Assembly (NCBI GenBank): GCA_963733095.1
Contig: CAVTBV010000014.1
Coordinates: 1-64,000, forward strand
Source: Candidatus Bathyarchaeota archaeon
GTDB lineage: Archaea; Thermoproteota; Bathyarchaeia; Bathyarchaeales; Bathycorpusculaceae
Length of the DNA stretch: 64,000 nucleotides
Reading direction: 5' to 3'
Position 1 is the first letter of the stretch; each line of letters begins with the position of its first letter. Position numbers and translations under genes: made by a program. Positions 1 to 64,000 of the stretch are shown piece after piece. The notes beneath the pieces were generated by a model. The model did not search any database, was not told where the DNA came from, and was given only the letters and a program-made list of their open reading frames with translations.

Positions 1-143
1 TTGTTTTGCAAAACTGCCCTTGATGCCTTCAATAAAGATGAAATCTCAGACTCATGCCTTCGTGATTCGTTGAGAGATGTAGCTAATTCCGGTTCTATTT
101 TCTTGGGTCCGTTAAGTCTAGCTCGCGCTCGCTTTTTAGACAT
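1..143 (-). CDS. 5' part of a CDS running off the left edge, possibly a GAF/sensor kinase
   Basis: Minus frame from ATG at 143 reads MSKKRARARLNGPKKIEPELATSLNESRRHESEISSLLKASRAVLQN and is open to the edge. The + strand ORF 1..252 is probably its shadow. Confidence 0.45.
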   Translation of the reverse strand, partial: MSKKRARARLNGPKKIEPELATSLNESRRHESEISSLLKASRAVLQN

Positions 144-316
144 AGGTCTGATCTCTTGTGCTGTGGTTATCCTTAGTGTCCGAAATAATAAAAGCTTGGG
201 GAAAATCAATGCCTCTGGTCCATCTGTATCTTATGACGCAAATTGCTCTTAAAACATCTAATGGCCTTGTCAACTGAAGGCCTTCCAAATTCTGGGTCCT
301 ATAATATGAAGCGGGT

Positions 317-344
317 CTTCCGTCTAAAATTTAATCATCAGAAC
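317..344. repeat. dif-like motif, copy 1
   Basis: CTTCCGTCTAA-AATTTA-ATCATCAGAAC; the right arm is identical to those at 1093 and 1745. Confidence 0.55.
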
Positions 345-456
345 TTATAAAATAGAATAATTATTTTTGGATCTGACTTATCCTATGGTGCACAATCTGT
401 GGAATGCCTTCGAAAACTTTTAAGCTTGCTGTTTCAGTTCTTTGTGTGGGATATTC

Positions 457-993
457 ATGGATTTTATGGATGTTATATCGGCAAGGAAAAGTATTCGACG
501 TTACGTGGATAAGCCGGTTGAGGAAGAAAAGCTCACGAAAGTTCTCGAGACGGCAAGGTTGGCGCCTTCATGGGCGAATAAACAATGTTGCAGATACATC
601 GTTGTGAAGGATAAAGCCAAAATTCAAGAGTTGGCGGGCGGCTTAAACGGCTGGCTCAAGCAGGCGCCAGTTATAGTAGTTGCATGCGCTGATCCTAAAG
701 ATTCTGGCGACCGAAACGGCATGAACTATTACCTTGTGGATGTGGGCATATCAATGCAGCAGCTGGTTTTAGTGGCCACCAATTTAGAACTTGGGACTTG
801 CTGGATTGGCGCCTTCGATGAAGCAAAAGTCAAAAAAGCTTTGGGGGTTCCGGAAAACATCAAGGTTGTGGCGATGACTCCTTTAGGGTACCCTGCAGAA
901 AAAGAGGGCATCGGCAGCAAACTCATAAAGACCGCAATCGGAAGCGGCAAAAGAAAACCTCTCAAAGAAATCGTTCATTACGAAAAATGGTGA
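457..993 (+). CDS. nitroreductase family protein
   Basis: RKSIRRY, ARLAPSWANKQ and LGTCWIGAFD motifs; ATG at 457 is the likely start. Confidence 0.92.
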   Translation: MDFMDVISARKSIRRYVDKPVEEEKLTKVLETARLAPSWANKQCCRYIVVKDKAKIQELAGGLNGWLKQAPVIVVACADPKDSGDRNGMNYYLVDVGISMQQLVLVATNLELGTCWIGAFDEAKVKKALGVPENIKVVAMTPLGYPAEKEGIGSKLIKTAIGSGKRKPLKEIVHYEKW

Positions 994-1058
994 AGCTAGC
1001 GGGTGCCCGAACAATGTTCGTTGTGTCTGGGGCGACTAAGACCTTCCAGAAGTTGGGT

Positions 1059-1103
1059 GGTATAGAGTGAGAAAGCCTTGCCGGAAAATAACATCATCAG
1101 AAC
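1059..1103. repeat. dif-like motif, copy 2
   Basis: GGTATAG-N15-CCGGAAAA-TAAC-ATCATCAGAAC. Confidence 0.55.
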
Positions 1104-1202
1104 ACATAAAAAACAAAATTTTATTTCAGGGTTGATTCTTTCTATTCGCCCCAATCGGCGACAGACTTCTGCCCAATCAGTGTACTTTGTTCGCCAATTG
1201 CT

Positions 1203-1541
1203 TTATTTTACTCTATAATCGGTAGAGATTGAGTTGTAAGGATTCTGGTTCTCTCTTCGCTCAGCAGTGTCTTTCATTTCCTCAACGATTTGGTCAATAC
1301 TTGCCCCGGAAGATAAGATTCCCAAAACGATTGACCGTGATAATAGCTCAAGTTTTTCATTATCTGCGTTGACCTTGATCTCAAGAATTGTCATCTCTTT
1401 ATCAGTCACATAAAGCTCTACAACACCGTCTTTAGGGCGTTCTTCGGGAATTCCTCGCACAAGTATTGCGTAATAATCCCGTTTTCCCCTTGCAAAGAGG
1501 CTTCCGTCTGAGTCAACGGTTGTCCAATTTAATGTTGCCAA
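1203..1541 (-). CDS. hypothetical protein
   Basis: 112-aa ORF with a GGGAGAG SD-like element upstream; no motif recognised. Confidence 0.6.
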   Translation of the reverse strand: MATLNWTTVDSDGSLFARGKRDYYAILVRGIPEERPKDGVVELYVTDKEMTILEIKVNADNEKLELLSRSIVLGILSSGASIDQIVEEMKDTAERRENQNPYNSISTDYRVK

Positions 1542-1706
1542 TTGCTTTCTCTCCCTTGACTTTGAGTGTTGAAGTCTTTGCGCTTCCTGCCCTCAACTTA
1601 TCTGCTTATTTGTAGTATAGGTGCTTTGTTCTTTTAAAGTTAAACAGACCGACTTATCAAAATCAGAATCTGCACTATACACGCGCACGAGGCCCCTACT
1701 CTGAGG

Positions 1707-1755
1707 GGTATAGTGGAAGGAGAATGTTATCCGCAAAATAGTTTATCATCAGAAC
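1707..1755. repeat. dif-like motif, copy 3
   Basis: GGTATAG-N17-CCGCAAAA-TAGTTT-ATCATCAGAAC. Confidence 0.55.
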
Positions 1756-1848
1756 ATTTGAAAATCAAATAAATAAATTCAAACTTATCAACTCTGTAAC
1801 CTCCGTTCGACAGGCCTTGGCTCCTTCATTGCATGCATGGTACAATCG

Positions 1849-2061
1849 TCATGGCTTATAGATAACGCAAACTCCCATGTCCTTTCTTAGACGCCACATT
1901 AAGCCTCGTTGAGCAATGAAATTCTGCAAGTCGGGGCTACAATCAACCTTCATAACAAGTTCAAATTTGCCCTTGTTTTCTCTGACGTAAACGGCTGACG
2001 GCTGCGCAAGCTCCAGAGTTATAATCTCCTTTACCAGTGCTACTGCTTGATGCCTTTCCAA
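1849..2061 (-). CDS. small hypothetical protein
   Basis: 70-aa ORF with protein-like composition and an upstream TATA-like element. Confidence 0.6.
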   Translation of the reverse strand: MERHQAVALVKEIITLELAQPSAVYVRENKGKFELVMKVDCSPDLQNFIAQRGLMWRLRKDMGVCVIYKP

Positions 2062-2384
2062 GTGTAAGCCCCAAACTTCTTATCGGTTGATTTTGTATAT
2101 AACGGTTTAGCGAATTTCAATGTATGATGTATCGATTTTAACCCGAAATTTTTCCGGGAAATTTTCGGATGCGCCTATACAAACGAGCCAAGCGGTTCCA
2201 CGCATTTAACATTTCTGCCTAAGTGGATTTTCAATGAACGGATTTTAGATCTTTTTGACAGTGGCTGCTCGATTATCGGGGGTGTCGGTCATTTGCCATT
2301 CTAAGGTGTCAAGATCGTTCTTAAGCCTTCAAGCTCCCCATTCCGTTGGGCAAGGCGATAAAACATTGATGGTTAGATCGAACA

Positions 2385-2735
2385 TTATTTTTGAGGTTGA
2401 AACAACGGTCGCGGGTCGAACAACACTCTGATTGAGCTTATTTTACCATTTTGCATTTGATACAATCCGCATGCGAACACAACCACCTGTCGCGCGCTGA
2501 AGTTTATATCGTAGATAATGCAAACGTCGTTTCTTTCAGAAAACACCTTTTTGGCATCATATTTTAAGCGGAGAGGCTCAAGTCCTTTGAAATAAGCATC
2601 AGCGCCCTCAAGGGGCGATCCATCAGGCGCGTAGAAAGACACATTATCCGTTACGTAACTTCTGGCGTTTATGTAGTCTTGCTATTGTATCGCCTTCAAA
2701 AATAATAAAACGATTTCTTTTGTGTTTGAATTCAT
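2385..2735 (-). pseudogene. SnoaL/NTF2-like protein with an in-frame TAG
   Basis: MNSNTKEIVLLFLKAIQ*QDYINARSYVTDNVSFYAPDG...GKISSIRVLFDPRP; one amber stop near 2682-2684. Confidence 0.75.
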
Positions 2736-2988
2736 AAAAATCATGTATTTGTGAATAATTTTGAAATATATGACTTCTTCTTCCGAGTTTTTGGACACAA
2801 AAATTAATTAGGTTAACTTTCGAACGACGGAAACGCGTTCTCCGTTTACAACTTCTATTCGCCCTTCAAGCGTGTCGCCTGTTGCAAGGTTCAAGAATTC
2901 ATCTATTCCTTCCTGTATTGTTTTCCTCAACGACTTTGATTTCGGCGCTAACAAATTTCCGAAAACGCAAATAAACCTCGACTCAAAA

Positions 2989-3026
2989 CGGGCGGGGATA
3001 GCTATGGACTCTCGTTTGAACCCTCG
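2989..3026 (-). repeat. degenerate copy of the tRNA-Arg 3' end (att relic)
   Basis: CGGGCGGGGA-[16 nt]-TTTGAACCCTCG versus CGGGCGGGGA-GGGA-TTTGAACCCTCG at 4958-4983. Confidence 0.6.
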
Positions 3027-3159
3027 GGTATGGGGTGGGTCGTACCGGACTTACCCCCGAATCATCCGATTTATATAGAATTTGCAATTATTCGAGGCGA
3101 TTGCTGCTTTGTGCAAAAGCTTTTGTATCACATGCTTTGAATAATGGATTGGGGTAAAT

Positions 3160-4014
3160 ATGCCGAAATTTCAAGTATACAAAGATACTGCAGGCAAACA
3201 CCGTTTTCGCCTCCGAGCAGACAACAATAAAATCGTAGCTGTAGGAGAAGCATACGAACAATACGCAGGCTGCATAAACGGCATCAAGAGCATACAGAAA
3301 AATTCCAAAGCGCCAGTTGAAGATATCACAGTTGAAGGGCAACGATTTTCAAACCCAAAATTCCAGGTTTACAAAGACAATGCTGGAAAGTTTAGGTTCC
3401 ATCTATACGCAAGAAACGGCGAGATCATTGCCGATAGTAGCGAAGGATATGAGACCAAAGATGCTTGCTTTAATGGCATTGATGTAGTAGGGCAAAGTGG
3501 CGATGCTGAAATCAAGGACCTGACTGAATCCGAAGAATCAACTGCAGAAAAGACCCAAGATGCTTCACCGACAATTTCTGCAGAAACGAAGACACCCCAA
3601 AGTATTGAGATGTCTAAACCTGAAGTGATCAAAATGGATAAAGAAGACGAAATATTAGCAGAGTTAAAAAAAATTAGTGCAGCTTTAGAAAAAGCTCCGC
3701 CACCAACACCGCCAAAAGGCTTTGTGAACGAGTTCAAGGATTTTTTGTCAAAGTACAAGATATTTGGCTTAGCTGTTGCTTTCATCTTAGCTTTGTATGC
3801 TGGCATTTTAATTCAGGCACTTGTTAAAGACTTCATCATTCCTCTCTTAGGCTTAGCAATCCCGGGAATGGCAAACCTAGCCACGTATGCAGTTGGCGTT
3901 ATGAGTCAGTCATTTGGCGTAGGAGACTTTCTAGTAGCACTAATAACTTTCATTATAGTGGCATTAATAGTGTTCGTTATAGTGAAAGTAGCCAAGAAAT
4001 GGCACATAGAATAA
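3160..4014 (+). CDS. tandem YegP/DUF1508 domains fused to a MscL-family channel, copy 1
   Basis: Two KFQVYKD.AGK.RF.L.A.NGEII...EGY repeats, an acidic linker, then EFKDFLSKYKIFGLAVAFIL...LVKDFIIPLL...VGDFLVALITFIIVA (MscL TM1/TM2). Confidence 0.88.
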   Translation: MPKFQVYKDTAGKHRFRLRADNNKIVAVGEAYEQYAGCINGIKSIQKNSKAPVEDITVEGQRFSNPKFQVYKDNAGKFRFHLYARNGEIIADSSEGYETKDACFNGIDVVGQSGDAEIKDLTESEESTAEKTQDASPTISAETKTPQSIEMSKPEVIKMDKEDEILAELKKISAALEKAPPPTPPKGFVNEFKDFLSKYKIFGLAVAFILALYAGILIQALVKDFIIPLLGLAIPGMANLATYAVGVMSQSFGVGDFLVALITFIIVALIVFVIVKVAKKWHIE

Positions 4015-4431
4015 ATCCCTTCTTTTCTTCCTTATTTTTTTATTCTAAGATGTAAGTCAAGAATCTAGCATTAGAAGTTGGTGCTCAAATTATTTATTGA
4101 CCTAGCACCTAATAGTTTATGATAGGCTAAGAGAATAGCAAAGTTTTCCATTAGACAAAAGGCAAGGAAATATCCTTTTAGATTCAAGAAATTTTATCTC
4201 ACTAAAAGAAACAGCGCCTAAGCAACCATAGAAACATATCATAGTCCTAGGCAATACTCTTTTTTATAGAGTGCATTGTTTGTGTCACAAGGGATGAATT
4301 GACTATTTAGTGCATATCCGACGGATAGAGCACATATTTAGCTGATTCAAGTTAGTGCTTGTAACAAAACTTAAATTAGCAATAATGTTAAACCAATTGA
4401 TACTTTTAGCTTTTTTTAGGAGGTGATTTCT

Positions 4432-4533
4432 TTGAAATGTGGTCTTTGCAAAGGTGAAGTTAAGGAGCAATCCAAAATAACAGATGATGGAAAATGTTCA
4501 AACTGTGGTGCCAAACTGGCAGTTGCCAAATAA
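4432..4533 (+). CDS. 33-aa CxxC/CxxC zinc-finger microprotein
   Basis: MKCGLCKGEVKEQSKITDDGKCSNCGAKLAVAK; strong AGGAGGTGA SD and a T-rich terminator; not in the ORF track. Confidence 0.7.
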   Translation: MKCGLCKGEVKEQSKITDDGKCSNCGAKLAVAK

Positions 4534-4662
4534 ATTCTAAAGTGCCAACGTTATTATTCCCTTTTTTATTTAATTTTTTCTTCACGCTCCAATTTTGTTC
4601 TTTAATGGTCATTAAATAGGTCTTTTAGTACTCTGGTCAGCTCCAAACTAGGAATTATCTGT

Positions 4663-5070
4663 ATGAAGATTAAGTGTGTACAAGCTAAGTGTGAGATATG
4701 TGGTAAGTTAGCTTCAATTCAAGTTTTCTATAATAAGCGTGGCACAGCAAAGTATGCTAGAGCTAGACATTATGTAGGTAGAGAGAATGGTAAACCTAAG
4801 TTTGAATATCACCAACAATCGCTAGAATATATTCAGGTAGAAATCAGTAAGATTCCTAAAGTTAATCCTACTAATACCTTAGAGATTGGTCATGTTGGTC
4901 AAAGAATGGATATTGACCTAGAGAAGCTAGAATTAACCTCTAAACTAGATACTGTGGCGGGCGGGGAGGGATTTGAACCCTCGACCCCCAACTTAGGAGG
5001 CTGGTGCTCTATCCAGACCAAGCACACTGGAAGTCGAGACCCCCACACGTTGCTTGATTATCCGTCCTGA
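4663..5070 (+). CDS. hypothetical protein reading antisense into tRNA-Arg; possible SSV-type int(N) fragment
   Basis: CEICG...RARHY...FEYH N-terminus; the C-terminal VAGGEGFEPSTP is the antisense tRNA. Confidence 0.5.
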   Translation: MKIKCVQAKCEICGKLASIQVFYNKRGTAKYARARHYVGRENGKPKFEYHQQSLEYIQVEISKIPKVNPTNTLEIGHVGQRMDIDLEKLELTSKLDTVAGGEGFEPSTPNLGGWCSIQTKHTGSRDPHTLLDYPS

Positions 5071-5081
5071 GCTACCCGCCC
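4955..5081 (-). tRNA. tRNA-Arg(CCT) with a D-loop intron and encoded CCA
   Basis: Acceptor GGGCGGG/CCCGCCC, anticodon arm CCAGC-CTCCTAA-GTTGG, T-loop GTTCAAAT, ~50-nt D-loop insert with a bulge-helix-bulge (CGGA/TCTG). Confidence 0.93.
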
Positions 5082-5559
5082 ACAAACAACAGCAACAAAC
5101 AAGAGACTTACCTATAGAAACCTTACTGAAAATCCAGAAAGTTTCAGACGCACTGGAACGCTTAGGCAAAGTCTGAAACACCAGAGACGGATTCGAAAAG
5201 CACATCAAAACCTTAGCAAACCACGAAGTTGACGACGGCAAAGGAAAAGGCAAGCTTGAATTTGCCCAGGTAGCAAAAGTAATTCTTTCGGGAGCAGCAG
5301 CGGCGATGGATGCAGAAACTGGCAGAAAATAGCTATGATACTCAAAAAATACCCCAAGTATTATGCCGCCCTGAAAATGGTAGTTCAAGAAATGATAAAC
5401 CAACTTAGTCAGTTAATTATTGATTGAGAACAAGCACTTCTTTTGTAAAGAAGGTGCCAAGGAATGAATTACTCTAAGTCTGCACAGGAGTAATCAGAAA
5501 GCACTGTTTTTGGTACCCCAACCCCAAAAATCGCTTTAATCTACCAAAGAGTTATTTCA

Positions 5560-5940
5560 CTAAGAAAGAGGTTCTGTCTTAAGGATATCTTTTTCCTCAA
5601 TAAATTGAAAAGTCACTGGGTCTTTGCAGGCAATTTCACCCACCACTTGAGAAGGCATTTTTTCCGTTTCCAAGATTTCAATTAGCATACCCCATGCTGT
5701 GGCATGAGCATCATAATAAATTGATAAAGTATAACTGCTTTCAACGCCTGTTTCAAGCCAATATTTTACTTCATTCATTTTTCGATTACTCAACCTTATG
5801 GTAAAGTCGATAGCTTCTTGAAGTTCAAGTGCCATTCCCTTCAAGTTTTTGATAATCGCTTCCCTGTCATTGTCAGACGAAACACCTTTTCGCCAAACCA
5901 CTTGACATTTTTCAATCGGAAATTGTCCCATACTAATCAC
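5560..5940 (-). CDS. hypothetical protein
   Basis: 126-aa ORF, no motif recognised. Confidence 0.5.
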   Translation of the reverse strand: MISMGQFPIEKCQVVWRKGVSSDNDREAIIKNLKGMALELQEAIDFTIRLSNRKMNEVKYWLETGVESSYTLSIYYDAHATAWGMLIEILETEKMPSQVVGEIACKDPVTFQFIEEKDILKTEPLS

Positions 5941-6168
5941 ATATTTTCTGTTTTCTTATGAATTTAAACATCATGCTGACTTAAGCAAGAGGCACGCCTT
6001 TAGAATGACCTATGGTGACTAACTATGAATTAAGAACCAAACCTTCTAGCATAAATTCAACCGTCAAGCAAAAACACCTCAGGTAGCGAGTGCACCTCCC
6101 TATAGGGCATCCTCCCCGCAAGCAAGGCCTCTGTTTTTACAGTCCAACACTATAAAGAAAAGACTTGA

Positions 6169-7431
6169 TTAAAGAGGATAAGTTGGTATGTAATCAGGAG
6201 CTATTGTATCCTCATTCTCCGTTAATTCTTCTTCAGGCTGGTTTTCAAATGACCTTCTCAATAATAAAGGTGCAATAAAAGTAGTCACCATAATCATGCC
6301 TAATATTGCAGCATAGACACTTTGCGTGATAGCGCCAGCCGAAATAGCTATCCCCGCAACTATAAGACCCACCTCACCACGAGAAATCATACCATAACCA
6401 ACGCGTTTTCCCTTGGTTTGACTTTTTAGGAAATAAGCAGCTGGTAATCCACATCCAATTATTTTGCTGATTACAGCTATTGCTATCAACGATATGACAA
6501 AGGCATAGAAGAACAAGTCCGTGGTGAAAAACGCCCTTACATCGAAGGCTGCACCTGCTAAACCAAAGAAAACGGGGGAGAAAATTATGCTTATTTTCTT
6601 AGTGTACTCGCGAATTTTGTCAACAGTTTTAGAGCTCGCAATTGCCATCCCAGCAGCAAAAGCACCGACAATAGGTGATAATCCGAAGACTGCTGCTAGA
6701 GCTGAAGCACCAAAACATGAAGCCGTTGCCGCAGCCTCAAGAGTTTCTTCTGACCCCTTGGAGGTGAAATTGATTATTCGTGGAAGAATTATGGCGGCAA
6801 ATACTGTTATAGCAAGCCATACCCCCAGAGATGTTAGAATTACCGTTACTATATTTAGTGGGCTCATGGGAGTTGAAGTTGTTATAAATGAAACTATGAC
6901 TCCCAAAATTGCCAGCCCCAAAACGTCATCAACCACGGCAGCACTAATCATCATTTTTGACTCTACCTTTCTGGACTGCTTAAGCTCCTGAAGAACAAGT
7001 GCGGTAATCGAAATGCTCGTTGCTGTGAGCGCTGCCCCAATAACCAAACAAGCTATAATATTTAATCCAAAGACTATTGCAATTCCATAACCCATGATGA
7101 ACGGAACAACCACCCCAACGCTTCCAACAACAAAACTGCCTAACCCAATCCTTCTAAAGTCTCTAAAAGTCATTTCTAAACCAGCGACGAATAAGATGAG
7201 TATGCCGCCTATATCTCCAAACGCTCGCACAATTGCATCAATTTGGATTACGGGCGAACCATTTACTATAATCAATGAACCCAAAGCATATGGACCTAAA
7301 ATGATGCCTGCCAGTAACTCACCCAAAACAGATGGAATTTTTCTCCATGAAAAAATTTCACCCAAAACCTTTGCTGAGAAAACTAAGATACAGATTGTTA
7401 CAATAGCTCTCAGCACTGGGTCTAAAGCCAA
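6169..7431 (-). CDS. CPA2/NapA-type cation:proton antiporter
   Basis: Many TMs with GELLAGIILGP, LFVAGLE, TATSISIT, AAVVDDVLG, GAFAAG and GMISRGEVGL. Confidence 0.93.
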   Translation of the reverse strand: MALDPVLRAIVTICILVFSAKVLGEIFSWRKIPSVLGELLAGIILGPYALGSLIIVNGSPVIQIDAIVRAFGDIGGILILFVAGLEMTFRDFRRIGLGSFVVGSVGVVVPFIMGYGIAIVFGLNIIACLVIGAALTATSISITALVLQELKQSRKVESKMMISAAVVDDVLGLAILGVIVSFITTSTPMSPLNIVTVILTSLGVWLAITVFAAIILPRIINFTSKGSEETLEAAATASCFGASALAAVFGLSPIVGAFAAGMAIASSKTVDKIREYTKKISIIFSPVFFGLAGAAFDVRAFFTTDLFFYAFVISLIAIAVISKIIGCGLPAAYFLKSQTKGKRVGYGMISRGEVGLIVAGIAISAGAITQSVYAAILGMIMVTTFIAPLLLRRSFENQPEEELTENEDTIAPDYIPTYPL

Positions 7432-7729
7432 AGCCTATCCTCCTCATCGTGAAATTATCTTACAATCATTCTAATTAATTATATTAATTAGCGCTATCAC
7501 CATTTTTCTACTTAAAATATGGTTCTTGGATTTGTAACAAAAAAGCCGTAAATCATCTTTAATTGTGTAGAACAGTTTTGTTGCTCTGCGTGCAATTGAA
7601 AAATTATGTATAACAAAAGCCGCAACTGCTCTGTATGTAAGCTGGAAGTAAGGTAAAGAGCGCCCTCGCACCTAAGAACTCTGTTTTTGAACAACAAAAC
7701 AGTATTGCAAGAGGGTAAAAGGAAAGGTA

Positions 7730-8254
7730 TTATCGAAGCTTTCTGATTGCTATAACGATTCCAGCTAAAACAGCTAAAACAGCTAGGTAGAAAATAAGCC
7801 CCAAAAATGCGCTATTCACAGCACTAAAAAGCAAACTTGAAGCTGCAAGGTCAAGAATCGTTCCCGCCGATAGGAATGCAGTTTCAAAGTTACTCAGACC
7901 GCGATATTCTACGTAACCAAATATTACCAACAACGCGGTCCATGTTATGAATATGCCATGAGCACCTCCTATGAAAAGGGGGTAGGAAATAGCTCTATTG
8001 AGTATCGAGATGGCAATTAGGAAGGGGGCTCCTATTTTGTTTCTTCTAATAATCCAGATAAATGAAATAATATTAAGAACTGCGAAGATTGCAGCGTTAA
8101 CAATGGCTATTCTGTAATCAACGGCTAAGCTGAAGCGAGCGTAGGGTTCACCCCCTACTGGACGGTTTGTTGTCCAAAGAACTATCGATGCAATTTCGCC
8201 AATAATTGTTATTGCAGTTAGAACCAACAAGATATTGTGCTTTAACTCTTGCAT
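7730..8254 (-). CDS. multi-pass membrane protein
   Basis: About 6 hydrophobic segments. Confidence 0.7.
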   Translation of the reverse strand: MQELKHNILLVLTAITIIGEIASIVLWTTNRPVGGEPYARFSLAVDYRIAIVNAAIFAVLNIISFIWIIRRNKIGAPFLIAISILNRAISYPLFIGGAHGIFITWTALLVIFGYVEYRGLSNFETAFLSAGTILDLAASSLLFSAVNSAFLGLIFYLAVLAVLAGIVIAIRKLR

Positions 8255-8488
8255 GACAAAAAAATGGAATGCTAAAATAAAAGAATTGTGCGACTTCTAA
8301 AAACTTGTAACTATACGGCAACACTGAGAATACATGGATTAATATAGGTAAGGAAACAGTGAGGAAAAACAGGAGATTACTAAGTCCCACGGCTTGAGCT
8401 ATGCCAGAGGTTCGAGGATAACCTAACTAACTATCTACAGAGTATTTTTCCAAATAGTGGGTGGTTGCTACAATAAATGATTGGTAGT

Positions 8489-8812
8489 CTAGTGTTTTTG
8501 GAGGGGAAGAGGCTTTGGCTTTGGAGCTAAAACCTCAAATGCTATATGTTGAGCCCACTTTTTGAGTTCTTTTTCTTTTTTGGCCATAAATCTCAGTTTG
8601 CATGGCATGCAGTAGAGGGGTATTTCGGTTGTTTGATTTAGCACTATCCCGCCGGCTAAACAAAGAATGTTTTGGTGTTTTTGACATTTTGGGCAAATCA
8701 ATATTGCTCGTTCCTGCTTGGTTTTTTCAGAACGATCGCCTTTGTTAGGTAGGCAATGTTCTGTTGGCTGGGTTCGTTTCCGGAAAAAATATGGAAACCA
8801 ACTATATCGCAA
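8489..8812 (-). CDS. hypothetical CxxC protein
   Basis: CPKC...CMPC; start uncertain. Confidence 0.4.
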   Translation of the reverse strand: MRYSWFPYFFRKRTQPTEHCLPNKGDRSEKTKQERAILICPKCQKHQNILCLAGGIVLNQTTEIPLYCMPCKLRFMAKKEKELKKWAQHIAFEVLAPKPKPLPLQKH

Positions 8813-8946
8813 ATATTAATATTTGTTTAAAAGTGTTGTGTATTTCAGCTTCAAGTCCACAATTGTTCAACAAAAATCCCAGCCACCCCAGAAAATCCGG
8901 CTAAAGATAATTTTGAAACATAGAAAGATAACGTCAACTTGCTGAG

Positions 8947-9156
8947 CTATAAATCGCTGGCCATCCGTAGCACCTGAGCGATTAAATCGTCACGTACACG
9001 GTCAGCCTCAGCCCTGGCTTCCCTTCGAGTCATCCCCTTCCTCATGTGCTCTTTAGCGTGAGCTTCAATAGCTTCCCCCATAGCCTCAACGCTGGGAACT
9101 AACAGAATTTCAGCTCCGCAATAACATTTAATCACGGGAAGTTCCAAGTTAAACAA
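8947..9156 (-). CDS. small hypothetical protein with CxC...H..H
   Basis: IKCYCGAEILLVP...IEAHAKEH; overlaps the end of the upstream gene (coupled). Confidence 0.7.
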   Translation of the reverse strand: MFNLELPVIKCYCGAEILLVPSVEAMGEAIEAHAKEHMRKGMTRREARAEADRVRDDLIAQVLRMASDL

Positions 9157-9502
9157 TCCTCATAACCTCGTTCTCTTGTGCTTTCTCTGCAGAGATGATT
9201 GGAAAGTGGTTTATGCTGAAGTTTTTGTCGATTGCTACTTTCAAATTAGAGAGTTCGCTTTTGTTTACGTTTATATTACATGAGCCGTCCAGGTTAAAAT
9301 CTAAAATCGTAAAATCTTGTTCCGAATCAAGCCTAAGCGAACTGTGAATCGGCTTAGGCCCCGTTAATGAAAATATTTCGGCGGTAAAATCGCTGTTTTG
9401 CTTGGCGAACTCTTTTAGCCTGTGTTTTTTTGGCACATATATCTCTATTTTTGCCGAAGCAAACCTGCAATTCAAGCATACATCGCTTTCCATGCTAACC
9501 AA
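9149..9502 (-). CDS. hypothetical protein
   Basis: 117-aa ORF overlapping the start of the next gene. Confidence 0.55.
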   Translation of the reverse strand: MVSMESDVCLNCRFASAKIEIYVPKKHRLKEFAKQNSDFTAEIFSLTGPKPIHSSLRLDSEQDFTILDFNLDGSCNINVNKSELSNLKVAIDKNFSINHFPIISAEKAQENEVMRIV

Positions 9503-9648
9503 CTTTGTCCCAAATGAGTGTTTATTCCAAGATAATGCTTTTTAAGAATTGGACTTCGCTTAGTTTGTTAATCAGAGTTTGCGGTTTTGTCAATATGAAC
9601 GGGCAAGCTTGTCAAGTTTGCTTCCTATGGAGGTATTTGCCTGTTTTC

Positions 9649-10032
9649 TTATTTTTTTTTGGTGGTTGGGCAGTGTTCAAAACCTAAAACAGCTGCTTGC
9701 TTCAGAATCCTGGTCAACTCGGGTTTTAATCTAACAAAGTTTCCAATTGACATGTGACGTACGTTCTCGTTTTTTTCTGCCACTCCCCGTCTCTTAAGCA
9801 AACCCGAGTCAAGACTTGCTCCCATCGCAAAATCCAAATCCACATGGTCTTGAAAATGGCTTATCCAGACAAAGTCTTTGTTCTCGAGTTTAAAGGTGAT
9901 TTTTCCATTCCTAACCATCTCGGTCGTTTCTGGAACGGCGATTTTGATTAGCTCACGGAGGTTTTGGATGGTTTCTTTTTGGGTTGGATTGAGGCTGCCT
10001 AAAATTTCATCTATAGTTCTTTGATTTACCAT
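9649..10032 (-). CDS. DUF1801/YdhG-like protein
   Basis: IDEILGSL...LRELIKIAVPETTE...HVDLDFAMGASL...VRHM. Confidence 0.75.
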   Translation of the reverse strand: MVNQRTIDEILGSLNPTQKETIQNLRELIKIAVPETTEMVRNGKITFKLENKDFVWISHFQDHVDLDFAMGASLDSGLLKRRGVAEKNENVRHMSIGNFVRLKPELTRILKQAAVLGFEHCPTTKKK

Positions 10033-10095
10033 AAATAAAACCACTAATAGAAGTTAGCTCTGGTGATTTTTATTGCTTGCGGGAGGAAGGACAGT

Positions 10096-10237
10096 CGGTT
10101 GAGTCTAAACCCCACTGCATACACCGCATAATCAGAAGCACTAGCCAATTCGCCTCCTTGATGTGATCTCAGCTACGCTTTAGCAGTTACTTAGCGACCA
10201 ATACTGCGTGTTAGCCATGAAGCGTGTTCCTCAACCG
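10096..10237 (-). ncRNA. candidate structured small RNA
   Basis: 8-bp terminal stem CGGTTGAG/CTCAACCG, internal stems ACGCTT/AAGCGT and GCAGT/ACTGC, TTATAA box ~26-30 nt upstream, pyrimidine tract downstream. Confidence 0.4.
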
Positions 10238-10363
10238 GAAAATACAACATTGCTTTTCATACTTTATAATGATGTTATGTTGGCACCCTAAGCCGCCAAC
10301 TATAAATGCGCTAAGTGAATGCAAAAAACTTAAACAATACCGCGTAGATGATACGATGCTGGT

Positions 10364-10485
10364 GCCGGGGTATCCGAGCCAGGTCTAAATAGGCGGCCAG
10401 ATAATTTGATTGCCTAAGATATGGAGGAGGACTTAAGATCCTCTGGCGCAGGCCTTCGTGGGTTCAAGTCCCACCCCCGGCACCA
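10364..10485 (+). tRNA. tRNA-Leu(TAA) with a 34-nt D-loop intron (10389-10422) and encoded CCA
   Basis: GCCGGGG/CCCCGGC acceptor, GAGGA-CTTAAGA-TCCTC anticodon arm, long variable arm, BHB GTCT-AAA...AGAT-ATG. Confidence 0.95.
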
Positions 10486-10548
10486 TAATGTTGAATTAGT
10501 ACGGGGGTTTGTCCAGATGGCGACTGCGCCAAAAACGTATTTTTTTTG

Positions 10549-11850
10549 TCATGACAGATTCTTCTTTCTGAATAGTTTATGTCCTTCAAAATCGCATACA
10601 AAATCAAATCCAGATTCAATGAGAACACATGCTTCAGCTTCAGTCTTGGCGATCTTTGATATGTAGTCAATTTCGTCTTTGAATAGTGCTTCTTCTAGCT
10701 GGATGTAAATGAGTGTATTTTTGATGTTCTTGTGTCCGAGTCGGTTCATAACGTAGAGAACATCTTTGGTGCGGTGGTAATCCATTGTTCCTCCCCAGGT
10801 TCTTAGCGTTTTGAACATGATTTTTTTGAGTCGTGGGTTATGGAGTTTTTCGGCGATTCGGTTACGCTGTTGATCGTAGTTGTCTCTAAAGTTGTCTAGG
10901 CTCATCTCGGGGAGGGCAAAGTAGTATTTTCCGTATGGTCTGGGTAGATTGTGTAGCATGCCGACGAGTTTTGGGCTCATTTTGAAGATTCTGGGGTTGC
11001 TGTTTTTTTCTGGGGTGATGTTTACTGTGTTGGTTTCAAAGTCAAAGTTATCGTCGCTGCTGTGCCAGATTTCTCCTGGTCTTGCATGTGTTTCCTTGAT
11101 CAACTGCACAAATGTTCCGACTCTAATGCTTAGTCCAGCGATTAGTTGGTCTATTTCGGTTTCTTTTGGTACGAAGGGTAGCTTTGGGATTGATTTGTAT
11201 GTCGGCGGAGTCCAGGTTCCTCCAACCATAGCTAAATAACTGCTGTATGCATCGACAGCATTTGCTTTTCTGCCTTCACACCAGGTTGTCTGCTTGGAGA
11301 TAACGGTTTTCACTGATTCTGGGTCATTGAAGTCTCCGTTGCGTCGCCAAAGTATCTTTAGTAACTTAGTGCGGCCCCTGATTGTTGCTATGCGCCGTCC
11401 TTCTTTTTGAAGGTACCATTCGTATTTAGCAAGTGTAGAGTTTATGTCAAAGGTTTCTTTCCGCAGAACATCAGTTACCTGTTGCTCTGCAACCAAATTT
11501 TTCACTTCTGCGCATATTTGGCGAGAAACTACTATGCCACGGTCGCTTTTTAATTCCTTCGTATCAATGGATAAGTCGTCTTTCAACAAGTTTTTTGCCG
11601 CTTCAACATCTTGTGGGTCACTGAAGCGTAACCCGCATCGACGGCAGAACCAACGCTGAATCTGTGATCCAAACATCGATGTGTAAGTTCCATCACGCCA
11701 AACAGTCTTAGTTTTGGGACCACACTTTGGGCATTTAATGGGTTGAGATTCTTTTTGGGGACAAAGCGTTTGGCTTGATTGCCACTCTTCAGTAAACGCA
11801 TTTTGTGATCCTACAGAGATGAAATTTGAAGAGCTACTTCTCCCTGAACC
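10549..11850 (-). CDS. tyrosine integrase with an N-terminal Zn ribbon
   Basis: Catalytic R (HARPGE), K (EKN), KTLR, LGHKN and TLIY. The frame is open upstream of the Met at 11676 through CPKC...WRDG...CRRC, but has no in-frame start codon. Confidence 0.9.
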   Translation of the reverse strand, partial: GSGRSSSSNFISVGSQNAFTEEWQSSQTLCPQKESQPIKCPKCGPKTKTVWRDGTYTSMFGSQIQRWFCRRCGLRFSDPQDVEAAKNLLKDDLSIDTKELKSDRGIVVSRQICAEVKNLVAEQQVTDVLRKETFDINSTLAKYEWYLQKEGRRIATIRGRTKLLKILWRRNGDFNDPESVKTVISKQTTWCEGRKANAVDAYSSYLAMVGGTWTPPTYKSIPKLPFVPKETEIDQLIAGLSIRVGTFVQLIKETHARPGEIWHSSDDNFDFETNTVNITPEKNSNPRIFKMSPKLVGMLHNLPRPYGKYYFALPEMSLDNFRDNYDQQRNRIAEKLHNPRLKKIMFKTLRTWGGTMDYHRTKDVLYVMNRLGHKNIKNTLIYIQLEEALFKDEIDYISKIAKTEAEACVLIESGFDFVCDFEGHKLFRKKNLS

Positions 11851-11912
11851 TCAACCATAAACCCTAAGAAACCTCCCTTGGAGGCTGACCTTTATACTCA
11901 AAGTCTGGCATC

Positions 11913-14560
11913 TCAACTGTTGACTTTTAACTGCTTACGCTTCTCGTCACAACATTCCTTGTGAGCTGGCTTATTCTCCGAAAAACTACTCTGCTCCCAA
12001 TCATTATCCATAAGGGGTTTTTGGCAGAAGTAGCAGACAAGCTGCAAGTAACTGCCTGCGGTTTCTTCTTTAATGTAAAATTGTGCATGCTCTTGTAATT
12101 TGACTTCAGAATGTTCAGTAACTTCAGAAACTACAGTTTTCGATGGTGAATTATCGTTTTTTTGAGAAAATGTCGGTGATATATTAACTTCAGTAACTTC
12201 AGTGTTCAAGTGTCCTGTGAGGCTTTGTTTTCCCATGATTACTGAAGTTTCTGAGGTTTCTGGGGTTTCTGAAGTTAGTTGCGAACCGTTAGGGAAGTAT
12301 CTTGCTTTCAAGCGGTCAATTAGAGTAGCGTCCCAGAAGAACCCTGCTTGTCCTTTCCCGCCTACTCTGCACTTTTCAAAACCCAATGCGGCAACTTTTC
12401 GTCCTATGAATCGGCTGGTAGCTTGGTCTTTCTCAGTTAACCCGTCGTTGAAAACCTCAGTTATTGCTTGAGTGCTAATTTTTCCTCCATCTACTTTGCT
12501 ATCGCTTTTGAGAAGTGCATCAAAGATTCTGGCTTCTACGCTTGCTTGTTCTGCATCAAGTCTGCTCTGTGTTATCTGTTTCATGTGCGCTATCAGTTTC
12601 TTTTTGACTTCTTCCGTTGGTGCTACTTGAATAAGGCTTATGAATAGTTCAATCACTCGCGCATTGCGAAAGTCTGCGTTTTCATTAACAAAAGCCGCTA
12701 CCATATCATTGCTTGCTTTCCCCAGATTTCTGAAGCGATACATCAACAGTTTGTTTCTTAGGTTTTTGGCTTTGTCTTCATCCATGAAAAGATTTAGTTT
12801 TCTAACTGCTCGGCTCATTGCCGTTATGATGCATCGACTTTGAAGTGTAGCGGCTAATTCCTCAGTTCCTGCCATGGCTTTAAATCCGAAAGTATCAAAC
12901 ATCCCAATCTGAGGATTACCTTCTTCTGTTTTCTCTATTTGAATGGCATACTGGCCTCTTCGGTAGCCACTGTTTAGGAGAGCTAAGACTTCAGCCATGC
13001 TTTCTTTGTTGTAAATTTCTGTCTCATCCAAGAGCAGAGTTGGGTGCCAAGCTTATAGTGCTCGAAATATTGCTGCTGCACTCATAGAGGTTGAGAGAAG
13101 GGCACGATAGCAAAGGCGTTGTAAGCATTCTAAACCTTCCGTTTTACCACTGGAAAGTGGTCCGAGGAAGAAAAGATAGGGAATAACCTTGAAGTCTTCT
13201 GGTCTCCATGAGGCTAGAACAAAACATGAGTAGACATCATAGAATAACTCGTTAGGTACATCAATGTGTTCTACCATGAAAGAGCGGATTTCACAATAGA
13301 GACTTTCTTCGCTCTCATAGTCTGTGAATGATTCTATAGGAAGCCATGGAAGGCGCGGCAGGGGAAAATACTGTAGCTCGTTGATGGTGTAGTTTCTCCA
13401 GATGTCAGTGTTTGATTGTAGCTTCTGTTCTATACGGTTCCAAACAGCGTAGTAGCTACCTTGGGCTTCTGATTTTAGCTGCTCAAAGATTACTTCGGTC
13501 GTTACTATACCTGGGCTACTAATTGGTTTAGAATCATCGCAGTTTTTTGATATATTTTTCCTGCCTGATTTTCCTGATTCTCCATTGAATGAACAATTTG
13601 GAAGGCAATACCCTAATTCAGTTATGGAGTTGCAGGTAGGTGTCTTTTCCGGATCTGCACTTGATATTTGAGTCCTGCAGGTGTTTGAGTCGAAGTCTCA
13701 TTGTTGCCGGAAGAGGTCAATTATCTCGTCGTCGCTGTAGCCATGGCGTTTGTATTCAGCTGCTATAGCCAAGCGCATTCTGTGACCATTGGGACCTGTC
13801 AGCTGCAGCTTGAGAGCTTCAACAATACAGGGCCTTGGTCTGTTGGATCCTGATCTAGGTTGTACTGGTTGACCTGGCTGAACCTGTTCTTTGAGTAGAC
13901 CCTGCTTCTTCATTACTGAGTTGAAGGTCTGCTCTATGCTCTCTACTTCAGTAAGGCAGTTGATGTTGATTTTGCGGTAACCTAGGCTTGGCGCCATCAG
14001 GCAAAGTTTCTTATCACCTAATAGCTCCAAGCTTGCGGTGTTATGATAGGTTCCGATGGTTTTGGGCTTGGTTTTGCTCCGTAGATTAAATGTTGCCCCT
14101 TGTTAACGGTCTGCTCCATGCAGGTAATTGGGAATTCTTTGAGCAGTATTCGACCTTTCTCTTTCACTTCACCGGTGACGTCGTTGCCTTTGCAGTCATA
14201 ATCCACTACAGCGAGATAGAGGCCATTTCTTGCTTGAGTTCCCAGTACAATAGCAAAAGCGTTAGCGCCATTCCAGTCAAGAGTTATGAATTCCTCGTCT
14301 GTTTGAAGTTGCGTTTCCCATTTCTTCCAACTTGGTGTAAGGATTATCTTTTCGTATTCTTCGCCTTTCTTTATGAGTTTGAAAGGGATCATGCTGAGAC
14401 CTAATGCATGATAGCTTCCAGCAGTGGCCTTGAGTTCCTCTTCAGTGGGCTGTTTAACGGTCTCTTGCGTCTCTGTCACCTTTCTGCTTTTTTGGGGAAA
14501 ATTCGCTACATGCTTCGTCTCTTGCAATACGCCATATTCTTCCTTTAGTGCATCTGCCAA
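11913..14560 (-). pseudogene. primase-polymerase + PriL-like Cys domain + P-loop helicase replication protein, disrupted
   Basis: Prim-Pol motifs (LSMIP, LAVVDYD, GQHLIY); frameshift near 14081; TGA at 13698; TAA at 13053; Walker A GPLSSGKT and Walker B TLLLDE. Confidence 0.85.
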
Positions 14561-14591
14561 TCCAGTTTGTGCAGTCCCAACAGCGTTTCAT
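14454..14591 (-). CDS. small Cys-rich protein of the mobile element
   Basis: MKRCWDCTNWIGRC...ACSEFSPK. Confidence 0.45.
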   Translation of the reverse strand: MKRCWDCTNWIGRCTKGRIWRIARDEACSEFSPKKQKGDRDARDR

Positions 14592-14740
14592 TGTCTCTCC
14601 GTTTATAGCTAGGTTTAGAAGATTAGCAGCTAATGCAGTGCAGTCTTTGAGAGCCTCACTATATCCTTCAGGAGGTGATTCATTTTCTTGAAAATCTGGT
14701 GATTCAGCGTAATTGTGAAGGACCATTGGCGTTAGCGCTC

Positions 14741-15037
14741 CTACTCGACTTGCTGCTTGGCGATAAACTGGCGTTCCACGACTTTTGGTCGGTACGTTTC
14801 ACTACGTTCAAGTTCTTCCAGTTCAAGTCGATTTTCAATATAACTGCTAAGAATTCTGAGACTCTTCAAAACGAGACTGAGCGGTGTTTCTGAATTGTAA
14901 ATGACAGCTGTTCTTGTATCGCAGATTAAGTCAAGCTGATGGCCTAATTCTTCTCTTACTTCTTTAGGAAGGTAGTATTGCCCTTGAGGGTTGGCTTTTG
15001 TATGGAAGGTTACCATTTTTAACATATCCTTGTACAA
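14741..15037 (-). CDS. AbrB/SpoVT-like DNA-binding protein
   Basis: TKANPQGQYYLPKEVREELG. Confidence 0.75.
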   Translation of the reverse strand: MYKDMLKMVTFHTKANPQGQYYLPKEVREELGHQLDLICDTRTAVIYNSETPLSLVLKSLRILSSYIENRLELEELERSETYRPKVVERQFIAKQQVE

Positions 15038-15815
15038 AAAATATAACGCTGGGACACTTGACTACCAAGTGATGAAACAAGGTATGACACCTAGTAACAG
15101 CCCTAACCTTGAGAATCAAGTTCAATCGATTATTGAAAAGAAGGGTGCAGACGGTTGGATCCGAGTTAGTAAATGTGAAAAAGAATATGTAAATTCCAAT
15201 CCGGATGAAAACAGCAGCACTCGCCGAACAAAATTTTACCGGTGGCTTATAAAAGTCGAAAGAAAAAAAGTCCCTGGCTTTCAAATCATAAAATTTCCTA
15301 ATAACCTCAGCTATATCGGGCTTACAACTTCTAGCCCAAAAAAACTTGATTATCTTGTGACTAACGACAAAAAAGCAGCTCAGAGAGTGAGTTTTAGTGA
15401 AACCTTCTACATCAATGCTTTCAAAAAAATTGATGAAATATGCAACTTGGCAAACGGTAATAAATCACGTTATGCTTCTCCCGATGAAGCTTTGCTTGAA
15501 CTTAATTCTCTTATTGCGACTCTTCCAAGAGACTTAAAGGAAAAAATAAAGCCCCTGCAAGACCTAGCTATCAGTAAAGCGACAAAACAAGGAAGGATAC
15601 CGTTACAGCCAAAGTATTATCGCGGCTTAGTTGGAATGCTAAGTGATGAAGAAGACATTCCTGACAAAGAATTTCTAAATGATTGTTATAGTTGCGTTCA
15701 AGAGTTGGTTAAAGAAGTTTCGTCTCTTCTACACGAGTCCAAAGACAATTTAACGCTATTCGGTTTAAATCAAACCGATTGCAAAACGAAGGGAAGGCCT
15801 GAAGTTTCGGGCTGA
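14991..15815 (+). CDS. hypothetical protein, divergent from the AbrB-like gene
   Basis: 274-aa ORF; true start probably near 15072. Confidence 0.6.
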   Translation: MAFVWKVTIFNISLYKKYNAGTLDYQVMKQGMTPSNSPNLENQVQSIIEKKGADGWIRVSKCEKEYVNSNPDENSSTRRTKFYRWLIKVERKKVPGFQIIKFPNNLSYIGLTTSSPKKLDYLVTNDKKAAQRVSFSETFYINAFKKIDEICNLANGNKSRYASPDEALLELNSLIATLPRDLKEKIKPLQDLAISKATKQGRIPLQPKYYRGLVGMLSDEEDIPDKEFLNDCYSCVQELVKEVSSLLHESKDNLTLFGLNQTDCKTKGRPEVSG

Positions 15816-15915
15816 ATAATCGAATAAAGAAGGAAAGAAGAATGTGTGTGATTTTCTATCAATTGCTGATTAGATACAAAAAAATGGAAAATTGAAAAAG
15901 ACCTACCTTCGGAAT

Positions 15916-16191
15916 CTATCTTTTATCGTCTGTGCTGTGGAGTAGTTTTAATGCTTGAAGCAGAACGCCTGTTTTTGGGTTTTCTTTGTTTAGGTTAATA
16001 ATTCGCATTCGGACGATGTGCTTGTCGGTAACAATCCCTTGCTCTTGAAGAACTTGCAGCTCAGAATTCACTTGGGGATATTTACCGTTTATTCCAACTG
16101 TCAATCGCATGATGTTACATGAACCGTTTTCAACTAAGAACTTGATTATCTTTCGTCGACAAGAGGAAGACAATATCGTTTCTAAATCCAA
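15916..16191 (-). CDS. winged-helix (ArsR-like) regulator
   Basis: ILSSSCRRKIIKFL...NIMRL...VNSELQVLQEQGIV...RIINLNKENPKT. Confidence 0.8.
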   Translation of the reverse strand: MDLETILSSSCRRKIIKFLVENGSCNIMRLTVGINGKYPQVNSELQVLQEQGIVTDKHIVRMRIINLNKENPKTGVLLQALKLLHSTDDKR

Positions 16192-16340
16192 ATCATTTCC
16201 CTAGTTAGGAACCTGTCTTGTCTTCCTGTTTTACCTTATAAGACATAGGGTACCAAGGGCCACTGGGCGAAGGGGAGGGTTCAGTGAAAGTGAAGACACT
16301 TTCTTTCATCGTTTTTTCCATCAAATCGTTCACTTTTACC

Positions 16341-16406
16341 TATCTCCCACTTACGGTAACTGGGTTACCCACTTACTATAACTCGGTTACCCAATTACTA
16401 TAACCG
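16341..16406. promoter_or_regulatory. three 22-bp direct repeats upstream of a TATA box
   Basis: TATCTCCCACTTACGGTAACTG / GGTTACCCACTTACTATAACTC / GGTTACCCAATTACTATAACCG, with TTTAAA at 16417. Confidence 0.65.
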
Positions 16407-16573
16407 TTCTACTGGCTTTAAATCTAAAACGACCGATGTAGAAGTCAGGGATAAAAAAATGGAAAAAATCAAAAAAATTGAATGGAACCCTGATAAACGG
16501 TTCCAAGAACTTGGCGAGACCTTGCCTAAGACAGGATTTACATTGTCAATGGTTTGGGGAGGTAGAATGAGAA

Positions 16574-17170
16574 ATGACGACTATTTTTAGCGACGACTTT
16601 GAAAGTGGAGATTTCAGTGCTTGGACAGCAACTGAAAATTCGCCTACAATCACAACAACCCCAGTTCACCACGGCAGCCATGCTATGCAAGCGAATTTAG
16701 CCTCCTGGGCAGCTGCAAACTGCCGAGCAAGTAAAAACATAACATCTAGCTCAGCGGTGTATATGCGTTGCTATGTCCGAATGGAAGACCTCTTTACGGG
16801 TTCTGGCTTAAAAGGCATAGGACCACGCTTCTACTATAGTGGCGGTAGCTCAATTGCCTTTGTCATCGTTGATTGTCCAAACAATAAATGGGGCATTCGA
16901 AACAACGTAAGCTCAACAAGTTACTTTGAAAGCGGAACAAGCGCAATTAACCCAGACCAATGGTATTGTCTAGAACTTTACATTAATGTAAACAGCGCGT
17001 CTGGAGAACTAAAGCTATGGGTCGATGGAATCCTAAAGGTTGACCAAACAGGGCTCAACACAGGAACCAATAATGTAACAGGAGCTTCAGCCAATTCTTA
17101 CAGCCAAAACGCAGAAGGTACAACAAGAACACTCTACTTCGCCTTCACAAAGCCTCACACCAGTTCCTAG
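16574..17170 (+). CDS. concanavalin/LamG-like beta-sandwich protein, C-terminally truncated
   Basis: IFSDDFESGDFSAW...DQWYCLELY...LKLWVDG; GGAGGT SD. Confidence 0.7.
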   Translation: MTTIFSDDFESGDFSAWTATENSPTITTTPVHHGSHAMQANLASWAAANCRASKNITSSSAVYMRCYVRMEDLFTGSGLKGIGPRFYYSGGSSIAFVIVDCPNNKWGIRNNVSSTSYFESGTSAINPDQWYCLELYINVNSASGELKLWVDGILKVDQTGLNTGTNNVTGASANSYSQNAEGTTRTLYFAFTKPHTSS

Positions 17171-17294
17171 CCAATCTAGTGCTGGATCCTCGGTGTTGTT
17201 TGGGTTGAACTCCGAAGTCGTTATTGCAGTTCTGCTTGTGGTGGTTGTTGTGTTGTTGGTTTTTGTGATGTTTTATTTGCGCAAGCGAAGATAG
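17136..17294 (+). pseudogene. orphan S/T/P linker + TM anchor + basic tail, out of frame with the upstream gene
   Basis: TSPSQSLTPVPSQSSAGSSVLFGLNSEVVIAVLLVVVVVLLVFVMFYLRKRR*. Confidence 0.65.
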
Positions 17295-17304
17295 TGCATA
17301 CGTT

Positions 17305-17502
17305 TCATTTTTCATCGTTTTCTTCTCTGCTTGGCTTTTTGCGGTGTAGTGTCTCGTTTATTATGTTTAGTTCTTTTGCATAGTCCATTAGTGCCATTCG
17401 TAGGGTTTCACTTTCGCTTGTGCCTAGTCGTGTTGAGAGGGCTGTTAGGATTTCTTTTTGTTGTTTGCTGAGTACCACTTTTGCTATGAGTTTTCTAGCC
17501 AA
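17305..17502 (-). CDS. ribbon-helix-helix (CopG-like) protein
   Basis: AKVVLSKQQKEILTALSTRLGTSESETLRMAL. Confidence 0.8.
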   Translation of the reverse strand: MARKLIAKVVLSKQQKEILTALSTRLGTSESETLRMALMDYAKELNIINETLHRKKPSREENDEK

Positions 17503-17781
17503 CCCTATGTTTCCCCCGTGTACCTTTAGGCTTGTTTTGCGCCAAAGATTCCTGATTCCCTCCGGATCTGAAGAGAAACACAGAATGCTCCCTACCTTGC
17601 TTATTACACTAACTAAGCCTGTTTTCCATGCCTAGGTGAGGCAAACTTTTTTGGAAGCAGATTTATTGTTGCAGTTTTTTTGATAAAAACTTAAGAGAGG
17701 TTTTTTGAGGTGCAAAAATGCGTAGTTTATATTTAATTTGGAGTGTTAGGTTGAGGTTTTAGCGTTTTTTTGTGAGCTTCT

Positions 17782-18080
17782 TTATGAAGAGAAGTCCATT
17801 GTCAGCGTCGGTTGTAGTTTTGTTTTTCTTTTTGCGGGGGGATGATAGAACATAACTTCTATTGGACTATGGCTTGTGTTTTCCTCTTTTTCTCGCAATC
17901 CAGCATCTGTGTCCTGATTATCTGAGCGAGTTTTTTCGTAATCAATAGATTTTAGTGCAGCAAGCAACAACATAGTTTTTGAATTCTTTTTGTTCAACCT
18001 AATGATCCTGATTCTCCCATGCCTAACCTTCACAGGATGTTGGTTGATTATTATGCCTTCTTTTTCCAGAATTGAAAAAT
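17782..18080 (-). pseudogene. C-terminal relic of a second wHTH regulator
   Basis: ILEKEGII...RIIRLNKKNSKTMLLLAALK aligns with the C-half of 15916..16191. Confidence 0.6.
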
Positions 18081-18361
18081 TCAGAACCTATTAAGATTAG
18101 ATTCGTCTTAATATCGTTGACAATAAGGGTGACAACAAAAAAAGGTACATTACTTTTTATGCTATAGGGCATCTAACAAAATTAGACTTCCAAGCAGTCT
18201 CGACAAGTCTGCATGCAGCTCTCTGCATTGAAAAAAATGTATGTTTTACCATTCTGAATTCTAAACAGGTAACTTATTGAATAATTATCTGAAGGAAAAA
18301 TCCTATTCTTGGAGAAAAAACCGCGTAAATTTTATAACTTTAGCTAAGTGATTAATATGTA

Positions 18362-19720
18362 ATGAAAAAGAGCTTCGCTGTGATCCTGTCAGTAATTGTT
18401 CTATTTTCTTGCATTATTGTAATTAGGCCTGTTGCTGGGGTATCTGTTATTCGGGATTCTTGGGTTTCTAAGGAGCCTATGAATCAGCCCAGAGCAGGTG
18501 TAGGTGTTGTCGCAGTCGACGATAAAATATACGCAATTGGTGGTACTTCTACGGCTCCTTTCATTTATCAAGTAGAAAATTTATTGAGCATAAACGAAGA
18601 ATACGACCCCAAAACAGACACATGGACAATAAAACCAAGTGTGCCCACTCCCAGAGCATATTTTGGGGTAGCCTCCATTGAAAACAAAATTTACTGCATC
18701 GGCGGAATAGTAGGTGTAGAGAAAGAAGAAATCGGGTCTATTATGCATACTTTTTCTGTTCATAGCGCTATAACTGAGGTTTATGATACAGGTTCAGAAA
18801 CTTGGGAAACAAAGGCATCCATGCCCACTATTGAGTCAAGATTTGAAGCTAATGCAGTAAACGGCAAAATTTACGCGATAGGCTCGCATTTTACTTACGT
18901 CTACGATCCAGCAACTGATTCATGGACAGAGAAAACGCCTTTTCCTGGCAGAGTTAGTGATTCTTGGTGGAACTCGCCAGTATCAACTGCTGTGGGTGAT
19001 GAAATATTTGTATCAGGGGAGTTTAGTACAGGTCAACGTTTGTTTGTTTATAATACCCTAAATGACAGCTGGAGCGAAATTACCACTGATGTTTTTGAGG
19101 CTGGTATTGGTGTAGGTGCAACGATTGGTGTTAGGGCTCCTGAGCGTGTTTATGTTTTAGGCTTGATTAATTGGAACTATGATCAAGTCAATCAAGTCTA
19201 TGACCCACTAACTGGTGATTGGAGTTCAGCTGCTCCGAACCCGATTGATCAGAGAGATTTTGGCTGTGTTGTCCTAAATGATGTTTTATACGTTATTGGT
19301 GGGTATGTTGAGTCAGGGGAGGTAACAGCTGCTAATCAAGCATACTACCCAATCGGTTTCAGCCCTTTGCCAGAAATTAGGGTTCTTTCCCCTGTGACGC
19401 AGACGTATAATGAATCAAATGTCTCCTTGGTTTTTACTGTAGATCGACCTGTTAGCTGGATCGGTTATAGTCTTGATGGCGCCGACAATGTTACTTTTAC
19501 TGGCAATTATACTTTGTCGGAATTATCGAATGGTGTGTATAACGTTACTGTTTTTGCTAGCGACTCTTTTGGGTATGTTGGGGCTTCAAAAACGGTTTCC
19601 TTTAGCGTTGCATCAAAGTCTATTCCGTACGTGCTTGTTGTGGGTGCTGTTTTAGCTATTGTTTTTGTATGTATAGTTTTGATTCTTCTTTTAAAGAGAC
19701 ACAAGCCCTCCAATCAATAG
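18362..19720 (+). CDS. secreted Kelch beta-propeller + Ig-like domain + C-terminal TM anchor
   Basis: Signal peptide; repeated KIYAIGG / YDP.TD.W; PVSWIGYSLDG Ig-like module; TM followed by KRHK. Confidence 0.9.
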   Translation: MKKSFAVILSVIVLFSCIIVIRPVAGVSVIRDSWVSKEPMNQPRAGVGVVAVDDKIYAIGGTSTAPFIYQVENLLSINEEYDPKTDTWTIKPSVPTPRAYFGVASIENKIYCIGGIVGVEKEEIGSIMHTFSVHSAITEVYDTGSETWETKASMPTIESRFEANAVNGKIYAIGSHFTYVYDPATDSWTEKTPFPGRVSDSWWNSPVSTAVGDEIFVSGEFSTGQRLFVYNTLNDSWSEITTDVFEAGIGVGATIGVRAPERVYVLGLINWNYDQVNQVYDPLTGDWSSAAPNPIDQRDFGCVVLNDVLYVIGGYVESGEVTAANQAYYPIGFSPLPEIRVLSPVTQTYNESNVSLVFTVDRPVSWIGYSLDGADNVTFTGNYTLSELSNGVYNVTVFASDSFGYVGASKTVSFSVASKSIPYVLVVGAVLAIVFVCIVLILLLKRHKPSNQ

Positions 19721-20231
19721 CTACAAAAAGTAAAGCATCACTAGTTGTTTATGACTAAGTAATTCGGTTTATTTAGTAATAACATTGTTAACAATAAACC
19801 TCAATTCAAAACTGAAAAACGGAAAATGGGGTAATATCTCATGATTAAACATTTATACTATTCAACTCTTGGCTAATTGGGGCAGATTTTCTTTAACGAA
19901 AGGTAGCATGACTATGCGTTTTTGGGTTGTAAATCGGCGGGATATGTTGTTTGTAGGATGCTATCCCCTTTTTGTAAATGATAGAGTTAGTAAATTCATA
20001 TGAATCCCCCAACAGTATGCAGAACAATTCGCAAAAAATGGAGCAAGTTCTTATTATGCCGCTCAACTGGATTTAAAAAAATGATTTAACAAATATCTTA
20101 TACTAGTTATCAACAAACAACAAACCAAATGAGTGCTTGAGTCAATATTGCGATGATTGGTCTGTACTCGTTTTTCCTGTGCAGGAGTAATTGATAGCAC
20201 ATACCAATTAAACATGGGGGATTGATTAGAA

Positions 20232-23203
20232 ATGGATAAGACTTCAAAACAAAAAGTGGCACTTGGATTACTATTAACTCTTTTATCAATTTCATTCATA
20301 TGCGCGTCGATAACACCGAGTGTACAAGCTGCTACACCTAATTATAAAGAAAAAGGCCTGAACTTTATGAGTGATGTAATGGGTCTTGACATAGCAAAAT
20401 ACACTGTAGTAGCGGAAGAAAGTACTGTTGACATGAGACCGTTTGGTGGTGTGCTCCAAGAATGTGTACTCTACAACCTTGCTTCCGACAAAAACATATT
20501 GCGTGTGTTTTTGAGTTTTACTAACGGAAATTTAAATGGACTTTATGCACTAGAAAATAGTGGTGACCCCATTGTTACTAAAATCGTTCAAGACACATCT
20601 GTTGCTAGTGCTCAAGCTTTTCTTGTTAATTACCAAATGTATACTGGCGACTTGGCTTACCAAGACTTCAGTAATACTTTAAACAACGTTGTTGCAGACA
20701 AGAATCTTACAAAAATAATTGGAGATAAAGTACTCCAAGTTACTACAACCAACGATAGTACTTCCTTTAAATGGTCGTATACATCTAATGGCGTTGTTGC
20801 TTCATATACAAAAACAGTATCTATGAGCTTTGAAAAGGGCTTCTTATCATCATTCTTTGATAACTGGGATATCTATCCTATAGGTAGCAATGTCATAAAC
20901 TTAAGTGAAGAAGAGGCAGTTGCAATTGCAGTAGATGTTGCTAAGCAACATTCCTGGTCAATGCAGTTGGATGAAGATACAATAAGTCCAACCAATTTCA
21001 ATGCTAACACAAGTTTGTCGTGGGTTAGTTTATCTTATGATGGATCATACAGTGCAAATGTAAGCCGTAGTGAAAATGTTTTTGAACTCTACCCAGTTTG
21101 GCGAGTTGGTCTTGTATTAAACAGAGTATACGGCGAACTATATGGCTTGCAAGTCGATATTTGGGCAGACACTAAAGAAATCAGAAGTGTTAATGAGCAA
21201 TATTCTCAATTGGCTGAAGAGTATTATAGTAAAACGAATGATTTTGTACAACCTGAAGTCAGTCAATCTTCAATCAGAAATTCAACCATGTGGATTTTAC
21301 CTCCAGTCGCCCTAAGTATGCTATTGGCAGTGTTCACCTTGATTTTTGGGAAAAATGCAGTGGCGTTGTCTACTCGAAAAAATCGATTTTTGAAATTAAT
21401 GGGCGTACTATTTTGTATTTTGTTGATGCTTGTGGTTTTCCTACCTTTAGTTCAAACTGCTAGTGCATCAAATGTCGGCATTATTTGGGGTTCCAGAAGT
21501 TCGGATGCAGTGAATCCACCTTATCAAAGCTGGCGTAAATTGAACTCAGAAATTTCCTCAGCGTCGAATATGACTAGCTATATAGCAACCAATTGCTTAA
21601 AAGCGGCAAATGGCTATACCGGCTATTCTAACTATGCAGTGGATAAAGACGTCATCCTCTATCAAGCGAATTACATGAACGACAATTATGATTATGTAGC
21701 AATTATTGATTGGAACCACGGTGTAACTGGTAAACCTGGCTTAGTCGATGGTTATGATGTGCCTGCCAATGAAGAACATTTTATGTTCGAAGATGATTCT
21801 GGAACGATCTGGGGTACATATTCTCAATATATTAGCAATAAGGCTTATTACACGGACTATAGCCATGGAGTCTACGACATGGATATGTATGAAATATTCC
21901 CCCCAAGCAAAGTTCACTTTGCTTTTATCAATACATGCATGTCCGCTAACGTAACTTTGCAAGGATACACGGCGGAAGGTAACCCGATTGGAATGCCATT
22001 GGGTCTTACTCATCGTATGGTAGATTATCCTAGAACGGGAACAGAAATGAGTCAGTTTGGTTATACCTATCCCGATAGTTTTCCACAATGTTACATTGGC
22101 TTCAAGTTTGGCTCAGCGGCATTAAACCAGTCTATTGCGTATGACGGTAGTTGTACTTATGGTCCCAGCTGGTCGACTTGGGTTGGCTCATTTTTTAACT
22201 ATGCGTTTAACTTTGATAATTCAATAAATGATGCACTCGACCTAGCATCGGCTTATACATGGAATGGAGATTGTGATGACTTCTCAGATAGCCCTCTAAG
22301 ACAAGAGTTTTCTGCACTATGGCCTTTTGACCGAAATGGCGATGGTATCCCTGATGATGACGACCCATATGATAGTTGCACTTTAGAAGTGTACGGTAAT
22401 GGCAATATACACCTAAAAAACTTCCAACCATCAGATTATGTAATGCAGCCCGACATTAGCGGTCCGACAAGCGGCACTGAAGGGATAACATACCAGTTCA
22501 GTGGACGCTCAATTGACAGCCATGGCGATAATATTCAATACAGATTTGATTGGGATGATGGTAGTGGCTATGGTTATTCGGGAGAGATGTCTAATGGCGA
22601 GTGGGGCTCAGCAACGCATTCGTGGAATAGAGGAATATACGATGTGCGTGTTTCAGCTCAATGTTCAGATGACACTTGGAGTAGCTGGTCTGATTACTGT
22701 ACTATAACTGTAGGTGAGCCTACGGTGAGTTTCTATGACACACATCTCTACTACGGTGGTCAAATGAATATGTGGGTTTATGTAGATGGCGATGGCGGTC
22801 ATCAAATGCCCTATGAGAGCGACATTTCTACAACAACCACACACGACTTGGAATTCTACGAAGTCTATGGTTACGTATGGGTTGATCATGTTGATCATTA
22901 CCACGGCTCGACAACCACATACTACAGCAACTATCAGATGACATATCCGTATCTGATGGCGACTACTTTACAGTCTATTATGATACCTGGAGCGCATTTA
23001 TGATGAGAATGGACGATTTGGGCTATGACGAGAAATATATTGAAAGTCTTGTCTTAGATGAAGGAATAAGTCCACAGGTGCTAAACAGCTACATCAAAGC
23101 AGGATACAACCTAAATGCAGTCAGCGTCCTTCTTGATATGGGCTTCCAAGCAGAAGCCTTCCAGCCAATAGAATTCATTCAATCAGTAACTTGTAATAAA
23201 TAA
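20232..23203 (+). CDS. large bipartite secreted/membrane protein (N-domain, 2 TM, putative His-Cys peptidase-like domain, PKD) with a frameshift near 22931
   Basis: IDWNHG and FAFINTCMSA motifs; PKD-like IQYRFDWDDG...HSW; an alternative frame from ~22933 (SDDISVSDGDYFTVYYDTWSAFMMRM) continues into ORF 23000..23203. Confidence 0.75.
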
Positions 23204-23569
23204 ACACACATCTTTTCTCTTTTTTTGGATCCTAAATTCGACAGCGCCAACTAAGTCTTTATCATTCAATCATCAACAGCGTCTGTTGCAGTTCTTTCTG
23301 TTTTTCGTTTTCTTAGCTTTGAAAAGGGGACTAATACAAAATAAAGAAACAAAAACCCAATGAATAGAAATTGTAATCGGAGACAAAGGTGCTGATTCGA
23401 GTTTTTCCTTGCTTTTGCCATTTTGGACGTATTTTTTCTCTAAAATTATCAAACATTACTTGCCGCTCTCTTAATTCGGTTTAAAATCAAAAATAGTGCT
23501 GAATAGACAAAGAAAAAAGGGAAGACTGCGAAAAGAAACCTACCTGTTCTGGCGATATCGCCATGGTAC

Positions 23570-23597
23570 TGGGAGTTCAAGTCCCATCCCCAGCTCT
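23570..23597 (+). repeat. degenerate att copy 2 (tRNA-Leu 3' end)
   Basis: GGGAGTTCAAGTCCCATCCCCAGC, preceded by the palindrome TGGCGATATCGCCA at 23550-23563. Confidence 0.75.
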
Positions 23598-23622
23598 TTG
23601 TCTTAAACCCATATACTTGATT

Positions 23623-23806
23623 TTACTTGCGTTTTCTGAAAAGCTTCAGGTTATCCATTTCTGTAACGTATTCATAGCCTGCTTCGATTAGCTCTTTGGC
23701 TTCTTTAACGTTCTCCTTCTCCGCTGTTTTACAAATGAAATCATCGTTGTCAAAGGTTACTAGTTGAGTATAGATTAGTGTGTTTTTGATATTTTTGTGC
23801 CCTAGT
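23623..23806 (-). pseudogene. integrase C-terminal relic 2
   Basis: LGHKNIKNTLIYTQLVTFDNDDFICKTA...LIEAGYEYVTEMDNLKLFRKRK*. Confidence 0.88.
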
Positions 23807-24020
23807 GAGCCTTAGGCACCTTGACTCTGGGAAAGTTTGGAACGGTAACTTTGGAACAAAAAAAGGAAAATTAGAAGGTGCCGACTGCACTTAATACTCC
23901 TTTGGCGGTGAAGCTGTTGCTGACTGCGCTTTTATAGTCTCACTTCAAATCCAACTGAGTGATCACAACGTTGTTAAAAATGTACTCGGGATTTGCCGGG
24001 CGAGGATTCCTTTTTGATGC

Positions 24021-24161
24021 CCTGCCAAGGTACGTTAGGATTACCTGCAAAAGAACGCCAAGCAGCCGACAATTGGAATCACCATTGATGACGCCCTATA
24101 TGCTATCAAGCGGGAAAACAATAGCCTGAAAGGCATTCTACCAAAGAACCCCACGCATTAA
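24021..24161 (+). pseudogene. hsdM: type I restriction-modification HsdM N-terminal fragment
   Basis: PAKVR*DYLQKNAKQPTIGITIDDALYAIKRENNSLKGILPKN matches the HsdM pattern RW..L...AKQP.IG..ID.A..AIE.EN..LKG.LPK. Confidence 0.7.
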
Positions 24162-24490
24162 AGCCTTGGCAATGGGTGAAGTTTGTCTTTGCAAAACCAG
24201 ATGTATTCTGCTAATTTCCTGAGGCAACTGGCAGATTTCTCTCAGTGCGTGTGCTGGAGGCTAAGTATGCTATAATTTCTCCGCCAAGCAGGCAGGTTTG
24301 CAGCGAAAGCGCGTTAGAAAAGATGTAGCTCCATGTAGCTCTACATGGATTTTCTAAAATGGCTAAATAGCTTAAGCGTGACGAATGAAGAAGACCTCTC
24401 GGTTCAACTTAACTAAAGGTAACGTCACGTGAAGAGGAGACTACTCATTTGCGTGGAGTTAATGCAGCTTCAATATGTCAATTCCATCCA

Positions 24491-25258
24491 TCAGGGGCCA
24501 GGAAAGTTTTTGGAAATGGCTGTTTGTCCAGCAGATGCATAAACGGTAAAGGTTGTAATGTAATCTGAAGCTGGGTTCACGACAGCGTTGAGTGACGGAC
24601 CCATGAAGTAACTTATGGTTACGTTATACGTATGTTCATTCTTCAAAGTAACGGAGTAATTTCCAAAGGGATTGTAGCTCTGTTTGGAAAAGGAAAAACT
24701 AAAAGAAGTCACCAAACCTGTTTGAATGTCGGTAAATTCTATTTTTTGTATAGATGTGAACCACGGTTCAGCTAGAGCAGCACTACTTGCTCTCCCTGAC
24801 ACAGTTACATTACCAGTTAAAACCGACACAATAATTGAAGCATTTACTGACTGCTTATCGGTTGATGCAACAATAGTGATAGAGTAGTTACCTGTTGGAG
24901 CAGAATAAGGTATGCTCATAGTTAGAACGCTTGTAAAGTTAGAGTTACCAATTGAAGGCTCAAAGATGCAATTTATTCCGCTTGAACCGCTATTACTGCT
25001 TAACGTTATATTTTCAGCTTTACCAATTGAAGTTACATTAATCTGGGCTCGAAGCTTATTTCCTTGTATCACGCTTGGTTGGTTTAATGAAACATTAAGA
25101 TTAATTGCAGTTGGTTTGTTAGTTATTGGTTTGTTAGCTATTGATGGCTGATAAACCAAGATTAAGAAAGCAAATGAAGCAACCACAAGCACAACTATGA
25201 TTACAGCGACAATCAGGGAATTCCTACGGTTGGTTGAAATTTGAGCCATCGTTAACAT
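24491..25258 (-). CDS. membrane-anchored Ig-like exported protein
   Basis: N-terminal TM; S/T/N-rich beta strands (APTGNYSITIVAS); many N-x-S/T sequons. Confidence 0.75.
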   Translation of the reverse strand: MLTMAQISTNRRNSLIVAVIIVVLVVASFAFLILVYQPSIANKPITNKPTAINLNVSLNQPSVIQGNKLRAQINVTSIGKAENITLSSNSGSSGINCIFEPSIGNSNFTSVLTMSIPYSAPTGNYSITIVASTDKQSVNASIIVSVLTGNVTVSGRASSAALAEPWFTSIQKIEFTDIQTGLVTSFSFSFSKQSYNPFGNYSVTLKNEHTYNVTISYFMGPSLNAVVNPASDYITTFTVYASAGQTAISKNFPGP

Positions 25259-25333
25259 ATACCTTCTTGGTCATTTTAACTTGCAATGCAAAATTAATAA
25301 ATAAAAAATGAAATTTTTGCTTTGATTCAGTCC

Positions 25334-26191
25334 CTATGGTTGAGCAGTAGGATGAAATAAGTCTTCTTGCGGCAGTTGAGCTGAAGGCACAAGGTCGTTG
25401 TGGAGAAAACCGCTTTCATAATTGCCAAGCTGTACCATGTCTGCTGAAGTATTGTTTGGCGGTTCTTCAAAGACGGTAACTAATCCGTTTGTTATCGTTA
25501 TGCAACCAATTCTGTAGATAGTAACCGAGATAGCATTTGGTTTTCCTGCGCTGAATAGTCCTAATGCACTGCTGGTCGCTTGGGTATAAGTCGTAATGGA
25601 GCCAAGAGTGTTTGTTAAAAATGATATGCTGCTATCCCAATTAAATTTAAAGTTGCCTGCAAGGCTGCTATAAAGACTAGCATTATACAAGTCAGGTATA
25701 TATTGAATTAAGGTCGATAGGGACGCATTCGAAAACGATGCAGTGTAGTTGGTTCCTACAAAATAAGCATCGTACTCTGCGGGCCCTGTATCTGTAGCAA
25801 TTTTGATTCCATAGACTTCAGCAATTGCATCGCAATTGGGAAATTGCGCTCCCGGAATTGACGTAATATTCAACCTTACTACTGCTGGATATTGGCTGAC
25901 TAGTCGCATTGTAGTGTTCCTTGCTTGGTCGAAATACGTGCTTACGTTAGAGGGCGCTGGTCCAACATATGCATATGCTACTTGTATTTGAAACTGTGTC
26001 TTTGAAGATGCCACTTCATGAGGAGCAGTAAGCATGTTTGTTTGAGCAGGAGGTTGGAAAGAAGTTGTTGTGGCTAAAGCGAGTGAGATTGGAATAGCAA
26101 GCATGAGTGCAATAATCAAGCCTAGAGCAATCTTTCCCTTATTATTGGCAAATAGAGATTCGCTGAGTTTCTTTCTTTTTGACATTACCAA
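25334..26191 (-). CDS. exported hypothetical protein
   Basis: Signal/TM segment, then IQVAYAYVG...DAIAEVYGIKIATD; overlaps the upstream gene. Confidence 0.75.
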   Translation of the reverse strand: MVMSKRKKLSESLFANNKGKIALGLIIALMLAIPISLALATTTSFQPPAQTNMLTAPHEVASSKTQFQIQVAYAYVGPAPSNVSTYFDQARNTTMRLVSQYPAVVRLNITSIPGAQFPNCDAIAEVYGIKIATDTGPAEYDAYFVGTNYTASFSNASLSTLIQYIPDLYNASLYSSLAGNFKFNWDSSISFLTNTLGSITTYTQATSSALGLFSAGKPNAISVTIYRIGCITITNGLVTVFEEPPNNTSADMVQLGNYESGFLHNDLVPSAQLPQEDLFHPTAQP

Positions 26192-26892
26192 TCACCGCCA
26201 TCGCTGTATGGATGTGCCGTTAGGAAGGCATAAGGCGAAATTCCTGAGGGAATGCTGTGTCCTGGAGGAACCTGAGTCTGAGCGTAGTAATAGTCAACTG
26301 TATTAGGGTTACTATTGTAATAGAATGCGCCAACGGTCATGCCTTCGGCTGAAACGTGGTCACCAAAACTCCAATAGGACTGGTAGCTTACGACGCTGGC
26401 ATAATATCCGCCGAGACTGCACCAGTTCCCATTAAAATAGTAACCGTTTGTCCACGTTCCGCTATCATAGTCATAGTAATCAGAGTGGTATGCGGTGGAT
26501 AGGCCGTAGTCAAGGTCATAAACGCGATCCATCGGCGGCATCGAATGTACTGGCGAGTTATCAGTAGTGCTTTGACTGTTTCCCGCTTGGGTACTAAACC
26601 ACCAGCTTCCATAGTCATAATAGTATTGGTTGCTTGTGTCGTAGTAGGTATACAAGCCGAGTCCGACCATCATATCGTCGCTATAGCTGAGGTGTGAATG
26701 CTCGCACTCGCCATACATTGGATAATCTGGACCAAATTGACAGCCATTGTTTACAAAAGTTTCATAACTGTAGCTATTACCTGAGGGTCCCTCTGCTACA
26801 ACGCTCCGTATTGTCATTGGCAGGGCTATCATTAATGAAATAAATACAAGCGCAAATATTGTTATACGTATTTTAGGCAATCCTTTCACCAC
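26185..26892 (-). CDS. secreted Tyr/Ser/Asp/Gly-rich protein
   Basis: Signal peptide ending VVA; mature part almost lacks Lys/Arg and is very Tyr-rich. Confidence 0.72.
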   Translation of the reverse strand: MVKGLPKIRITIFALVFISLMIALPMTIRSVVAEGPSGNSYSYETFVNNGCQFGPDYPMYGECEHSHLSYSDDMMVGLGLYTYYDTSNQYYYDYGSWWFSTQAGNSQSTTDNSPVHSMPPMDRVYDLDYGLSTAYHSDYYDYDSGTWTNGYYFNGNWCSLGGYYASVVSYQSYWSFGDHVSAEGMTVGAFYYNSNPNTVDYYYAQTQVPPGHSIPSGISPYAFLTAHPYSDGGDW

Positions 26893-28042
26893 TTTTGCAC
26901 TACGAGTGCTTAGTATATAAAGCGGCTGAGTTTCCGCTCGGCGGTTAAAAATTTATGGAACCCGCAAAAAATTCTTTATACGTTATTTATGATGCAATTA
27001 ATTCGCTTTTGTTTTTTAAAAATAGGAAAGTATATGCAAAATTCTTTTCTATAGAAAGATAAATACACCATATCTTGAATTTCTTAATATAATCAACCGA
27101 TTTGTTGCTAAATCGCATAGTTACTAGCACAAGTATGAAAACAGCATTAAGTAAATTCCCAAATTTACTTTTATAAGCACCGCGTTTTAAAAATCCGTTT
27201 ATTTTTCATATACTCCCCTTTCCGTTAAAGCTTAGCCAACTATTCATTGAAAGCTTCATTCTTAGCCACTTCGTTTTCAATTTCAGCTGCTCTTTTAGAG
27301 GCATCTTGCTTTTCCTTAACTGTTTTCTAAGAGGCCCTTGACGGTTTTCCAGTTTGCTGTAACACTCGAAACAACACTGTTGCTTCCGAGCTCAAAGCCC
27401 TCTCTAATGCTCGCTCATTAGTCTGAGTTCAATCAGTTTTCGATGGATCTGGGGTGAAGTACCTCGAGCCATTTCGTTCTCTCTTGGAAAGATTGAATCG
27501 ATTGATACAGCAAAACCCGTCAGCCCATAGTTTGTCAGAGTGTTTACTTCTTGATGGGTTAGGTTAAGCGAGCTTTCGTCTACACATTAACTGGTGAATC
27601 GTCACCACATTCAATGTCACAAATGGATCCTTGCAGATCATTTACAATTTCTCTAGTTTTAGCACGTAATTGTCGAATGAACGGCATGCCTGGTGTAACG
27701 GCTCTATCAAGAACAAAGAGGCACTTGAGGTATTCATTGTCTTGCTAATATTTTTCTGCCTTTAACAATTGATACTTAAGGTTGTGATTGTAATTTGCCA
27801 TCATCAATTGTTATCATGTTACCTATGCTATCAAGTTATCGATTAAAACTTCTTAGCAACTTCATTACCGCTCTCTGAATTGCAGGGTTAACGGTGAAAA
27901 AGGAAAAATGAAGGATAAATTCTCCTTTAGCAGGCGAATTCCACCAAACCCTTTCTATATAAAATTGAAGCTAGAAAAGATTTCGCAAAAAAGGGAGAGA
28001 AGCTGCTTAGGCGAGCAGTATTGGCGATATCGACAACGGATA

Positions 28043-28069
28043 TGGGTTCAACTCCCACCCCCGGCACCA
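28043..28069 (+). repeat. att copy 3 (near-perfect tRNA-Leu 3' end)
   Basis: 26/27 match to 10459-10485; preceded by TGGCGATATCGACA. Confidence 0.9.
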
Positions 28070-28112
28070 CAGTGGTAAAACATACTGGCGGTTTACGCGG
28101 CTGATGATTGTG

Positions 28113-28745
28113 CTATTCTCTTTTCAGGAAAAGCTTGTTTCCGTTGAAGCCGCATACGAAGTCAAATCCTGTGTCAATTAACGAGCATGCTTCACCTTCA
28201 GTTTTTGCTACTTTGGGGATGTATTCTATTTCGTCTTAAGATAGTTCCTCCGCGAGTTGCACATAGACGCGGGTGTTTTCGATGCGTTTGTAACCTAACA
28301 CTTGTTTGAGGTAGAGAATGTCTTTGTTCGTGATATTCCATTTTGCTTTTCCAGTGTCTAAGAGTATAAATGTTATCCTTATTATTCGAGGCCTCTTGAG
28401 TTTGAAGACTAATCTTTTCCTTGTCGAGCGAATATGTCCATGTGAGAGTCGGAGCCTTGGTTGGGAATTGAGAAGATTCTTTCTATGCAGTCTTTAGGTA
28501 GTGCTTCGAGTATGCTTTTGAGTTTTGGGTTAATTTACCAAATTTATCACTTGCCCATTGGCGAATGGATTCGCGCATATTTGGCATCTAGAACTTTTGC
28601 CCGAAGTCACATTAAATGATTTGGCCGCACCATTTTCAGAGAAACGGTTTCCACATTCGCTGCAGAGGTAAACTCTTTCTTGCTAATGTGAATAGTTGCT
28701 GTTGCTGATCAAAAAGTTCAGCGGTTAACTCGCACACTAGGCATC
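28113..28745 (-). pseudogene. integrase relic 3 (Zn ribbon + catalytic end, internally deleted)
   Basis: YLCSECGNRFSE near 28640-28670; KDILYLKQVLGYKRIENTRVYVQL...ACSLIDTGFDFVCGFNGNKLF. Confidence 0.85.
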
Positions 28746-28795
28746 ACCAATAATGTAATAAGCTATTGTCAGACTTTGTTTTATGGGGTTAACGT

Positions 28796-30280
28796 TTGAA
28801 ACTTCAAAAAGCACTTATGTCAATTCTTATGGTATGCTTTACTTCTTTTACTTTGGTTATGATGGCTGTTGCTGCCCAAAGTGGGGGATTGAATTTGGAG
28901 GCTGAGCAGAATTGGGATACTTATGGGGTTGGTGGAACCTGTGTATATGGAACTCAAAACATTTTTGTCGGTGACTTGGATGGTGATGACACGGGCGAGA
29001 TGATGACTGGAGGGTTTGCCTACCATATTAACCAAAATGGAACAAGAACGGTAAGTGAAGCGCCCCTAAAAGTTTGGGCTTGGAATGGACAAAATGTCAC
29101 CCTTAAAGCAAGCACAAGTTGGAGCGGCACAATCTATTGTCTTTATGCCGCGGACGTAGACCAAGACGGGACGATAGAAATATTATGCGGTGGCTCGTTT
29201 AGAAATGAAACCGGAAATTCAACAAGTTCTATGAGAGTCCTAAAGCTAAGTAATGGACATTTGGACCTAAAAGCTCACTATGAAGGTATCCCTGTTAACT
29301 CAATATTTGTAAGCGACGTCGACAAGGATGGGACAAATGATTTACTAACAGTTGGTCGGAGCGTTAGTAACACTTCGCAACTTTCAATTTGGCATATCGA
29401 AGGAAACAAGCTCACGCTAGTTAAAAGTTTGCCGCTGGAAGAAGCTAATATTACAAGCTCTAACTCAGTTCACGCAAGCGATTTGGATAATGACGGTAAA
29501 ATAGAGATAATGGTTGGAGGTTATTCAGATTCTCTTTCAGAAAGCAAAGGACTAGTAAGCATTTGGGGATGGAACGGACAAGAGCTTAAACTGAAGACAG
29601 TGAAAACTTGGCAGTTAGCTGAAGGCTCAGCTAAAACTATTGCTGGAGGAGTCCAGGGTAATACTGTTGTTTACAATGTAAAAGCTGCTGATTTAGATAA
29701 GGATGGAAAAAAGGAGATGGTTACAGCAGGGTCTACTTATGATGGCGTAAATGTAAATGGTGAGATTAAGGTTTGGCGTTGGAATGGAAGCGGTTTGATA
29801 GAGCTGGCAAGCCAGGAATGGGCTACCGATTACATGACTGAGGCAAAGAGCATTACATTAAACGACGTTAATGGAGACGGAAAAGTCGAGATTATAGAAA
29901 GTGGCATAGCAGCCGCAGAAGGCAGTTTTAACAACCCAGAAGGTATCCACGATAGGGGAGAACTGAGAGTATTGAGCTATAATGGAACCAGCCTCGTTTT
30001 GGAAGAAAACAAGAATTGGACGTTTGACGAAGGAGCTTGCGCATGGAACGTCGGTGTCGGAGACGTTGACGATGACGGTGTGGTGGAAATAATTACGGTT
30101 GGATGCAGTGCTTTAAAGGGTCAATGTGACCCTGATATGCGTATCTGGTCACTACCAGTAAAACAACAAGCGTACCCAAACTATTTACCATACGCCATAG
30201 CTGGTCTGCTTATTTTTACAGGCGCTTCTTCTATTGTTTACGTATACCTCATGAGAAAGAGATCCAGAAGCATAAAATAA
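28796..30280 (+). CDS. FG-GAP/VCBS-repeat beta-propeller surface protein with C-terminal TM
   Basis: Signal peptide; seven DxDxDG..E/D repeats; TM followed by RKRSR. Confidence 0.88.
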   Translation: MKLQKALMSILMVCFTSFTLVMMAVAAQSGGLNLEAEQNWDTYGVGGTCVYGTQNIFVGDLDGDDTGEMMTGGFAYHINQNGTRTVSEAPLKVWAWNGQNVTLKASTSWSGTIYCLYAADVDQDGTIEILCGGSFRNETGNSTSSMRVLKLSNGHLDLKAHYEGIPVNSIFVSDVDKDGTNDLLTVGRSVSNTSQLSIWHIEGNKLTLVKSLPLEEANITSSNSVHASDLDNDGKIEIMVGGYSDSLSESKGLVSIWGWNGQELKLKTVKTWQLAEGSAKTIAGGVQGNTVVYNVKAADLDKDGKKEMVTAGSTYDGVNVNGEIKVWRWNGSGLIELASQEWATDYMTEAKSITLNDVNGDGKVEIIESGIAAAEGSFNNPEGIHDRGELRVLSYNGTSLVLEENKNWTFDEGACAWNVGVGDVDDDGVVEIITVGCSALKGQCDPDMRIWSLPVKQQAYPNYLPYAIAGLLIFTGASSIVYVYLMRKRSRSIK

Positions 30281-30463
30281 CAAATGCGCCAGTATAAACG
30301 CTTTTACTGCGTGTTATTTTTTTTCGATGTGCTCCATTTCTTGAACTCGTCAAGCATGCCTTGACTCACAGGGGGATCTTTAATTTCTCCCCAACACCAA
30401 ATAAAAAAGACAATAAAGTAAATTAGTTCTCAAGACATAACAAAAACTTTCGCCACTGGGTAG

Positions 30464-30490
30464 CGGGTTTAAGTCCCACCTCCAGCACTA
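30464..30490 (+). repeat. degenerate att copy 4
   Basis: CGGGTTTAAGTCCCACCTCCAGCACTA, followed by ACGGGGTTTTGTCC-TGGCGA as after att 1. Confidence 0.78.
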
Positions 30491-30557
30491 CTTATAAATA
30501 AAATAACGGGGTTTTGTCCTGGCGATGTCTGAAGTTAAATTCGAGCTTTTCATTTTA

Positions 30558-30806
30558 TTATCTCTTCCTGAATAGCTTGTGGAAATCGAAATCACATAAA
30601 TTCAAATCCTGCTTCTATAGCACGCAGGCTTCAGCTTCTGATTTGGCTACCTTTGAAACGAAGTCTACATAGTCCTGGAATAACCCTTCCTCGAGTTTGA
30701 ATGTAAATCAGCGTATTCTTGATGTTTTTGCGACCTATCGCCTGTATGACATATAAGGCCTCTTTGGTTCTATGGTAATCCATGGTTCGTTTTCAAGTTC
30801 GCAATG
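30558..30806 (-). pseudogene. integrase relic 4
   Basis: TMDYHRTKEALYVIQAIGRKNIKNTLIYI...FVSKVAKSEAEAC...HKLFRKR, with frameshifts. Confidence 0.85.
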
Positions 30807-31071
30807 TAGCTATGATAATTATTATTGTTTGGAACACGCCAAGCCATCTAGCAACTTTCTCTAAACTTCTTCCTGCAACGGGTATGTTCGTAAGAATACC
30901 CATTTATGAGGACTAATCGAGCGATTATGTCTACGATTTCAACTATCATTGATGAGCCCTCTGATTCTTTATTTTTCTGTTTTAATATAACAGGTCAAGC
31001 CTTGCCGTGCTTGCATATTGAACAAAAACCTTTTGTATTACATACTCTGTAATAACGAGTTTGGGGAGAAT

Positions 31072-31926
31072 ATGCCGAAATTTCAAGTATACAAAGATGC
31101 GGCAGGAAAATACCGTTTTCGCCTCCGAGCAGACAACAACAAAATCATAGCAGCAGGGGAAGCCTACGAGACCTATACAAGTTGCATAAACGGAATCAGA
31201 AGTGTACAGAGGAATTTCAATGCTCATGTTGAAGATACGACAGTTGAAGGGCAACGATTTTCAAACCCAAAATTCCAAATCTACAAAGACAACGCTGGAA
31301 AGTTTAGATTCCATCTGAACGCAAGAAACGGAGAAATAATCGCCGATAGTACCGAAGGATACGAGACAAAAGATGCGTGCTTCAACGGCATTGCTGTAGT
31401 GGGTCAAAGTGCTACTGCTGAAATCAAAGATCTAACACAATCCGAAGAGATTATTGCAGAAAACACTGGAGTCGCGACACCGGCAATATCTGCAGAAGCT
31501 AAGACACCCCAAAGTATTGAAATATCTAATACTGAAGTGATCAAAATGGATAGAGAAGATGAAATATTAGCTGAGTTAAAGAAAATTAGTGCAGCTTTAG
31601 AAAAAGCTCCACCACCAACTCCGCCGAAAGGCTTTGTGAACGAGTTTAAGGATTTTCTGTCAAAGTATAAAATCTTTGGATTGGCTGTAGCTTTTATTTT
31701 GGCTTTGTATGCTGGCATTTTAGTTCAGGCGCTTGTTAAAGACTTCATTATTCCGCTGCTGGGTTTAGTTATTCCGGGGATGTCTAATCTAGCTACGTAT
31801 ACAGCTACAGTGTTGAGTCAAGTGTTTGGCATAGGTGACTTTCTGATAGCGTTGATTACCTTCATTGTCGTTGCGTTGGTAGTATTCGTTGTTGTGAAAG
31901 TAGCTAAGAAATGGCACATAGAATAA
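31072..31926 (+). CDS. tandem YegP/DUF1508 domains fused to a MscL-family channel, copy 2
   Basis: Same 855-nt length and collinear sequence as 3160..4014; upstream promoter region also homologous. Confidence 0.88.
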   Translation: MPKFQVYKDAAGKYRFRLRADNNKIIAAGEAYETYTSCINGIRSVQRNFNAHVEDTTVEGQRFSNPKFQIYKDNAGKFRFHLNARNGEIIADSTEGYETKDACFNGIAVVGQSATAEIKDLTQSEEIIAENTGVATPAISAEAKTPQSIEISNTEVIKMDREDEILAELKKISAALEKAPPPTPPKGFVNEFKDFLSKYKIFGLAVAFILALYAGILVQALVKDFIIPLLGLVIPGMSNLATYTATVLSQVFGIGDFLIALITFIVVALVVFVVVKVAKKWHIE

Positions 31927-32186
31927 ACTCACTCTTTTTCTTTTTTTGTTAAGTGCAACATTGCCAAAATAGGAAGAATTCTTAATATAAAAGTTAGACT
32001 TCAAATGAGTTTTGATAATTTCATTTAAAAAAAGAAAAATGTTTCCGATTACAACTTTTTCTTTACCTTGTTGGCAACCTTTTTTGTTTCTTGAGCACCC
32101 ATTAATCCGGCTTTCTTTGTTTCTTCGGAGGCTTTTTTGCTGCTTCTTCAGTTTTCTTCTTAGCTTTGCCTAAAAAGACATCTTGA

Positions 32187-32371
32187 TTAATCCTTGGCTT
32201 CAATTACCTTTGCTATTGCAGCTTTTTCTAAACAGATTCTACGCCGCCTACACAGCCTTCTTTTGAAGCGTATCCTTCACTGACCACAATTATTTCTCCG
32301 TTAGCTGCTTTCAACCTAAAACGGTATTTTCCTGCTTTGTCTTTATACCACTCAAATATTGGTTCAGGCAT
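32187..32371 (-). pseudogene. single-domain YegP/DUF1508 gene with a stop and frameshift near the end
   Basis: MPEPIFEWYKDKAGKYRFRLKAANGEIIVVSEGYASKEGCVGGVESV* then AAIAKVIEAKD in another frame. Confidence 0.78.
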
Positions 32372-33548
32372 AATATCACTGCTGATAAGTTTAATAAAAC
32401 TCCTTTAAAACTTTGCGTAATTAATAAAAAAATACAGTAAAGATACCAAATTCACTAATCTTGCGTGAATAAATTTTATGATATAGAAAACCTATTCAAG
32501 AAATGTGCCGGAGAACCAATCGAAGAAGGGGTCCTCATTTTCGAAAAATTAAAAAAAAAGTCTCCGCCTTAGAGGATCAATTATGCAAAAAAAATTCGAT
32601 CCTATTATTCCTTTTCTATATTCATCTTACGGATTCAATTGAGACATGAATTCTTTCCATTTCAAGAAATTACTCAGGGTTATTCTCGTTTTCTAACATA
32701 ATCTTTAGATTAGACTCATTGTCTGCTCTGAGTTTAGTTTTTACATTTTCATCTATTAGAATCACAGGAGATAAGAACCTCTTACTCGGTTTGAGCGCGT
32801 AACGCCAATTTTCTGCAAATTGAACATCTTCAAACATGATTGCACACATCAAATCCAAACATCTCTATGGGTTCTAAGTTGAGTTGTGTGCGCAAACATT
32901 ATTCCTACGTTAAAACCACATTAGCCAAAAAGCCTACCCAAGAAAGCAAACGTTTCCAAACCCCACGGTGTAGTGTGCAATCTTTAGGCGCCAACCCACA
33001 CAAAGACAAAAAAAGAAACACTGGCTTTAGAGCTTCTAACCAAACGCTGTGTAGATTTAAACGGCAAATGGAAAAATAAGGTTAAGAGCAATATGCTGGA
33101 CACTGTCGAGCAATACGCTGAAAGTTAAGCGTATTAGATTTTGCTAATTTAGCGAACTGTTCTTCGCTTATTGATAGAAGTTTTGGAAATTTAGTGAATT
33201 CTACTTTTCAAAAAAGTTTATTCCAGAAGTAGGGATATCACTAAATTGTAATTAGCACATAACTAAAATCAGAACAGAACGCATTAGGGGGAGACTTTGG
33301 GTGAAGTCAGAAGTGATTAATCCGAATCTGAAGAATAATCGCTACTATGGCGGAATCGCATTGTACCTACTAACTAACAAGGTCGAAAACAAGGCACAGA
33401 CGCAGGTCAAGTGTAAATATGAAACAAAACGAGAAGCAATTTACTAAGGCGTAGCAAAAAGAAACCCACAATTTCGAATTCTATTTTATGTGCCCGCCAG
33501 TTCAGTTAAGAAGATAAACGCACTGGTTAACAAAGGAGATTTGTCTAT

Positions 33549-34706
33549 ATGCTGGAGCATAAAGAATTAGAGAAAAGTATCTCCAACGTAAAGCAGCTCA
33601 AGAGGTACGTAGACCTTGCTCCTGATGAAGCAAAGATGCTGAAAAAAATAATTAGAGTTCATCCTATGCGCATAAGCCCATATTACTTATCGCTTATTGA
33701 CTGGAACGACCCCGATGACCCGATAAGAAAAATGGCAGTGCCTTCTGTTGAAGAGCTAAGCCTTGAAGGATCCTACGACACAAGTGGAGAAACAGAAAAT
33801 ACGGTAGTTCCCGGGCTGCAGCATAAATATTCTGAGACAGCTTTGATTTTAGCTACGAACCAGTGTGCAACATACTGCAGACACTGTTTTAGGAAACGCC
33901 TAGTGGGATTACCAAACGGGGAAATCCTGAGACGCTTTGAGTCTGCCGCCGCTTACGTAAAAAAACATAAGGAAATAAACAATGTTCTAATCAGCGGTGG
34001 AGATCCGTTTGTGCTTGAGAGTGAAATCATCAAGAGGTTCCTCGAAGTCTTGGATAGAATGAAGAATATTAGATTCATTAGGATTGGAAGCAGGGTTCCT
34101 GTTACACTTCCCGCGAGACTTTCTGATCCAAAGCTTCTTGCTATTTTAAAGAAATACTCGAGGAGAGACAGGAGATTGCATGTTGTGACTCATTTCAATC
34201 ACCCCCGAGAAATAACACCTCAATCCATAGGTGCCGTGAACAATCTGCTCGAAGCCGGAGTTTTAGTCAGCAACCAGACCGTTCTGTTGCGCGGAGTAAA
34301 CGAAAGTCCCAGCACACTTACAACCTTGATGAATAGACTCGTGGGAGTTGGAGTCGTGCCCTACTATATTTTCCAGTGTCGTCCAGTCAAGAGGGTCAAG
34401 CATCAATTCCAAGTTCCCTTATGCGAAGGATCTAAGATAGTGGAAAAAGCAAAAGCACAATGCAACGGGCTTGGCAAACGTTTCAAATATATTATGTCAC
34501 ATGTAACGGGGAAGTTGGAGATTCTTGGAATAATGGACAACGAGATTTATTTTAAATATCATGAAGCTAAGGACAGGGAGAACTTGGGCGCTATGTTCAA
34601 GTGCCAAGTAGATGAAAATGCAGGCTGGCTCGATGACTTTAGAGATGCAAAATGGTCTTCAGTCTTTAAACCAGAATATCCGCCCAATCTAACTGGTGCA
34701 AGCTAG
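33549..34706 (+). CDS. kamA: KamA-family radical SAM protein (lysine 2,3-aminomutase-like)
   Basis: GLQHKY, CATYCRHCFRKR, VLISGGDP, THFNHPREIT, NQTVLLRGVN, PYYIFQC. Confidence 0.9.
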   Translation: MLEHKELEKSISNVKQLKRYVDLAPDEAKMLKKIIRVHPMRISPYYLSLIDWNDPDDPIRKMAVPSVEELSLEGSYDTSGETENTVVPGLQHKYSETALILATNQCATYCRHCFRKRLVGLPNGEILRRFESAAAYVKKHKEINNVLISGGDPFVLESEIIKRFLEVLDRMKNIRFIRIGSRVPVTLPARLSDPKLLAILKKYSRRDRRLHVVTHFNHPREITPQSIGAVNNLLEAGVLVSNQTVLLRGVNESPSTLTTLMNRLVGVGVVPYYIFQCRPVKRVKHQFQVPLCEGSKIVEKAKAQCNGLGKRFKYIMSHVTGKLEILGIMDNEIYFKYHEAKDRENLGAMFKCQVDENAGWLDDFRDAKWSSVFKPEYPPNLTGAS

Positions 34707-35043
34707 CTGAAGACTAGAAACACAACAAGTTAACTAAAAGAAGAAGAAGCACAAATTTTTCAACCTTCTTCTTCTACTACTAACCTCGTTTTAGCCTCGG
34801 AAACAAGTCCAATTTTTTTTCTTTTTCGATTGCTGATAGGTGTCTTACATCAAGCCTGCATATTCCCTTATCCCTTTAATCGTTGCAAACACAATAAAAT
34901 AAAGCACTTGACAGACTTCTATTCCATTGCTATTTCATCACCAATTAATCCTTTAAACGGCATCTATCCGAGCGGAAAGCAATAATTAACTGAATGACGT
35001 TGTCTTGTCAAATAAAAAAGCGATTTCAAGTTAAGAGGTCCTC

Positions 35044-36141
35044 TTGGTGAACTCTGAAGAGTTAATTTTCGGGAACAAACCGGCCAAAAGAAGAATTCAC
35101 AGACAAACCCGAAAATTCAGTTTCGTGCTCTACCAAGCATTTTATGGTCCGATTGCTTTTGCTAAAGCAGTTTACCGCCAAGTTATTTTGCTGGGCTTAG
35201 TTTTAATATGGGGCGCAGGGATTTTTTATTATTATGATCATTTACCTTTCTTGAGTTCTTTTCTCGCGTCAGTTTCAACGATTACAACCATCGGGTTGTA
35301 CGTTCCAAACGGCGGGAACTTTGTGACTTTGAATCACATGGAAGCGGTGCTCTTAATAATTATGATAATAATATCGGTGGGTGCAGGCGCATCGATAGTG
35401 CAAAGTAGCGTAAGTTTGCTGGCGGATGGTCATCTTGCGAAGAGCGAAGCAGAAAAGCAACTGATAAAGAGAATAAAAAAACACGTCATTGTCTTTGGTT
35501 ACAGCCACCTTGGTAGATATGTTATTGAAAAACTCGACGAGTTAGGCTTTGACTATGTAGTTATTACCAAAGACCCAAATATCTACAATGAGTTGATAAA
35601 AAAAGATGTCTTTGCCATACTTGAATATGAAACACAGCCCATAGTTGCACTGAAAGCTGCTGGAATAGAACGAGCGTCTATGGTTATTGTAGCTCATGAA
35701 AAAGACCCTGAAAACATGCTGACTATACTTAGTGCAAGAAAAATGCGTCCTGATATTAGAATAATCACAGTAGTTCACGATCAAACCCTCATAGAAACTG
35801 CTAAAAACGCAGGCGCCGACATGGTTATACCTTCTTCTGTTACAGTGGGACACTTACTTGCCCTCTCAGCCGTTACCAAAGACTTAGTGGGCGTAGTTTT
35901 CTCAGAAAAAATTGGGGCCCAAGAAATAGCGGAATTCTCGATCTTCAAGTCTTCCAAACTAATTGGGAAAGGGCTGCAGGAAATTTCAAAGGTTGTTGCT
36001 ATAATCGGGGTGGTCCGCGACGGCAAGATAGTGACTAGTCTCTTTGACCCAACTTTTACCTTGAAAGAAAACGATACCGTATTAGTCATAGGTGAGACCG
36101 ATAAACTTCAAAAAATCGAAAAAGAAGCAAATGCAATCTAG
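35044..36141 (+). CDS. 2-TM ion channel with RCK (TrkA-N/TrkA-C) domain
   Basis: TM-pore (STITTIGL)-TM, HVIVFGYSHLG Rossmann motif, AGADMVI, TrkA-C. Confidence 0.85.
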   Translation: MVNSEELIFGNKPAKRRIHRQTRKFSFVLYQAFYGPIAFAKAVYRQVILLGLVLIWGAGIFYYYDHLPFLSSFLASVSTITTIGLYVPNGGNFVTLNHMEAVLLIIMIIISVGAGASIVQSSVSLLADGHLAKSEAEKQLIKRIKKHVIVFGYSHLGRYVIEKLDELGFDYVVITKDPNIYNELIKKDVFAILEYETQPIVALKAAGIERASMVIVAHEKDPENMLTILSARKMRPDIRIITVVHDQTLIETAKNAGADMVIPSSVTVGHLLALSAVTKDLVGVVFSEKIGAQEIAEFSIFKSSKLIGKGLQEISKVVAIIGVVRDGKIVTSLFDPTFTLKENDTVLVIGETDKLQKIEKEANAI

Positions 36142-36263
36142 AAGATTCTGAATCCCGCGTCTATGGTTTTTGCAAAATTAGTCTCTTGGTACCCGGTCTT
36201 TGTGGGTTGGAACTGCAATTTGAAAGTAATCTTTTATTTATCTTAAAGTAACCAATAACTTGC

Positions 36264-36737
36264 ATGGCAAAAGACGAGATCCCCGTAGTTATCGAAAAAG
36301 TTAATGCAGAAACTTTCGATAATTTTCTGGGTTTAATCAATAAGCTTGCTGAATACGAGAAACTTTCTCCACCTGATGAAGATGCAAAAAGAAGGTTACT
36401 GCGAGACTGTTTATCTGACAAACCCAAATATCAAGCGTTTATCGGAAAAATCGGCGACAAATACGTTTCTTACATGATTTTTTTCTTTACCTATTCGAGT
36501 TTCCTTGCACTGCCAACGCTCTTTCTGGAAGACATCTTTGTACTTGAAGCGTATCGAAGACACGAGGTGGGCAAAAAAATGTTCAACTTCCTAAAAGCCA
36601 CAGCTAAACGCGAAGGATGTGGCAGAATAGAGTTTACGGTTTTGAAATGGAACACGCCCGCGCAAAAATTCTATCAAAAGAACAGAGCCCAACGCTTAGA
36701 ATGGTACTTGTATCGTTTGGTAAGGGAAGATTTTTAG
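36264..36737 (+). CDS. GNAT acetyltransferase (SSAT-like)
   Basis: LAEYEKL, TYSSF...LFLEDIFV, VLKWNTPAQKFY. Confidence 0.88.
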   Translation: MAKDEIPVVIEKVNAETFDNFLGLINKLAEYEKLSPPDEDAKRRLLRDCLSDKPKYQAFIGKIGDKYVSYMIFFFTYSSFLALPTLFLEDIFVLEAYRRHEVGKKMFNFLKATAKREGCGRIEFTVLKWNTPAQKFYQKNRAQRLEWYLYRLVREDF

Positions 36738-37603
36738 TTTGGCATACTTGAGGGTTGGGCTGCTTTTCTTTGCAGAAACGTGTTCACAGCATCTATGAGC
36801 GCTTCACAAGCAAACCATCGCTCTTCCAAGGAACCATCTGTCTCCAATGTTTGGATTATTCTGCGGAATTTCTTTATCTCCTCCAGTACAGGTTCCCTTT
36901 TTCTGTCATACTCAGCCCGCAGTTCCTTTTGCTTGGCATTAAAATCCAGCATAACCAATTCAAGTTCCGCCTGCTTATCATTTAATTCCTGCACTATAAC
37001 CATCTCTTTCTGTTCCCTATCTTTTTTAGAAACACCGCGGAAAAACCCCGTTTTCATCCGAATAATCTTATCCTGCTCTTTTTTCAGGTGGTTTATGGTA
37101 CTGTATAGAAGCTTGATTTCGCTTTTTCTTTGACTTTGAATGTTTCCCGTCAAAGTTGCGTATTCTCCGTTGATTTGTTTTAGGCGACTTCTCCAATCTG
37201 TTAGATTCTTTAGTTCTTGATCAAGTGCAACTTCTTTGCGGCGCATGGCTTCAAGTTGAAACTTAATGCTGGCAAGTGCCTGCGCACGCTCCATCAGGAA
37301 TTGTTCATCTGCACCTACGTTTGGGTGTGACTCAAACTCGCTTAGAACATCTGTTACGTTTGTTAGCCAACGGTCAAAGTGCTCGCTGTACGGGGTAGAA
37401 CCAAACTTTTGGATGCCCAACGTATGCAACCGTTTGAGGGTTAATTCCGAAATTTCTCTTTCCGTTAAACTATGCTTCTCTTCCAGTATCGGCTTTTCAA
37501 TGCCTTTACGGATGCGTTTTCTATCCTTCCTTTTTTCGCGAAGAGGTTTTTTGTATCCGTGAATTGGACCTCTGGGCGGTTTCGCGCGAGGTTGGTATCC
37601 CAT
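36734..37603 (-). CDS. coiled-coil hypothetical protein
   Basis: Basic N-terminus and long E/K/L heptad-rich helices. Confidence 0.75.
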   Translation of the reverse strand: MGYQPRAKPPRGPIHGYKKPLREKRKDRKRIRKGIEKPILEEKHSLTEREISELTLKRLHTLGIQKFGSTPYSEHFDRWLTNVTDVLSEFESHPNVGADEQFLMERAQALASIKFQLEAMRRKEVALDQELKNLTDWRSRLKQINGEYATLTGNIQSQRKSEIKLLYSTINHLKKEQDKIIRMKTGFFRGVSKKDREQKEMVIVQELNDKQAELELVMLDFNAKQKELRAEYDRKREPVLEEIKKFRRIIQTLETDGSLEERWFACEALIDAVNTFLQRKAAQPSSMPN

Positions 37604-37787
37604 AAACAGAACGTAGCACTCTTGAAGTATTTACTTTGTGCCTAACTGACTCTTAGTATCCTTATCAATAAATCAAAATAAGTGAAAGCGGAGGATCCGT
37701 CGTTTAAAGATCCAAGTACCCATTGTTTTTCGCTCAAACCACAAACGTAATAAGTTTATCTTGCAAAGAAGAATCGGTGAAATGATT

Positions 37788-38285
37788 ATGCCAAAGTTTA
37801 CAGTTAACCCTAGCCGAATTGACCCATATAAGAAATTCAAGTTCATAGTAAAGTGGGATGGTAAAATCGTTGCTGGCGTCTCCAAGATGAGTCCGCTGAA
37901 ACGAACCACAGACGTCATCCTACACAGGGACGGAGGCGACGCTAACGTGGATCGGAAATCCCCCGGTAAAACCCATTATGACGCTATAACTCTGGAGCGG
38001 GGTGTAACTCATGATCTTGAGTTTGAAGGTTGGGCGAATTTGGTGTTTAATAAAAACAGTGGGTCGATGTCTCTTAAGAACTTCCGAAAAGACTTAGTCA
38101 TCGAATTACTCAACGAAGCGGGCGTTCCAGTGATAGCCTACAAGGTTTATAGAAGCTGGGTCTCAGAGTACACTGCGCTGCCTGAATTGGATGCAGGCGA
38201 AAACGCAGTTGCCATACAAAGCATAACCATCCAGCACGAAGGCTGGGAAAGAGACACTGGAGTCGTTGAACCCAAAGAAACATAG
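37788..38285 (+). CDS. T4 gp19-like tail-tube protein (eCIS Afp1/Afp5 type)
   Basis: DPYKKFKFIVKWDG...RKSPGKT.YDAITLERGVT...FRKDLVIELLNEAG...WVSEY.ALPELDA...EGWERD. Confidence 0.92.
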   Translation: MPKFTVNPSRIDPYKKFKFIVKWDGKIVAGVSKMSPLKRTTDVILHRDGGDANVDRKSPGKTHYDAITLERGVTHDLEFEGWANLVFNKNSGSMSLKNFRKDLVIELLNEAGVPVIAYKVYRSWVSEYTALPELDAGENAVAIQSITIQHEGWERDTGVVEPKET

Positions 38286-38306
38286 AACCGCAGGTAGGAT
38301 ACGCAC

Positions 38307-38981
38307 TTGCCAAACATCAATAGAGGAACCCTGATTCTGCTCGCCCCAAACGCCAAAGACGCCTCCATCTCTCAACAGAACGTTTTCTTTGTCTTCCAAT
38401 ACAACCCCGAAAAATTACTCCACACCTTCAACCAATCACTGCCCTCTGCCTTAGCTGCAAACACTTCGGACCCGCAGTGGTTCCCATCTGAGCTCTTCAA
38501 CTTAACCTTTGAACTCGACAGCACTGACCTTGACCCACCAGCTCAAAACCAGACCCTTACAAACTTTGGTGTCCATCCAGCTTTAGCCATGCTAGAGCTA
38601 ATGATGCAACCTCAAGTGGTAGGCAAACAAACATCGTTGCCCATTGTTGTGTTCAAATGGGGTTCAAATCGGTCGGTACCGGTTCGTTTGATCAGCATGA
38701 GCGTCGAAGAACAATCCTTCGATGTAATCTTGAACCCAACTCGCGCCATGGTCAGTTTGACGCTAAGAGTGCTTGATGCTTCCGAAGTCAACGGCAACCC
38801 CGGTGCCCAAAGCGTCTTTTCAAGTCATCAAGGCGTTCGAGCTACGTTGGTTGATGCGTATAAGCTGCAAACTGGGCAGGCGACCTTTGTTGGTGGTGTT
38901 GGGGTTGCAGGCGCCAGCAGAGTGTCAAGTGATGGGGGTTCTGTAGCTAGCGTTTTGGGCGTTCGAAAGAAAAGTGCTTGA
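38307..38981 (+). CDS. eCIS tube-initiator-like (CIS tube / Afp7-like) protein
   Basis: FQYNPEKL...FELDSTD...GVHPALAMLE...FKWG..RSVPVR...EE.FD..LNP.RA.VSL.LRVL. Confidence 0.78.
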   Translation: MPNINRGTLILLAPNAKDASISQQNVFFVFQYNPEKLLHTFNQSLPSALAANTSDPQWFPSELFNLTFELDSTDLDPPAQNQTLTNFGVHPALAMLELMMQPQVVGKQTSLPIVVFKWGSNRSVPVRLISMSVEEQSFDVILNPTRAMVSLTLRVLDASEVNGNPGAQSVFSSHQGVRATLVDAYKLQTGQATFVGGVGVAGASRVSSDGGSVASVLGVRKKSA

Positions 38982-39306
38982 TTCAACCTTTTTAGAAAAA
39001 ATAGGCAGGCTGGGCGAATATTTCAAATCGCTCGGCACCGCTTTCATAAATCATCTAGCTTTTCTGTATTAGTTTTTGTTTTAGATGCTTAATCTATAAT
39101 TTACTTCCTGATGTTTTCAACCGATTCGGCGACAGAAAGTAACCCCCACCTCTCCCGAAAGGTGCTTAAGGGCTTGTTTGCTCTCACAAGAGCATTGAAA
39201 AATACCGAAAGTTAAACTTCACGAGATTTTTCTGCAAAAATCAATTTTGTTTTTCTTAAATTTTGTTTGCTAACATTTAAATCAGGCGTTTAAATGCTTA
39301 GTTGAC

Positions 39307-39394
39307 TGGTGAGGAGCGCCTGTGAAGCGGTTGAATTGCCCCTCTCCCTTTCAATTGGGGTTTTTTCAATCGCGAAGGAGGAACAGACTCACCA
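39307..39394 (+). ncRNA. candidate structured small RNA
   Basis: TGGTGAG/CTCACCA closing stem, GCGGTTGAA/TTCAATCGC and CCCC/GGGG stems; TTTAAA 26 nt upstream; pyrimidine tract downstream. Confidence 0.45.
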
Positions 39395-39401
39395 TTTCTC
39401 T

Positions 39402-39842
39402 CTATCCGCGGTTACCATAACTCTTGTTCATGCAGTCTTGGCAGTAATTTCGCTTGAACCGTTTTATCCGCTTTGGCTGAAAGGGTTTTCCGCATGAACT
39501 GCACTTTATCTGGTTGACAGTTTTGGGGTCGAGTAGTTTGAGTCTTCTTTCAATCTCGCTTCTAACATCCACATCGTTTTCACTAACTAACGCATGAGTT
39601 AGAAGCATTTTGGCTTGTTCTTCACTTTGCTCCCCAAACATTTTGGAAAACACGTTGTTCTTTTTCTGATCCACACTTATCTGAGAGGGCAACATGCAGA
39701 TAAAATTCGACGGGTAACTCTTCGATTTATCTGAGTCGACTACGGCAAAGCGGTAATGTCTGCCCACATAGTTGCCCTCGACGTTATCTTGAGTGAATAT
39801 CTGTAACTTGAACTTCATGATGAACCCATATATAGAAAACAC
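39402..39842 (-). CDS. hypothetical protein with C-terminal Zn ribbon
   Basis: CSSCGK...YCQDC. Confidence 0.75.
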   Translation of the reverse strand: MFSIYGFIMKFKLQIFTQDNVEGNYVGRHYRFAVVDSDKSKSYPSNFICMLPSQISVDQKKNNVFSKMFGEQSEEQAKMLLTHALVSENDVDVRSEIERRLKLLDPKTVNQIKCSSCGKPFQPKRIKRFKRNYCQDCMNKSYGNRG

Positions 39843-39929
39843 CTGCCAAGCTAATATCTCTTAGTTCTCAAGAAACCCAAATGCCGCTGTAAAAAGTCAT
39901 CAATTATGGCAAAACCCTGGAAATAATCG

Positions 39930-40859
39930 TTATTTGGCTTGCTGTTTTGCTAAATCCTTAGAGTCGCCAAAAATTTTCGTGTAACCAAGTGCTGAAACCA
40001 TTTCTTTAAAGTGGACAGCGATTAGTGCCATTAACGTTAGGAAGGGTATGTACGAGTAATAATAAAGGGGTGTTGTTATGCCTGAGCCAACAACCATGTT
40101 CACGAATCCCGAGCCCATACCTGGATAAAGAAGCATTAGATTCGATATGGCCAATGCGCCGATTCCACTTGCAGCTGCGACTTTGAGGTTCTTGCGGTTG
40201 TACCAAATGAAAAGAGGAATTGCTAATAAACCAAATCTCACGTCAAAAAAACCAAATGCCAATGCAATTCCTGACAGGACTGGCCTGCCTCGGCTGCCAA
40301 GGTAGAAGCTGAGCAGAAGCAGGAAAGTTAGGAAGACTTTGGCTTGTCCTTCTCCCCATTGCCAGTAGTAACTTAGGGACAGCCCTTTATCCGCGGCTGG
40401 GAAAGGCAGCAACAAGGCAATGGTTATCACCGTCAAGGTTATGGCAAGATGTTTGTTGCTTATGAGTTTGTAGATTAAAAATGCCATTACGGGAAGAAGC
40501 ATAAACTGGATTATGTCAAAAGTCAGGAGTGCCTGCTGATAATCCAGAGTGAGGAGAGGTGAGACAACTACCAGAAAAGAGGGTAGGTACTTGTATGCTT
40601 CTGGATGTGGCGGAGTGATTGGTTCTGTACCGCCTAAAGCGCCGAAATGGTAAATCTGGGCTGGGGTATGCCAGAGTCTCCAAGCGCCCACGTAGTAGGC
40701 TGAGAAATCTTTTGACAGTATTGTGCCCGAAGTGGTGATGCCTGGGCTGGGCGTGTAGGTTTCTGGATAAGCAACCACGAATGTGTATAAGTTTAGAGTA
40801 ATTAGCACGGCAACTCCGATGATGAGGAGCGTTTTGATTGTACGGGGTTGAGGTGTCAT
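39930..40859 (-). CDS. GT87/DUF2029-like membrane glycosyltransferase
   Basis: KDFSAYY, YKYLPSFL, multi-TM; paralog of 57205..58215. Confidence 0.75.
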   Translation of the reverse strand: MTPQPRTIKTLLIIGVAVLITLNLYTFVVAYPETYTPSPGITTSGTILSKDFSAYYVGAWRLWHTPAQIYHFGALGGTEPITPPHPEAYKYLPSFLVVVSPLLTLDYQQALLTFDIIQFMLLPVMAFLIYKLISNKHLAITLTVITIALLLPFPAADKGLSLSYYWQWGEGQAKVFLTFLLLLSFYLGSRGRPVLSGIALAFGFFDVRFGLLAIPLFIWYNRKNLKVAAASGIGALAISNLMLLYPGMGSGFVNMVVGSGITTPLYYYSYIPFLTLMALIAVHFKEMVSALGYTKIFGDSKDLAKQQAK

Positions 40860-41045
40860 TTTTCTCAGCAGTCAGGTGTTTATGGTTTTATTTCACTGTG
40901 CTGGAAACTTTTATACTTGGTTATTATTACGTCGTCAAATCATTTCCGAAAAATCGTGTTACAAATGTAATACGTGCAAAAATGCTTTTATTCAATCTCC
41001 ACCATGAAGCCATCAACTGCTCAAACCCAAGGATTGAATATTAAA

Positions 41046-41633
41046 ATGATGCAAAAACAAAGTAGTGCAAAACGAGCCTCAATAATCGCTATGACAACAG
41101 CACTATACATTGTATTCTTCTTCCTCTCATACTCCGTAACACTGCCAAACTTCACCCTCCTTTACCTGCCAATTATTCTGCTCGGTGTCTTTCCAATTTG
41201 GTTTGGCTGGAGCGGACTAGTGGGCGCAATGATCGGAGGATTCATAGGCGGCGCTTTCGTAGAAGGCTTAGGTTTTCTAGGTATATTCGAATCAGTCGTG
41301 GCGCTTATCATATACGTAATCAACTGGACACTTATTCCCAAAAAAGCCGCTGAAGATGGAAACAAACTCAACTTAATAGGTCTTTTAAGCGTGCTAACTG
41401 TGAGTTTGCTCGTTGGTACAAGCTACATTCTCCTACAATACACTGTTATGCCTCAGCTCTTCACAGTCTCAGAGTCCTTGGTCATTCTGGTTCCAACCTT
41501 CTTGATTAACCTGCCAATTGTATTGATTACTTGTCCGCTACTGATTAGAACAGTGTCTCCTAAATTAAGAACATGGGGGATGTACTCTGGGAGCTTTGCT
41601 GAATGGCGAAGTCGTAACACGAAACCAACGTAA
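41046..41633 (+). CDS. ECF S-component/QueT-like membrane protein
   Basis: IAMTTALY, FPIWFG...GAMIGG, 5-6 TMs. Confidence 0.6.
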   Translation: MMQKQSSAKRASIIAMTTALYIVFFFLSYSVTLPNFTLLYLPIILLGVFPIWFGWSGLVGAMIGGFIGGAFVEGLGFLGIFESVVALIIYVINWTLIPKKAAEDGNKLNLIGLLSVLTVSLLVGTSYILLQYTVMPQLFTVSESLVILVPTFLINLPIVLITCPLLIRTVSPKLRTWGMYSGSFAEWRSRNTKPT

Positions 41634-41713
41634 TTTTATCCAACTTTTCTTTTTTCTTAAACTTAGAAAATATTTTTAAGTTTTCGACAACTAAAGCAAC
41701 TGAGCGACAAAGC

Positions 41714-42244
41714 ATGAAAATAAGAATCCTGAAACTATCACCCGAATCCCTCGCTGGATTAATGCAAGGCAAAGCATCCACTTTTGCCTATAACTTGCCT
41801 GTCGACGCTGAAATTCTAGACATAAAAATGGACCTGTTCACTAAACAAGTTTCCATGGTGATTAGGAGCGAAAGCTTCGAAGACATTGCCGAAGCCATAC
41901 CAATTCCAGAGGTTCAAATATCAAAAATCTTAGACTCCAAGAACGAACCTCAACCAGCCACGTCACCCATAAAACCTCAAGCCATGCCATCACCTGAACC
42001 TAAATCCAACATTGCAAAGCTGCCTCAGCCCCATCCAAACCGAATGGCATCAAAAATGGAGAATGAATTCAGCCCCGAACAGCGCAAACTCCTCAGCTTT
42101 ACAGTTAAAGAAGACTGCGTCATCGTTAAGCCAGTGATGTTTTTGAAGGCTGAATGGGACGACATAAATGAGGTTGTTAAGGGCATTGGTGGTAAATGGG
42201 TTAAAGGCGACATAATCAGCTACTGGGAAATTCCTCTACAATAG
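41714..42244 (+). CDS. hypothetical two-domain protein
   Basis: Pro-rich linker; C-terminal VKGIGGKWV...YWEIP. Confidence 0.75.
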   Translation: MKIRILKLSPESLAGLMQGKASTFAYNLPVDAEILDIKMDLFTKQVSMVIRSESFEDIAEAIPIPEVQISKILDSKNEPQPATSPIKPQAMPSPEPKSNIAKLPQPHPNRMASKMENEFSPEQRKLLSFTVKEDCVIVKPVMFLKAEWDDINEVVKGIGGKWVKGDIISYWEIPLQ

Positions 42245-42318
42245 GTCGGAAAGGATTGAGTAAAAAACGAAAAAACTTTAAGCCAGAAAGGGCTAATTTG
42301 AAGGATAGTGAGCTAAAG

Positions 42319-42699
42319 ATGGAAAAAACTGATAAACCTCTAACAAGAGACGCCTTGGTCTCAATGCAAGTCATAGACGCTAAAGGGAAGCTAATGGGCA
42401 AGGTAAAGGATGTTGCTTTCGCAGTCGGAAAAATGGGCATTTCATTAACCATTGAAGATGAAAAGGGAGAACCACACAACGTTGCATGGGAAGATGTCCA
42501 AGCAGCCTCAGACTACATAATTCTAAAGCCCCAGATGGTTCTGCAAAGCACTTATCAACCACAGCAACAACCTGCTCAAACTGCAACTCAACCCGCCCAA
42601 CAGTCAACACAACCGGTTTGTCCAACATGCGGTAGACCTTTAACTTGGATTCCCCAATACCAACGATGGTACTGCTACAACGACAAAAAATACGTTTAA
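42319..42699 (+). CDS. PRC-barrel protein with Q-rich linker and Zn ribbon
   Basis: VIDAKGKLMGKVKDV; CPTCGRPLTWIPQYQRWYCYND. Confidence 0.82.
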   Translation: MEKTDKPLTRDALVSMQVIDAKGKLMGKVKDVAFAVGKMGISLTIEDEKGEPHNVAWEDVQAASDYIILKPQMVLQSTYQPQQQPAQTATQPAQQSTQPVCPTCGRPLTWIPQYQRWYCYNDKKYV

Positions 42700-42807
42700 A
42701 CGCATTTAATTCAATATTTTTATTATTACTTTTTTTTATTCCAGACATCAACAGTGGCAACCTCGTGTGTGAGGTTGCTTCAGTTCAGTTGCCGTGACAG
42801 TTTGGAT

Positions 42808-43719
42808 TTAAGCGCCTAGCAACTTGAGGAAAATTGCCTTAGCAGAGTATAATCGGTTTTCTGCCTGTTCATAAATCACCGCCATAGGGTTCTCGATGGC
42901 TTCTGCGCTTATTTCATATTCCCGGTGAATAGGCATGTCATGCATTATGAAGGCGTTGCTGTCCTTTAGCAGTTGAGCGTTGATTTGGTAGGGCATCATG
43001 AGTTTTATGCGCTTTTCTTTTTCTTGGGCAAACTTTGGGTCTGTGAAGAACTCCATATCAATCCAGGTGTCGGTGTAAACAAAATCTGCCTCCTTAACAG
43101 CCTTCTTTACGTCTAAGGTAGATCGCCAAAGCCCTGTCTCTCTTGCTTCATTAAGCAACTCCTCATCTCTTGCCGCTTCATTAAAAATCGGAGTAACTGT
43201 GGTTATCTCGATGCCTGTTTTGGTGCAGCCTTCGATAAGTGAGTTAGTTACGTTGTTGTGGACGCCGATATAAACGAGTTTGGCGCCTTCTAATTTACCA
43301 TGTTTTTCTTTGATTGTAATTAGATCTGCTAAAGCTTGGCTGGGATGGTACTTCTCGTCGCAACCATTTATTACGGGAACACGCGAAGCATGTGCCATCT
43401 TGAGCAAATCTGAATCGCACAGTAACCGAGCCATGATGCAATCAACATTACGCGACAAATACTGCAATTCGTCAGTTATGTCGGCTAAGGCAAAGTTGGT
43501 TGTTCGCCAATCAATGTACAAAGCGTGTCCGCCCAGCTGAGTCATGGCAACCTCAAACGAAACTCTTGTTCGAGTAGATGTTTTTTGGAAAATCAACGCT
43601 GCAGATTTGCCCTCAAAGGCTTTAAGGTATTTATTGGGGTTTCTTTTAACTTCGATGCCTAAATCAACGAGTGAACCAAGATCTTTGCGGGCTAATTCTT
43701 TGAAGTTAATCAGATGCAT
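42808..43719 (-). CDS. argF: ornithine carbamoyltransferase
   Basis: FQKTSTRTRVSFE, HPSQALAD, MHDMP, QAENR. Confidence 0.93.
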   Translation of the reverse strand: MHLINFKELARKDLGSLVDLGIEVKRNPNKYLKAFEGKSAALIFQKTSTRTRVSFEVAMTQLGGHALYIDWRTTNFALADITDELQYLSRNVDCIMARLLCDSDLLKMAHASRVPVINGCDEKYHPSQALADLITIKEKHGKLEGAKLVYIGVHNNVTNSLIEGCTKTGIEITTVTPIFNEAARDEELLNEARETGLWRSTLDVKKAVKEADFVYTDTWIDMEFFTDPKFAQEKEKRIKLMMPYQINAQLLKDSNAFIMHDMPIHREYEISAEAIENPMAVIYEQAENRLYSAKAIFLKLLGA

Positions 43720-43821
43720 TTTTTCTGTGCCTTCAACAGACGCAAAGCCAAACCTTCAATTATAAGCTTTATGCAAAAACTTTTTCCAGAACGAAAGTGC
43801 TTCACTGTAAGGGAACAACCG

Positions 43822-44646
43822 ATGATTCTGATAGTAGCTTCAAACAAAGATGTTGCAAGTCTAAACATCAAAGAAAAAATCCTGAGGCGTTACCCATTCA
43901 GTAAGATGGCACAAATCTTCCAGGAAAATCCCATGTACTCTGCAGATATAAACAGCAAAAAAGTGGCTCTAATAACTTTAAACGAAGAATCAGTTAAAGC
44001 CCAAAACCTACCTGAAAAGTTCCCTGACGCAGACTTAATAGTTTTCATTTCGAGACATAGCAGCCAAAGCGGCAGACCAACCCTCTCAGTTCATACACCG
44101 GGAAACTTTGGAGATGCAGAACTTGGCGGATTACCCAAAACGGTCTCAGTTTCTCCCGCCTGCGCAATGCAAACCGCCCTAAAAGCCCTCATGCACTACA
44201 AAGAAACTCTAAGACTAAACTACGACGTATCTTTCGAGTGTACGCATCATGGTCCAAGCTTAAAAATCCCAACGATGTTTGTAGAACTTGGCAGTTCAGA
44301 AGCCCAATGGAGTGACTTGAAAGCAGCAGAAGCCGTTGCTCACTCTGCGATGGCTGCAATTGCGAACTTTTCCGTGACTTCCAACTTGGCTGTTTTAGGC
44401 ATAGGCGGAACTCACTACAACCAGCGTTTTACGCTGATGGCTTTGATGGGCGAGGCAACTTTCGGTCACATGGTTCCCAAGTACACTGTTTCCCTTGTCG
44501 ATTCTGAGGTTTTGAAGCAGTGTGTGGAGCGGACTTTTGAGAAAGTGCCGTTGGCGATTCTGGATTGGAAAGGCATCAGAAGCGAAGATAAGCCCAACTT
44601 GTTGTCCGCGTTGGAGACGGCTGGGTTGCCCTACAAAAAGGTATAG
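43822..44646 (+). CDS. dtdA: D-aminoacyl-tRNA deacylase (archaeal DTD2)
   Basis: SRHSS, LSVHTPGN, ECTHHGP, FVELGS, GIGGTHY. Confidence 0.92.
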   Translation: MILIVASNKDVASLNIKEKILRRYPFSKMAQIFQENPMYSADINSKKVALITLNEESVKAQNLPEKFPDADLIVFISRHSSQSGRPTLSVHTPGNFGDAELGGLPKTVSVSPACAMQTALKALMHYKETLRLNYDVSFECTHHGPSLKIPTMFVELGSSEAQWSDLKAAEAVAHSAMAAIANFSVTSNLAVLGIGGTHYNQRFTLMALMGEATFGHMVPKYTVSLVDSEVLKQCVERTFEKVPLAILDWKGIRSEDKPNLLSALETAGLPYKKV

Positions 44647-44757
44647 GACTTATCTTGTGTAAGGAACGTTTAAAAGGCTTGATACAGTAGTTTTTTAAAC
44701 TAAAAAGTTACAGTAACGTTTATTATATAATAGTGAAATGTTGAGTGTGCGGTAAAT

Positions 44758-44934
44758 ATGGGTATAAAATCTTGGCTAACACAAGCAGCAAGAACCTTAA
44801 AACTATCCGTTAAACCGGATCGTGAAGAGCTATGGCTCTCGATAAAAATCAGCTTCTTAGGTATAGGTGCAGTCGGCTTAATCGGCTTCGTAATTAAACT
44901 CATAGCCACTACAGTTAACCCATCAGGCGCGTAG
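44758..44934 (+). CDS. secE: protein translocase SecE/Sec61-gamma
   Basis: RTLKLSVKPDREEL...GIGAVGLIGFVIKLI; directly upstream of spt5; not in the ORF track. Confidence 0.9.
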   Translation: MGIKSWLTQAARTLKLSVKPDREELWLSIKISFLGIGAVGLIGFVIKLIATTVNPSGA

Positions 44935-44945
44935 AAGGCAATCCA

Positions 44946-45416
44946 ATGGACAAAAAAGAAGAGCTAAATCAAGTAAAAATTTTTGTTGTCAAAACAACAA
45001 CCGGTCAAGAACGTAACGTAGCGCGCTTAATCGCTTCAAAAGTAGACATGGCTCATATTCCCATAAAGGCTCTTCTCGTTCCAGATACACTCAAAGGCTA
45101 CGTATTCATTGAAGCAGACGGACCACACCTTGTCGAAGAAGCAATCACAGGCGTCAGACATGTCCGATCCAGAATTCCCGGACTCGTGAGTTTCGCAGAG
45201 ATTGAACGGTACATAGTGCGTAAACCAGTCATGGAAGACCTTAACGAAGACGACGTCGTCGAAATTACTGGTGGACCCTTCAAAGGCATGCGTGCTAAAA
45301 TCACAAGACTCGACAAGGCAAAAGCCGAAGTTACCCTCGAACTGCTCGAGGCAACATTCACTTTGCCAATCACAGTACATTCAGACTATGTAAAACTAGT
45401 TGAAAAAGCAAAATAA
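44946..45416 (+). CDS. spt5: transcription elongation factor Spt5
   Basis: KTTTGQE, LKGYVFIEA, KOW motif VEITGGPFKG. Confidence 0.96.
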   Translation: MDKKEELNQVKIFVVKTTTGQERNVARLIASKVDMAHIPIKALLVPDTLKGYVFIEADGPHLVEEAITGVRHVRSRIPGLVSFAEIERYIVRKPVMEDLNEDDVVEITGGPFKGMRAKITRLDKAKAEVTLELLEATFTLPITVHSDYVKLVEKAK

Positions 45417-45429
45417 ACGGTGAAACAAA

Positions 45430-45921
45430 ATGGCAGATAAAAAAGTTGTAGAATTGATCGTCAGCGGCGGACAAGCCAATGCAGGTCCACCATTAGGTCC
45501 AGCTCTTGGCCCATTAGGCGTCAACATAGTGGCTATTGTCAACAAAATCAACGAAATCACGAAAGAATACGCTGGGATGAAAGTTCCAGTAAAAATCAGT
45601 GTTGATACCGAAGACAAAACCTTCGAGGTTACCGTTGGCACACCTACCGCATCAGCACTTATAGTTGCTGAACTCAAAGTTGAGAAAGGTTCAGGTACAC
45701 CCAACTCTGTCAAAATTGGCGACTTATCCATGGAGCAAATCTTGAAGATTGCAAAAATTAAAGGTCCTCAACTGTTAGCTCCAACTGTCAAGAAAGCAAC
45801 TAAAGAGTTGCTCGGCACCTGCGTAAGCTTAGGCGTTACCGTAGAAGGCAAAGATCCCCGAGACGTCCAGAAAGACATAGACGCTGGCAACTATGAACAA
45901 CTATTCGGTACTGAACAATGA
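45430..45921 (+). CDS. rpl11: 50S ribosomal protein L11
   Basis: GPPLGPALGPLG, GMKVPV, GTCVSLG. Confidence 0.97.
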   Translation: MADKKVVELIVSGGQANAGPPLGPALGPLGVNIVAIVNKINEITKEYAGMKVPVKISVDTEDKTFEVTVGTPTASALIVAELKVEKGSGTPNSVKIGDLSMEQILKIAKIKGPQLLAPTVKKATKELLGTCVSLGVTVEGKDPRDVQKDIDAGNYEQLFGTEQ

Positions 45922-45976
45922 TAAGCGAATATTTTTATAATGGGTTTCTTATCCCTCATTGGCACGAGGCTTAAAA

Positions 45977-46630
45977 ATGCCCCTAGACACCAAGACTATA
46001 TCAGAAGCAATTAAACAGGCAAAGGCAAAGTCTGGACAGAAAAAATTTAACCAGGCTGTAGACTTGATCCTCGACATTGTTGAGATCGATATGAAGTCGC
46101 CAGAAGGCAAAATTCAAGAGATTGTTGAACTTCCTCATATAACAGCTAAACCAAACAAAATCTGTGTTGTTGCTTCCAGTGGGGACTTTGTTGTTAAAGC
46201 GAAGAATTCTCAAGCTGACAAAGTAATTGAACGCGCAGACTTAGATGCGTTAAACGGCAAGAAGAAAGAGCTACGCAAACTCGCCACTGAATATGACGTT
46301 TTCATCTGCGAAGCTCCCCTTATGCCGCTCGTAGGCAAAACGCTCGGTCCAGTTTTAGGTCCAAGAGGAAAGATGCCTATTCCAGTTCCGCCAAACGCAG
46401 ACATCGCCTCTTTAATTAACAAACACCGCAAAACCGTGGTTGTCCGTATGCGAAGTCAACCAATCATTCAAGTTTCCGTCGGCTCCGAGCAGATGAAAGA
46501 TGAAGAACTTGTCGATAACACCATGACTGTTCTCCGTATGTTAGATGGAAAATTGAAACGTGGCTTGAAAAACGTAAAGTACGCTTTCATCAAGACATCC
46601 ATGGGTGAACCAGTCAAAATTAAAGCTTAA
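45977..46630 (+). CDS. rpl1: 50S ribosomal protein L1
   Basis: LGPVLGPRGKMP, KTSMG. Confidence 0.97.
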   Translation: MPLDTKTISEAIKQAKAKSGQKKFNQAVDLILDIVEIDMKSPEGKIQEIVELPHITAKPNKICVVASSGDFVVKAKNSQADKVIERADLDALNGKKKELRKLATEYDVFICEAPLMPLVGKTLGPVLGPRGKMPIPVPPNADIASLINKHRKTVVVRMRSQPIIQVSVGSEQMKDEELVDNTMTVLRMLDGKLKRGLKNVKYAFIKTSMGEPVKIKA

Positions 46631-46645
46631 ACGAGAAGAACAAAC

Positions 46646-47512
46646 ATGCCATCCCAACAAGTATTAGAAGCAAAATCAACCGAAGTAGAATCGATAAAAG
46701 ACATACTTAAAGAGTACAAATCCATCGGCATCGCCAGTCTCCAAAAGGTTCGCGCTTCGCAACTTCAGGAACTCAAGAAAAGCATGGCAGGCAAAGTCTA
46801 CCTCCGCGTCCTTAAGAATACGCTAATCAAACTCGCATTAGACCAAATGAACCAAACTGAACTCAAGAAGCTTGAGGATTACTTGGAAGGATCAAACGTT
46901 TTCTTATTCACTGACCTCAACCCCTTCAAGTTGGCATTGTTGCTGGAACGCGGCAAAGTTAAAACAACCGCCAAGTCAGGCGACATAGCCGCGATGGATG
47001 TAGTTATCCCAGCGGGAAACACAGGTCAACCTCCCGGACCAGTCATCAGCCAACTCAACGCAGTCGGATTACCCACAAGAATAGAGTCAGGCAGCGTCTG
47101 GATCAGCAAAGACACCCTAGTTGTCCGTCGAGGCGAAATCATCAACGAACGACTCGCAGGCGTCCTCTCAAAACTAGGCATAAAAGCAGTCGAACTCGGC
47201 ATATCCATGCGCGCAGTCTTCGACAACGGCATGATTATAACCGGAGAACAACTCAAAGTTGACGTTGACGCAACACGCAAGAGCGTTCAAGCAAGCAACT
47301 CAGAAGCTTTCGCATTAGCCCTTGAAATAGGCTACGCAAGCAAAGACACCATCAAACCACTGCTACAACGAGCACACCAGAAAGCAGTCGCACTATCCAT
47401 AAGCGCAACCATACCCACAAAAGATACCATAGCAGACATTATCCGCAAAGCCAATGCAGAAATGACCAGCCTAAACGGCGCGGTCGAAAAGGTTAAGCCT
47501 AAAACAGCTTAA
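46646..47512 (+). CDS. rplP0: 50S ribosomal protein L10/P0
   Basis: KNTL, TDLNPFKL, GNTGQPPGP. Confidence 0.95.
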   Translation: MPSQQVLEAKSTEVESIKDILKEYKSIGIASLQKVRASQLQELKKSMAGKVYLRVLKNTLIKLALDQMNQTELKKLEDYLEGSNVFLFTDLNPFKLALLLERGKVKTTAKSGDIAAMDVVIPAGNTGQPPGPVISQLNAVGLPTRIESGSVWISKDTLVVRRGEIINERLAGVLSKLGIKAVELGISMRAVFDNGMIITGEQLKVDVDATRKSVQASNSEAFALALEIGYASKDTIKPLLQRAHQKAVALSISATIPTKDTIADIIRKANAEMTSLNGAVEKVKPKTA

Positions 47513-47739
47513 ACTCTTTTTCACCCCATTATTAATATTAAAGCGACCATTTTTTGTTTTTTATTATCAGATTTTTTGCGTCAAGTATCTTGTGCTCATT
47601 TAAAGTGATTGGTAATTTTTTCCTCATGTTTAGTTGCACTTAATTGTTGCAGTGCAGAACGGTTTGGCTGAATCTGGGTTTGGGAATAAAGGTTATGTAG
47701 GTAGACCTGTTTTGCTAGATTATTAGGGAGAAGTTTTTT

Positions 47740-48378
47740 ATGAGGTGTTTGAAGAGTTTTGCTCAGGGTTTTCTGGTTGCAAGCGGGTTAATCTGGGTAT
47801 TCAACATAGCCTCGCTTATCCAAGGCGGAGATGCATGGCTGGGCTTGATGTACCTTCTAATTTTACTCATCCCAATATCCAGCTTAACTGTTCTTAGACT
47901 AAAAAACCAAAACCGCCCTCAACAAGCAGATACAAAGAAATGGCGTAACCTGCTGTTCTCCTTCCAAGGCGTCGCCTTAGGGTTCTGGATGTTTGACATC
48001 CTGACGACTTTTTACGCCATAAATGTTACTGGATTAGCATTCGAGCTTAATCCTTTGGGGTGGCCTTGGGGCATTTTAGGTGCTTTTGCCTTTTTTGGTC
48101 CAGCTTTGGTGTTCTCGTATGTTTTACTATTTAGAATGAAAGACAAATTCTCCTTGTATGTAGCAGTTCCCTTGATGATGTTGACGTTGGGGATGGGTTC
48201 GATGAATTTGGTGGCGGGTGCGCAGAACTTTCAAGTGTTCGTTGACACCGCTGTCCTTGCAAGTGGAGTGCACTTTGGCTTGTTAGCATTAATTGTTGGG
48301 GCAAATTTAGCGGTTCCGTTAGCGTTGAGCCGTATGGTTACTCAGCCTAAACCAAGTTTGAGCCTAAAGAAACTTTAA
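47740..48378 (+). CDS. membrane protein (DUF5658-like)
   Basis: DILTT...ELNPL, about 6 TMs. Confidence 0.65.
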   Translation: MRCLKSFAQGFLVASGLIWVFNIASLIQGGDAWLGLMYLLILLIPISSLTVLRLKNQNRPQQADTKKWRNLLFSFQGVALGFWMFDILTTFYAINVTGLAFELNPLGWPWGILGAFAFFGPALVFSYVLLFRMKDKFSLYVAVPLMMLTLGMGSMNLVAGAQNFQVFVDTAVLASGVHFGLLALIVGANLAVPLALSRMVTQPKPSLSLKKL

Positions 48379-48507
48379 TTTGCTTGTGCACCGAAAATTA
48401 AACTGCTACAGCAGTTTAGCGGTTGCAGATGTAGTCTCAGGCTGTAACCACATTATCTTATATATTTTACAAGGTAACTCTTTTCTGAGAAAGAAGAAGG
48501 CGCCCCG

Positions 48508-48606
48508 AAAATAGGTGAGCGGTTCTGACTTTTGCGGAAGCAAGTGAGGTTTTTGCATTTTTCTCCCCTTAACTTCTGTTCGCATAGGTCAGACTGCCAC
48601 TATTTT
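48508..48606. other. ~100-nt imperfect hairpin between convergent genes (ncRNA or MITE candidate)
   Basis: AAAATAG-GTG-GCGG-TCTGACT-TGCGGA ... TTCGCA-GGTCAGA-CTGC-CAC-TATTTT. Confidence 0.5.
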
Positions 48607-48656
48607 ATCCCGATTAACTTATATCGGAATTTTTTTGTGTGAAACTTATGATGTGT

Positions 48657-49133
48657 TTAGAGTCTTTTTGTCATGACGTATGCGTCTTCGCCGTCTGAGT
48701 AGTAGCCGTTGATTGTTCTGGTAACTTCAAACCCTATTTTCTTGTAGAGTGTTATGCCAGCTTCGTTTGTTACACGTACTTCTAAAAAGCCCTGTTTTGC
48801 CTTGTAGTACTCCATGCCTTCCAGAGCCCTTTTGATTAATGCTGTAGCCACACCTTTGCGTCGGCTCTGCGGCAACACTGCAATAGAAACCACATGTCCC
48901 TTGCGAATTAAGCCGCCAAACCCAAAATTAGACAACCCAACTTCGATACGGCACATGATGTACCCTGACACTTTTCCATCTTCTTCAGCTACGATGAAGG
49001 TTTCTGGGAACCTTTGATGTAAATCTACGAAGAAGAAGTCAGTATAGTTTTCTGGGAGGCAGACGCGGTTGATTTGCATTACGCTCTGCAGGTCGTCAGG
49101 TATAAATTTTCGCAGCGTGAAGGTCTGTTGCAT
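48657..49133 (-). CDS. ard1: N-terminal acetyltransferase, Ard1/RimI family
   Basis: CLPENY, GHVVSIAV, LEVRVTN, YYSDGEDAY. Confidence 0.92.
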   Translation of the reverse strand: MQQTFTLRKFIPDDLQSVMQINRVCLPENYTDFFFVDLHQRFPETFIVAEEDGKVSGYIMCRIEVGLSNFGFGGLIRKGHVVSIAVLPQSRRKGVATALIKRALEGMEYYKAKQGFLEVRVTNEAGITLYKKIGFEVTRTINGYYSDGEDAYVMTKRL

Positions 49134-49230
49134 CTTTTCGCCTTGCCTAAACCAAATTTCAGTGTTGAAACTTAAAGGTTACGCTTTAAAGCTTTACCGC
49201 TCGCTTCCCATGTGGCTTGGGCAGGTGCAG

Positions 49231-50514
49231 TTAGGTTTTTGTTTCTTCAGGCGACTTATACAAAGCTAGCGTGTAGCTGCCATATGGCATTGCCCAAACT
49301 CGGGAAGCTGAACCCGCGATTTTGAGTGCTTCTGTTAAGGCGTCGTTTATGGCTCGTGCGGTTTTGAGTTTAAAGATGCTTGTTGCGTAGTAATCTGGTA
49401 GGGAAGAAACCAAAATTATCTGATGGTTCTGCAGCGCCTTTAGGAGGTAGTAGGCTTTGTGTCCGCCCAAAACAAAGTTGCGTTTAACCTCACGCTCCAC
49501 ATTCTTGAGGTCGGATAGCCTTGTCATCCAATCGTAGAATACTTGGTTGCCATGTCCTTCAGGGCATTCAGCTACAAGAATGATTACTCCCCCCCGCTTA
49601 ACCGCATCCAAGGAGTTGTCTAAGCCCTTAAGAGCTTGATACAGACTAATGTCCGCTGGGTAACCGCCTGAACTTACAACGATGATGTCTGAACGTCGAT
49701 CCACTGTCACGCGGAACATTTCGTCCACGAGCTTTACAGCCTCCAAAAATGCCGCTTCTAAATCGCCCGCGAAGGCTTTAACGACTTCGCCCTTCCGGTT
49801 TGCCACGACATTAACGATAAAATCAACTTTTGCCAACCGCGCCGCTTCAGTCATATCCACATGAACAGGATTATCCTCTAAATTCCCTGCCCGCGCACCA
49901 GAATGAACTAGCAACGCATGGTTTTGCCTGATTGTTTCTTCGCCGCAAACAGCTGGCAACACGCTTTTTCTGCCGCCACCGTAACCCGCATAATAGTGAA
50001 AGTTCACATCACCCAAAAGCACCTTCACATCCGCCTCGGCAAAAACGCGGTTCACATACACTTTGTTGCCATGCGTCTTAGTCGTGCCTACATTAACAAG
50101 GTCTGGGGCGCGAAAATCATGACTAATCGCCTTCACACGTTTGAGCACTTCTGCTCCAATCAGCGCCTCGGTTTCTTCAGGCTTAACAGCCCTGTGTGTT
50201 CCGCATCCAAAAATAATCGTCACATTCTCGTCTTTGACGCCTGCCGCGTTGAGTTCGGCAAGGACCGGCAAAAGCATGGCCTCACTTGGCGTCTTACGCG
50301 TTAAATCATCCACAACGATGGCAACCTTGCCCTCCGCCTTAACAATCTCTTTTAGCAGTTTGGAGCCTATAGGTTCCTTTAGCGCCCGCTCAACCTCAGC
50401 CTTCGCATCTGCCGTAGCCGGCTGCTCTTTAGGCTCAACTGTACCAAGCAAGTTCCGGGCTGGAACACGCACGCACACGTCGGTTTTTCCGTAAGGGAGC
50501 CAAACATCAACCAT
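49231..50514 (-). CDS. larA: nickel-dependent lactate racemase family protein
   Basis: ALKEPIG, DDLTRKTP, GTHR, HYYAGYGGGRKS, GGYPAD, GGHK. Confidence 0.9.
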   Translation of the reverse strand: MVDVWLPYGKTDVCVRVPARNLLGTVEPKEQPATADAKAEVERALKEPIGSKLLKEIVKAEGKVAIVVDDLTRKTPSEAMLLPVLAELNAAGVKDENVTIIFGCGTHRAVKPEETEALIGAEVLKRVKAISHDFRAPDLVNVGTTKTHGNKVYVNRVFAEADVKVLLGDVNFHYYAGYGGGRKSVLPAVCGEETIRQNHALLVHSGARAGNLEDNPVHVDMTEAARLAKVDFIVNVVANRKGEVVKAFAGDLEAAFLEAVKLVDEMFRVTVDRRSDIIVVSSGGYPADISLYQALKGLDNSLDAVKRGGVIILVAECPEGHGNQVFYDWMTRLSDLKNVEREVKRNFVLGGHKAYYLLKALQNHQIILVSSLPDYYATSIFKLKTARAINDALTEALKIAGSASRVWAMPYGSYTLALYKSPEETKT

Positions 50515-51170
50515 GCCAAGTCACACTAACCAATTTATCATGTACTCGACACAAGAAACTATTAAGCCTTATCAAAAAAGTTCAGTTAAGTCTTGTCGGT
50601 TAGGGGGTTCATGTAAACTTTCGTCTGTTTCATACACATGTTCCGACTATAAACACTAAACCACCGGAACCAAAAATAGAAGGAATAAGCAAATTTTACC
50701 ATATTTATTGGGTTACCGCCAAATATTGTACACGTCAATATTTCTCTGTTAGCGTTAAGTTGATTGTTTTCTTAAGTCTTTCTATCAATAGTTAAGTATG
50801 GGGATAGCGGTTTATTGATTGTCAAGTTAACTACGCATCTTTTTGCTTGCGTTTTGTATAGGGGGTATCCATTTGTTTTCTCCTTCCAATCTAATGCCGC
50901 ACGATTCTGATCGGGTCTTGCCATCTAACTTACCATTCGGGGAAAACTATTCCTCCATTCCATATTTGTATCCTAATACCCGACCATTGCACTGTAACTA
51001 TAGAGAGGTAGCCCTGCACGAACCTATTAAGACCATATAGTGGGTCTATGTTGAAACTATAGAGGGGTAGATCGTATTGGCATTTTCTGTGCTACTAGAA
51101 TGTTGAGAAATAAAGGATACGCAACTTCTTTTAAACGCACCTCGCATAGTAGTTCTTGAGGAATCAAGTT

Positions 51171-51860
51171 ATGTCCATCCAGAAAACGCCGGAAAAAAAC
51201 AGCATCCTCTTCGTGTGGCTCAACAACTACGCAGGAATTCTCCTAAAAACCCCCACCAAAACCTTCGCCATCGACCCTGTAGACGTGAAAGCCAAGAAAC
51301 TCCAAAACGTAGACGCCATATTGATAACCCATGAACACTACGACCACCTCGACCCGCCCCTAGTTATAGAGATCCAAAAAGCCACAGGCTGCACCGTAAT
51401 CGCTGACTCCGCCTCAACCAAAAAACTCCAACTTGCCATCCCCAGCGACAAACTCAAAGAAATCAAGCCGGGCATGGAAATTAAAATCGGAGAAGTCTCA
51501 GTCAAAGCAGAAAAAAGCAATCACCCCGCTCAAGCTCCAGTAACATACATCTTAACCAGCGAGGACCAAGTCAAAGTGTACCATACCGCGGATAGTTTGC
51601 CTTTCCCCGAACTCGCGAAAATGGCGCAGAAAGAAAGCTTCGACATGGTGTTTTGCACTGTTGGTATTGCTCCAGGTGCATCGCCGCAGACTGGTTTTGA
51701 AATTGCATGGTTAACTAAGCCTCAGATTGCGGTTCCATATCATACAGGGACTTTTGCGAGTCAGAAGACGTTTGAGGAACTGCTAAAGAAGGAGTTGCCT
51801 CGTACTGCATGCTTGATTCCTGAACAGAACAAGATTTACCAAGTATCCAAGAGGAAGTGA
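51171..51860 (+). CDS. metallo-beta-lactamase-fold hydrolase
   Basis: ILITHEHYDHLD, YHTAD, VPYH. Confidence 0.88.
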   Translation: MSIQKTPEKNSILFVWLNNYAGILLKTPTKTFAIDPVDVKAKKLQNVDAILITHEHYDHLDPPLVIEIQKATGCTVIADSASTKKLQLAIPSDKLKEIKPGMEIKIGEVSVKAEKSNHPAQAPVTYILTSEDQVKVYHTADSLPFPELAKMAQKESFDMVFCTVGIAPGASPQTGFEIAWLTKPQIAVPYHTGTFASQKTFEELLKKELPRTACLIPEQNKIYQVSKRK

Positions 51861-51864
51861 AAAA

Positions 51865-52494
51865 ATGAAAAACCAAACCGCATCCCCAACCCAGAAGGAA
51901 AAAATGGCAAACATACTCTTCAAACTAGACGCCATAAAATTCGGAGTATACAAACTTACCAGCGGGAAAGCAAGCCCATACTACATTGACCTAAGAGTGA
52001 TTCCCAGCTTCCCCGATGCTTTCCACGAAATCTGCGACTCCTACGCCCAATACATAACCAGCCAAATAGGAGTCAAAAACTTCGACCGAATCGCCGCTAT
52101 ACCCTTAGCAGGAATCCCCTTCGCCTCCCAAATCGCATACATCCTCAAAAAACCCTTCCTGTACGTGCGCAAAGGCATTAGGCTGCATGGCAGAGAACGC
52201 CGAGTAGAAGGCATATTGGTTTCAGGAGACAAAGTGTTACTAATCGACGATTTACTTACCACAGGGCTAACCCTAAAGAAAGCTGCCGAAGTCGTGAGAG
52301 CTGAAGGCGGCGTTGTGACTGAATCAGTGGTTTTTCTTGACCGTGAAGAAGGTGGAAGAGAGTTGCTTGAGAAGAACGGCATAAAGCTTCATGCTTTGTT
52401 AAAGGTTAGTGAGATTGCAAATACACTCTATGAGATGGGTGCGATAGATGAAGAGAGCCACAAGACGATATTAAAACAGGTAAAGAAGCATTAA
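51865..52494 (+). CDS. pyrE: orotate phosphoribosyltransferase
   Basis: LTSGKASPYYIDLR, LLIDDLLTTG. Confidence 0.95.
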   Translation: MKNQTASPTQKEKMANILFKLDAIKFGVYKLTSGKASPYYIDLRVIPSFPDAFHEICDSYAQYITSQIGVKNFDRIAAIPLAGIPFASQIAYILKKPFLYVRKGIRLHGRERRVEGILVSGDKVLLIDDLLTTGLTLKKAAEVVRAEGGVVTESVVFLDREEGGRELLEKNGIKLHALLKVSEIANTLYEMGAIDEESHKTILKQVKKH

Positions 52495-52501
52495 AACGGG
52501 G

Positions 52502-53062
52502 TTATTCGTAGTAGATTAGGGTGGTTTCTTCGAGTAGCGAATGCAATTTATCTACGGCTTCGTAGACGTCTTGTTCTTTTTTGGCGCCGGTGCAGACCAG
52601 TTTGCCGCTGGCAAAAAGTAGAATCACAACTTTTGGCTCTACCATACGGTAGATTAAGCCTGGGAACTGTTCCGGCTCATACATCGCATGATCCAGCGTG
52701 TAAGCCGCTTTTTCTAAGTCAATCAGGCCGCCCAAAATGCCTGAGGCAACGATGTTTTGTATTTTTAGTTCGGGTTTGCTTATGATTATGATGCCGCCTT
52801 TCTTGAGTTCTTTCACGACTTTTGTCACGGCTCGGCGGGCTTCCTTCTCCGACTTCGCACCCGTACACACCATCTTTCCCGAACTGAAAATCAAAGTGGC
52901 TGTTTTTGGACGTTTTAGGCGGAAGACTAAGCCCGGAAACTGTTCAGGGCGATATTCTACGCCTGGGTAGCCTTTGACAACAGCGTTTAAGTCGACTTTT
53001 TGGTTAAGCGTTGCGGATGCGACTACATTTTCTATGCTTAGTTGTGCTTTAACTTTTGGCAA
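52502..53062 (-). CDS. tbp: TATA-box binding protein
   Basis: Two repeats of NVVAS...YEPEQFPGL...GKLVCTGAK. Confidence 0.98.
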   Translation of the reverse strand: MPKVKAQLSIENVVASATLNQKVDLNAVVKGYPGVEYRPEQFPGLVFRLKRPKTATLIFSSGKMVCTGAKSEKEARRAVTKVVKELKKGGIIIISKPELKIQNIVASGILGGLIDLEKAAYTLDHAMYEPEQFPGLIYRMVEPKVVILLFASGKLVCTGAKKEQDVYEAVDKLHSLLEETTLIYYE

Positions 53063-53100
53063 ACAATCTTTCCCTCGGTTCTATCGCCTTTCTTGAATGT

Positions 53101-53805
53101 TCATTTATCAAAGGCTTTCTTTATAAAGACATCTATAGCTGGCTGTCCTTGGGGGGTGTTGTGCAGTTTTTTCCTCTTATTTTTAGCAAGCGGCATCACA
53201 AACTCGATAATAATTAATAAAATTATCGATGCAACTACAACTGGCAGAGCCCACGAATTACCCCTCATGATTAGGGTAATCCAACCTAACCATGGAATCC
53301 GCAAAATTACCTTTCCCTCAACAAGGTTCTGGGGGACTCCTCTTGAATCGGGAATATTATCATGGTAAATTAGGAACATCGGGCCACAGTGTGGGTCCGT
53401 TGCCGTTGCCCTCGGTCTTGAAGTATAGGGTGCTGTTGATTTCTTGTTCTGAAACGATTCGGTAGACGATGGGTGTTACACCGTTGGGGTTCTTGTAGAC
53501 GATTATGTCGATCTCGAGATAGTTGGCGTTTAAGTCGGCTGGGTTTACTGCCTGAATGATTATGATGTCGCCCTTGTGTAAGGTTTGGGCAAACGGATGG
53601 TCTAACGAGAGCAAGCCATCACGCCCCGCCATAAGGAACGCCATGCTGCCGCTTTCAACAACTCTAATTGGAACTATAACCCTAAAACCAGCTGCATGCC
53701 GAAGAATAGTCCTGCAAGGATGGCAACAATCAAGGCGATGGGGACGGCAGTTTTGAAGTAATCGTTTTTCCAGATTTTCTTTAAATTAACCGCTTGCTTT
53801 GCCAT
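53101..53805 (-). pseudogene. signal peptidase I (Sec11-type), frameshifted
   Basis: N-terminal TM, VVESGSM, TLHKGD, PIVYRI (catalytic H replaced by Y), GKVILRIPWLGW, spread over three frames. Confidence 0.82.
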
Positions 53806-53924
53806 CTGTCGAACCTAACGTTCAGTTTATTAGCAAACGCTTGGTTTTAATACTACCGTTCACTTAAAAAGAAAAAATAGAGCGTGCCAAATGTTGGCAG
53901 CTATCTTTGGTTAGTTTTGGCTGT

Positions 53925-54095
53925 TTAGATTTTTTGTTTACTTAGTACTTCGCGGAATACGTTGCCACATTTTGGGCATTCGTAGAGTCCGATTTCCAGT
54001 TGCATGCGTTTTCCAGCTTTATCTGGTCTACCAGCCATTTTCCATGTCTTTTTTGGCTTTGCTACTTCTGTTGCACATTTTGGACATTTAGCCAT
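53925..54095 (-). CDS. Cren7-like chromatin protein with Zn ribbon
   Basis: MAKCPKCATEVAKPKKTWKMAGRPDKAGKRMQLEIGLYECPKCGNVFREVLSKQKI; GGAGG SD; not in the ORF track. Confidence 0.82.
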   Translation of the reverse strand: MAKCPKCATEVAKPKKTWKMAGRPDKAGKRMQLEIGLYECPKCGNVFREVLSKQKI

Positions 54096-54382
54096 TTAAT
54101 TTTCCTCCGTGTATATGCTTCCATGCTTTAGGCTGATAAGATAAAAAACTTTCCGTAGTTTTTCCATAGATATTTTTCTTTTTCACGGTGTGATTAAACA
54201 TTTTTTTGTCAATAGCAAAAAGCCATGGTATAAGACATGTCGAAAGTACCTGCTGAATCCCTGCATATTCGCATGGAACAATGCCAAAAATCACAATTTC
54301 GCCTGTTAATAATGATTTTCTGCCCCAACCTTTTTTAAAGCATAAACAAAGCTATCTTCTAACAGTCGAGGGTCACTTTATA

Positions 54383-57259
54383 TTGCACGCCATTTCTGAA
54401 AACGCCTTTGAGATGCTAGTAAAGCCAGTTCGAAGGCTCGTGGAACAGAGGGGATTCTTAAAGCCGACTGAACCTCAAGCAAAAACCATTCCCAAAATTC
54501 TCGAAGGAAAAAACGTCCTGTTAATCTCGCCCACCGCAACGGGCAAAACCGAAGCAGCATTCCTGCCAATACTTAGCATGCTTTTGCAGTTGCCCAAGAC
54601 TCCAGGCATAAAAGTATTGTACATCACGCCGCTGAGGGCCTTGAACCGTGACATGCTCGAGCGGATGCAGTGGTGGTGCAACAACCTTGACATTAAACTG
54701 GCGGTTAGGCATGGCGACACTGAAACAAAGGAGAGAACTCGCCAGTCACAATGCCCACCCGACATCCTCATAACAACGCCAGAAACCCTGCAAGCTATAC
54801 TTACGGGGTGGCTGCTACGTCAGAGCCTCCAGAGTCTCAAGTGGATAGTTATTGACGAGGTGCATGAGTTAGCGGATAGCAAACGCGGAAGCCAACTGTC
54901 CCTCGCGCTTGAGCGCATACGGGATTTAATCGGCAGAGACTTCCAAATGGTCGGTTTATCCGCCACCGTTGGAACCCCCGACAAAGTGGCCCAGTTCCTC
55001 GTCGGCGATAAACGTCCAGTCGAAATAATCCGTGTTCCCGTTGCCAAAATGGTGAAGTTGCAGGTTATTTATCCTAAGCCGACCGAAGAAGACATACAGT
55101 TCGCCAGCAAAATCTACACCCACCCAGAAGTCGCCGCAAGACTCAGAATCATACGCGACTACATGTGCAAACGCAAATCCGTACTCCTCTTCACCAATAC
55201 CCGCTCGGTCTCGGAGGTCTTGGCTTCACGCTTCAAAGTGTGGGATGCTGAATTTCCAATCTCAATTCACCATGGATCCCTAACTAAGCCTTCACGCATT
55301 GCAGCCGAAACAGGCCTCAAAAAAGGTGCCCTCAAAGGCTTAATCGCCACCAGCAGTCTAGAACTCGGCATAGATGTTGGTCACATCGACCTTGTCATCC
55401 AATATATGAGTCCACGTCAGGTTTCACGTTTAATCCAGCGAGTTGGCAGGGCAGGACACACCTATGGGAAACTGTCTGAAGGAGTAATTATCGGGATGGA
55501 TTCTGATGATACGCTTGAAGCGTTGGTTATTGCTAGGCGTGCGTTGAGTGAAGAGTTGGAGCCGCTTTTCGTTCCAGAGAAGCCGTATGACGTTTTGGCT
55601 CATCAGATTGCTGGGCTGCTGCTCAAGAACCGTCGTTTGGCTTTCAACGAAATCTTGGCGTTGGCACGTAACGCTGCTCCCTTCGAGAACCTAACGCTGG
55701 CTGACGTTGAAAAGATACTCAAATACATGCATAATCGGTTTCCACGTTTAGCTTGGGCATCTTTTGAGGATCAAGTGGTGCTAAGGCCCCAGCGGACGAA
55801 GGCGTTGTTTGAGTACTATTTTGATAATTTATCGATGATTCCAGAAGAGAAACAGTTCTTAGTCATCGACGAATCAACCGACACATCCATCGGCGTTTTA
55901 GACGAAGCCTTCATGGCAGAATACGGTAAACCAGGCACAAAATTCATCATCCGTGGCAGCCCATGGCAAATCATCCACGCCACCGAAGAGAAAGTTTACG
56001 TTCGCCCTGTTGACGACCCCACAGGTTCCATACCCAGCTGGATTGGCGAGGAAATTCCTGTTCCCTACGAGGTAGCGCAGGAACTGGCGGAGGTTCGCGG
56101 TTTCGCCGAGGAACAAACCCAACATGGAGCCTCAGGAGAACAAATTAGTGCGATGCTTGCTGAACGCTACCCTGCAGACCAAGAGACCATTCTGCATGCG
56201 TTAGAAGAAACCTTAGAGCAAGTACATAGCGGTTTTCCTGTTCCTACGCCCAAGAGGATTGTGGTTGAGGATTGGGGCGAATTTGTTATCGTGCATTCAA
56301 ATTTTGGTTCACTGATTAATCGAGCGCTGGCTCAGTTTCTGGGGCAGGTGTTGTCTGATAAGCTGGGACGCGGCATCGTTGTGCAGCATGACCCTTACCG
56401 CATCTTTGTACAAACCATGGGCGCCATGACTGCTGAACGCCTCGTTGAGGTCTTAAAAGACATTCAGGGCATGAGTGAAAAAGCTATCAGAGACACGCTG
56501 ACGCAGTCAACGGTGAAGACTGGATTGTTCAAAAGACGCGTAATTCAAGTTGCCCGGCGGTTTGGGGCACTCAAGAAGTGGGCTGACTTTGGCAGCGTAA
56601 GCATCCAAAAATTGATTACGAGTTTTGAGGGAACCCCGATTTACGATGAGGGGCTAAAGGAGGTTTTCTCCAAAGACCTTGACAGCGACGGTTTGGTCAT
56701 GGTGTTGGGACGCCTGCGGGATGGCGCTGTCCGACTGCAGGTGGTTGAGACAGGCGGCAACGCAACTCCAGTTGCCCGCATAGGAATCGAGAGGGTCAGC
56801 ATGAAAACCGACCTTATCCCACCTGAACAGATGCGTGCTGTTTTAGTTGAATCTGCAAAAGCAAGGCTGCTAAATGAGACTGGCAACTTCGTGTGCACAG
56901 CCTGCTGGGATTACATGGAGATGATACGTATCAAAGACCTGCCTGACAAACCCAAATGTCCACGGTGCGGGTCCTATGCGATTGGGATGCTCAAGATTGA
57001 AGAAGAGAAGGCTTTGCCGCTTATCGAAAAAAGAGGAGAAAAACTGGGAAAGAACGAGGAGAAAATGCAGATGTATGCACGGCAAACTGCGGAGTTAATT
57101 GAAAAATACGGTAAAATGGCTGCGGTGGCTTTGAGTGCACGGCGTGTTTCATCAGCGGATGTTAGAGCTGTCTTGGAAAAGGAACCCAAGCTTTCAGACA
57201 AGTTCTACGAATTAGTTCTTGAGGCTGAACGCAAAGAGCTCAGCAAACGGTTCAGGTAA
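54383..57259 (+). CDS. lhr: Lhr-family SF2 helicase
   Basis: SPTATGKT, TPLRALNRD, DEVH, HHGSL, QRVGRAGH, C-terminal Zn ribbon; start uncertain. Confidence 0.93.
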   Translation: MHAISENAFEMLVKPVRRLVEQRGFLKPTEPQAKTIPKILEGKNVLLISPTATGKTEAAFLPILSMLLQLPKTPGIKVLYITPLRALNRDMLERMQWWCNNLDIKLAVRHGDTETKERTRQSQCPPDILITTPETLQAILTGWLLRQSLQSLKWIVIDEVHELADSKRGSQLSLALERIRDLIGRDFQMVGLSATVGTPDKVAQFLVGDKRPVEIIRVPVAKMVKLQVIYPKPTEEDIQFASKIYTHPEVAARLRIIRDYMCKRKSVLLFTNTRSVSEVLASRFKVWDAEFPISIHHGSLTKPSRIAAETGLKKGALKGLIATSSLELGIDVGHIDLVIQYMSPRQVSRLIQRVGRAGHTYGKLSEGVIIGMDSDDTLEALVIARRALSEELEPLFVPEKPYDVLAHQIAGLLLKNRRLAFNEILALARNAAPFENLTLADVEKILKYMHNRFPRLAWASFEDQVVLRPQRTKALFEYYFDNLSMIPEEKQFLVIDESTDTSIGVLDEAFMAEYGKPGTKFIIRGSPWQIIHATEEKVYVRPVDDPTGSIPSWIGEEIPVPYEVAQELAEVRGFAEEQTQHGASGEQISAMLAERYPADQETILHALEETLEQVHSGFPVPTPKRIVVEDWGEFVIVHSNFGSLINRALAQFLGQVLSDKLGRGIVVQHDPYRIFVQTMGAMTAERLVEVLKDIQGMSEKAIRDTLTQSTVKTGLFKRRVIQVARRFGALKKWADFGSVSIQKLITSFEGTPIYDEGLKEVFSKDLDSDGLVMVLGRLRDGAVRLQVVETGGNATPVARIGIERVSMKTDLIPPEQMRAVLVESAKARLLNETGNFVCTACWDYMEMIRIKDLPDKPKCPRCGSYAIGMLKIEEEKALPLIEKRGEKLGKNEEKMQMYARQTAELIEKYGKMAAVALSARRVSSADVRAVLEKEPKLSDKFYELVLEAERKELSKRFR

Positions 57260-58215
57260 GCTGTATTCAGTAATTTTTGTTTAGTTGAATTTTTCTGTAA
57301 GTTGTCCATCGGAGTTTGTTTTGGTTTAAAGAGCTTTGCTTCTATTGCTAAACTAAAATTCGTTCTCATGTCAATCAATGTGATAACTTCAAGTATGGTT
57401 AGTGTGGCGACGGCGATTAGTGGAACCAAATCGTACGAATAAATCTGTGAAACAATGTCACCATTAACTTCTGTTAGCAAAAAGTTCAGTCCTATGTTGT
57501 GGTAGAAGAAAAAGGGCAAGTTTAGCGCCGCAAGAAACGCAACCGCGCCCACCCCAAACTTTAACAGTTTTTGTCTGTTGTACCACAGAAGCAGAGGAAC
57601 GGCGAGGAGTGCCCCGCGGGGGTCGAATGCGGCTACTGCGAATAGGAATGCGGAAAACCATGGTTTTTTAGAGAACCCAAAGTACAGGGCGCCTACGATG
57701 AGAGAGGTTTGGATTACGTGGGCGTTTGCTTGAGCGTAGCCCCAGTAGTAACCGGGTTGGAAAGCAATCAATACCGCGAAGGCAGATATGGCGCCCCATA
57801 ATGGGTTTTTGTCTTCCACGATTTTGTAAACAAAGAACGCCAAGGCAAAGATAGAGACAAACTGCAGTATATCAAAGACGTTGATCGCATCTTGGTAACT
57901 TAACGCAATAAAAGGCGCGAAAAAAATCAGAAAAGACGGTGTGTACTTGAAGGTTTGAACATTTGGAGGAATATAATAGTCACCCGGCTGGTTGCCGCCT
58001 ATGTAGATGGTTGTTGGATTGTGGAATAAACGCCATTCGCCGATGTAGTACGCTGAAAAATCTCTTGCATAAACTGGGGACATGGGCTTAAATGTTTCTG
58101 GATAGGCAGAGAGAAAAGTGAAAGCGTTTAGTGCGACTGCTATGGCAATTACTATGATGAGGATTTTCTTGAATTTAGACTGCACTTCTCTTTCCATCCC
58201 AAGCGGGTTCTGCAA
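57205..58215 (-). CDS. GT87/DUF2029-like membrane glycosyltransferase
   Basis: RDFSAYY, FKYTPSFL, multi-TM. Confidence 0.75.
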   Translation of the reverse strand: MQNPLGMEREVQSKFKKILIIVIAIAVALNAFTFLSAYPETFKPMSPVYARDFSAYYIGEWRLFHNPTTIYIGGNQPGDYYIPPNVQTFKYTPSFLIFFAPFIALSYQDAINVFDILQFVSIFALAFFVYKIVEDKNPLWGAISAFAVLIAFQPGYYWGYAQANAHVIQTSLIVGALYFGFSKKPWFSAFLFAVAAFDPRGALLAVPLLLWYNRQKLLKFGVGAVAFLAALNLPFFFYHNIGLNFLLTEVNGDIVSQIYSYDLVPLIAVATLTILEVITLIDMRTNFSLAIEAKLFKPKQTPMDNLQKNSTKQKLLNTAYLNRLLSSLRSASRTNS

Positions 58216-58389
58216 GTTTTTAGCCTTAATTTAAGCCAAGGGATTTTTCATCTTTTACCAAAAGTATTCGAACATGTTATTAGCTTTTCGCGAACTCAGC
58301 AGAATCTTAATTGACAATACAGCAACTTTTTAAGCAAAGAGATTCCTATTTGGCTTAACTGCTTGTTATACTCAGTGGGGCATTAGAGT

Positions 58390-58716
58390 TTGGAAATAAG
58401 CCGAAAAAACCTGCGTAACGAAGTTTTAGAACGCATAAAATATGTTAAAACCTGCGTAATGGCGCGGGAACTCTGCTTACTTGTACGCACCAATAGAGCA
58501 GTTCTGGAACCCCAAGACGTCCAAGAAATCTGCCAATACATCTCAAACCTCTGCAAAGAAGAAGGCTGCAAAGAACCAAGCGAACTGTGCAACAAAGCCG
58601 CAAGCGCTATAGGTAAAGCTGATGAAGAAAGCTACCTCGACTTATGCGCCCAAAGCTGCGTAAAATGCGGCGAAGCCAAAAGACCCCAATCGAAAAAAGA
58701 CGCATATGTGGCATAA
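58390..58716 (+). CDS. Cys-rich hypothetical protein
   Basis: 108 aa with several Cys; upstream of the methyltransferase. Confidence 0.7.
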   Translation: MEISRKNLRNEVLERIKYVKTCVMARELCLLVRTNRAVLEPQDVQEICQYISNLCKEEGCKEPSELCNKAASAIGKADEESYLDLCAQSCVKCGEAKRPQSKKDAYVA

Positions 58717-58755
58717 AAGCATGACTGTTTATCTTGTAAAAAGAAGGAACTGAAT

Positions 58756-59232
58756 ATGTTTATTGCTCCTTTTGTTCCAAGCCCACAAACCGTTGTCGAA
58801 TACATGCTTAAGCTGGCTGATTTGAAGGCTGGCGAAGTCCTCTTTGATATGGGTTCAGGAGACGGAAGAACCGTGATTACGGCGGCGAAGACTTTTGGCG
58901 CCCGCGGTGTCGGCATTGAACTGCGGGAGGATTTGGCGAAGAAAGCGATGGGTAACATTCATGAGAAAGGTCTTGATGACCGCGTAACAATCATGAACGC
59001 TGACATGTTCAACGTAAACTTAACCTCCGCAGACGTGGTTTACCTCTACTTAACAACTAGCGCTAACGAGAAAATCAAGCCCAAACTAGAAAGTGACCTC
59101 AAAAAAGGCGCACGCGTCGTCTCACATGACTACGAGATTATCGGTTGGCGCCCCACCAAAGTTGAAAACTTCTGCGAAAACCCCAAACTAGGCTACCCTT
59201 CACATACGATTTACCTATACAGAAAACCTTAA
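58756..59232 (+). CDS. SAM-dependent (protein-lysine-type) methyltransferase
   Basis: PFVPSP, DMGSGDGR, GIE, VVSHDY. Confidence 0.9.
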   Translation: MFIAPFVPSPQTVVEYMLKLADLKAGEVLFDMGSGDGRTVITAAKTFGARGVGIELREDLAKKAMGNIHEKGLDDRVTIMNADMFNVNLTSADVVYLYLTTSANEKIKPKLESDLKKGARVVSHDYEIIGWRPTKVENFCENPKLGYPSHTIYLYRKP

Positions 59233-59302
59233 GTGCCCACTCAGCTTTTTGGAAAAGAATTTAATACTCTTCCATTTTTGTTTCGTTAAGAGGTTTCCTA
59301 AA

Positions 59303-59790
59303 ATGCATTTTGTTCCATGGCAGAACGTTGCGGATTGGCGTTGTAAAGCCTGTGGTTACTGCTGCAAGCCCTAAGTGTTGTTTTAGGTTTTCTTGAGTGG
59401 CTAAATATTTCGAGGTACTTTGGCGTTGAAACCACTGTGTCAGGCTTAGGGCGCTTCTTCCTAAAACGCACCAGCGACGGCTCTGCAGTTTTCTCTGCAA
59501 CAAAGCAAATACATACTTCTGGAGCTTGTAAGGCATGAAGCCAGAAGCATGCAAAATCTGGATCTTCAAAGTGCTCTCAGAACCAAAATACGATGGAGCC
59601 AATCAGGTGGCATTCGACTACATGGGGCATCAAACTCTACGTTTACATAGACACACTATGCAGTGGCTTAAGGTGTGGAACACCAACATGGGATTTTCGT
59701 TACACAACCATAATTCGCTGAACTGGCTTTGGGCATAAGGCACATGCAGTTCAAAACTACCCGATATCAAAGTTATCTGACCCTACCGTA
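59303..59790 (+). pseudogene. YkgJ-family (CxxCxxCC) Cys-cluster protein, multiply frameshifted
   Basis: MHFVPWQNVADWRCKACGYCCKP, then VVLGFLEWL...FFLKRTSDG, MKPEACKIW.FKV and IKLYVYIDTLCSGL in shifting frames. Confidence 0.78.
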
Positions 59791-59955
59791 GTTAATGGAG
59801 CCATCTATGCTTCTCCGTATCCAGCGTATCCTGAAAATCCGCAAAAGGCTATCTGAAAAAAATTGATAGAACTGAAGCATGTCATTTTTGATTGCTTTAA
59901 AACGAGATGTAAAAAGATATATAGAATAAAAGAATAAAAAGGACTCAGATTGCAT

Positions 59956-60708
59956 ATGAGAGTAGGACTTTTTGGGTTTGGAAGGGCAGGAAAAGCCGTT
60001 GCGACAGTGTTGCTACAAAACGAAGAAACAGACCTTTGCTGGGTTATCCGAAAATCAAAAGTATTAAAGCATCGATCAGTTCCCGAGTTTCTCGGTATCA
60101 AACACGATAACCAAGGATTAATTTTCCCCAAAGACGAATTGACACCGGAGCAGCTTTTCGACAAACATCCTGTAGACGTTATAATCGACTTTTCTTCTGC
60201 TGATGCCATATTATCTTATGGAAATGAGGCGGCCAAAAAAGGTGTAGCTATTGTAACTGCAATATCCGCTTACCCTGATGAAACAGTAGCTTTATTAAAA
60301 AACTTGTCACGGAAAACAAGAGTGCTCTGGTCTCCCAACATAACTGTTGGAATCAATTTCTTGATGCTGGCAGCTAAAATCCTTAAAAACATTGCACCTT
60401 ACACCGATATCGAAATAATTGAAGAACATTTCAAAAACAAAAAAGAAGTTTCTGGTACGGCTATAAGAATTTCAGAGGCATTAGCACTACCCGACACAGA
60501 TATTAAGTCAGTAAGAGCAGGCGGTATTGTCGGTCGTCATGAGATTATCTTCGGTTTTCCCTATCAAACAGTGCGTTTAATTCATGAATCTATACAAAGA
60601 GAAGCATTTGGTGATGGGGCGTTGTTTGCTGCTACGAACCTTGTCGATAAAAAGAAAGGATTTTACTCTATGGAGAACCTGTTAATACCATACTTTAACA
60701 TGAAATGA
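59956..60708 (+). CDS. dihydrodipicolinate reductase-like protein
   Basis: GLFGFGRAG, VIIDFS, SPN, EEHFKNKKEVSGTA, RAGGIVGRHEI, REAFGDGA. Confidence 0.85.
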   Translation: MRVGLFGFGRAGKAVATVLLQNEETDLCWVIRKSKVLKHRSVPEFLGIKHDNQGLIFPKDELTPEQLFDKHPVDVIIDFSSADAILSYGNEAAKKGVAIVTAISAYPDETVALLKNLSRKTRVLWSPNITVGINFLMLAAKILKNIAPYTDIEIIEEHFKNKKEVSGTAIRISEALALPDTDIKSVRAGGIVGRHEIIFGFPYQTVRLIHESIQREAFGDGALFAATNLVDKKKGFYSMENLLIPYFNMK

Positions 60709-60891
60709 TTATTTCACCAACTATTAAGCTCCCAGAAACGACAGCCAAGCGGAATAAGTAAGATCGTTAGCCTAAAGAACTGCAAAAACCCCTAAATTTC
60801 ATTTCAACAGGTTTGAGCTATTTTGAGGATTAAGTTATTTAGGCAGTTTCAGCTTTTACCCTCAAACATTCCATTCACAAGAGGAAATTGT

Positions 60892-61674
60892 ATGTCTAAA
60901 GCGAAAGTTGGCGTTTCAATGCTCTACTGTTTAGGTGAACCATTCAACCGCATGGTAAAACGTTTAGGAACGATGGATACTACGTACATTGAGATTTTGG
61001 ATGATGGTACTTATGATTTAAACAAATCACGCATCGTCGCGCTTAAAGAAGCAGCAAAATCTTTCAGTTTAGAATACTCGCTTCATGCTCCTTTTGCAGA
61101 CATCAATATTGCCTCGCCCGTTAAGCCCTTACTAAATGCTTCGCTCAAACGCCTCAAACAATCCCTCCAAAACGCATCCGCCATGGATGCTAAACTCTGG
61201 GTCTTCCATCCTGGGCAGCGCACGGGCATAGGACAATTTTATCCGGGAGCCGACTTCAAGCAAATGTGCAAAAGCATTCAAGAATTGTATGCCCTTGCAG
61301 AGGAATACGGCTTAAACATCGCTTTGGAGAATTTGCCATCAAAATACTGGTTCCTAATGAACTCACCCGAAGAGTTCAAAAAAATGTACAGAGAAACAGG
61401 CTTGCCCATCGGGATAACGTTGGATCTTGGACACGCCAACTTGGAGGGACAAATCCACCCCTTCTTTAACCAACTCGCCGACAAAATAGTCCATATTCAC
61501 GCCAGTAACAACGACGGCTCAGACGACCAACACCTCGGTGTCGAAGACGGAAACATCGACTATGACTGGTTTGCCCAAACGCTCAAAAAAATCGGTTACG
61601 ACAAAATTGTAGTCGTTGAATCCATGCATAAGGTACCCCAGAGCATCCAGAAGCTAAAGCAGCTACTCGCTTAA
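60892..61674 (+). CDS. sugar phosphate isomerase/epimerase (AP endonuclease 2 TIM barrel)
   Basis: SLHAPFADINIAS, FHPG, ALEN, LDLGHA, HIHASNN, DQHL. Confidence 0.88.
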   Translation: MSKAKVGVSMLYCLGEPFNRMVKRLGTMDTTYIEILDDGTYDLNKSRIVALKEAAKSFSLEYSLHAPFADINIASPVKPLLNASLKRLKQSLQNASAMDAKLWVFHPGQRTGIGQFYPGADFKQMCKSIQELYALAEEYGLNIALENLPSKYWFLMNSPEEFKKMYRETGLPIGITLDLGHANLEGQIHPFFNQLADKIVHIHASNNDGSDDQHLGVEDGNIDYDWFAQTLKKIGYDKIVVVESMHKVPQSIQKLKQLLA

Positions 61675-62583
61675 GGGCAGTTCAAGCTCCATAAAGTCCT
61701 CGGCAAGGACCGTGTTGGGGAATTTTTTTTTTGCTTGATCCAGAAGCAGCCCTGCGTTTGGGTAACGCGCACTTATGTGGGACAAAACCAGCTGTTTTGC
61801 CTCAGCCGCCTTCGCTTGCCCAGCCGCTTGGCTAGGCGTCGAATGACCATCCACCGCGGCTTTTTCAGCTAATGAATCGTCAAAAGTGCAGTCATGAATA
61901 ACCAAATCAGCGCCCTCCGCGAATTTTGCGAAGGTTTCGAAGGGTTTGGTGTCGCCTGTGTAAACGATTTTGCGTCCAGCCCGCATTGGGCCCATCACAT
62001 CGCTTGGCTTAACCACTTTGCCATCTGCTAACGTGATTTCTTCGCCTCTCTGCAGCTTCGACCACAACTCCCCCGCCGCCACGCCAAGCTCCACCGCTTG
62101 TTTGGGGTAGAACTTGCCTGGACGTGGCTTCTCCACAAACGCAAAAGCATAGCTCTCTACGGCATGGTTTGATTTGGTTGCTATAACGCTGTATTCTTCT
62201 TCGTCGCAGATGACGCCTTCGAATAGGATTTGGTTGATTTCAACTGGGTAGTTTAAACCAAAATTGAGGGTTTCTTTGGTGCAGACCAAAAATTCCTTCA
62301 GCCCAACTGGACCATAAATCTGCACGGGCTCCTTGCGGTCCATCAACGCCATTGTCTGCAGAAGCCCGGGTAATCCAAGCACATGGTCACCATGCAGGTG
62401 AGTGATGAAAATCTTCATTTTACGGTGAAAACTGACCTTTGCGCCCATCATTTGCCGCTGTACGTTTTCGCCGCAGTCAAACATCCACTGGTCTCGAGGG
62501 CCTTGGACCACAACCGATGGCAAGCTCCGTTTTAAAGTTGGTACACTACCGCTTGTTCCCAAGAACACTACGCGAAGACTCAT
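61663..62583 (-). CDS. rnz: ribonuclease Z
   Basis: FLGTSGSVP, DCGE, THLHGDH, YTGDT, GHST, LSHISARY. Confidence 0.96.
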   Translation of the reverse strand: MSLRVVFLGTSGSVPTLKRSLPSVVVQGPRDQWMFDCGENVQRQMMGAKVSFHRKMKIFITHLHGDHVLGLPGLLQTMALMDRKEPVQIYGPVGLKEFLVCTKETLNFGLNYPVEINQILFEGVICDEEEYSVIATKSNHAVESYAFAFVEKPRPGKFYPKQAVELGVAAGELWSKLQRGEEITLADGKVVKPSDVMGPMRAGRKIVYTGDTKPFETFAKFAEGADLVIHDCTFDDSLAEKAAVDGHSTPSQAAGQAKAAEAKQLVLSHISARYPNAGLLLDQAKKKFPNTVLAEDFMELELPLSE

Positions 62584-63626
62584 GGGCTCACCTTTTCGAA
62601 TACTGCAATTTCCCGAGTTAAGGACTGGTGGATATAGGCGAAGTGGGATTCCACATGCCGATAACCCAACTTGGTTCCAAGTCGGGAGATGTTTAATGTT
62701 TTAGGTGAAGCTATACAAATCCGTTGCCCCACCCCAAGGAGCTCAAACGATGAAGCTAAAACCCCCTCAACTAACCGCTTAGTTGTTGATTTCAACGTGC
62801 TTGAAGAGCGACCATACGGTGGGTCAGTAACCACACAATCGACCTTGAAGAAAGGGGGTTTCTGCGAATCTGCCAGCACTAATCCTTCTGCATCAATGTT
62901 GAAGAAGCGCAGGTTTTTCTGTGTGCCCAAAATCATTCGCCTTTGCGCATCTACTCCGACTGCTCGGCAACCAATGAATGTGGCTTCGATGAGGGAGGTG
63001 CCTGTTCCACAGAAAGGGTCAAGCAACAGAGACTCAGCCTTTGCGTGAGCTAAATTTACCATGCAGCGCGCCATCTTCGACGGCATCGCAGAGGGGTGGA
63101 AGAAGGGTTTTTTGCGGGGACGCCGCTCAGAGAAGGTTTTGCTGGTTATATCGGTTAGTTTCAAACCTAAGATAATTTTTTCGTCCGTTATTATGCCTAT
63201 GAAGGTTTTATCTGGGTTTTTCAAGCTGACTTTACTTCCATCAGTGCCGTTCAAGATTTGCTTGCCCAACGTGCTCTCCAGAGTCATCGTGTTTAGCGCT
63301 TGGTTAGCATAGTTTTTTATACGGTTTATACGCACAACAAAGCTTTCGCCTGCTTTAAGGACGGCTTTGAAGTCTGTTTCTGACGCCGCTTTCGCGATGT
63401 CAGAAGAGTTTGCGTTTGCCACGAATAACTCTTGGGCGCAAAAACGAGTATACGCCGAGCGCACTTGGACAGCCTTAACGCAGTCCAACTCGGATTCTAA
63501 CCTCAGGATTTGGTCAAACTCTGAAGCATTAGAGTAGCTATAGCCTTCGGCTTCCAAAATCGCTTTAACTTCGGCGGCTGGCAGCGACTGGTTCTCGCCA
63601 GAAAGCAAAAAGAAGAGTTTGATCAC
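62580..63626 (-). CDS. trm11: tRNA m2G10 methyltransferase (THUMP + MTase)
   Basis: RRPRKKPFFHP, LDPFCGTG, VTDPPYG. Confidence 0.9.
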   Translation of the reverse strand: MIKLFFLLSGENQSLPAAEVKAILEAEGYSYSNASEFDQILRLESELDCVKAVQVRSAYTRFCAQELFVANANSSDIAKAASETDFKAVLKAGESFVVRINRIKNYANQALNTMTLESTLGKQILNGTDGSKVSLKNPDKTFIGIITDEKIILGLKLTDITSKTFSERRPRKKPFFHPSAMPSKMARCMVNLAHAKAESLLLDPFCGTGTSLIEATFIGCRAVGVDAQRRMILGTQKNLRFFNIDAEGLVLADSQKPPFFKVDCVVTDPPYGRSSSTLKSTTKRLVEGVLASSFELLGVGQRICIASPKTLNISRLGTKLGYRHVESHFAYIHQSLTREIAVFEKVSP

Positions 63627-64000
63627 TAATTCGCGCCTTTCAATTCTTGACTAATCAATGGTGCCAACGAAACCTTACTGACGTTTCCCGGAACACTGTC
63701 GGTACCCACTATTTCCTCAACGCCTGCATCCAAAATGCGCTTCTCCGCATCGCCAATCAGCAAGCCATGCACGCAGCCACAGAAAACATGTTTAGCTCCT
63801 TGTTCTATGAGGATTTTTGCTGCTCCAACGATGGTGCCGCCTGTGCTGATGATGTCGTCGAGGATTATGACGGTTTGGTCTTTCACGTTTAAGCCCTCGG
63901 CGGTTTGAACCGTTTGTCCTGTGTAGCGGTCGCGAGTTTTATTGAGATGCCCCACGTCACCTCCTAAAACCGCCTGCGCTTGTTTTGCTATGTACATTGC
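63626..64000 (-). CDS. prs: ribose-phosphate pyrophosphokinase, 3' part
   Basis: KTRDRYTG, ILDDIISTGGT, CVHG, GTDSV. Confidence 0.92.
   Translation of the reverse strand, partial: AMYIAKQAQAVLGGDVGHLNKTRDRYTGQTVQTAEGLNVKDQTVIILDDIISTGGTIVGAAKILIEQGAKHVFCGCVHGLLIGDAEKRILDAGVEEIVGTDSVPGNVSKVSLAPLISQELKGAN

Follow-up and report, generated by a model that had tools for sequence, protein, structure and literature searches.

A probable tandem stack of four decaying integrative elements, with reciprocal Leu/Cys hybrid attachment sites, at a tRNA-Leu(TAA) gene of an uncultured archaeon

A tRNA 3' end that recurs downstream of a tRNA gene, each time followed by an integrase gene or its remains, raises the question of how such a locus was put together: by a resident recombinase that gathers cargo, or by elements that arrived one after another at the same target. 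We consider this question for a locus in a 64,000-nucleotide stretch of DNA (the window) from an uncultured archaeon, in which four tRNA-3'-like sites lie in register, starting at 10459, 23572, 28043 and 30464, and each is followed, about 30–70 bp away, by the 3' end of an integrase gene on the minus strand. The original prediction had placed these integrase ends correctly and had described four copies of the tRNA-Leu 3' end (the second at 23570) in an integron-like array; the four sites stand, but two of them prove to be part Cys. Our reading, which we hold to be probable, is a joint one: the locus is a tandem stack of four decaying integrative elements (E1 to E4, counted outward) at tRNA-Leu(TAA), and the sites att2 and att3 would have come from a single near-cognate insertion of a tRNA-Cys element into a Leu/Leu junction. 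The features concerned are as follows.

10364..10485, plus strand: tRNA-Leu(TAA) gene with a D-arm intron, the anchor (attB/attL), called by ARAGORN after intron removal
10462..10485, plus strand: att1 core, T-loop GTTCAAGT and Leu acceptor end; left end of E1
10549..11858, minus strand: int1 (3' part 10549-11676), tyrosine integrase of the Leu-targeting clade (PF00589, 27.2 bits against a cut-off of 27.1)
11913..14560, minus strand: primase-polymerase/helicase replication gene of E1, broken (PF09250)
14741..16191, no strand assigned: small ORFs of E1 (98 aa; 274 aa without label; ArsR-like HTH, NF033788 below cut-off)
16574..17290, plus strand: LamG/polysaccharide-lyase-like gene, cut short (PF14099, 34.4 against 29.9)
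17942..23372, plus strand: recently shared cargo block, with Kelch (18362-19720) and a gene for a membrane/exported protein of 990 aa, frameshifted here
23504..23574, plus strand: att2 left arm, the right end of a Leu-type element (E1), with the palindrome TGGCGATATCGCCA
23575..23602, plus strand: att2 core, hybrid of Leu T-loop with tRNA-Cys 3' end and flank
23629..23805, minus strand: int2 relic, 59 codons without a stop, tRNA-Cys clade
24491..26892, minus strand: E2 cargo, three ORFs with N-terminal hydrophobic segments and no family match
27980..28045, plus strand: att3 left arm, the right end of a Cys-type element (E2)
28046..28069, plus strand: att3 core, reciprocal hybrid of Cys T-loop with Leu 3' end
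28119..28670, minus strand: int3 relic (3' piece 28119-28421), Leu clade, a C-terminal piece with one stop and an N-terminal zinc-ribbon piece, the middle deleted
28796..30280, plus strand: FG-GAP beta-propeller gene, E3 cargo (PF13517)
30447..30490, plus strand: att4, Leu-type junction, degenerate, left arm truncated
30561..30819, minus strand: int4 relic, Leu clade, with frameshift and stops
31018..36141, no strand assigned: distal zone, unbounded, with a YegP-MscL paralogue, a broken YegP piece, a dispersed repeat, KamA and TrkA

The anchor gene is overlooked by ARAGORN at default settings and is called Leu(taa) once its intron is removed in silico; it is the sole full-length match in the source genome, and Rfam at gathering score, over positions 1-40000, matches only a tRNA at 4966-5023. 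Identity to att1 over 27 nt is 27, 20, 26 and 22 at the four sites in order, and three copies with at most five mismatches are observed between 10487 and 36300, against none in 200 Markov simulations. The modules measure 2.4–13 kb and are multi-gene, with genes in both orientations; E2 (att2–att3) and E3 (att3–att4) have integrase relics only and have kept both att ends, whereas E4 has no closing att up to 37000, where no fifth att was found and where no site beyond att4 comes within 9 mismatches of 24. The YegP-MscL gene, which had been assigned to an att-bounded interval, lies beyond att4 (its 84% paralogue is at 3160-4014), and the shared backbone starts again at a GNAT gene at 36264. From the tRNA to the backbone genes there are only 1.2–4.6 kb in seven relatives, and in three others different elements fill the tRNA-Leu site; across the relatives compared for cassette order and presence, the fillings differ and no shared module was found in changed order at a Leu locus. 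Stacks of att sites and integrase relics also occur in six genomes (G064, G081, G098, G073, G115 and G108). Tandem accretion at tRNAs is a known route of genomic-island growth, and these comparisons support the accretion of att-bounded modules at this tRNA, as had been predicted.

The integrase genes bear on both the origin of the modules and their present mobility. The 375-aa product of int1, called catalytically intact in the original prediction, keeps all the catalytic residues (R, K, K/H, R, H, Y); the gene is nevertheless likely to be N-terminally broken and to have lost its native start, as there is no in-frame ATG, GTG or TTG before the first CxxC of the zinc ribbon, a situation unique among the 29 near-full-length integrase rows listed (26 distinct), and the ATG that matches the start of its homologues (11858) is out of frame. 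Excision of older modules in trans by int1, as once proposed, is for this reason doubtful. The other three genes are relics, as predicted, and are 45–56% identical to int1. In a tree built from 180 nt, with several open forks, INT2 falls in the Cys clade (99/98) and INT1, INT3 and INT4 fall with Leu(TAA) integrases, the loci for this tree and for the arm comparison below having been picked by similarity to the window. Among the best 19 non-self loci for the int2 relic, in a search that enriched Cys loci, 15 have a complete tRNA-Cys, three a Cys-type end, one is cut off and none is Leu. Close relatives of int1 sit at Leu(TAA), Leu(TAG) and Leu(CAG); target switching between loop variants has thus taken place within the clade. 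When close relatives were sought in viral_contigs none was confirmed. Two of the match sets considered comprised 150 of 188 and 150 of 234 matches.

It is the two middle sites that carry the argument. Over its 24-mer, att2 shares 23 of 24 positions with the tRNA-Cys(GCA) end of the source genome and 19 of 24 with Leu; in the right half alone, 16 of 17 positions agree with tRNA-Cys and 9 of 17 with Leu. The left arm of att2 scores 89, 85 and 73 against Leu attR arms and 35 against the best Cys arm, being 84–86% identical to the Leu attR arms of three relatives (G073, G005 and G135). At att3 the arrangement is reversed: the left half equals Cys at 14 of 16 positions and the right half Leu at 14 of 17, and the left arm scores 99 and 97 against Cys attR arms and 28 against the best Leu arm, with 87–89% identity to the Cys attR of two relatives (G127 and G085) and 86% to a site elsewhere in the source genome (C13:76223-76292). 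In 71 att-like sites of the retrieved loci, the loop base is G in none of 33 Cys-ended sites and C in none of 38 Leu-ended ones, a distinction that is not absolute (T occurs in 3 of the 38), and att3 has the C allele of this genome's own tRNA-Cys. The Leu arm and Cys end at att2, together with the Cys-clade int2, therefore identify E2 as a tRNA-Cys element. Plain elements of both kinds exist in relatives, namely a Leu element in G073 (integrase 74%, arm 84%) and a Cys element of about 34 kb in G127 (integrase end 81%, attR 87%). The original prediction had suggested, from the better preservation of att3 over att2, that the youngest element may span 10459-28069; that argument fails, because att2 is a near-perfect hybrid, half Leu arm and half Cys end, and not a decayed Leu site. 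Cores of the att2 type occur in one of 120 genomes of the genus and those of the att3 type in two; the second of these two comes from G098, where the contig is 4,650 bp long and shows no partner. A look-alike site in G051, flanked on the left by a Leu body, was set aside as a point mutant. In the literature, mostly open-access main texts, we found neither tandem arrays in Bathyarchaeia nor reciprocal pairs of att sites that are hybrid between two tRNAs, and the part of PMC11697101 seen mentions Bathy-6 islands with no att arrays; supplements, such as Table S2 of PMC6563490 and that of the tycheposon study, could hold cases.

The two hybrid sites mirror each other precisely, ungapped and each with complete arms to left and right. 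The exchange can be mapped to a run of 5 nt that follows the mismatched base of the loop; it falls at the T-loop, the point from which element and tRNA are identical in the ordinary attR sites of relatives. The 7-nt loop of the E1/E3 junction differs from the Cys loop by one base, and a TGGCGAT..TCGCCA motif is common to Leu and Cys arms. In the history that we favour, E4, then E3, then E1 would have integrated at the tRNA T-loop, each shifting the older element outward, the order of E3 and E4 being suggested by position and decay alone; the Cys element E2 would then have recombined with the E1/E3 junction across the one-base difference, and later deletions and point lesions would have taken the integrase 5' parts and the replication genes. 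In phage Ms6, one mismatch in the T-loop was enough to block integration (PMC1762012), so the cross event would need mismatch tolerance of these enzymes. The Ms6 block and the 5-nt run would also suit an integrase-free origin, by illegitimate recombination at short T-arm identity; the precision and reciprocity of both full-armed products, and an exchange that falls where tRNA identity starts in ordinary attR sites, make this very improbable in our view.

A weightier rival, though one that we still think unlikely, stays close to the nested unit of the original prediction: E1 would have fused with an already decayed tRNA-Cys element, either in circular form or at a tRNA-Cys locus; the product, 10459-28069, would then have entered tRNA-Leu via its Cys-arm/Leu-end site. 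Such a route yields the identical pair of hybrid sites, fits the small size of E2 (4.5 kb with a 59-codon integrase end, against the Cys element of G127) beside an E1 core that is mostly kept, and has a counterpart in the CIME-ICE co-transfer described in PMC5704250. Against this, it takes at least two recombinations over the mismatched loop, where our reading takes one; no extra point decay is apparent in the int2 relic, which is free of stops and 90% identical to the end of an integrase of intact length (G008); and no E1+E2 composite was found, the att2 core occurring in one of the 120 genomes.

The source genome is a metagenome assembly, source-sample reads are absent, and one of its contigs (C11) starts, that is, breaks, at tRNA-Cys, all of which could point to different loci or organisms having been joined at repeated tRNA ends. 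Two independent and exactly reciprocal misjoins would be needed, however; the stretch common to Leu and Cys ends is about 12 nt long and includes a mismatch, probably too short for an assembler to swap flanks; the flank of the tRNA-Cys gene in this genome is only 81% similar to that of att2; and only 5 of 123 testable genes in the genome are broken, two of them mobile-element genes. We consider such a chimera highly improbable. No junction-spanning or excision contigs were seen in 8 of 24 listed runs, whose contigs all come from other populations and cover mainly 17243-23369; that they do not reach the other modules does not speak against the presence of these. A contig joining 23595 to 30704 was rejected as an excision product: with its 21-nt side and 183 other letters, we read it as another organism's Cys att and integrase.

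The cargo speaks less for domestication than for traffic. The replication gene of E1 has decayed, as predicted, through one frameshift near 14060-14078 and two in-frame stops; it is a single frame of 888 aa in G083 and of 906 aa in G084, the latter aligning to 14467-12090 across the frameshift. That most cargo stays open was not borne out: the LamG-like ORF (76% homologue in G073) ends before a membrane anchor that a six-frame view places in another frame, and the 990-aa gene is frameshifted near 22935, leaving 923 aa in the window, with the extra T at 22935 present in contigs from all four runs compared. Among the proposed labels, Kelch, FG-GAP and DUF1508-MscL lie above Pfam cut-offs, whereas a peptidase in the 923-aa protein found no Pfam, PHROG or NCBIfam support and PKD remained below cut-off. 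ESM Atlas leads for this protein were DUF6345 (0.88) and Peptidase_C25 (0.87; 29% of members). In the RNA run X18, short contigs of at least 99% identity lie inside the 990-aa gene; a 14-kb contig of X16 looks like DNA. The 98-aa ORF of E1 we take, by eye, to be AbrB-like. PHROGs matches are limited to the integrase, the primase and two unknown families, and no conjugation or relaxase families were recognised among the scanned ORFs, some of which have no family. The E2 ORFs have paralogues on two other contigs of the genome (C6 and C13), the FG-GAP gene has a copy in G060 (87% aa, 89% nt) behind a different att and integrase relic, and the cargo block matches L124/L125, from another species, at 98.6% over 5,436 bp, and L126 at 97.4%; the block has therefore moved recently and has not been long domesticated. 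Broken genes, paralogues and this block together weaken the idea of domesticated cargo. We infer that the cargo is surface-protein DNA circulating among Bathyarchaeia islands and not a dedicated cassette pool; two candidates were scored per genome in the genus-wide DNA search, so weaker cargo matches may be missed.

Could int1 nevertheless be the resident enzyme of an integron-like platform, capturing, reordering and excising downstream modules in trans? A near-complete integrase nearest the tRNA, the motif shared by Leu and Cys arms, and short att-separated units without integrase matches in five relatives (G108, G047, G057, G063 and G095) would be compatible with it. Yet int1 reaches 19.2 bits for TIGR02249 against a cut-off of 265, with no stretch passing for the additional domain of IntI-type integrases, and groups with tRNA-Leu island integrases; every module has its own integrase end, from different lineages; and the sites are tRNA T-arm copies and not attC hairpins, since strand folds of att2 to att4 are in five of six cases no better than shuffles (z -1.4 to 0.8, the sixth -2.0) and show just the T-arm and short arm hairpins. 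The large modules in both orientations are not short, co-oriented, recombinase-free cassettes, int1 has no start before its first CxxC, no shared module is reordered in relatives, and no circular junction appears in the eight runs. The platform is thus scarcely credible, and the term integron-like is not supported. Successive elements at one target with chimeric junctions, decayed members (E2 and E3) that keep both att sites, and a site empty or differently filled in relatives characterise the locus as a tandem accretion array. E1 by itself is built like a CIE: it has a tyrosine integrase, a replication gene and att repeats at a tRNA, and has no genes for virions or conjugation. The scanned ORFs include no conjugation or relaxase module of an ICE/IME, and the att cores, all four of them beyond the integrase stop, differ in position from those of SSV-type (suicidal) elements, in which the att site is inside the integrase gene and this gene is split on integration.

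Pavlovic 2004 and Bellanger 2011 reportedly dealt with tandem site-specific accretion of ICEs/IMEs with CIMEs. In a review of these elements (PMC5704250), tandem accretion at tRNA 3' ends brings chimeric junctions and complex excision of composites. The present locus resembles such arrays in its serial integration at a tRNA 3' end, its decayed older members that keep att and its chimeric junctions; it differs in being archaeal, in having no recognised conjugation or relaxase genes, in retaining integrase 3' relics, and in bearing a module of another tRNA (Cys) on a Leu anchor, whereas both elements of the review's example sit at one tRNA-Lys. For CIE/iMGE, PMC6563490 and PMC8371274 derive arrays from re-use of one site, and capture from integrase loss or secondary-site integration. 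Like the CIE of Thaumarchaeota described there, ours has a tyrosine integrase by a ~24-bp tRNA att, an intron-containing tRNA, a primase-helicase and a length below 20 kb, with an integrase of a Bathyarchaeia lineage with an N-terminal zinc ribbon as the difference; and, unlike the target switching of pT26-2 integrases, which according to one of these two sources stays within tRNAs with or without an extra loop, a class I (Cys) element here lies in a class II (Leu) array. Prochlorococcus tycheposon islands, as described in a preprint (bioRxiv 10.1101/2020.12.28.424599), are likewise tRNA-seeded, with new elements pushing older ones outward, partial tRNAs between, fragmented inner integrases and leftover cargo, but have one tRNA and one integrase clade per island, whereas two specificities are mixed here. 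Integrons, including archaeal ones (bioRxiv 10.1101/2022.02.06.479319), share att-separated blocks downstream of a tyrosine recombinase; the present array has no IntI, attC hairpins or short co-oriented ORF cassettes, and has T-arm-copy sites and an integrase end for each unit.

The hybrids also have a predicted consequence for mobility. Recombination of att1 with att2 would leave the sole tRNA-Leu(UAA) with a Cys-type acceptor end, a C3:A70 mismatch and U73. Archaeal tRNA-Leu follows an A73 identity rule. E1 would accordingly leave only with or after E2, and the stack can probably no longer move, except with integrase supplied by an incoming relative. Much more tentatively, the Leu and Cys integrases of Bathyarchaeia might have arm motifs in common and accept one mismatched base in the T-loop, so that att sites of different tRNAs would form one interoperable network; an E1+E2-like composite would then have two addresses, one hybrid rebuilding tRNA-Leu and the other tRNA-Cys, and might shuttle surface-protein cargo between tRNA loci and species, while the hybrid, once in place, would be a true ratchet: loss of just the proximal element would ruin the sole tRNA-Leu(UAA). 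We think this extension rather doubtful.

As an array the locus is well preserved but ordinary, islands that grow by tandem integration being common in the genus. The 98.6% identical 5.4-kb block shows that Bathyarchaeia species have exchanged surface-protein genes very recently. The reciprocal Leu/Cys hybrid pair, with a Cys-clade relic between, would be an unusually clean natural record of near-cognate integration; it defines exact substrates with which tRNA-target switching by an archaeal tyrosine integrase over the class I/class II divide can be tested, and suggests a simple way in which a passenger may lock an element in place.

Four sites resembling the T arm and acceptor end of a tRNA, each followed by the 3' end of a minus-strand integrase gene, are present as the original prediction described, and between 10487 and 36300 three copies of the site occur at no more than 5 mismatches of 24, versus none in 200 simulations. 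The anchor and the sites are as follows.

10364-10485: tRNA-Leu(TAA) anchor with a D-arm intron, called Leu(taa) by ARAGORN after in silico intron removal
10459 (start): att1, with minus-strand integrase int1 behind it
23572 (start): att2, 20/27 identical to att1, with minus-strand int2 end behind it
28043 (start): att3, 26/27 identical to att1, with minus-strand int3 end behind it
30464 (start): att4, 22/27 identical to att1, with minus-strand int4 end behind it

The elements between successive sites are here called E1 to E3, and E4 lies beyond att4. The window spans C14:1-64000 of the source genome (G000; 2.84 Mb, 16 contigs). A default ARAGORN run misses the anchor, to which G000 contains no second full-length match; a tRNA-Arg(CCT), also with a D-arm intron, lies on the minus strand at 4955-5081. 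The locus is a real four-deep stack of decaying tRNA-anchored elements and is mostly ordinary, resembling the tandem accretion of ICEs and IMEs with CIMEs (PMC5704250), tandem archaeal iMGEs and CIEs (PMC8371274, PMC6563490), and tycheposon islands (10.1101/2020.12.28.424599). The integron-like reading first offered is not borne out: measured against the integron criteria of 10.1101/2022.02.06.479319, the array falls short of the IntI model (19.2 bits, cut-off 265) and has neither an attC-like fold nor simple cassettes.

The part of the locus worth keeping is the pair att2 and att3, which by their sequences are reciprocal Leu/Cys hybrids. Att2 had been taken for a copy of the tRNA-Leu 3' end, a reading that fails past the T-loop, where it matches tRNA-Cys at 16/17 positions versus 9/17 for tRNA-Leu; its best match in G000 is not tRNA-Leu but tRNA-Cys(GCA) at C10:9977 (23/24, extending into the flank). 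Att3 is Cys-like on its left side (14/16) and Leu-like on its right (14/17). For the 70 bp to the left of att2, the top alignments are to Leu-element right ends (scores 89, 85, and 73; top Cys arm 35), and for the 70 bp to the left of att3 they are to Cys-element right ends (99 and 97; top Leu arm 28). Across 71 att-like sites in the fetched loci, the Leu loop base G occurs in 0/33 Cys-ended sites, and among the 38 Leu-ended sites C occurs in none and T in 3. Of 120 genomes in the genus, 1 has the exact att2 core and 2 have the att3 core, and no reciprocal two-tRNA hybrids were found in the literature covered, which comprised main texts largely outside subscription journals. Several further Cys-type sequences were observed: directly behind the tRNA-Cys of G000 itself (C10:9977-10052) stand the final few codons of an integrase of the Cys clade, which match the att2 flank at 81%; in two relatives (L096 in G106, L097 in G014), att sites of Cys type occur in opposite orientation downstream of tRNA-Leu(TAA); and an orphan Cys-type right-end arm at G000:C13:76223-76292, 86% like the arm left of att3, sits some 170 bp away from an att copy of Ser type and may represent a second Cys element within an array of another tRNA.

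The integrase lineages agree with the hybrid sites. In a tree of 60 rows built on the last 180 nt, a short alignment with several open forks and loci picked by similarity to the window, INT2 is nested in a Cys clade (support 99/98), and INT1, INT3, and INT4 fall together with the Leu(TAA) integrases (81/85). The best 19 non-self loci found with the 59-codon int2 relic comprise 15 beside a complete tRNA-Cys, 3 with a Cys-type end, 1 cut off, and none at Leu; among all 29, tRNA-Cys accounts for 19 and tRNA-Phe for 1, with no recognisable site in 4. Plain elements of both kinds exist in relatives. The Leu element of G073 has an integrase at 74% identity and an arm at 84% to the arm left of att2, and the Cys element of G127 has an integrase end at 81% and a right end at 87% to the arm left of att3. 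The int1 family is present in 53/61 genomes, and many genus matches to int1 begin at its residue 75-90. Integrases 70-83% identical to int1 also sit at tRNA-Leu(TAG) and (CAG) (L176, L177, L178, L179), evidence of switching between Leu isoacceptors. Elsewhere in G000, a tRNA-Ser(GCT) element (C13:76050-94451) carries an SSV-like split integrase, whose C-terminal piece opens with the att copy at 87154 read in frame; the peptide so encoded also overlaps the tRNA end.

The original prediction was right that the replication gene has decayed, since a frameshift and two stops interrupt it here, whereas G083 and G084 have it as a single frame of 888-906 aa. The int1 that it calls catalytically intact does keep the catalytic residues, with the same H-to-K change as close relatives, but is probably broken at its N terminus: a standard in-frame start before the first CxxC is absent, uniquely among 29 listed rows (26 distinct); the ATG that corresponds to the start of the homologues lies in another frame, and a 375-aa product lacking half of the zinc ribbon is possible. 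Of the cargo, described as mostly open, two genes are damaged too, the 923-aa gene being a frameshifted 990-aa gene and the LamG-like gene being cut short. In a control, 5/123 testable G000 genes are broken, 2 of them mobile-element genes, and the window lesions are therefore more likely decay than assembly error.

N-terminal hydrophobic segments occur in the Kelch protein, the 923-aa protein, the three E2 proteins, and the FG-GAP protein of E3, and homologues of the window cargo occur in Bathyarchaeia or Bathyarchaeota records. The block at 17942-23372 is 98.6% identical to L124/L125, loci whose core genes are merely 72-76% identical to G000, and it recurs on contigs of 4/4 studies compared, without the remainder of the window; a truncated 5' part of tRNA-Arg(CCG) lies at L125:15600-15700, about 2.5 kb from the near-identical Kelch/990-aa block in that other host. 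An 87% copy of FG-GAP in G060 lies behind a different att and integrase relic, and paralogues of the E2 genes, of FG-GAP, and of YegP-MscL exist at other places in G000. Two DUF1508(YegP)x2-MscL fusion genes (3160-4014 and 31018-31926) are 84% identical; the MscL part recurs at C6, and the end of C15 repeats the 3160-4014 copy. No closing site was found for the YegP-MscL, KamA, and TrkA genes beyond att4. A repeat some 200 bp long (32833-33044) is dispersed in G000, with 10 other blastn matches there; it lies twice some 70-100 bp ahead of an att-like site and has no match in an Rfam search. PF06841 tail-tube and PF19266 CIS-tube genes (37761-38981) stand isolated, other injection-system genes being absent nearby, and occur at the same locus in G012 and G057.

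At 17 tRNA-Leu(TAA) loci from the same genus, read in the orientation of the tRNA and in some cases very short, the window cargo is absent, the one exception being a Kelch gene at 33% in G017. Behind this tRNA, backbone genes begin within 1.2-4.6 kb in seven genomes, and other elements occupy the site in G001, G015, and G016. Multi-att stacks at Leu or Cys (G108, G047, G057, G063, G095, G098, G101, G073) and att-plus-relic units (G064, G081, G115, G108) recur, and the stacked architecture is thus common in the genus. Five of these arrays (L083, L084, L085, L086, L087, in G108, G047, G057, G063, and G095) hold 3-4 Leu/Cys att copies spaced 0.5-2.5 kb apart, with integrase matches mostly absent and the tRNA in some repeated from the anticodon arm, and resemble a cassette array more closely than the window does.

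The simplest history calls for a single near-cognate event: E4, E3, and E1 would have integrated one after another at the tRNA-Leu T-loop, after which a tRNA-Cys element would have recombined with the E1/E3 junction, the loops differing by one base. A cointegrate route yields the identical structure but requires two mismatched events. In phage Ms6, according to PMC1762012, a single loop mismatch blocked integration, which counts against easy cross-talk and fits the scarcity of hybrid sites. Direct insertion of the Cys element into tRNA-Leu is unlikely, because the sole UUA reader would gain a Cys acceptor end. Archaeal leucine tRNAs follow an A73 identity rule, and by the same logic excision of E1 alone from the near-cognate structure is predicted to leave a tRNA-Leu with a C3:A70 mismatch and U73, so that E1 would not be excisable on its own without this damage to its anchor.

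Follow-up and report, generated by a model that had tools for sequence, protein, structure and literature searches.

A pair of adjacent genes in an archaeal genome, one encoding the inner-tube protein of a contractile injection system (CIS) and the other a putative tube initiator, has in our estimate about an even chance of being an autonomous, vertically inherited operon that is kept by selection and that derives from an eCIS of which it no longer forms part. CISs are treated as indivisible, a baseplate being regarded as the sole site on which tube and sheath can assemble, and surveys of genomes detect them via the full gene cluster. The source genome, G000 below (comparison genomes and contigs carry G and C numbers in the same way), is a 2.84-Mb Candidatus Bathyarchaeia MAG of 16 contigs, 95% complete; the group is abundant in sediment and soil, and these archaea have never been cultured. 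Bases 1-64000 of its contig C14, a stretch of 64,000 nucleotides, constitute the window analysed here, in which the operon comprises the following elements:

37736..37761, + strand: BRE/TATA-type promoter-like element, CC[A/G]CAA[A/G/C]C[G/A]TAA[T/A][A/T]
37788..38285, + strand: inner-tube protein of the gp19 / Afp1 / Pvc1 / Cis1 type, 165 aa, intact (PF06841)
38307..38981, + strand: Afp7/Pvc7/Cis7-type tube-initiator homologue, 224 aa, intact (PF19266 and AlphaFold2/Foldseek)
38989..38993, + strand: run of five T, 8 nt past the initiator stop codon, read from sequence

The product of the first gene matches the Pfam family PF06841 (Phage_T4_gp19) at E 3.9e-41 (140.5 bits, cut-off 28.2) and covers profile positions 2-134 of 134, hence the whole domain, and it also matches the PHROG 'tail tube protein' at E 4e-19. 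Its matches among PDB sequences are CIS tubes (All3324, 2.5e-15; Afp1, 1.3e-6; Pvc1, 2.9e-6), and in a genome profile scan it was the sole PF06841 match of G000. Orthologues from seven congeners are 75-91% identical to it. The ATG of the tube gene is preceded, 8-12 nt 5', by a GGTG Shine-Dalgarno-like motif, and 21 bases separate the gene from that of the initiator.

The second gene is a predicted Afp7-type tube initiator, as indicated by family membership and modelled fold. The protein matches PF19266 (CIS_tube) in Pfam at E 9.7e-8 (32.4 bits, cut-off 27) and has weak sequence matches in the PDB to 9gtp_P ('LysM domain-containing protein'), 8kea_P ('tube initiator') and 6rao_G, the last identified as Afp7 by profile search. 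An AlphaFold2 model computed from an alignment of 44 homologues (mean pLDDT 77.6) features a beta-rich tube-fold core to about residue 155, a long conserved helix at residues 165-188 and, from residue 196, a disordered tail with pLDDT below 50 that is Gly/Ala/Ser-rich and ends in basic residues. Within the same alignment the core is conserved and the tail variable, the tail of the sister-genus initiator being Ser/Thr/Lys-rich, again with basic residues at its end; we speculate that the basic tail could tether the ring to membrane or nucleic acid. The best Foldseek matches of the model are baseplate chains of PVC, AFP (6rao_G), the Streptomyces CIS, the Anabaena CIS and AlgoCIS, and the initiator of cyanophage A-1(L) (chains 9qgl_7A, 6rao_G, 9gtp_M, 6j0n_b, 7b5h_AK, 8kea_P and 7aeb_M), with E values of 2.3e-8 to 2e-6, a Foldseek probability of 1.0 and TM-scores of 0.43-0.50, so that the model has a tube fold like that of solved baseplate initiator chains. 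DSR2-tail-tube complexes appear among the distant matches, at ranks 23-34. Afp7 presumably carries a C-terminal LysM or peptidoglycan-binding-type domain, and LysM is the name given by depositors to 9gtp_P and 9rce_H; a Pfam search of the initiator at E<=0.01 found no LysM family, and the model past residue 155 consists of the helix and the tail. The nearest non-archaeal relative, from Elioraea (33-34% identity), takes the place of Afp7 in a full eCIS cluster, whose other members include gp25, Phage_base_V, eCIS_core, a Pvc16 cap and an AAA ATPase. Spike and baseplate genes thus stand beside the initiator gene in Elioraea, as they do in the congener G017, but not in G000.

Four congeners, G121 and G105 among them, encode the initiator and an AAA ATPase core (PF00004, E about 1e-23 to 1e-25) as one fused protein. 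Read by eye, its Walker A and B motifs are intact in G121 but degenerate in G092 and G114; the G000 initiator has no AAA domain. The fusion may point to an ATP-driven ring coaxial with the tube. When it was used to query the ESM Atlas, only clusters of small AAA ATPases were returned, with scores of at most 0.82.

Non-overlapping ORFs of at least 80 aa number 64 in the window, and a Pfam scan of 63 of these (the partial ORF at 1-252 was omitted) found no further CIS family. The original prediction, made from the window's sequence, had assigned an intact gp19-type tube gene and an intact Afp7-like gene to these positions, had described the pair as isolated among ordinary genes, and had listed sheath, VgrG/PAAR, baseplate, cap and AAA ATPase as missing from the window. 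The labels prove right by Pfam, PDB and Foldseek comparison, and the Pfam scan of 63 of the 64 ORFs bears out both the isolation and the absences.

Beyond the window, where the same prediction had proposed a search for sheath and baseplate genes and had held that the remaining eCIS genes, if present elsewhere in the genome, would count against it, one such gene came to light, for a sheath; baseplate, spike, cap and dedicated ATPase did not. The single sheath match of G000 lies at C3:68796-69875 (359 aa, PF04984 and PF17482), and its whole length can be aligned with the minimal sheaths Pvc2 (E 4.6e-54) and Afp2 (E 1e-39), its closest solved relative being the Halogeometricum Cis2 sheath 9ezm (E 9.5e-114). 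G000 thus does possess an eCIS-type sheath, though one unlinked to the pair: around the sheath gene lie ABC transporters, NUDIX, HerA, NurA, HIT and a cytochrome c assembly protein, and the 20 ORFs scanned there contain no other CIS family. In genome profile scans gp25, Baseplate_J and Phage_GPD gave sub-threshold noise only, and VgrG/Phage_base_V, PAAR, eCIS_core and T4_baseplate/DUF6760 were found neither by these scans nor by phmmer. A weak Baseplate_J match at G000:C9:196379 is a false positive inside a Pyr_redox_2 flavoprotein (pyridine-nucleotide-disulphide oxidoreductase), and a weak gp25 match at C7:22229 (12.8 bits, E 0.2) is not significant. Because the genome profile search missed the known PF19266 gene of G000, and very divergent baseplate genes may likewise escape it, we added queries from full eCIS clusters of the same genus: 22 proteins from G006:C191 and G017:C51 were run by phmmer against 30,495 six-frame ORFs of G000 at E<=1, with significant matches to the tube, the initiator and the sheath only. 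The unannotated proteins of these two clusters had no G000 homologue by phmmer, and a same-genus Pvc16_N query found no homologue of a Pvc16-type cap at E<=0.01. As to a dedicated AAA ATPase, the search of G000 returned only proteins of 745 aa and 404 aa, Cdc48- and PAN-sized.

To place the pair among its relatives, we used a sample of 120 species genomes of the genus with ORFs called by custom scripts; the comparison genomes are nearly all MAGs, most of them 85-100% complete, and absences of CIS genes were judged by sequence profiles, not folds. Orthologues of the pair are found in 22 of the 120 species at 54-91% identity, the initiators being 54-76% identical and the adjacent tubes, where inspected, 75-91%. 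In a sample of the class (401 genomes from 131 genera) initiator matches were confined to this genus and one sister genus, and the latter has the pair in seven of 12 sampled species, alone among ordinary genes in each of the four loci inspected; sheath and gp25 are both absent from four of five sister-genus pair genomes. The pair is therefore conserved alone in relatives, a point on which the original prediction had asked for evidence. An intact short sheath occurs in 28 of the 120 genus genomes at 58-76% identity, and gp25 in 13; among the 22 pair genomes only G106 has a gp25 match (29.9 bits), and among the 28 sheath genomes only G125. In G014, a single contig of 2.68 Mb, pair and sheath lie about 500 kb apart; gp25, Phage_base_V and Baseplate_J are absent from this genome and from G001, G010 and G002, which likewise have both pair and sheath, and all three families were detected in the positive control G006. 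Complete eCIS clusters are present in the more distant congeners G006 and G017, with tubes 61-67% identical to that of G000. Other arrangements in the genus include an operon of tube, Pvc16_N cap and sensor-domain genes flanked by PadR regulators, as well as solo tubes and a solo sheath.

The pair sits in a different setting in most congeners, with no recurrent defence gene beside it. What does accompany it is the promoter-like element, which is present in 12 of 12 orthologous loci at a fixed distance although the flanking genes differ, with its conserved core starting at 37740, 47-50 nt 5' of the start codon of the tube gene, and continued by AAG in nine of the 12. A position-weight scan of all G000 scored this site at 35.3 and the next best at 19.3, so that the motif is unique in the genome; by its sequence it would be the operon's own archaeal BRE/TATA promoter, and the five-T run is a possible archaeal oligo-T terminator. 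No upstream motif common to pair and sheath was seen. The divergent coiled-coil gene at 36734-37603 had been put forward as a possible partner, a suggestion that did not survive comparison: it is a core gene with homologues in 117 of the 120 genus genomes, pair present or absent, and the best homologue lies directly beside the pair in just four of the 22 pair genomes (G000, G106, G083 and G102). Directly upstream of the tube gene in G007, G015, G085 and G096 lies a gene for a multi-pass membrane protein, which was considered as a specific anchor and rejected, the family being present in 101 of 120 genomes and the G000 homologue lying on contig C6.

Selection was gauged by pairwise Nei-Gojobori estimates, of which we give the median dN/dS and, dS being saturated in many pairs, the number of pairs with finite dS, for the three CIS genes and three neighbours of the sheath gene:

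tube: median dN/dS 0.068, finite dS in 21 of 28 pairs
initiator: 0.165, 14 of 28 pairs
sheath: 0.116, 7 of 21 pairs
NurA (neighbour): 0.082, 10 of 10 pairs
NUDIX (neighbour): 0.094, 15 of 21 pairs
HerA (neighbour): 0.034, 7 of 10 pairs

In the sister genus dN/dS is about 0.10 for the tube and 0.24-0.29 for the initiator. With dS at about 1 or more, the species compared must be old. The GC3 values of the pair, 0.50 and 0.51, lie near the genome mean of 0.458 (SD 0.063), and tube, initiator and sheath all fall within about one SD of the genome's long ORFs, so these genes are not compositionally foreign. The pair is under purifying selection, resident and maintained. The tube tree places the eCIS tubes within a clade of orphan-module tubes; rooted only with distant in-genus tubes, it is compatible with an origin of the orphan pair from an eCIS and equally with the reverse.

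The relation between pair and sheath is looser. Pair and intact short sheath occur together in 14 genus genomes (odds ratio 10.5, uncorrected for shared ancestry), and in G121 and G105 homologues of short sheath, tube and initiator are clustered with only ordinary genes around them, the tubes being 66-67% and the short sheaths 46% identical to those of G000. Six genus pair genomes (G128, G083, G055, G120, G007 and G015) have no sheath match; the sheath of G012 is broken by a stop, broken copies also occur in G052, G101 and G103, and the sheath fragments of G106 are put down to assembly errors because HerA and NurA are in pieces there as well. Conversely, 14 genomes have the sheath without the pair, of which ten encode a different gp19 tube elsewhere and four encode none. 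A syntenic site common to seven genomes holds the sheath in the order MacB-type ABC transporter, NUDIX, HerA, NurA, 195-aa ORF and sheath. The short sheaths form one clade, which excludes the long eCIS sheaths; the tubes found alongside the short sheaths split over two deep clades, and sheath and tube trees are incongruent. Since the pair is present in many relatives that have no sheath gene, it is at least partly independent of the sheath; the conserved unit is the pair, with the sheath at most an optional companion.

These data bear unevenly on the ways in which two intact CIS genes might come to stand alone. That they are a decaying eCIS remnant in which both survived by chance, one of the two alternatives offered by the original prediction, would fit the complete eCIS of G006 and G017, with their 61-67% identical tubes, and the broken sheaths of G012, G052, G101 and G103, but we regard it as extremely improbable: orthologues are intact in 22 of 120 genus species and seven of 12 sister-genus species, dS reaches about 1 or more while dN/dS stays at 0.07-0.17 (0.068 and 0.165 for the pair, against 0.03-0.09 for neighbouring genes), the pair is accompanied by its conserved promoter-like motif, and the eCIS tubes branch from within the orphan-module tube clade, not from outside it. 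Conservation and dN/dS thus disfavour the remnant, and the alternative of an exapted module is the reading that survives. Very improbable, if a little less so, is a complete CIS with its remaining genes dispersed, too divergent to detect or located in the unassembled 5%. A sheath does lie on another contig, G000 is 95% complete in 16 contigs, and a profile search can miss weak family matches; on the other side, same-genus eCIS queries at E<=1 retrieved only tube, initiator and sheath, the single-contig G014 and three other genomes with pair and sheath lack gp25, Phage_base_V and Baseplate_J where the control G006 is positive, gp25 is absent from 21 of 22 pair genomes, and four of five sister-genus pair genomes have no sheath.

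The remaining alternatives concern what a maintained module would do. A baseplate-free contractile trio, that is, a sheath-tube filament in which the initiator replaces the baseplate as nucleus for both, draws on the clustering of the three genes without any other CIS gene in G121 and G105, on their co-occurrence in 14 of 22 pair genomes, and on a sheath that is under purifying selection and matches Pvc2 and Afp2, which are functional minimal sheaths, over its full length. In canonical systems the baseplate is thought necessary to start the extended sheath, and contractile function without one is to our knowledge unprecedented. Each component is also found without the others, the sheath stays at a fixed NurA/HerA site while the pair moves about, no upstream motif is shared, and sheath and tube phylogenies disagree, all of which makes the trio rather unlikely. 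Some support goes to roles that involve no filament, in which the proteins would be Hcp-like ring carriers or chaperones, host-encoded decoys that disturb the tail assembly of infecting myoviruses or of competing injection systems, or sensors and triggers in defence: the pair persists where sheath and baseplate are missing, the scattered single CIS parts of the genus fit repeated re-use, and the Foldseek matches to DSR2-tail-tube complexes show only that tail tubes can trigger defence. Since the initiator is kept with the tube gene, however, the pair is most simply explained as a nucleated tube, and the variable flanks offer no consistently adjacent defence genes, so that we hold such roles to be unlikely but worth keeping in mind.

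Returning to the autonomous operon, we infer ring formation, tube assembly, any sheathing and a non-injection role as follows. In contractile tails an initiator hexamer nucleates the stacking of tube hexamers. By analogy the Afp7-like protein would form a hexameric ring on which the gp19-type protein would stack into a hollow tube, one that would have no spike, baseplate, tape measure or cap, and in G000 the Afp2-like sheath from contig C3 may polymerise around this tube. Canonical triggered injection would not be expected without baseplate and spike, a re-used tubular structure being the likelier outcome, and the pair and sheath, in the absence of both, probably do a job other than injection. 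A more specific picture, which we offer tentatively as one possibility, is that of a non-contractile nanotube: an Afp7-like hexamer, having no LysM domain for docking to a baseplate and having six flexible, basic-ended tails in its stead, would nucleate an open-ended gp19 tube of unregulated length, the initiator-AAA+ fusion of sibling species would put an ATP-driven ring coaxial with the lumen, hinting at a conduit or threading device and not at a needle fired like a spring, and the separate Afp2-like sheath would be an optional coat.

The affinity of the module with Afp/PVC-type eCIS is evident from its PF06841 tube, which matches Afp1 and Pvc1, from a sheath that matches Pvc2 and Afp2 over its full length, from an initiator with a predicted Afp7-class fold and a length of 224 aa against 223-232 aa for the targets, and from the full clusters with close tube homologues in the same genus. 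Unlike those systems, G000 yielded no dedicated ATPase, Pvc16 cap, eCIS_core, VgrG/PAAR, Baseplate_J or gp25 in the searches, nor a tape measure candidate in the comparison with unannotated proteins of the same-genus clusters; its pair is unlinked to the sheath, which many relatives lack, and no LysM was detected in its initiator. The G000 sheath is of the single-chain Afp2/Pvc2 type; hallmarks of a Type VI secretion system are a TssB/TssC sheath, TssJLM or another membrane complex, and ClpV. The membrane-bound CIS of Halogeometricum borinquense (the 'archaeal T6SS') is archaeal too and supplies, in its Cis2 sheath 9ezm, the best solved relative of the G000 sheath; the haloarchaeal sheath has 574 aa with an extra domain, as against 359 aa in G000, where three scattered genes were found and no baseplate. 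The available text of the report on that system (PMC11566945) assigns 9ezm to its Cis2 sheath and describes 14 clustered structural genes, baseplate parts among them, and associated toxin-immunity pairs. One-domain sheath homologues in Bathyarchaeota are mentioned, their gene context not being given, in the available text of another paper (PMC9230969). A literature search found no paper on a stand-alone tube and initiator module or on CIS in Bathyarchaeia.

Overall, selection has preserved tube and initiator genes as a pair in two genera in which no baseplate or spike was found with it, and often without a sheath. Modules of this kind would be overlooked by cluster-based eCIS surveys. If the reading as an autonomous operon is true, individual CIS parts can persist and act independently of the whole machine. 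The pair, with or without its sheath, would then offer a minimal two- or three-protein system for tube nucleation and baseplate-free sheath formation, and would point to an unrecognised cell-biological structure in these uncultured archaea.

Complete extracellular contractile injection system (eCIS) clusters do occur in the genus, in two congeneric genomes:

L036 (G006:C191), complete eCIS cluster
L033 (G017:C51), complete eCIS cluster

Both encode a PAAR-like DUF4280 protein, gp25, two Baseplate_J proteins, a DUF6519/jacalin protein, a 570-aa sheath, a tube, T4_baseplate/DUF6760, eCIS_core proteins and Phage_base_V. Four further congeneric loci carry an Afp7-like tube-initiator domain and an AAA ATPase core within a single protein of 382-391 aa:

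L055 (G121), 9957-11105, initiator-AAA fusion
L056 (G105), 10347-11501, initiator-AAA fusion
L057 (G092), 8747-9922, initiator-AAA fusion
L058 (G114), 8965-10140, initiator-AAA fusion

In G121 and G105 the fusion gene shares its cluster with only two other CIS genes, one for a tube and one for a short sheath.

A different gp19-type tube, distinct from that of the window, forms an operon with a cap-like protein:

L051 (G008), 8501-10534, gp19 tube and Pvc16_N cap-like protein

This arrangement is conserved in L059, L060 and L061, and in three of the four loci includes a third member, a membrane protein that bears a sensor domain of the HK/GC/chemotaxis type. No sheath or baseplate gene is adjacent. 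The G008 operon is adjoined by two PadR-type regulators assigned by Pfam, homologues of which, identified by BLAST only, flank the operon at L059-L061.

In the source genome itself, a solo sheath gene lies outside the window, immediately preceded by a small ORF:

G000:C3:68200-68787 (L005 8200-8787), 195-aa ORF
G000:C3:68796-69875 (L005 8796-9875), Afp2/Pvc2-like sheath

The syntenic position of the sheath beside NurA/HerA is conserved in seven congeners. The G012 sheath gene is interrupted by a stop, and in G106 (L064, G106:C14:211000-230999) the genes for the sheath, NurA and HerA are each fragmented, which looks like assembly frameshift errors rather than gene decay. The 195-aa ORF, with no Pfam family, retains 82-97% identity across five genomes, and its unusually low dS (0.3-0.5, versus about 1-2 for its neighbours) suggests additional constraint at the nucleotide level.

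Within the window, four further genes were recorded:

3160-4014, +, DUF1508-MscL fusion, copy one
10549-11676, -, phage-integrase family (27.2 bits, barely above cut-off)
14018-14560, -, Prim-Pol-like
31018-31926, +, DUF1508-MscL fusion, copy two

The fusions, each combining an MscL-type mechanosensitive channel with two DUF1508 domains, are paralogues 27 kb apart with 84% identity across 284 aa. No tRNA gene was found within the window. The integrase-family and Prim-Pol-like genes are surrounded by ORFs of unknown function; GC is uneven along this stretch (0.38-0.43), which may represent an integrated element.
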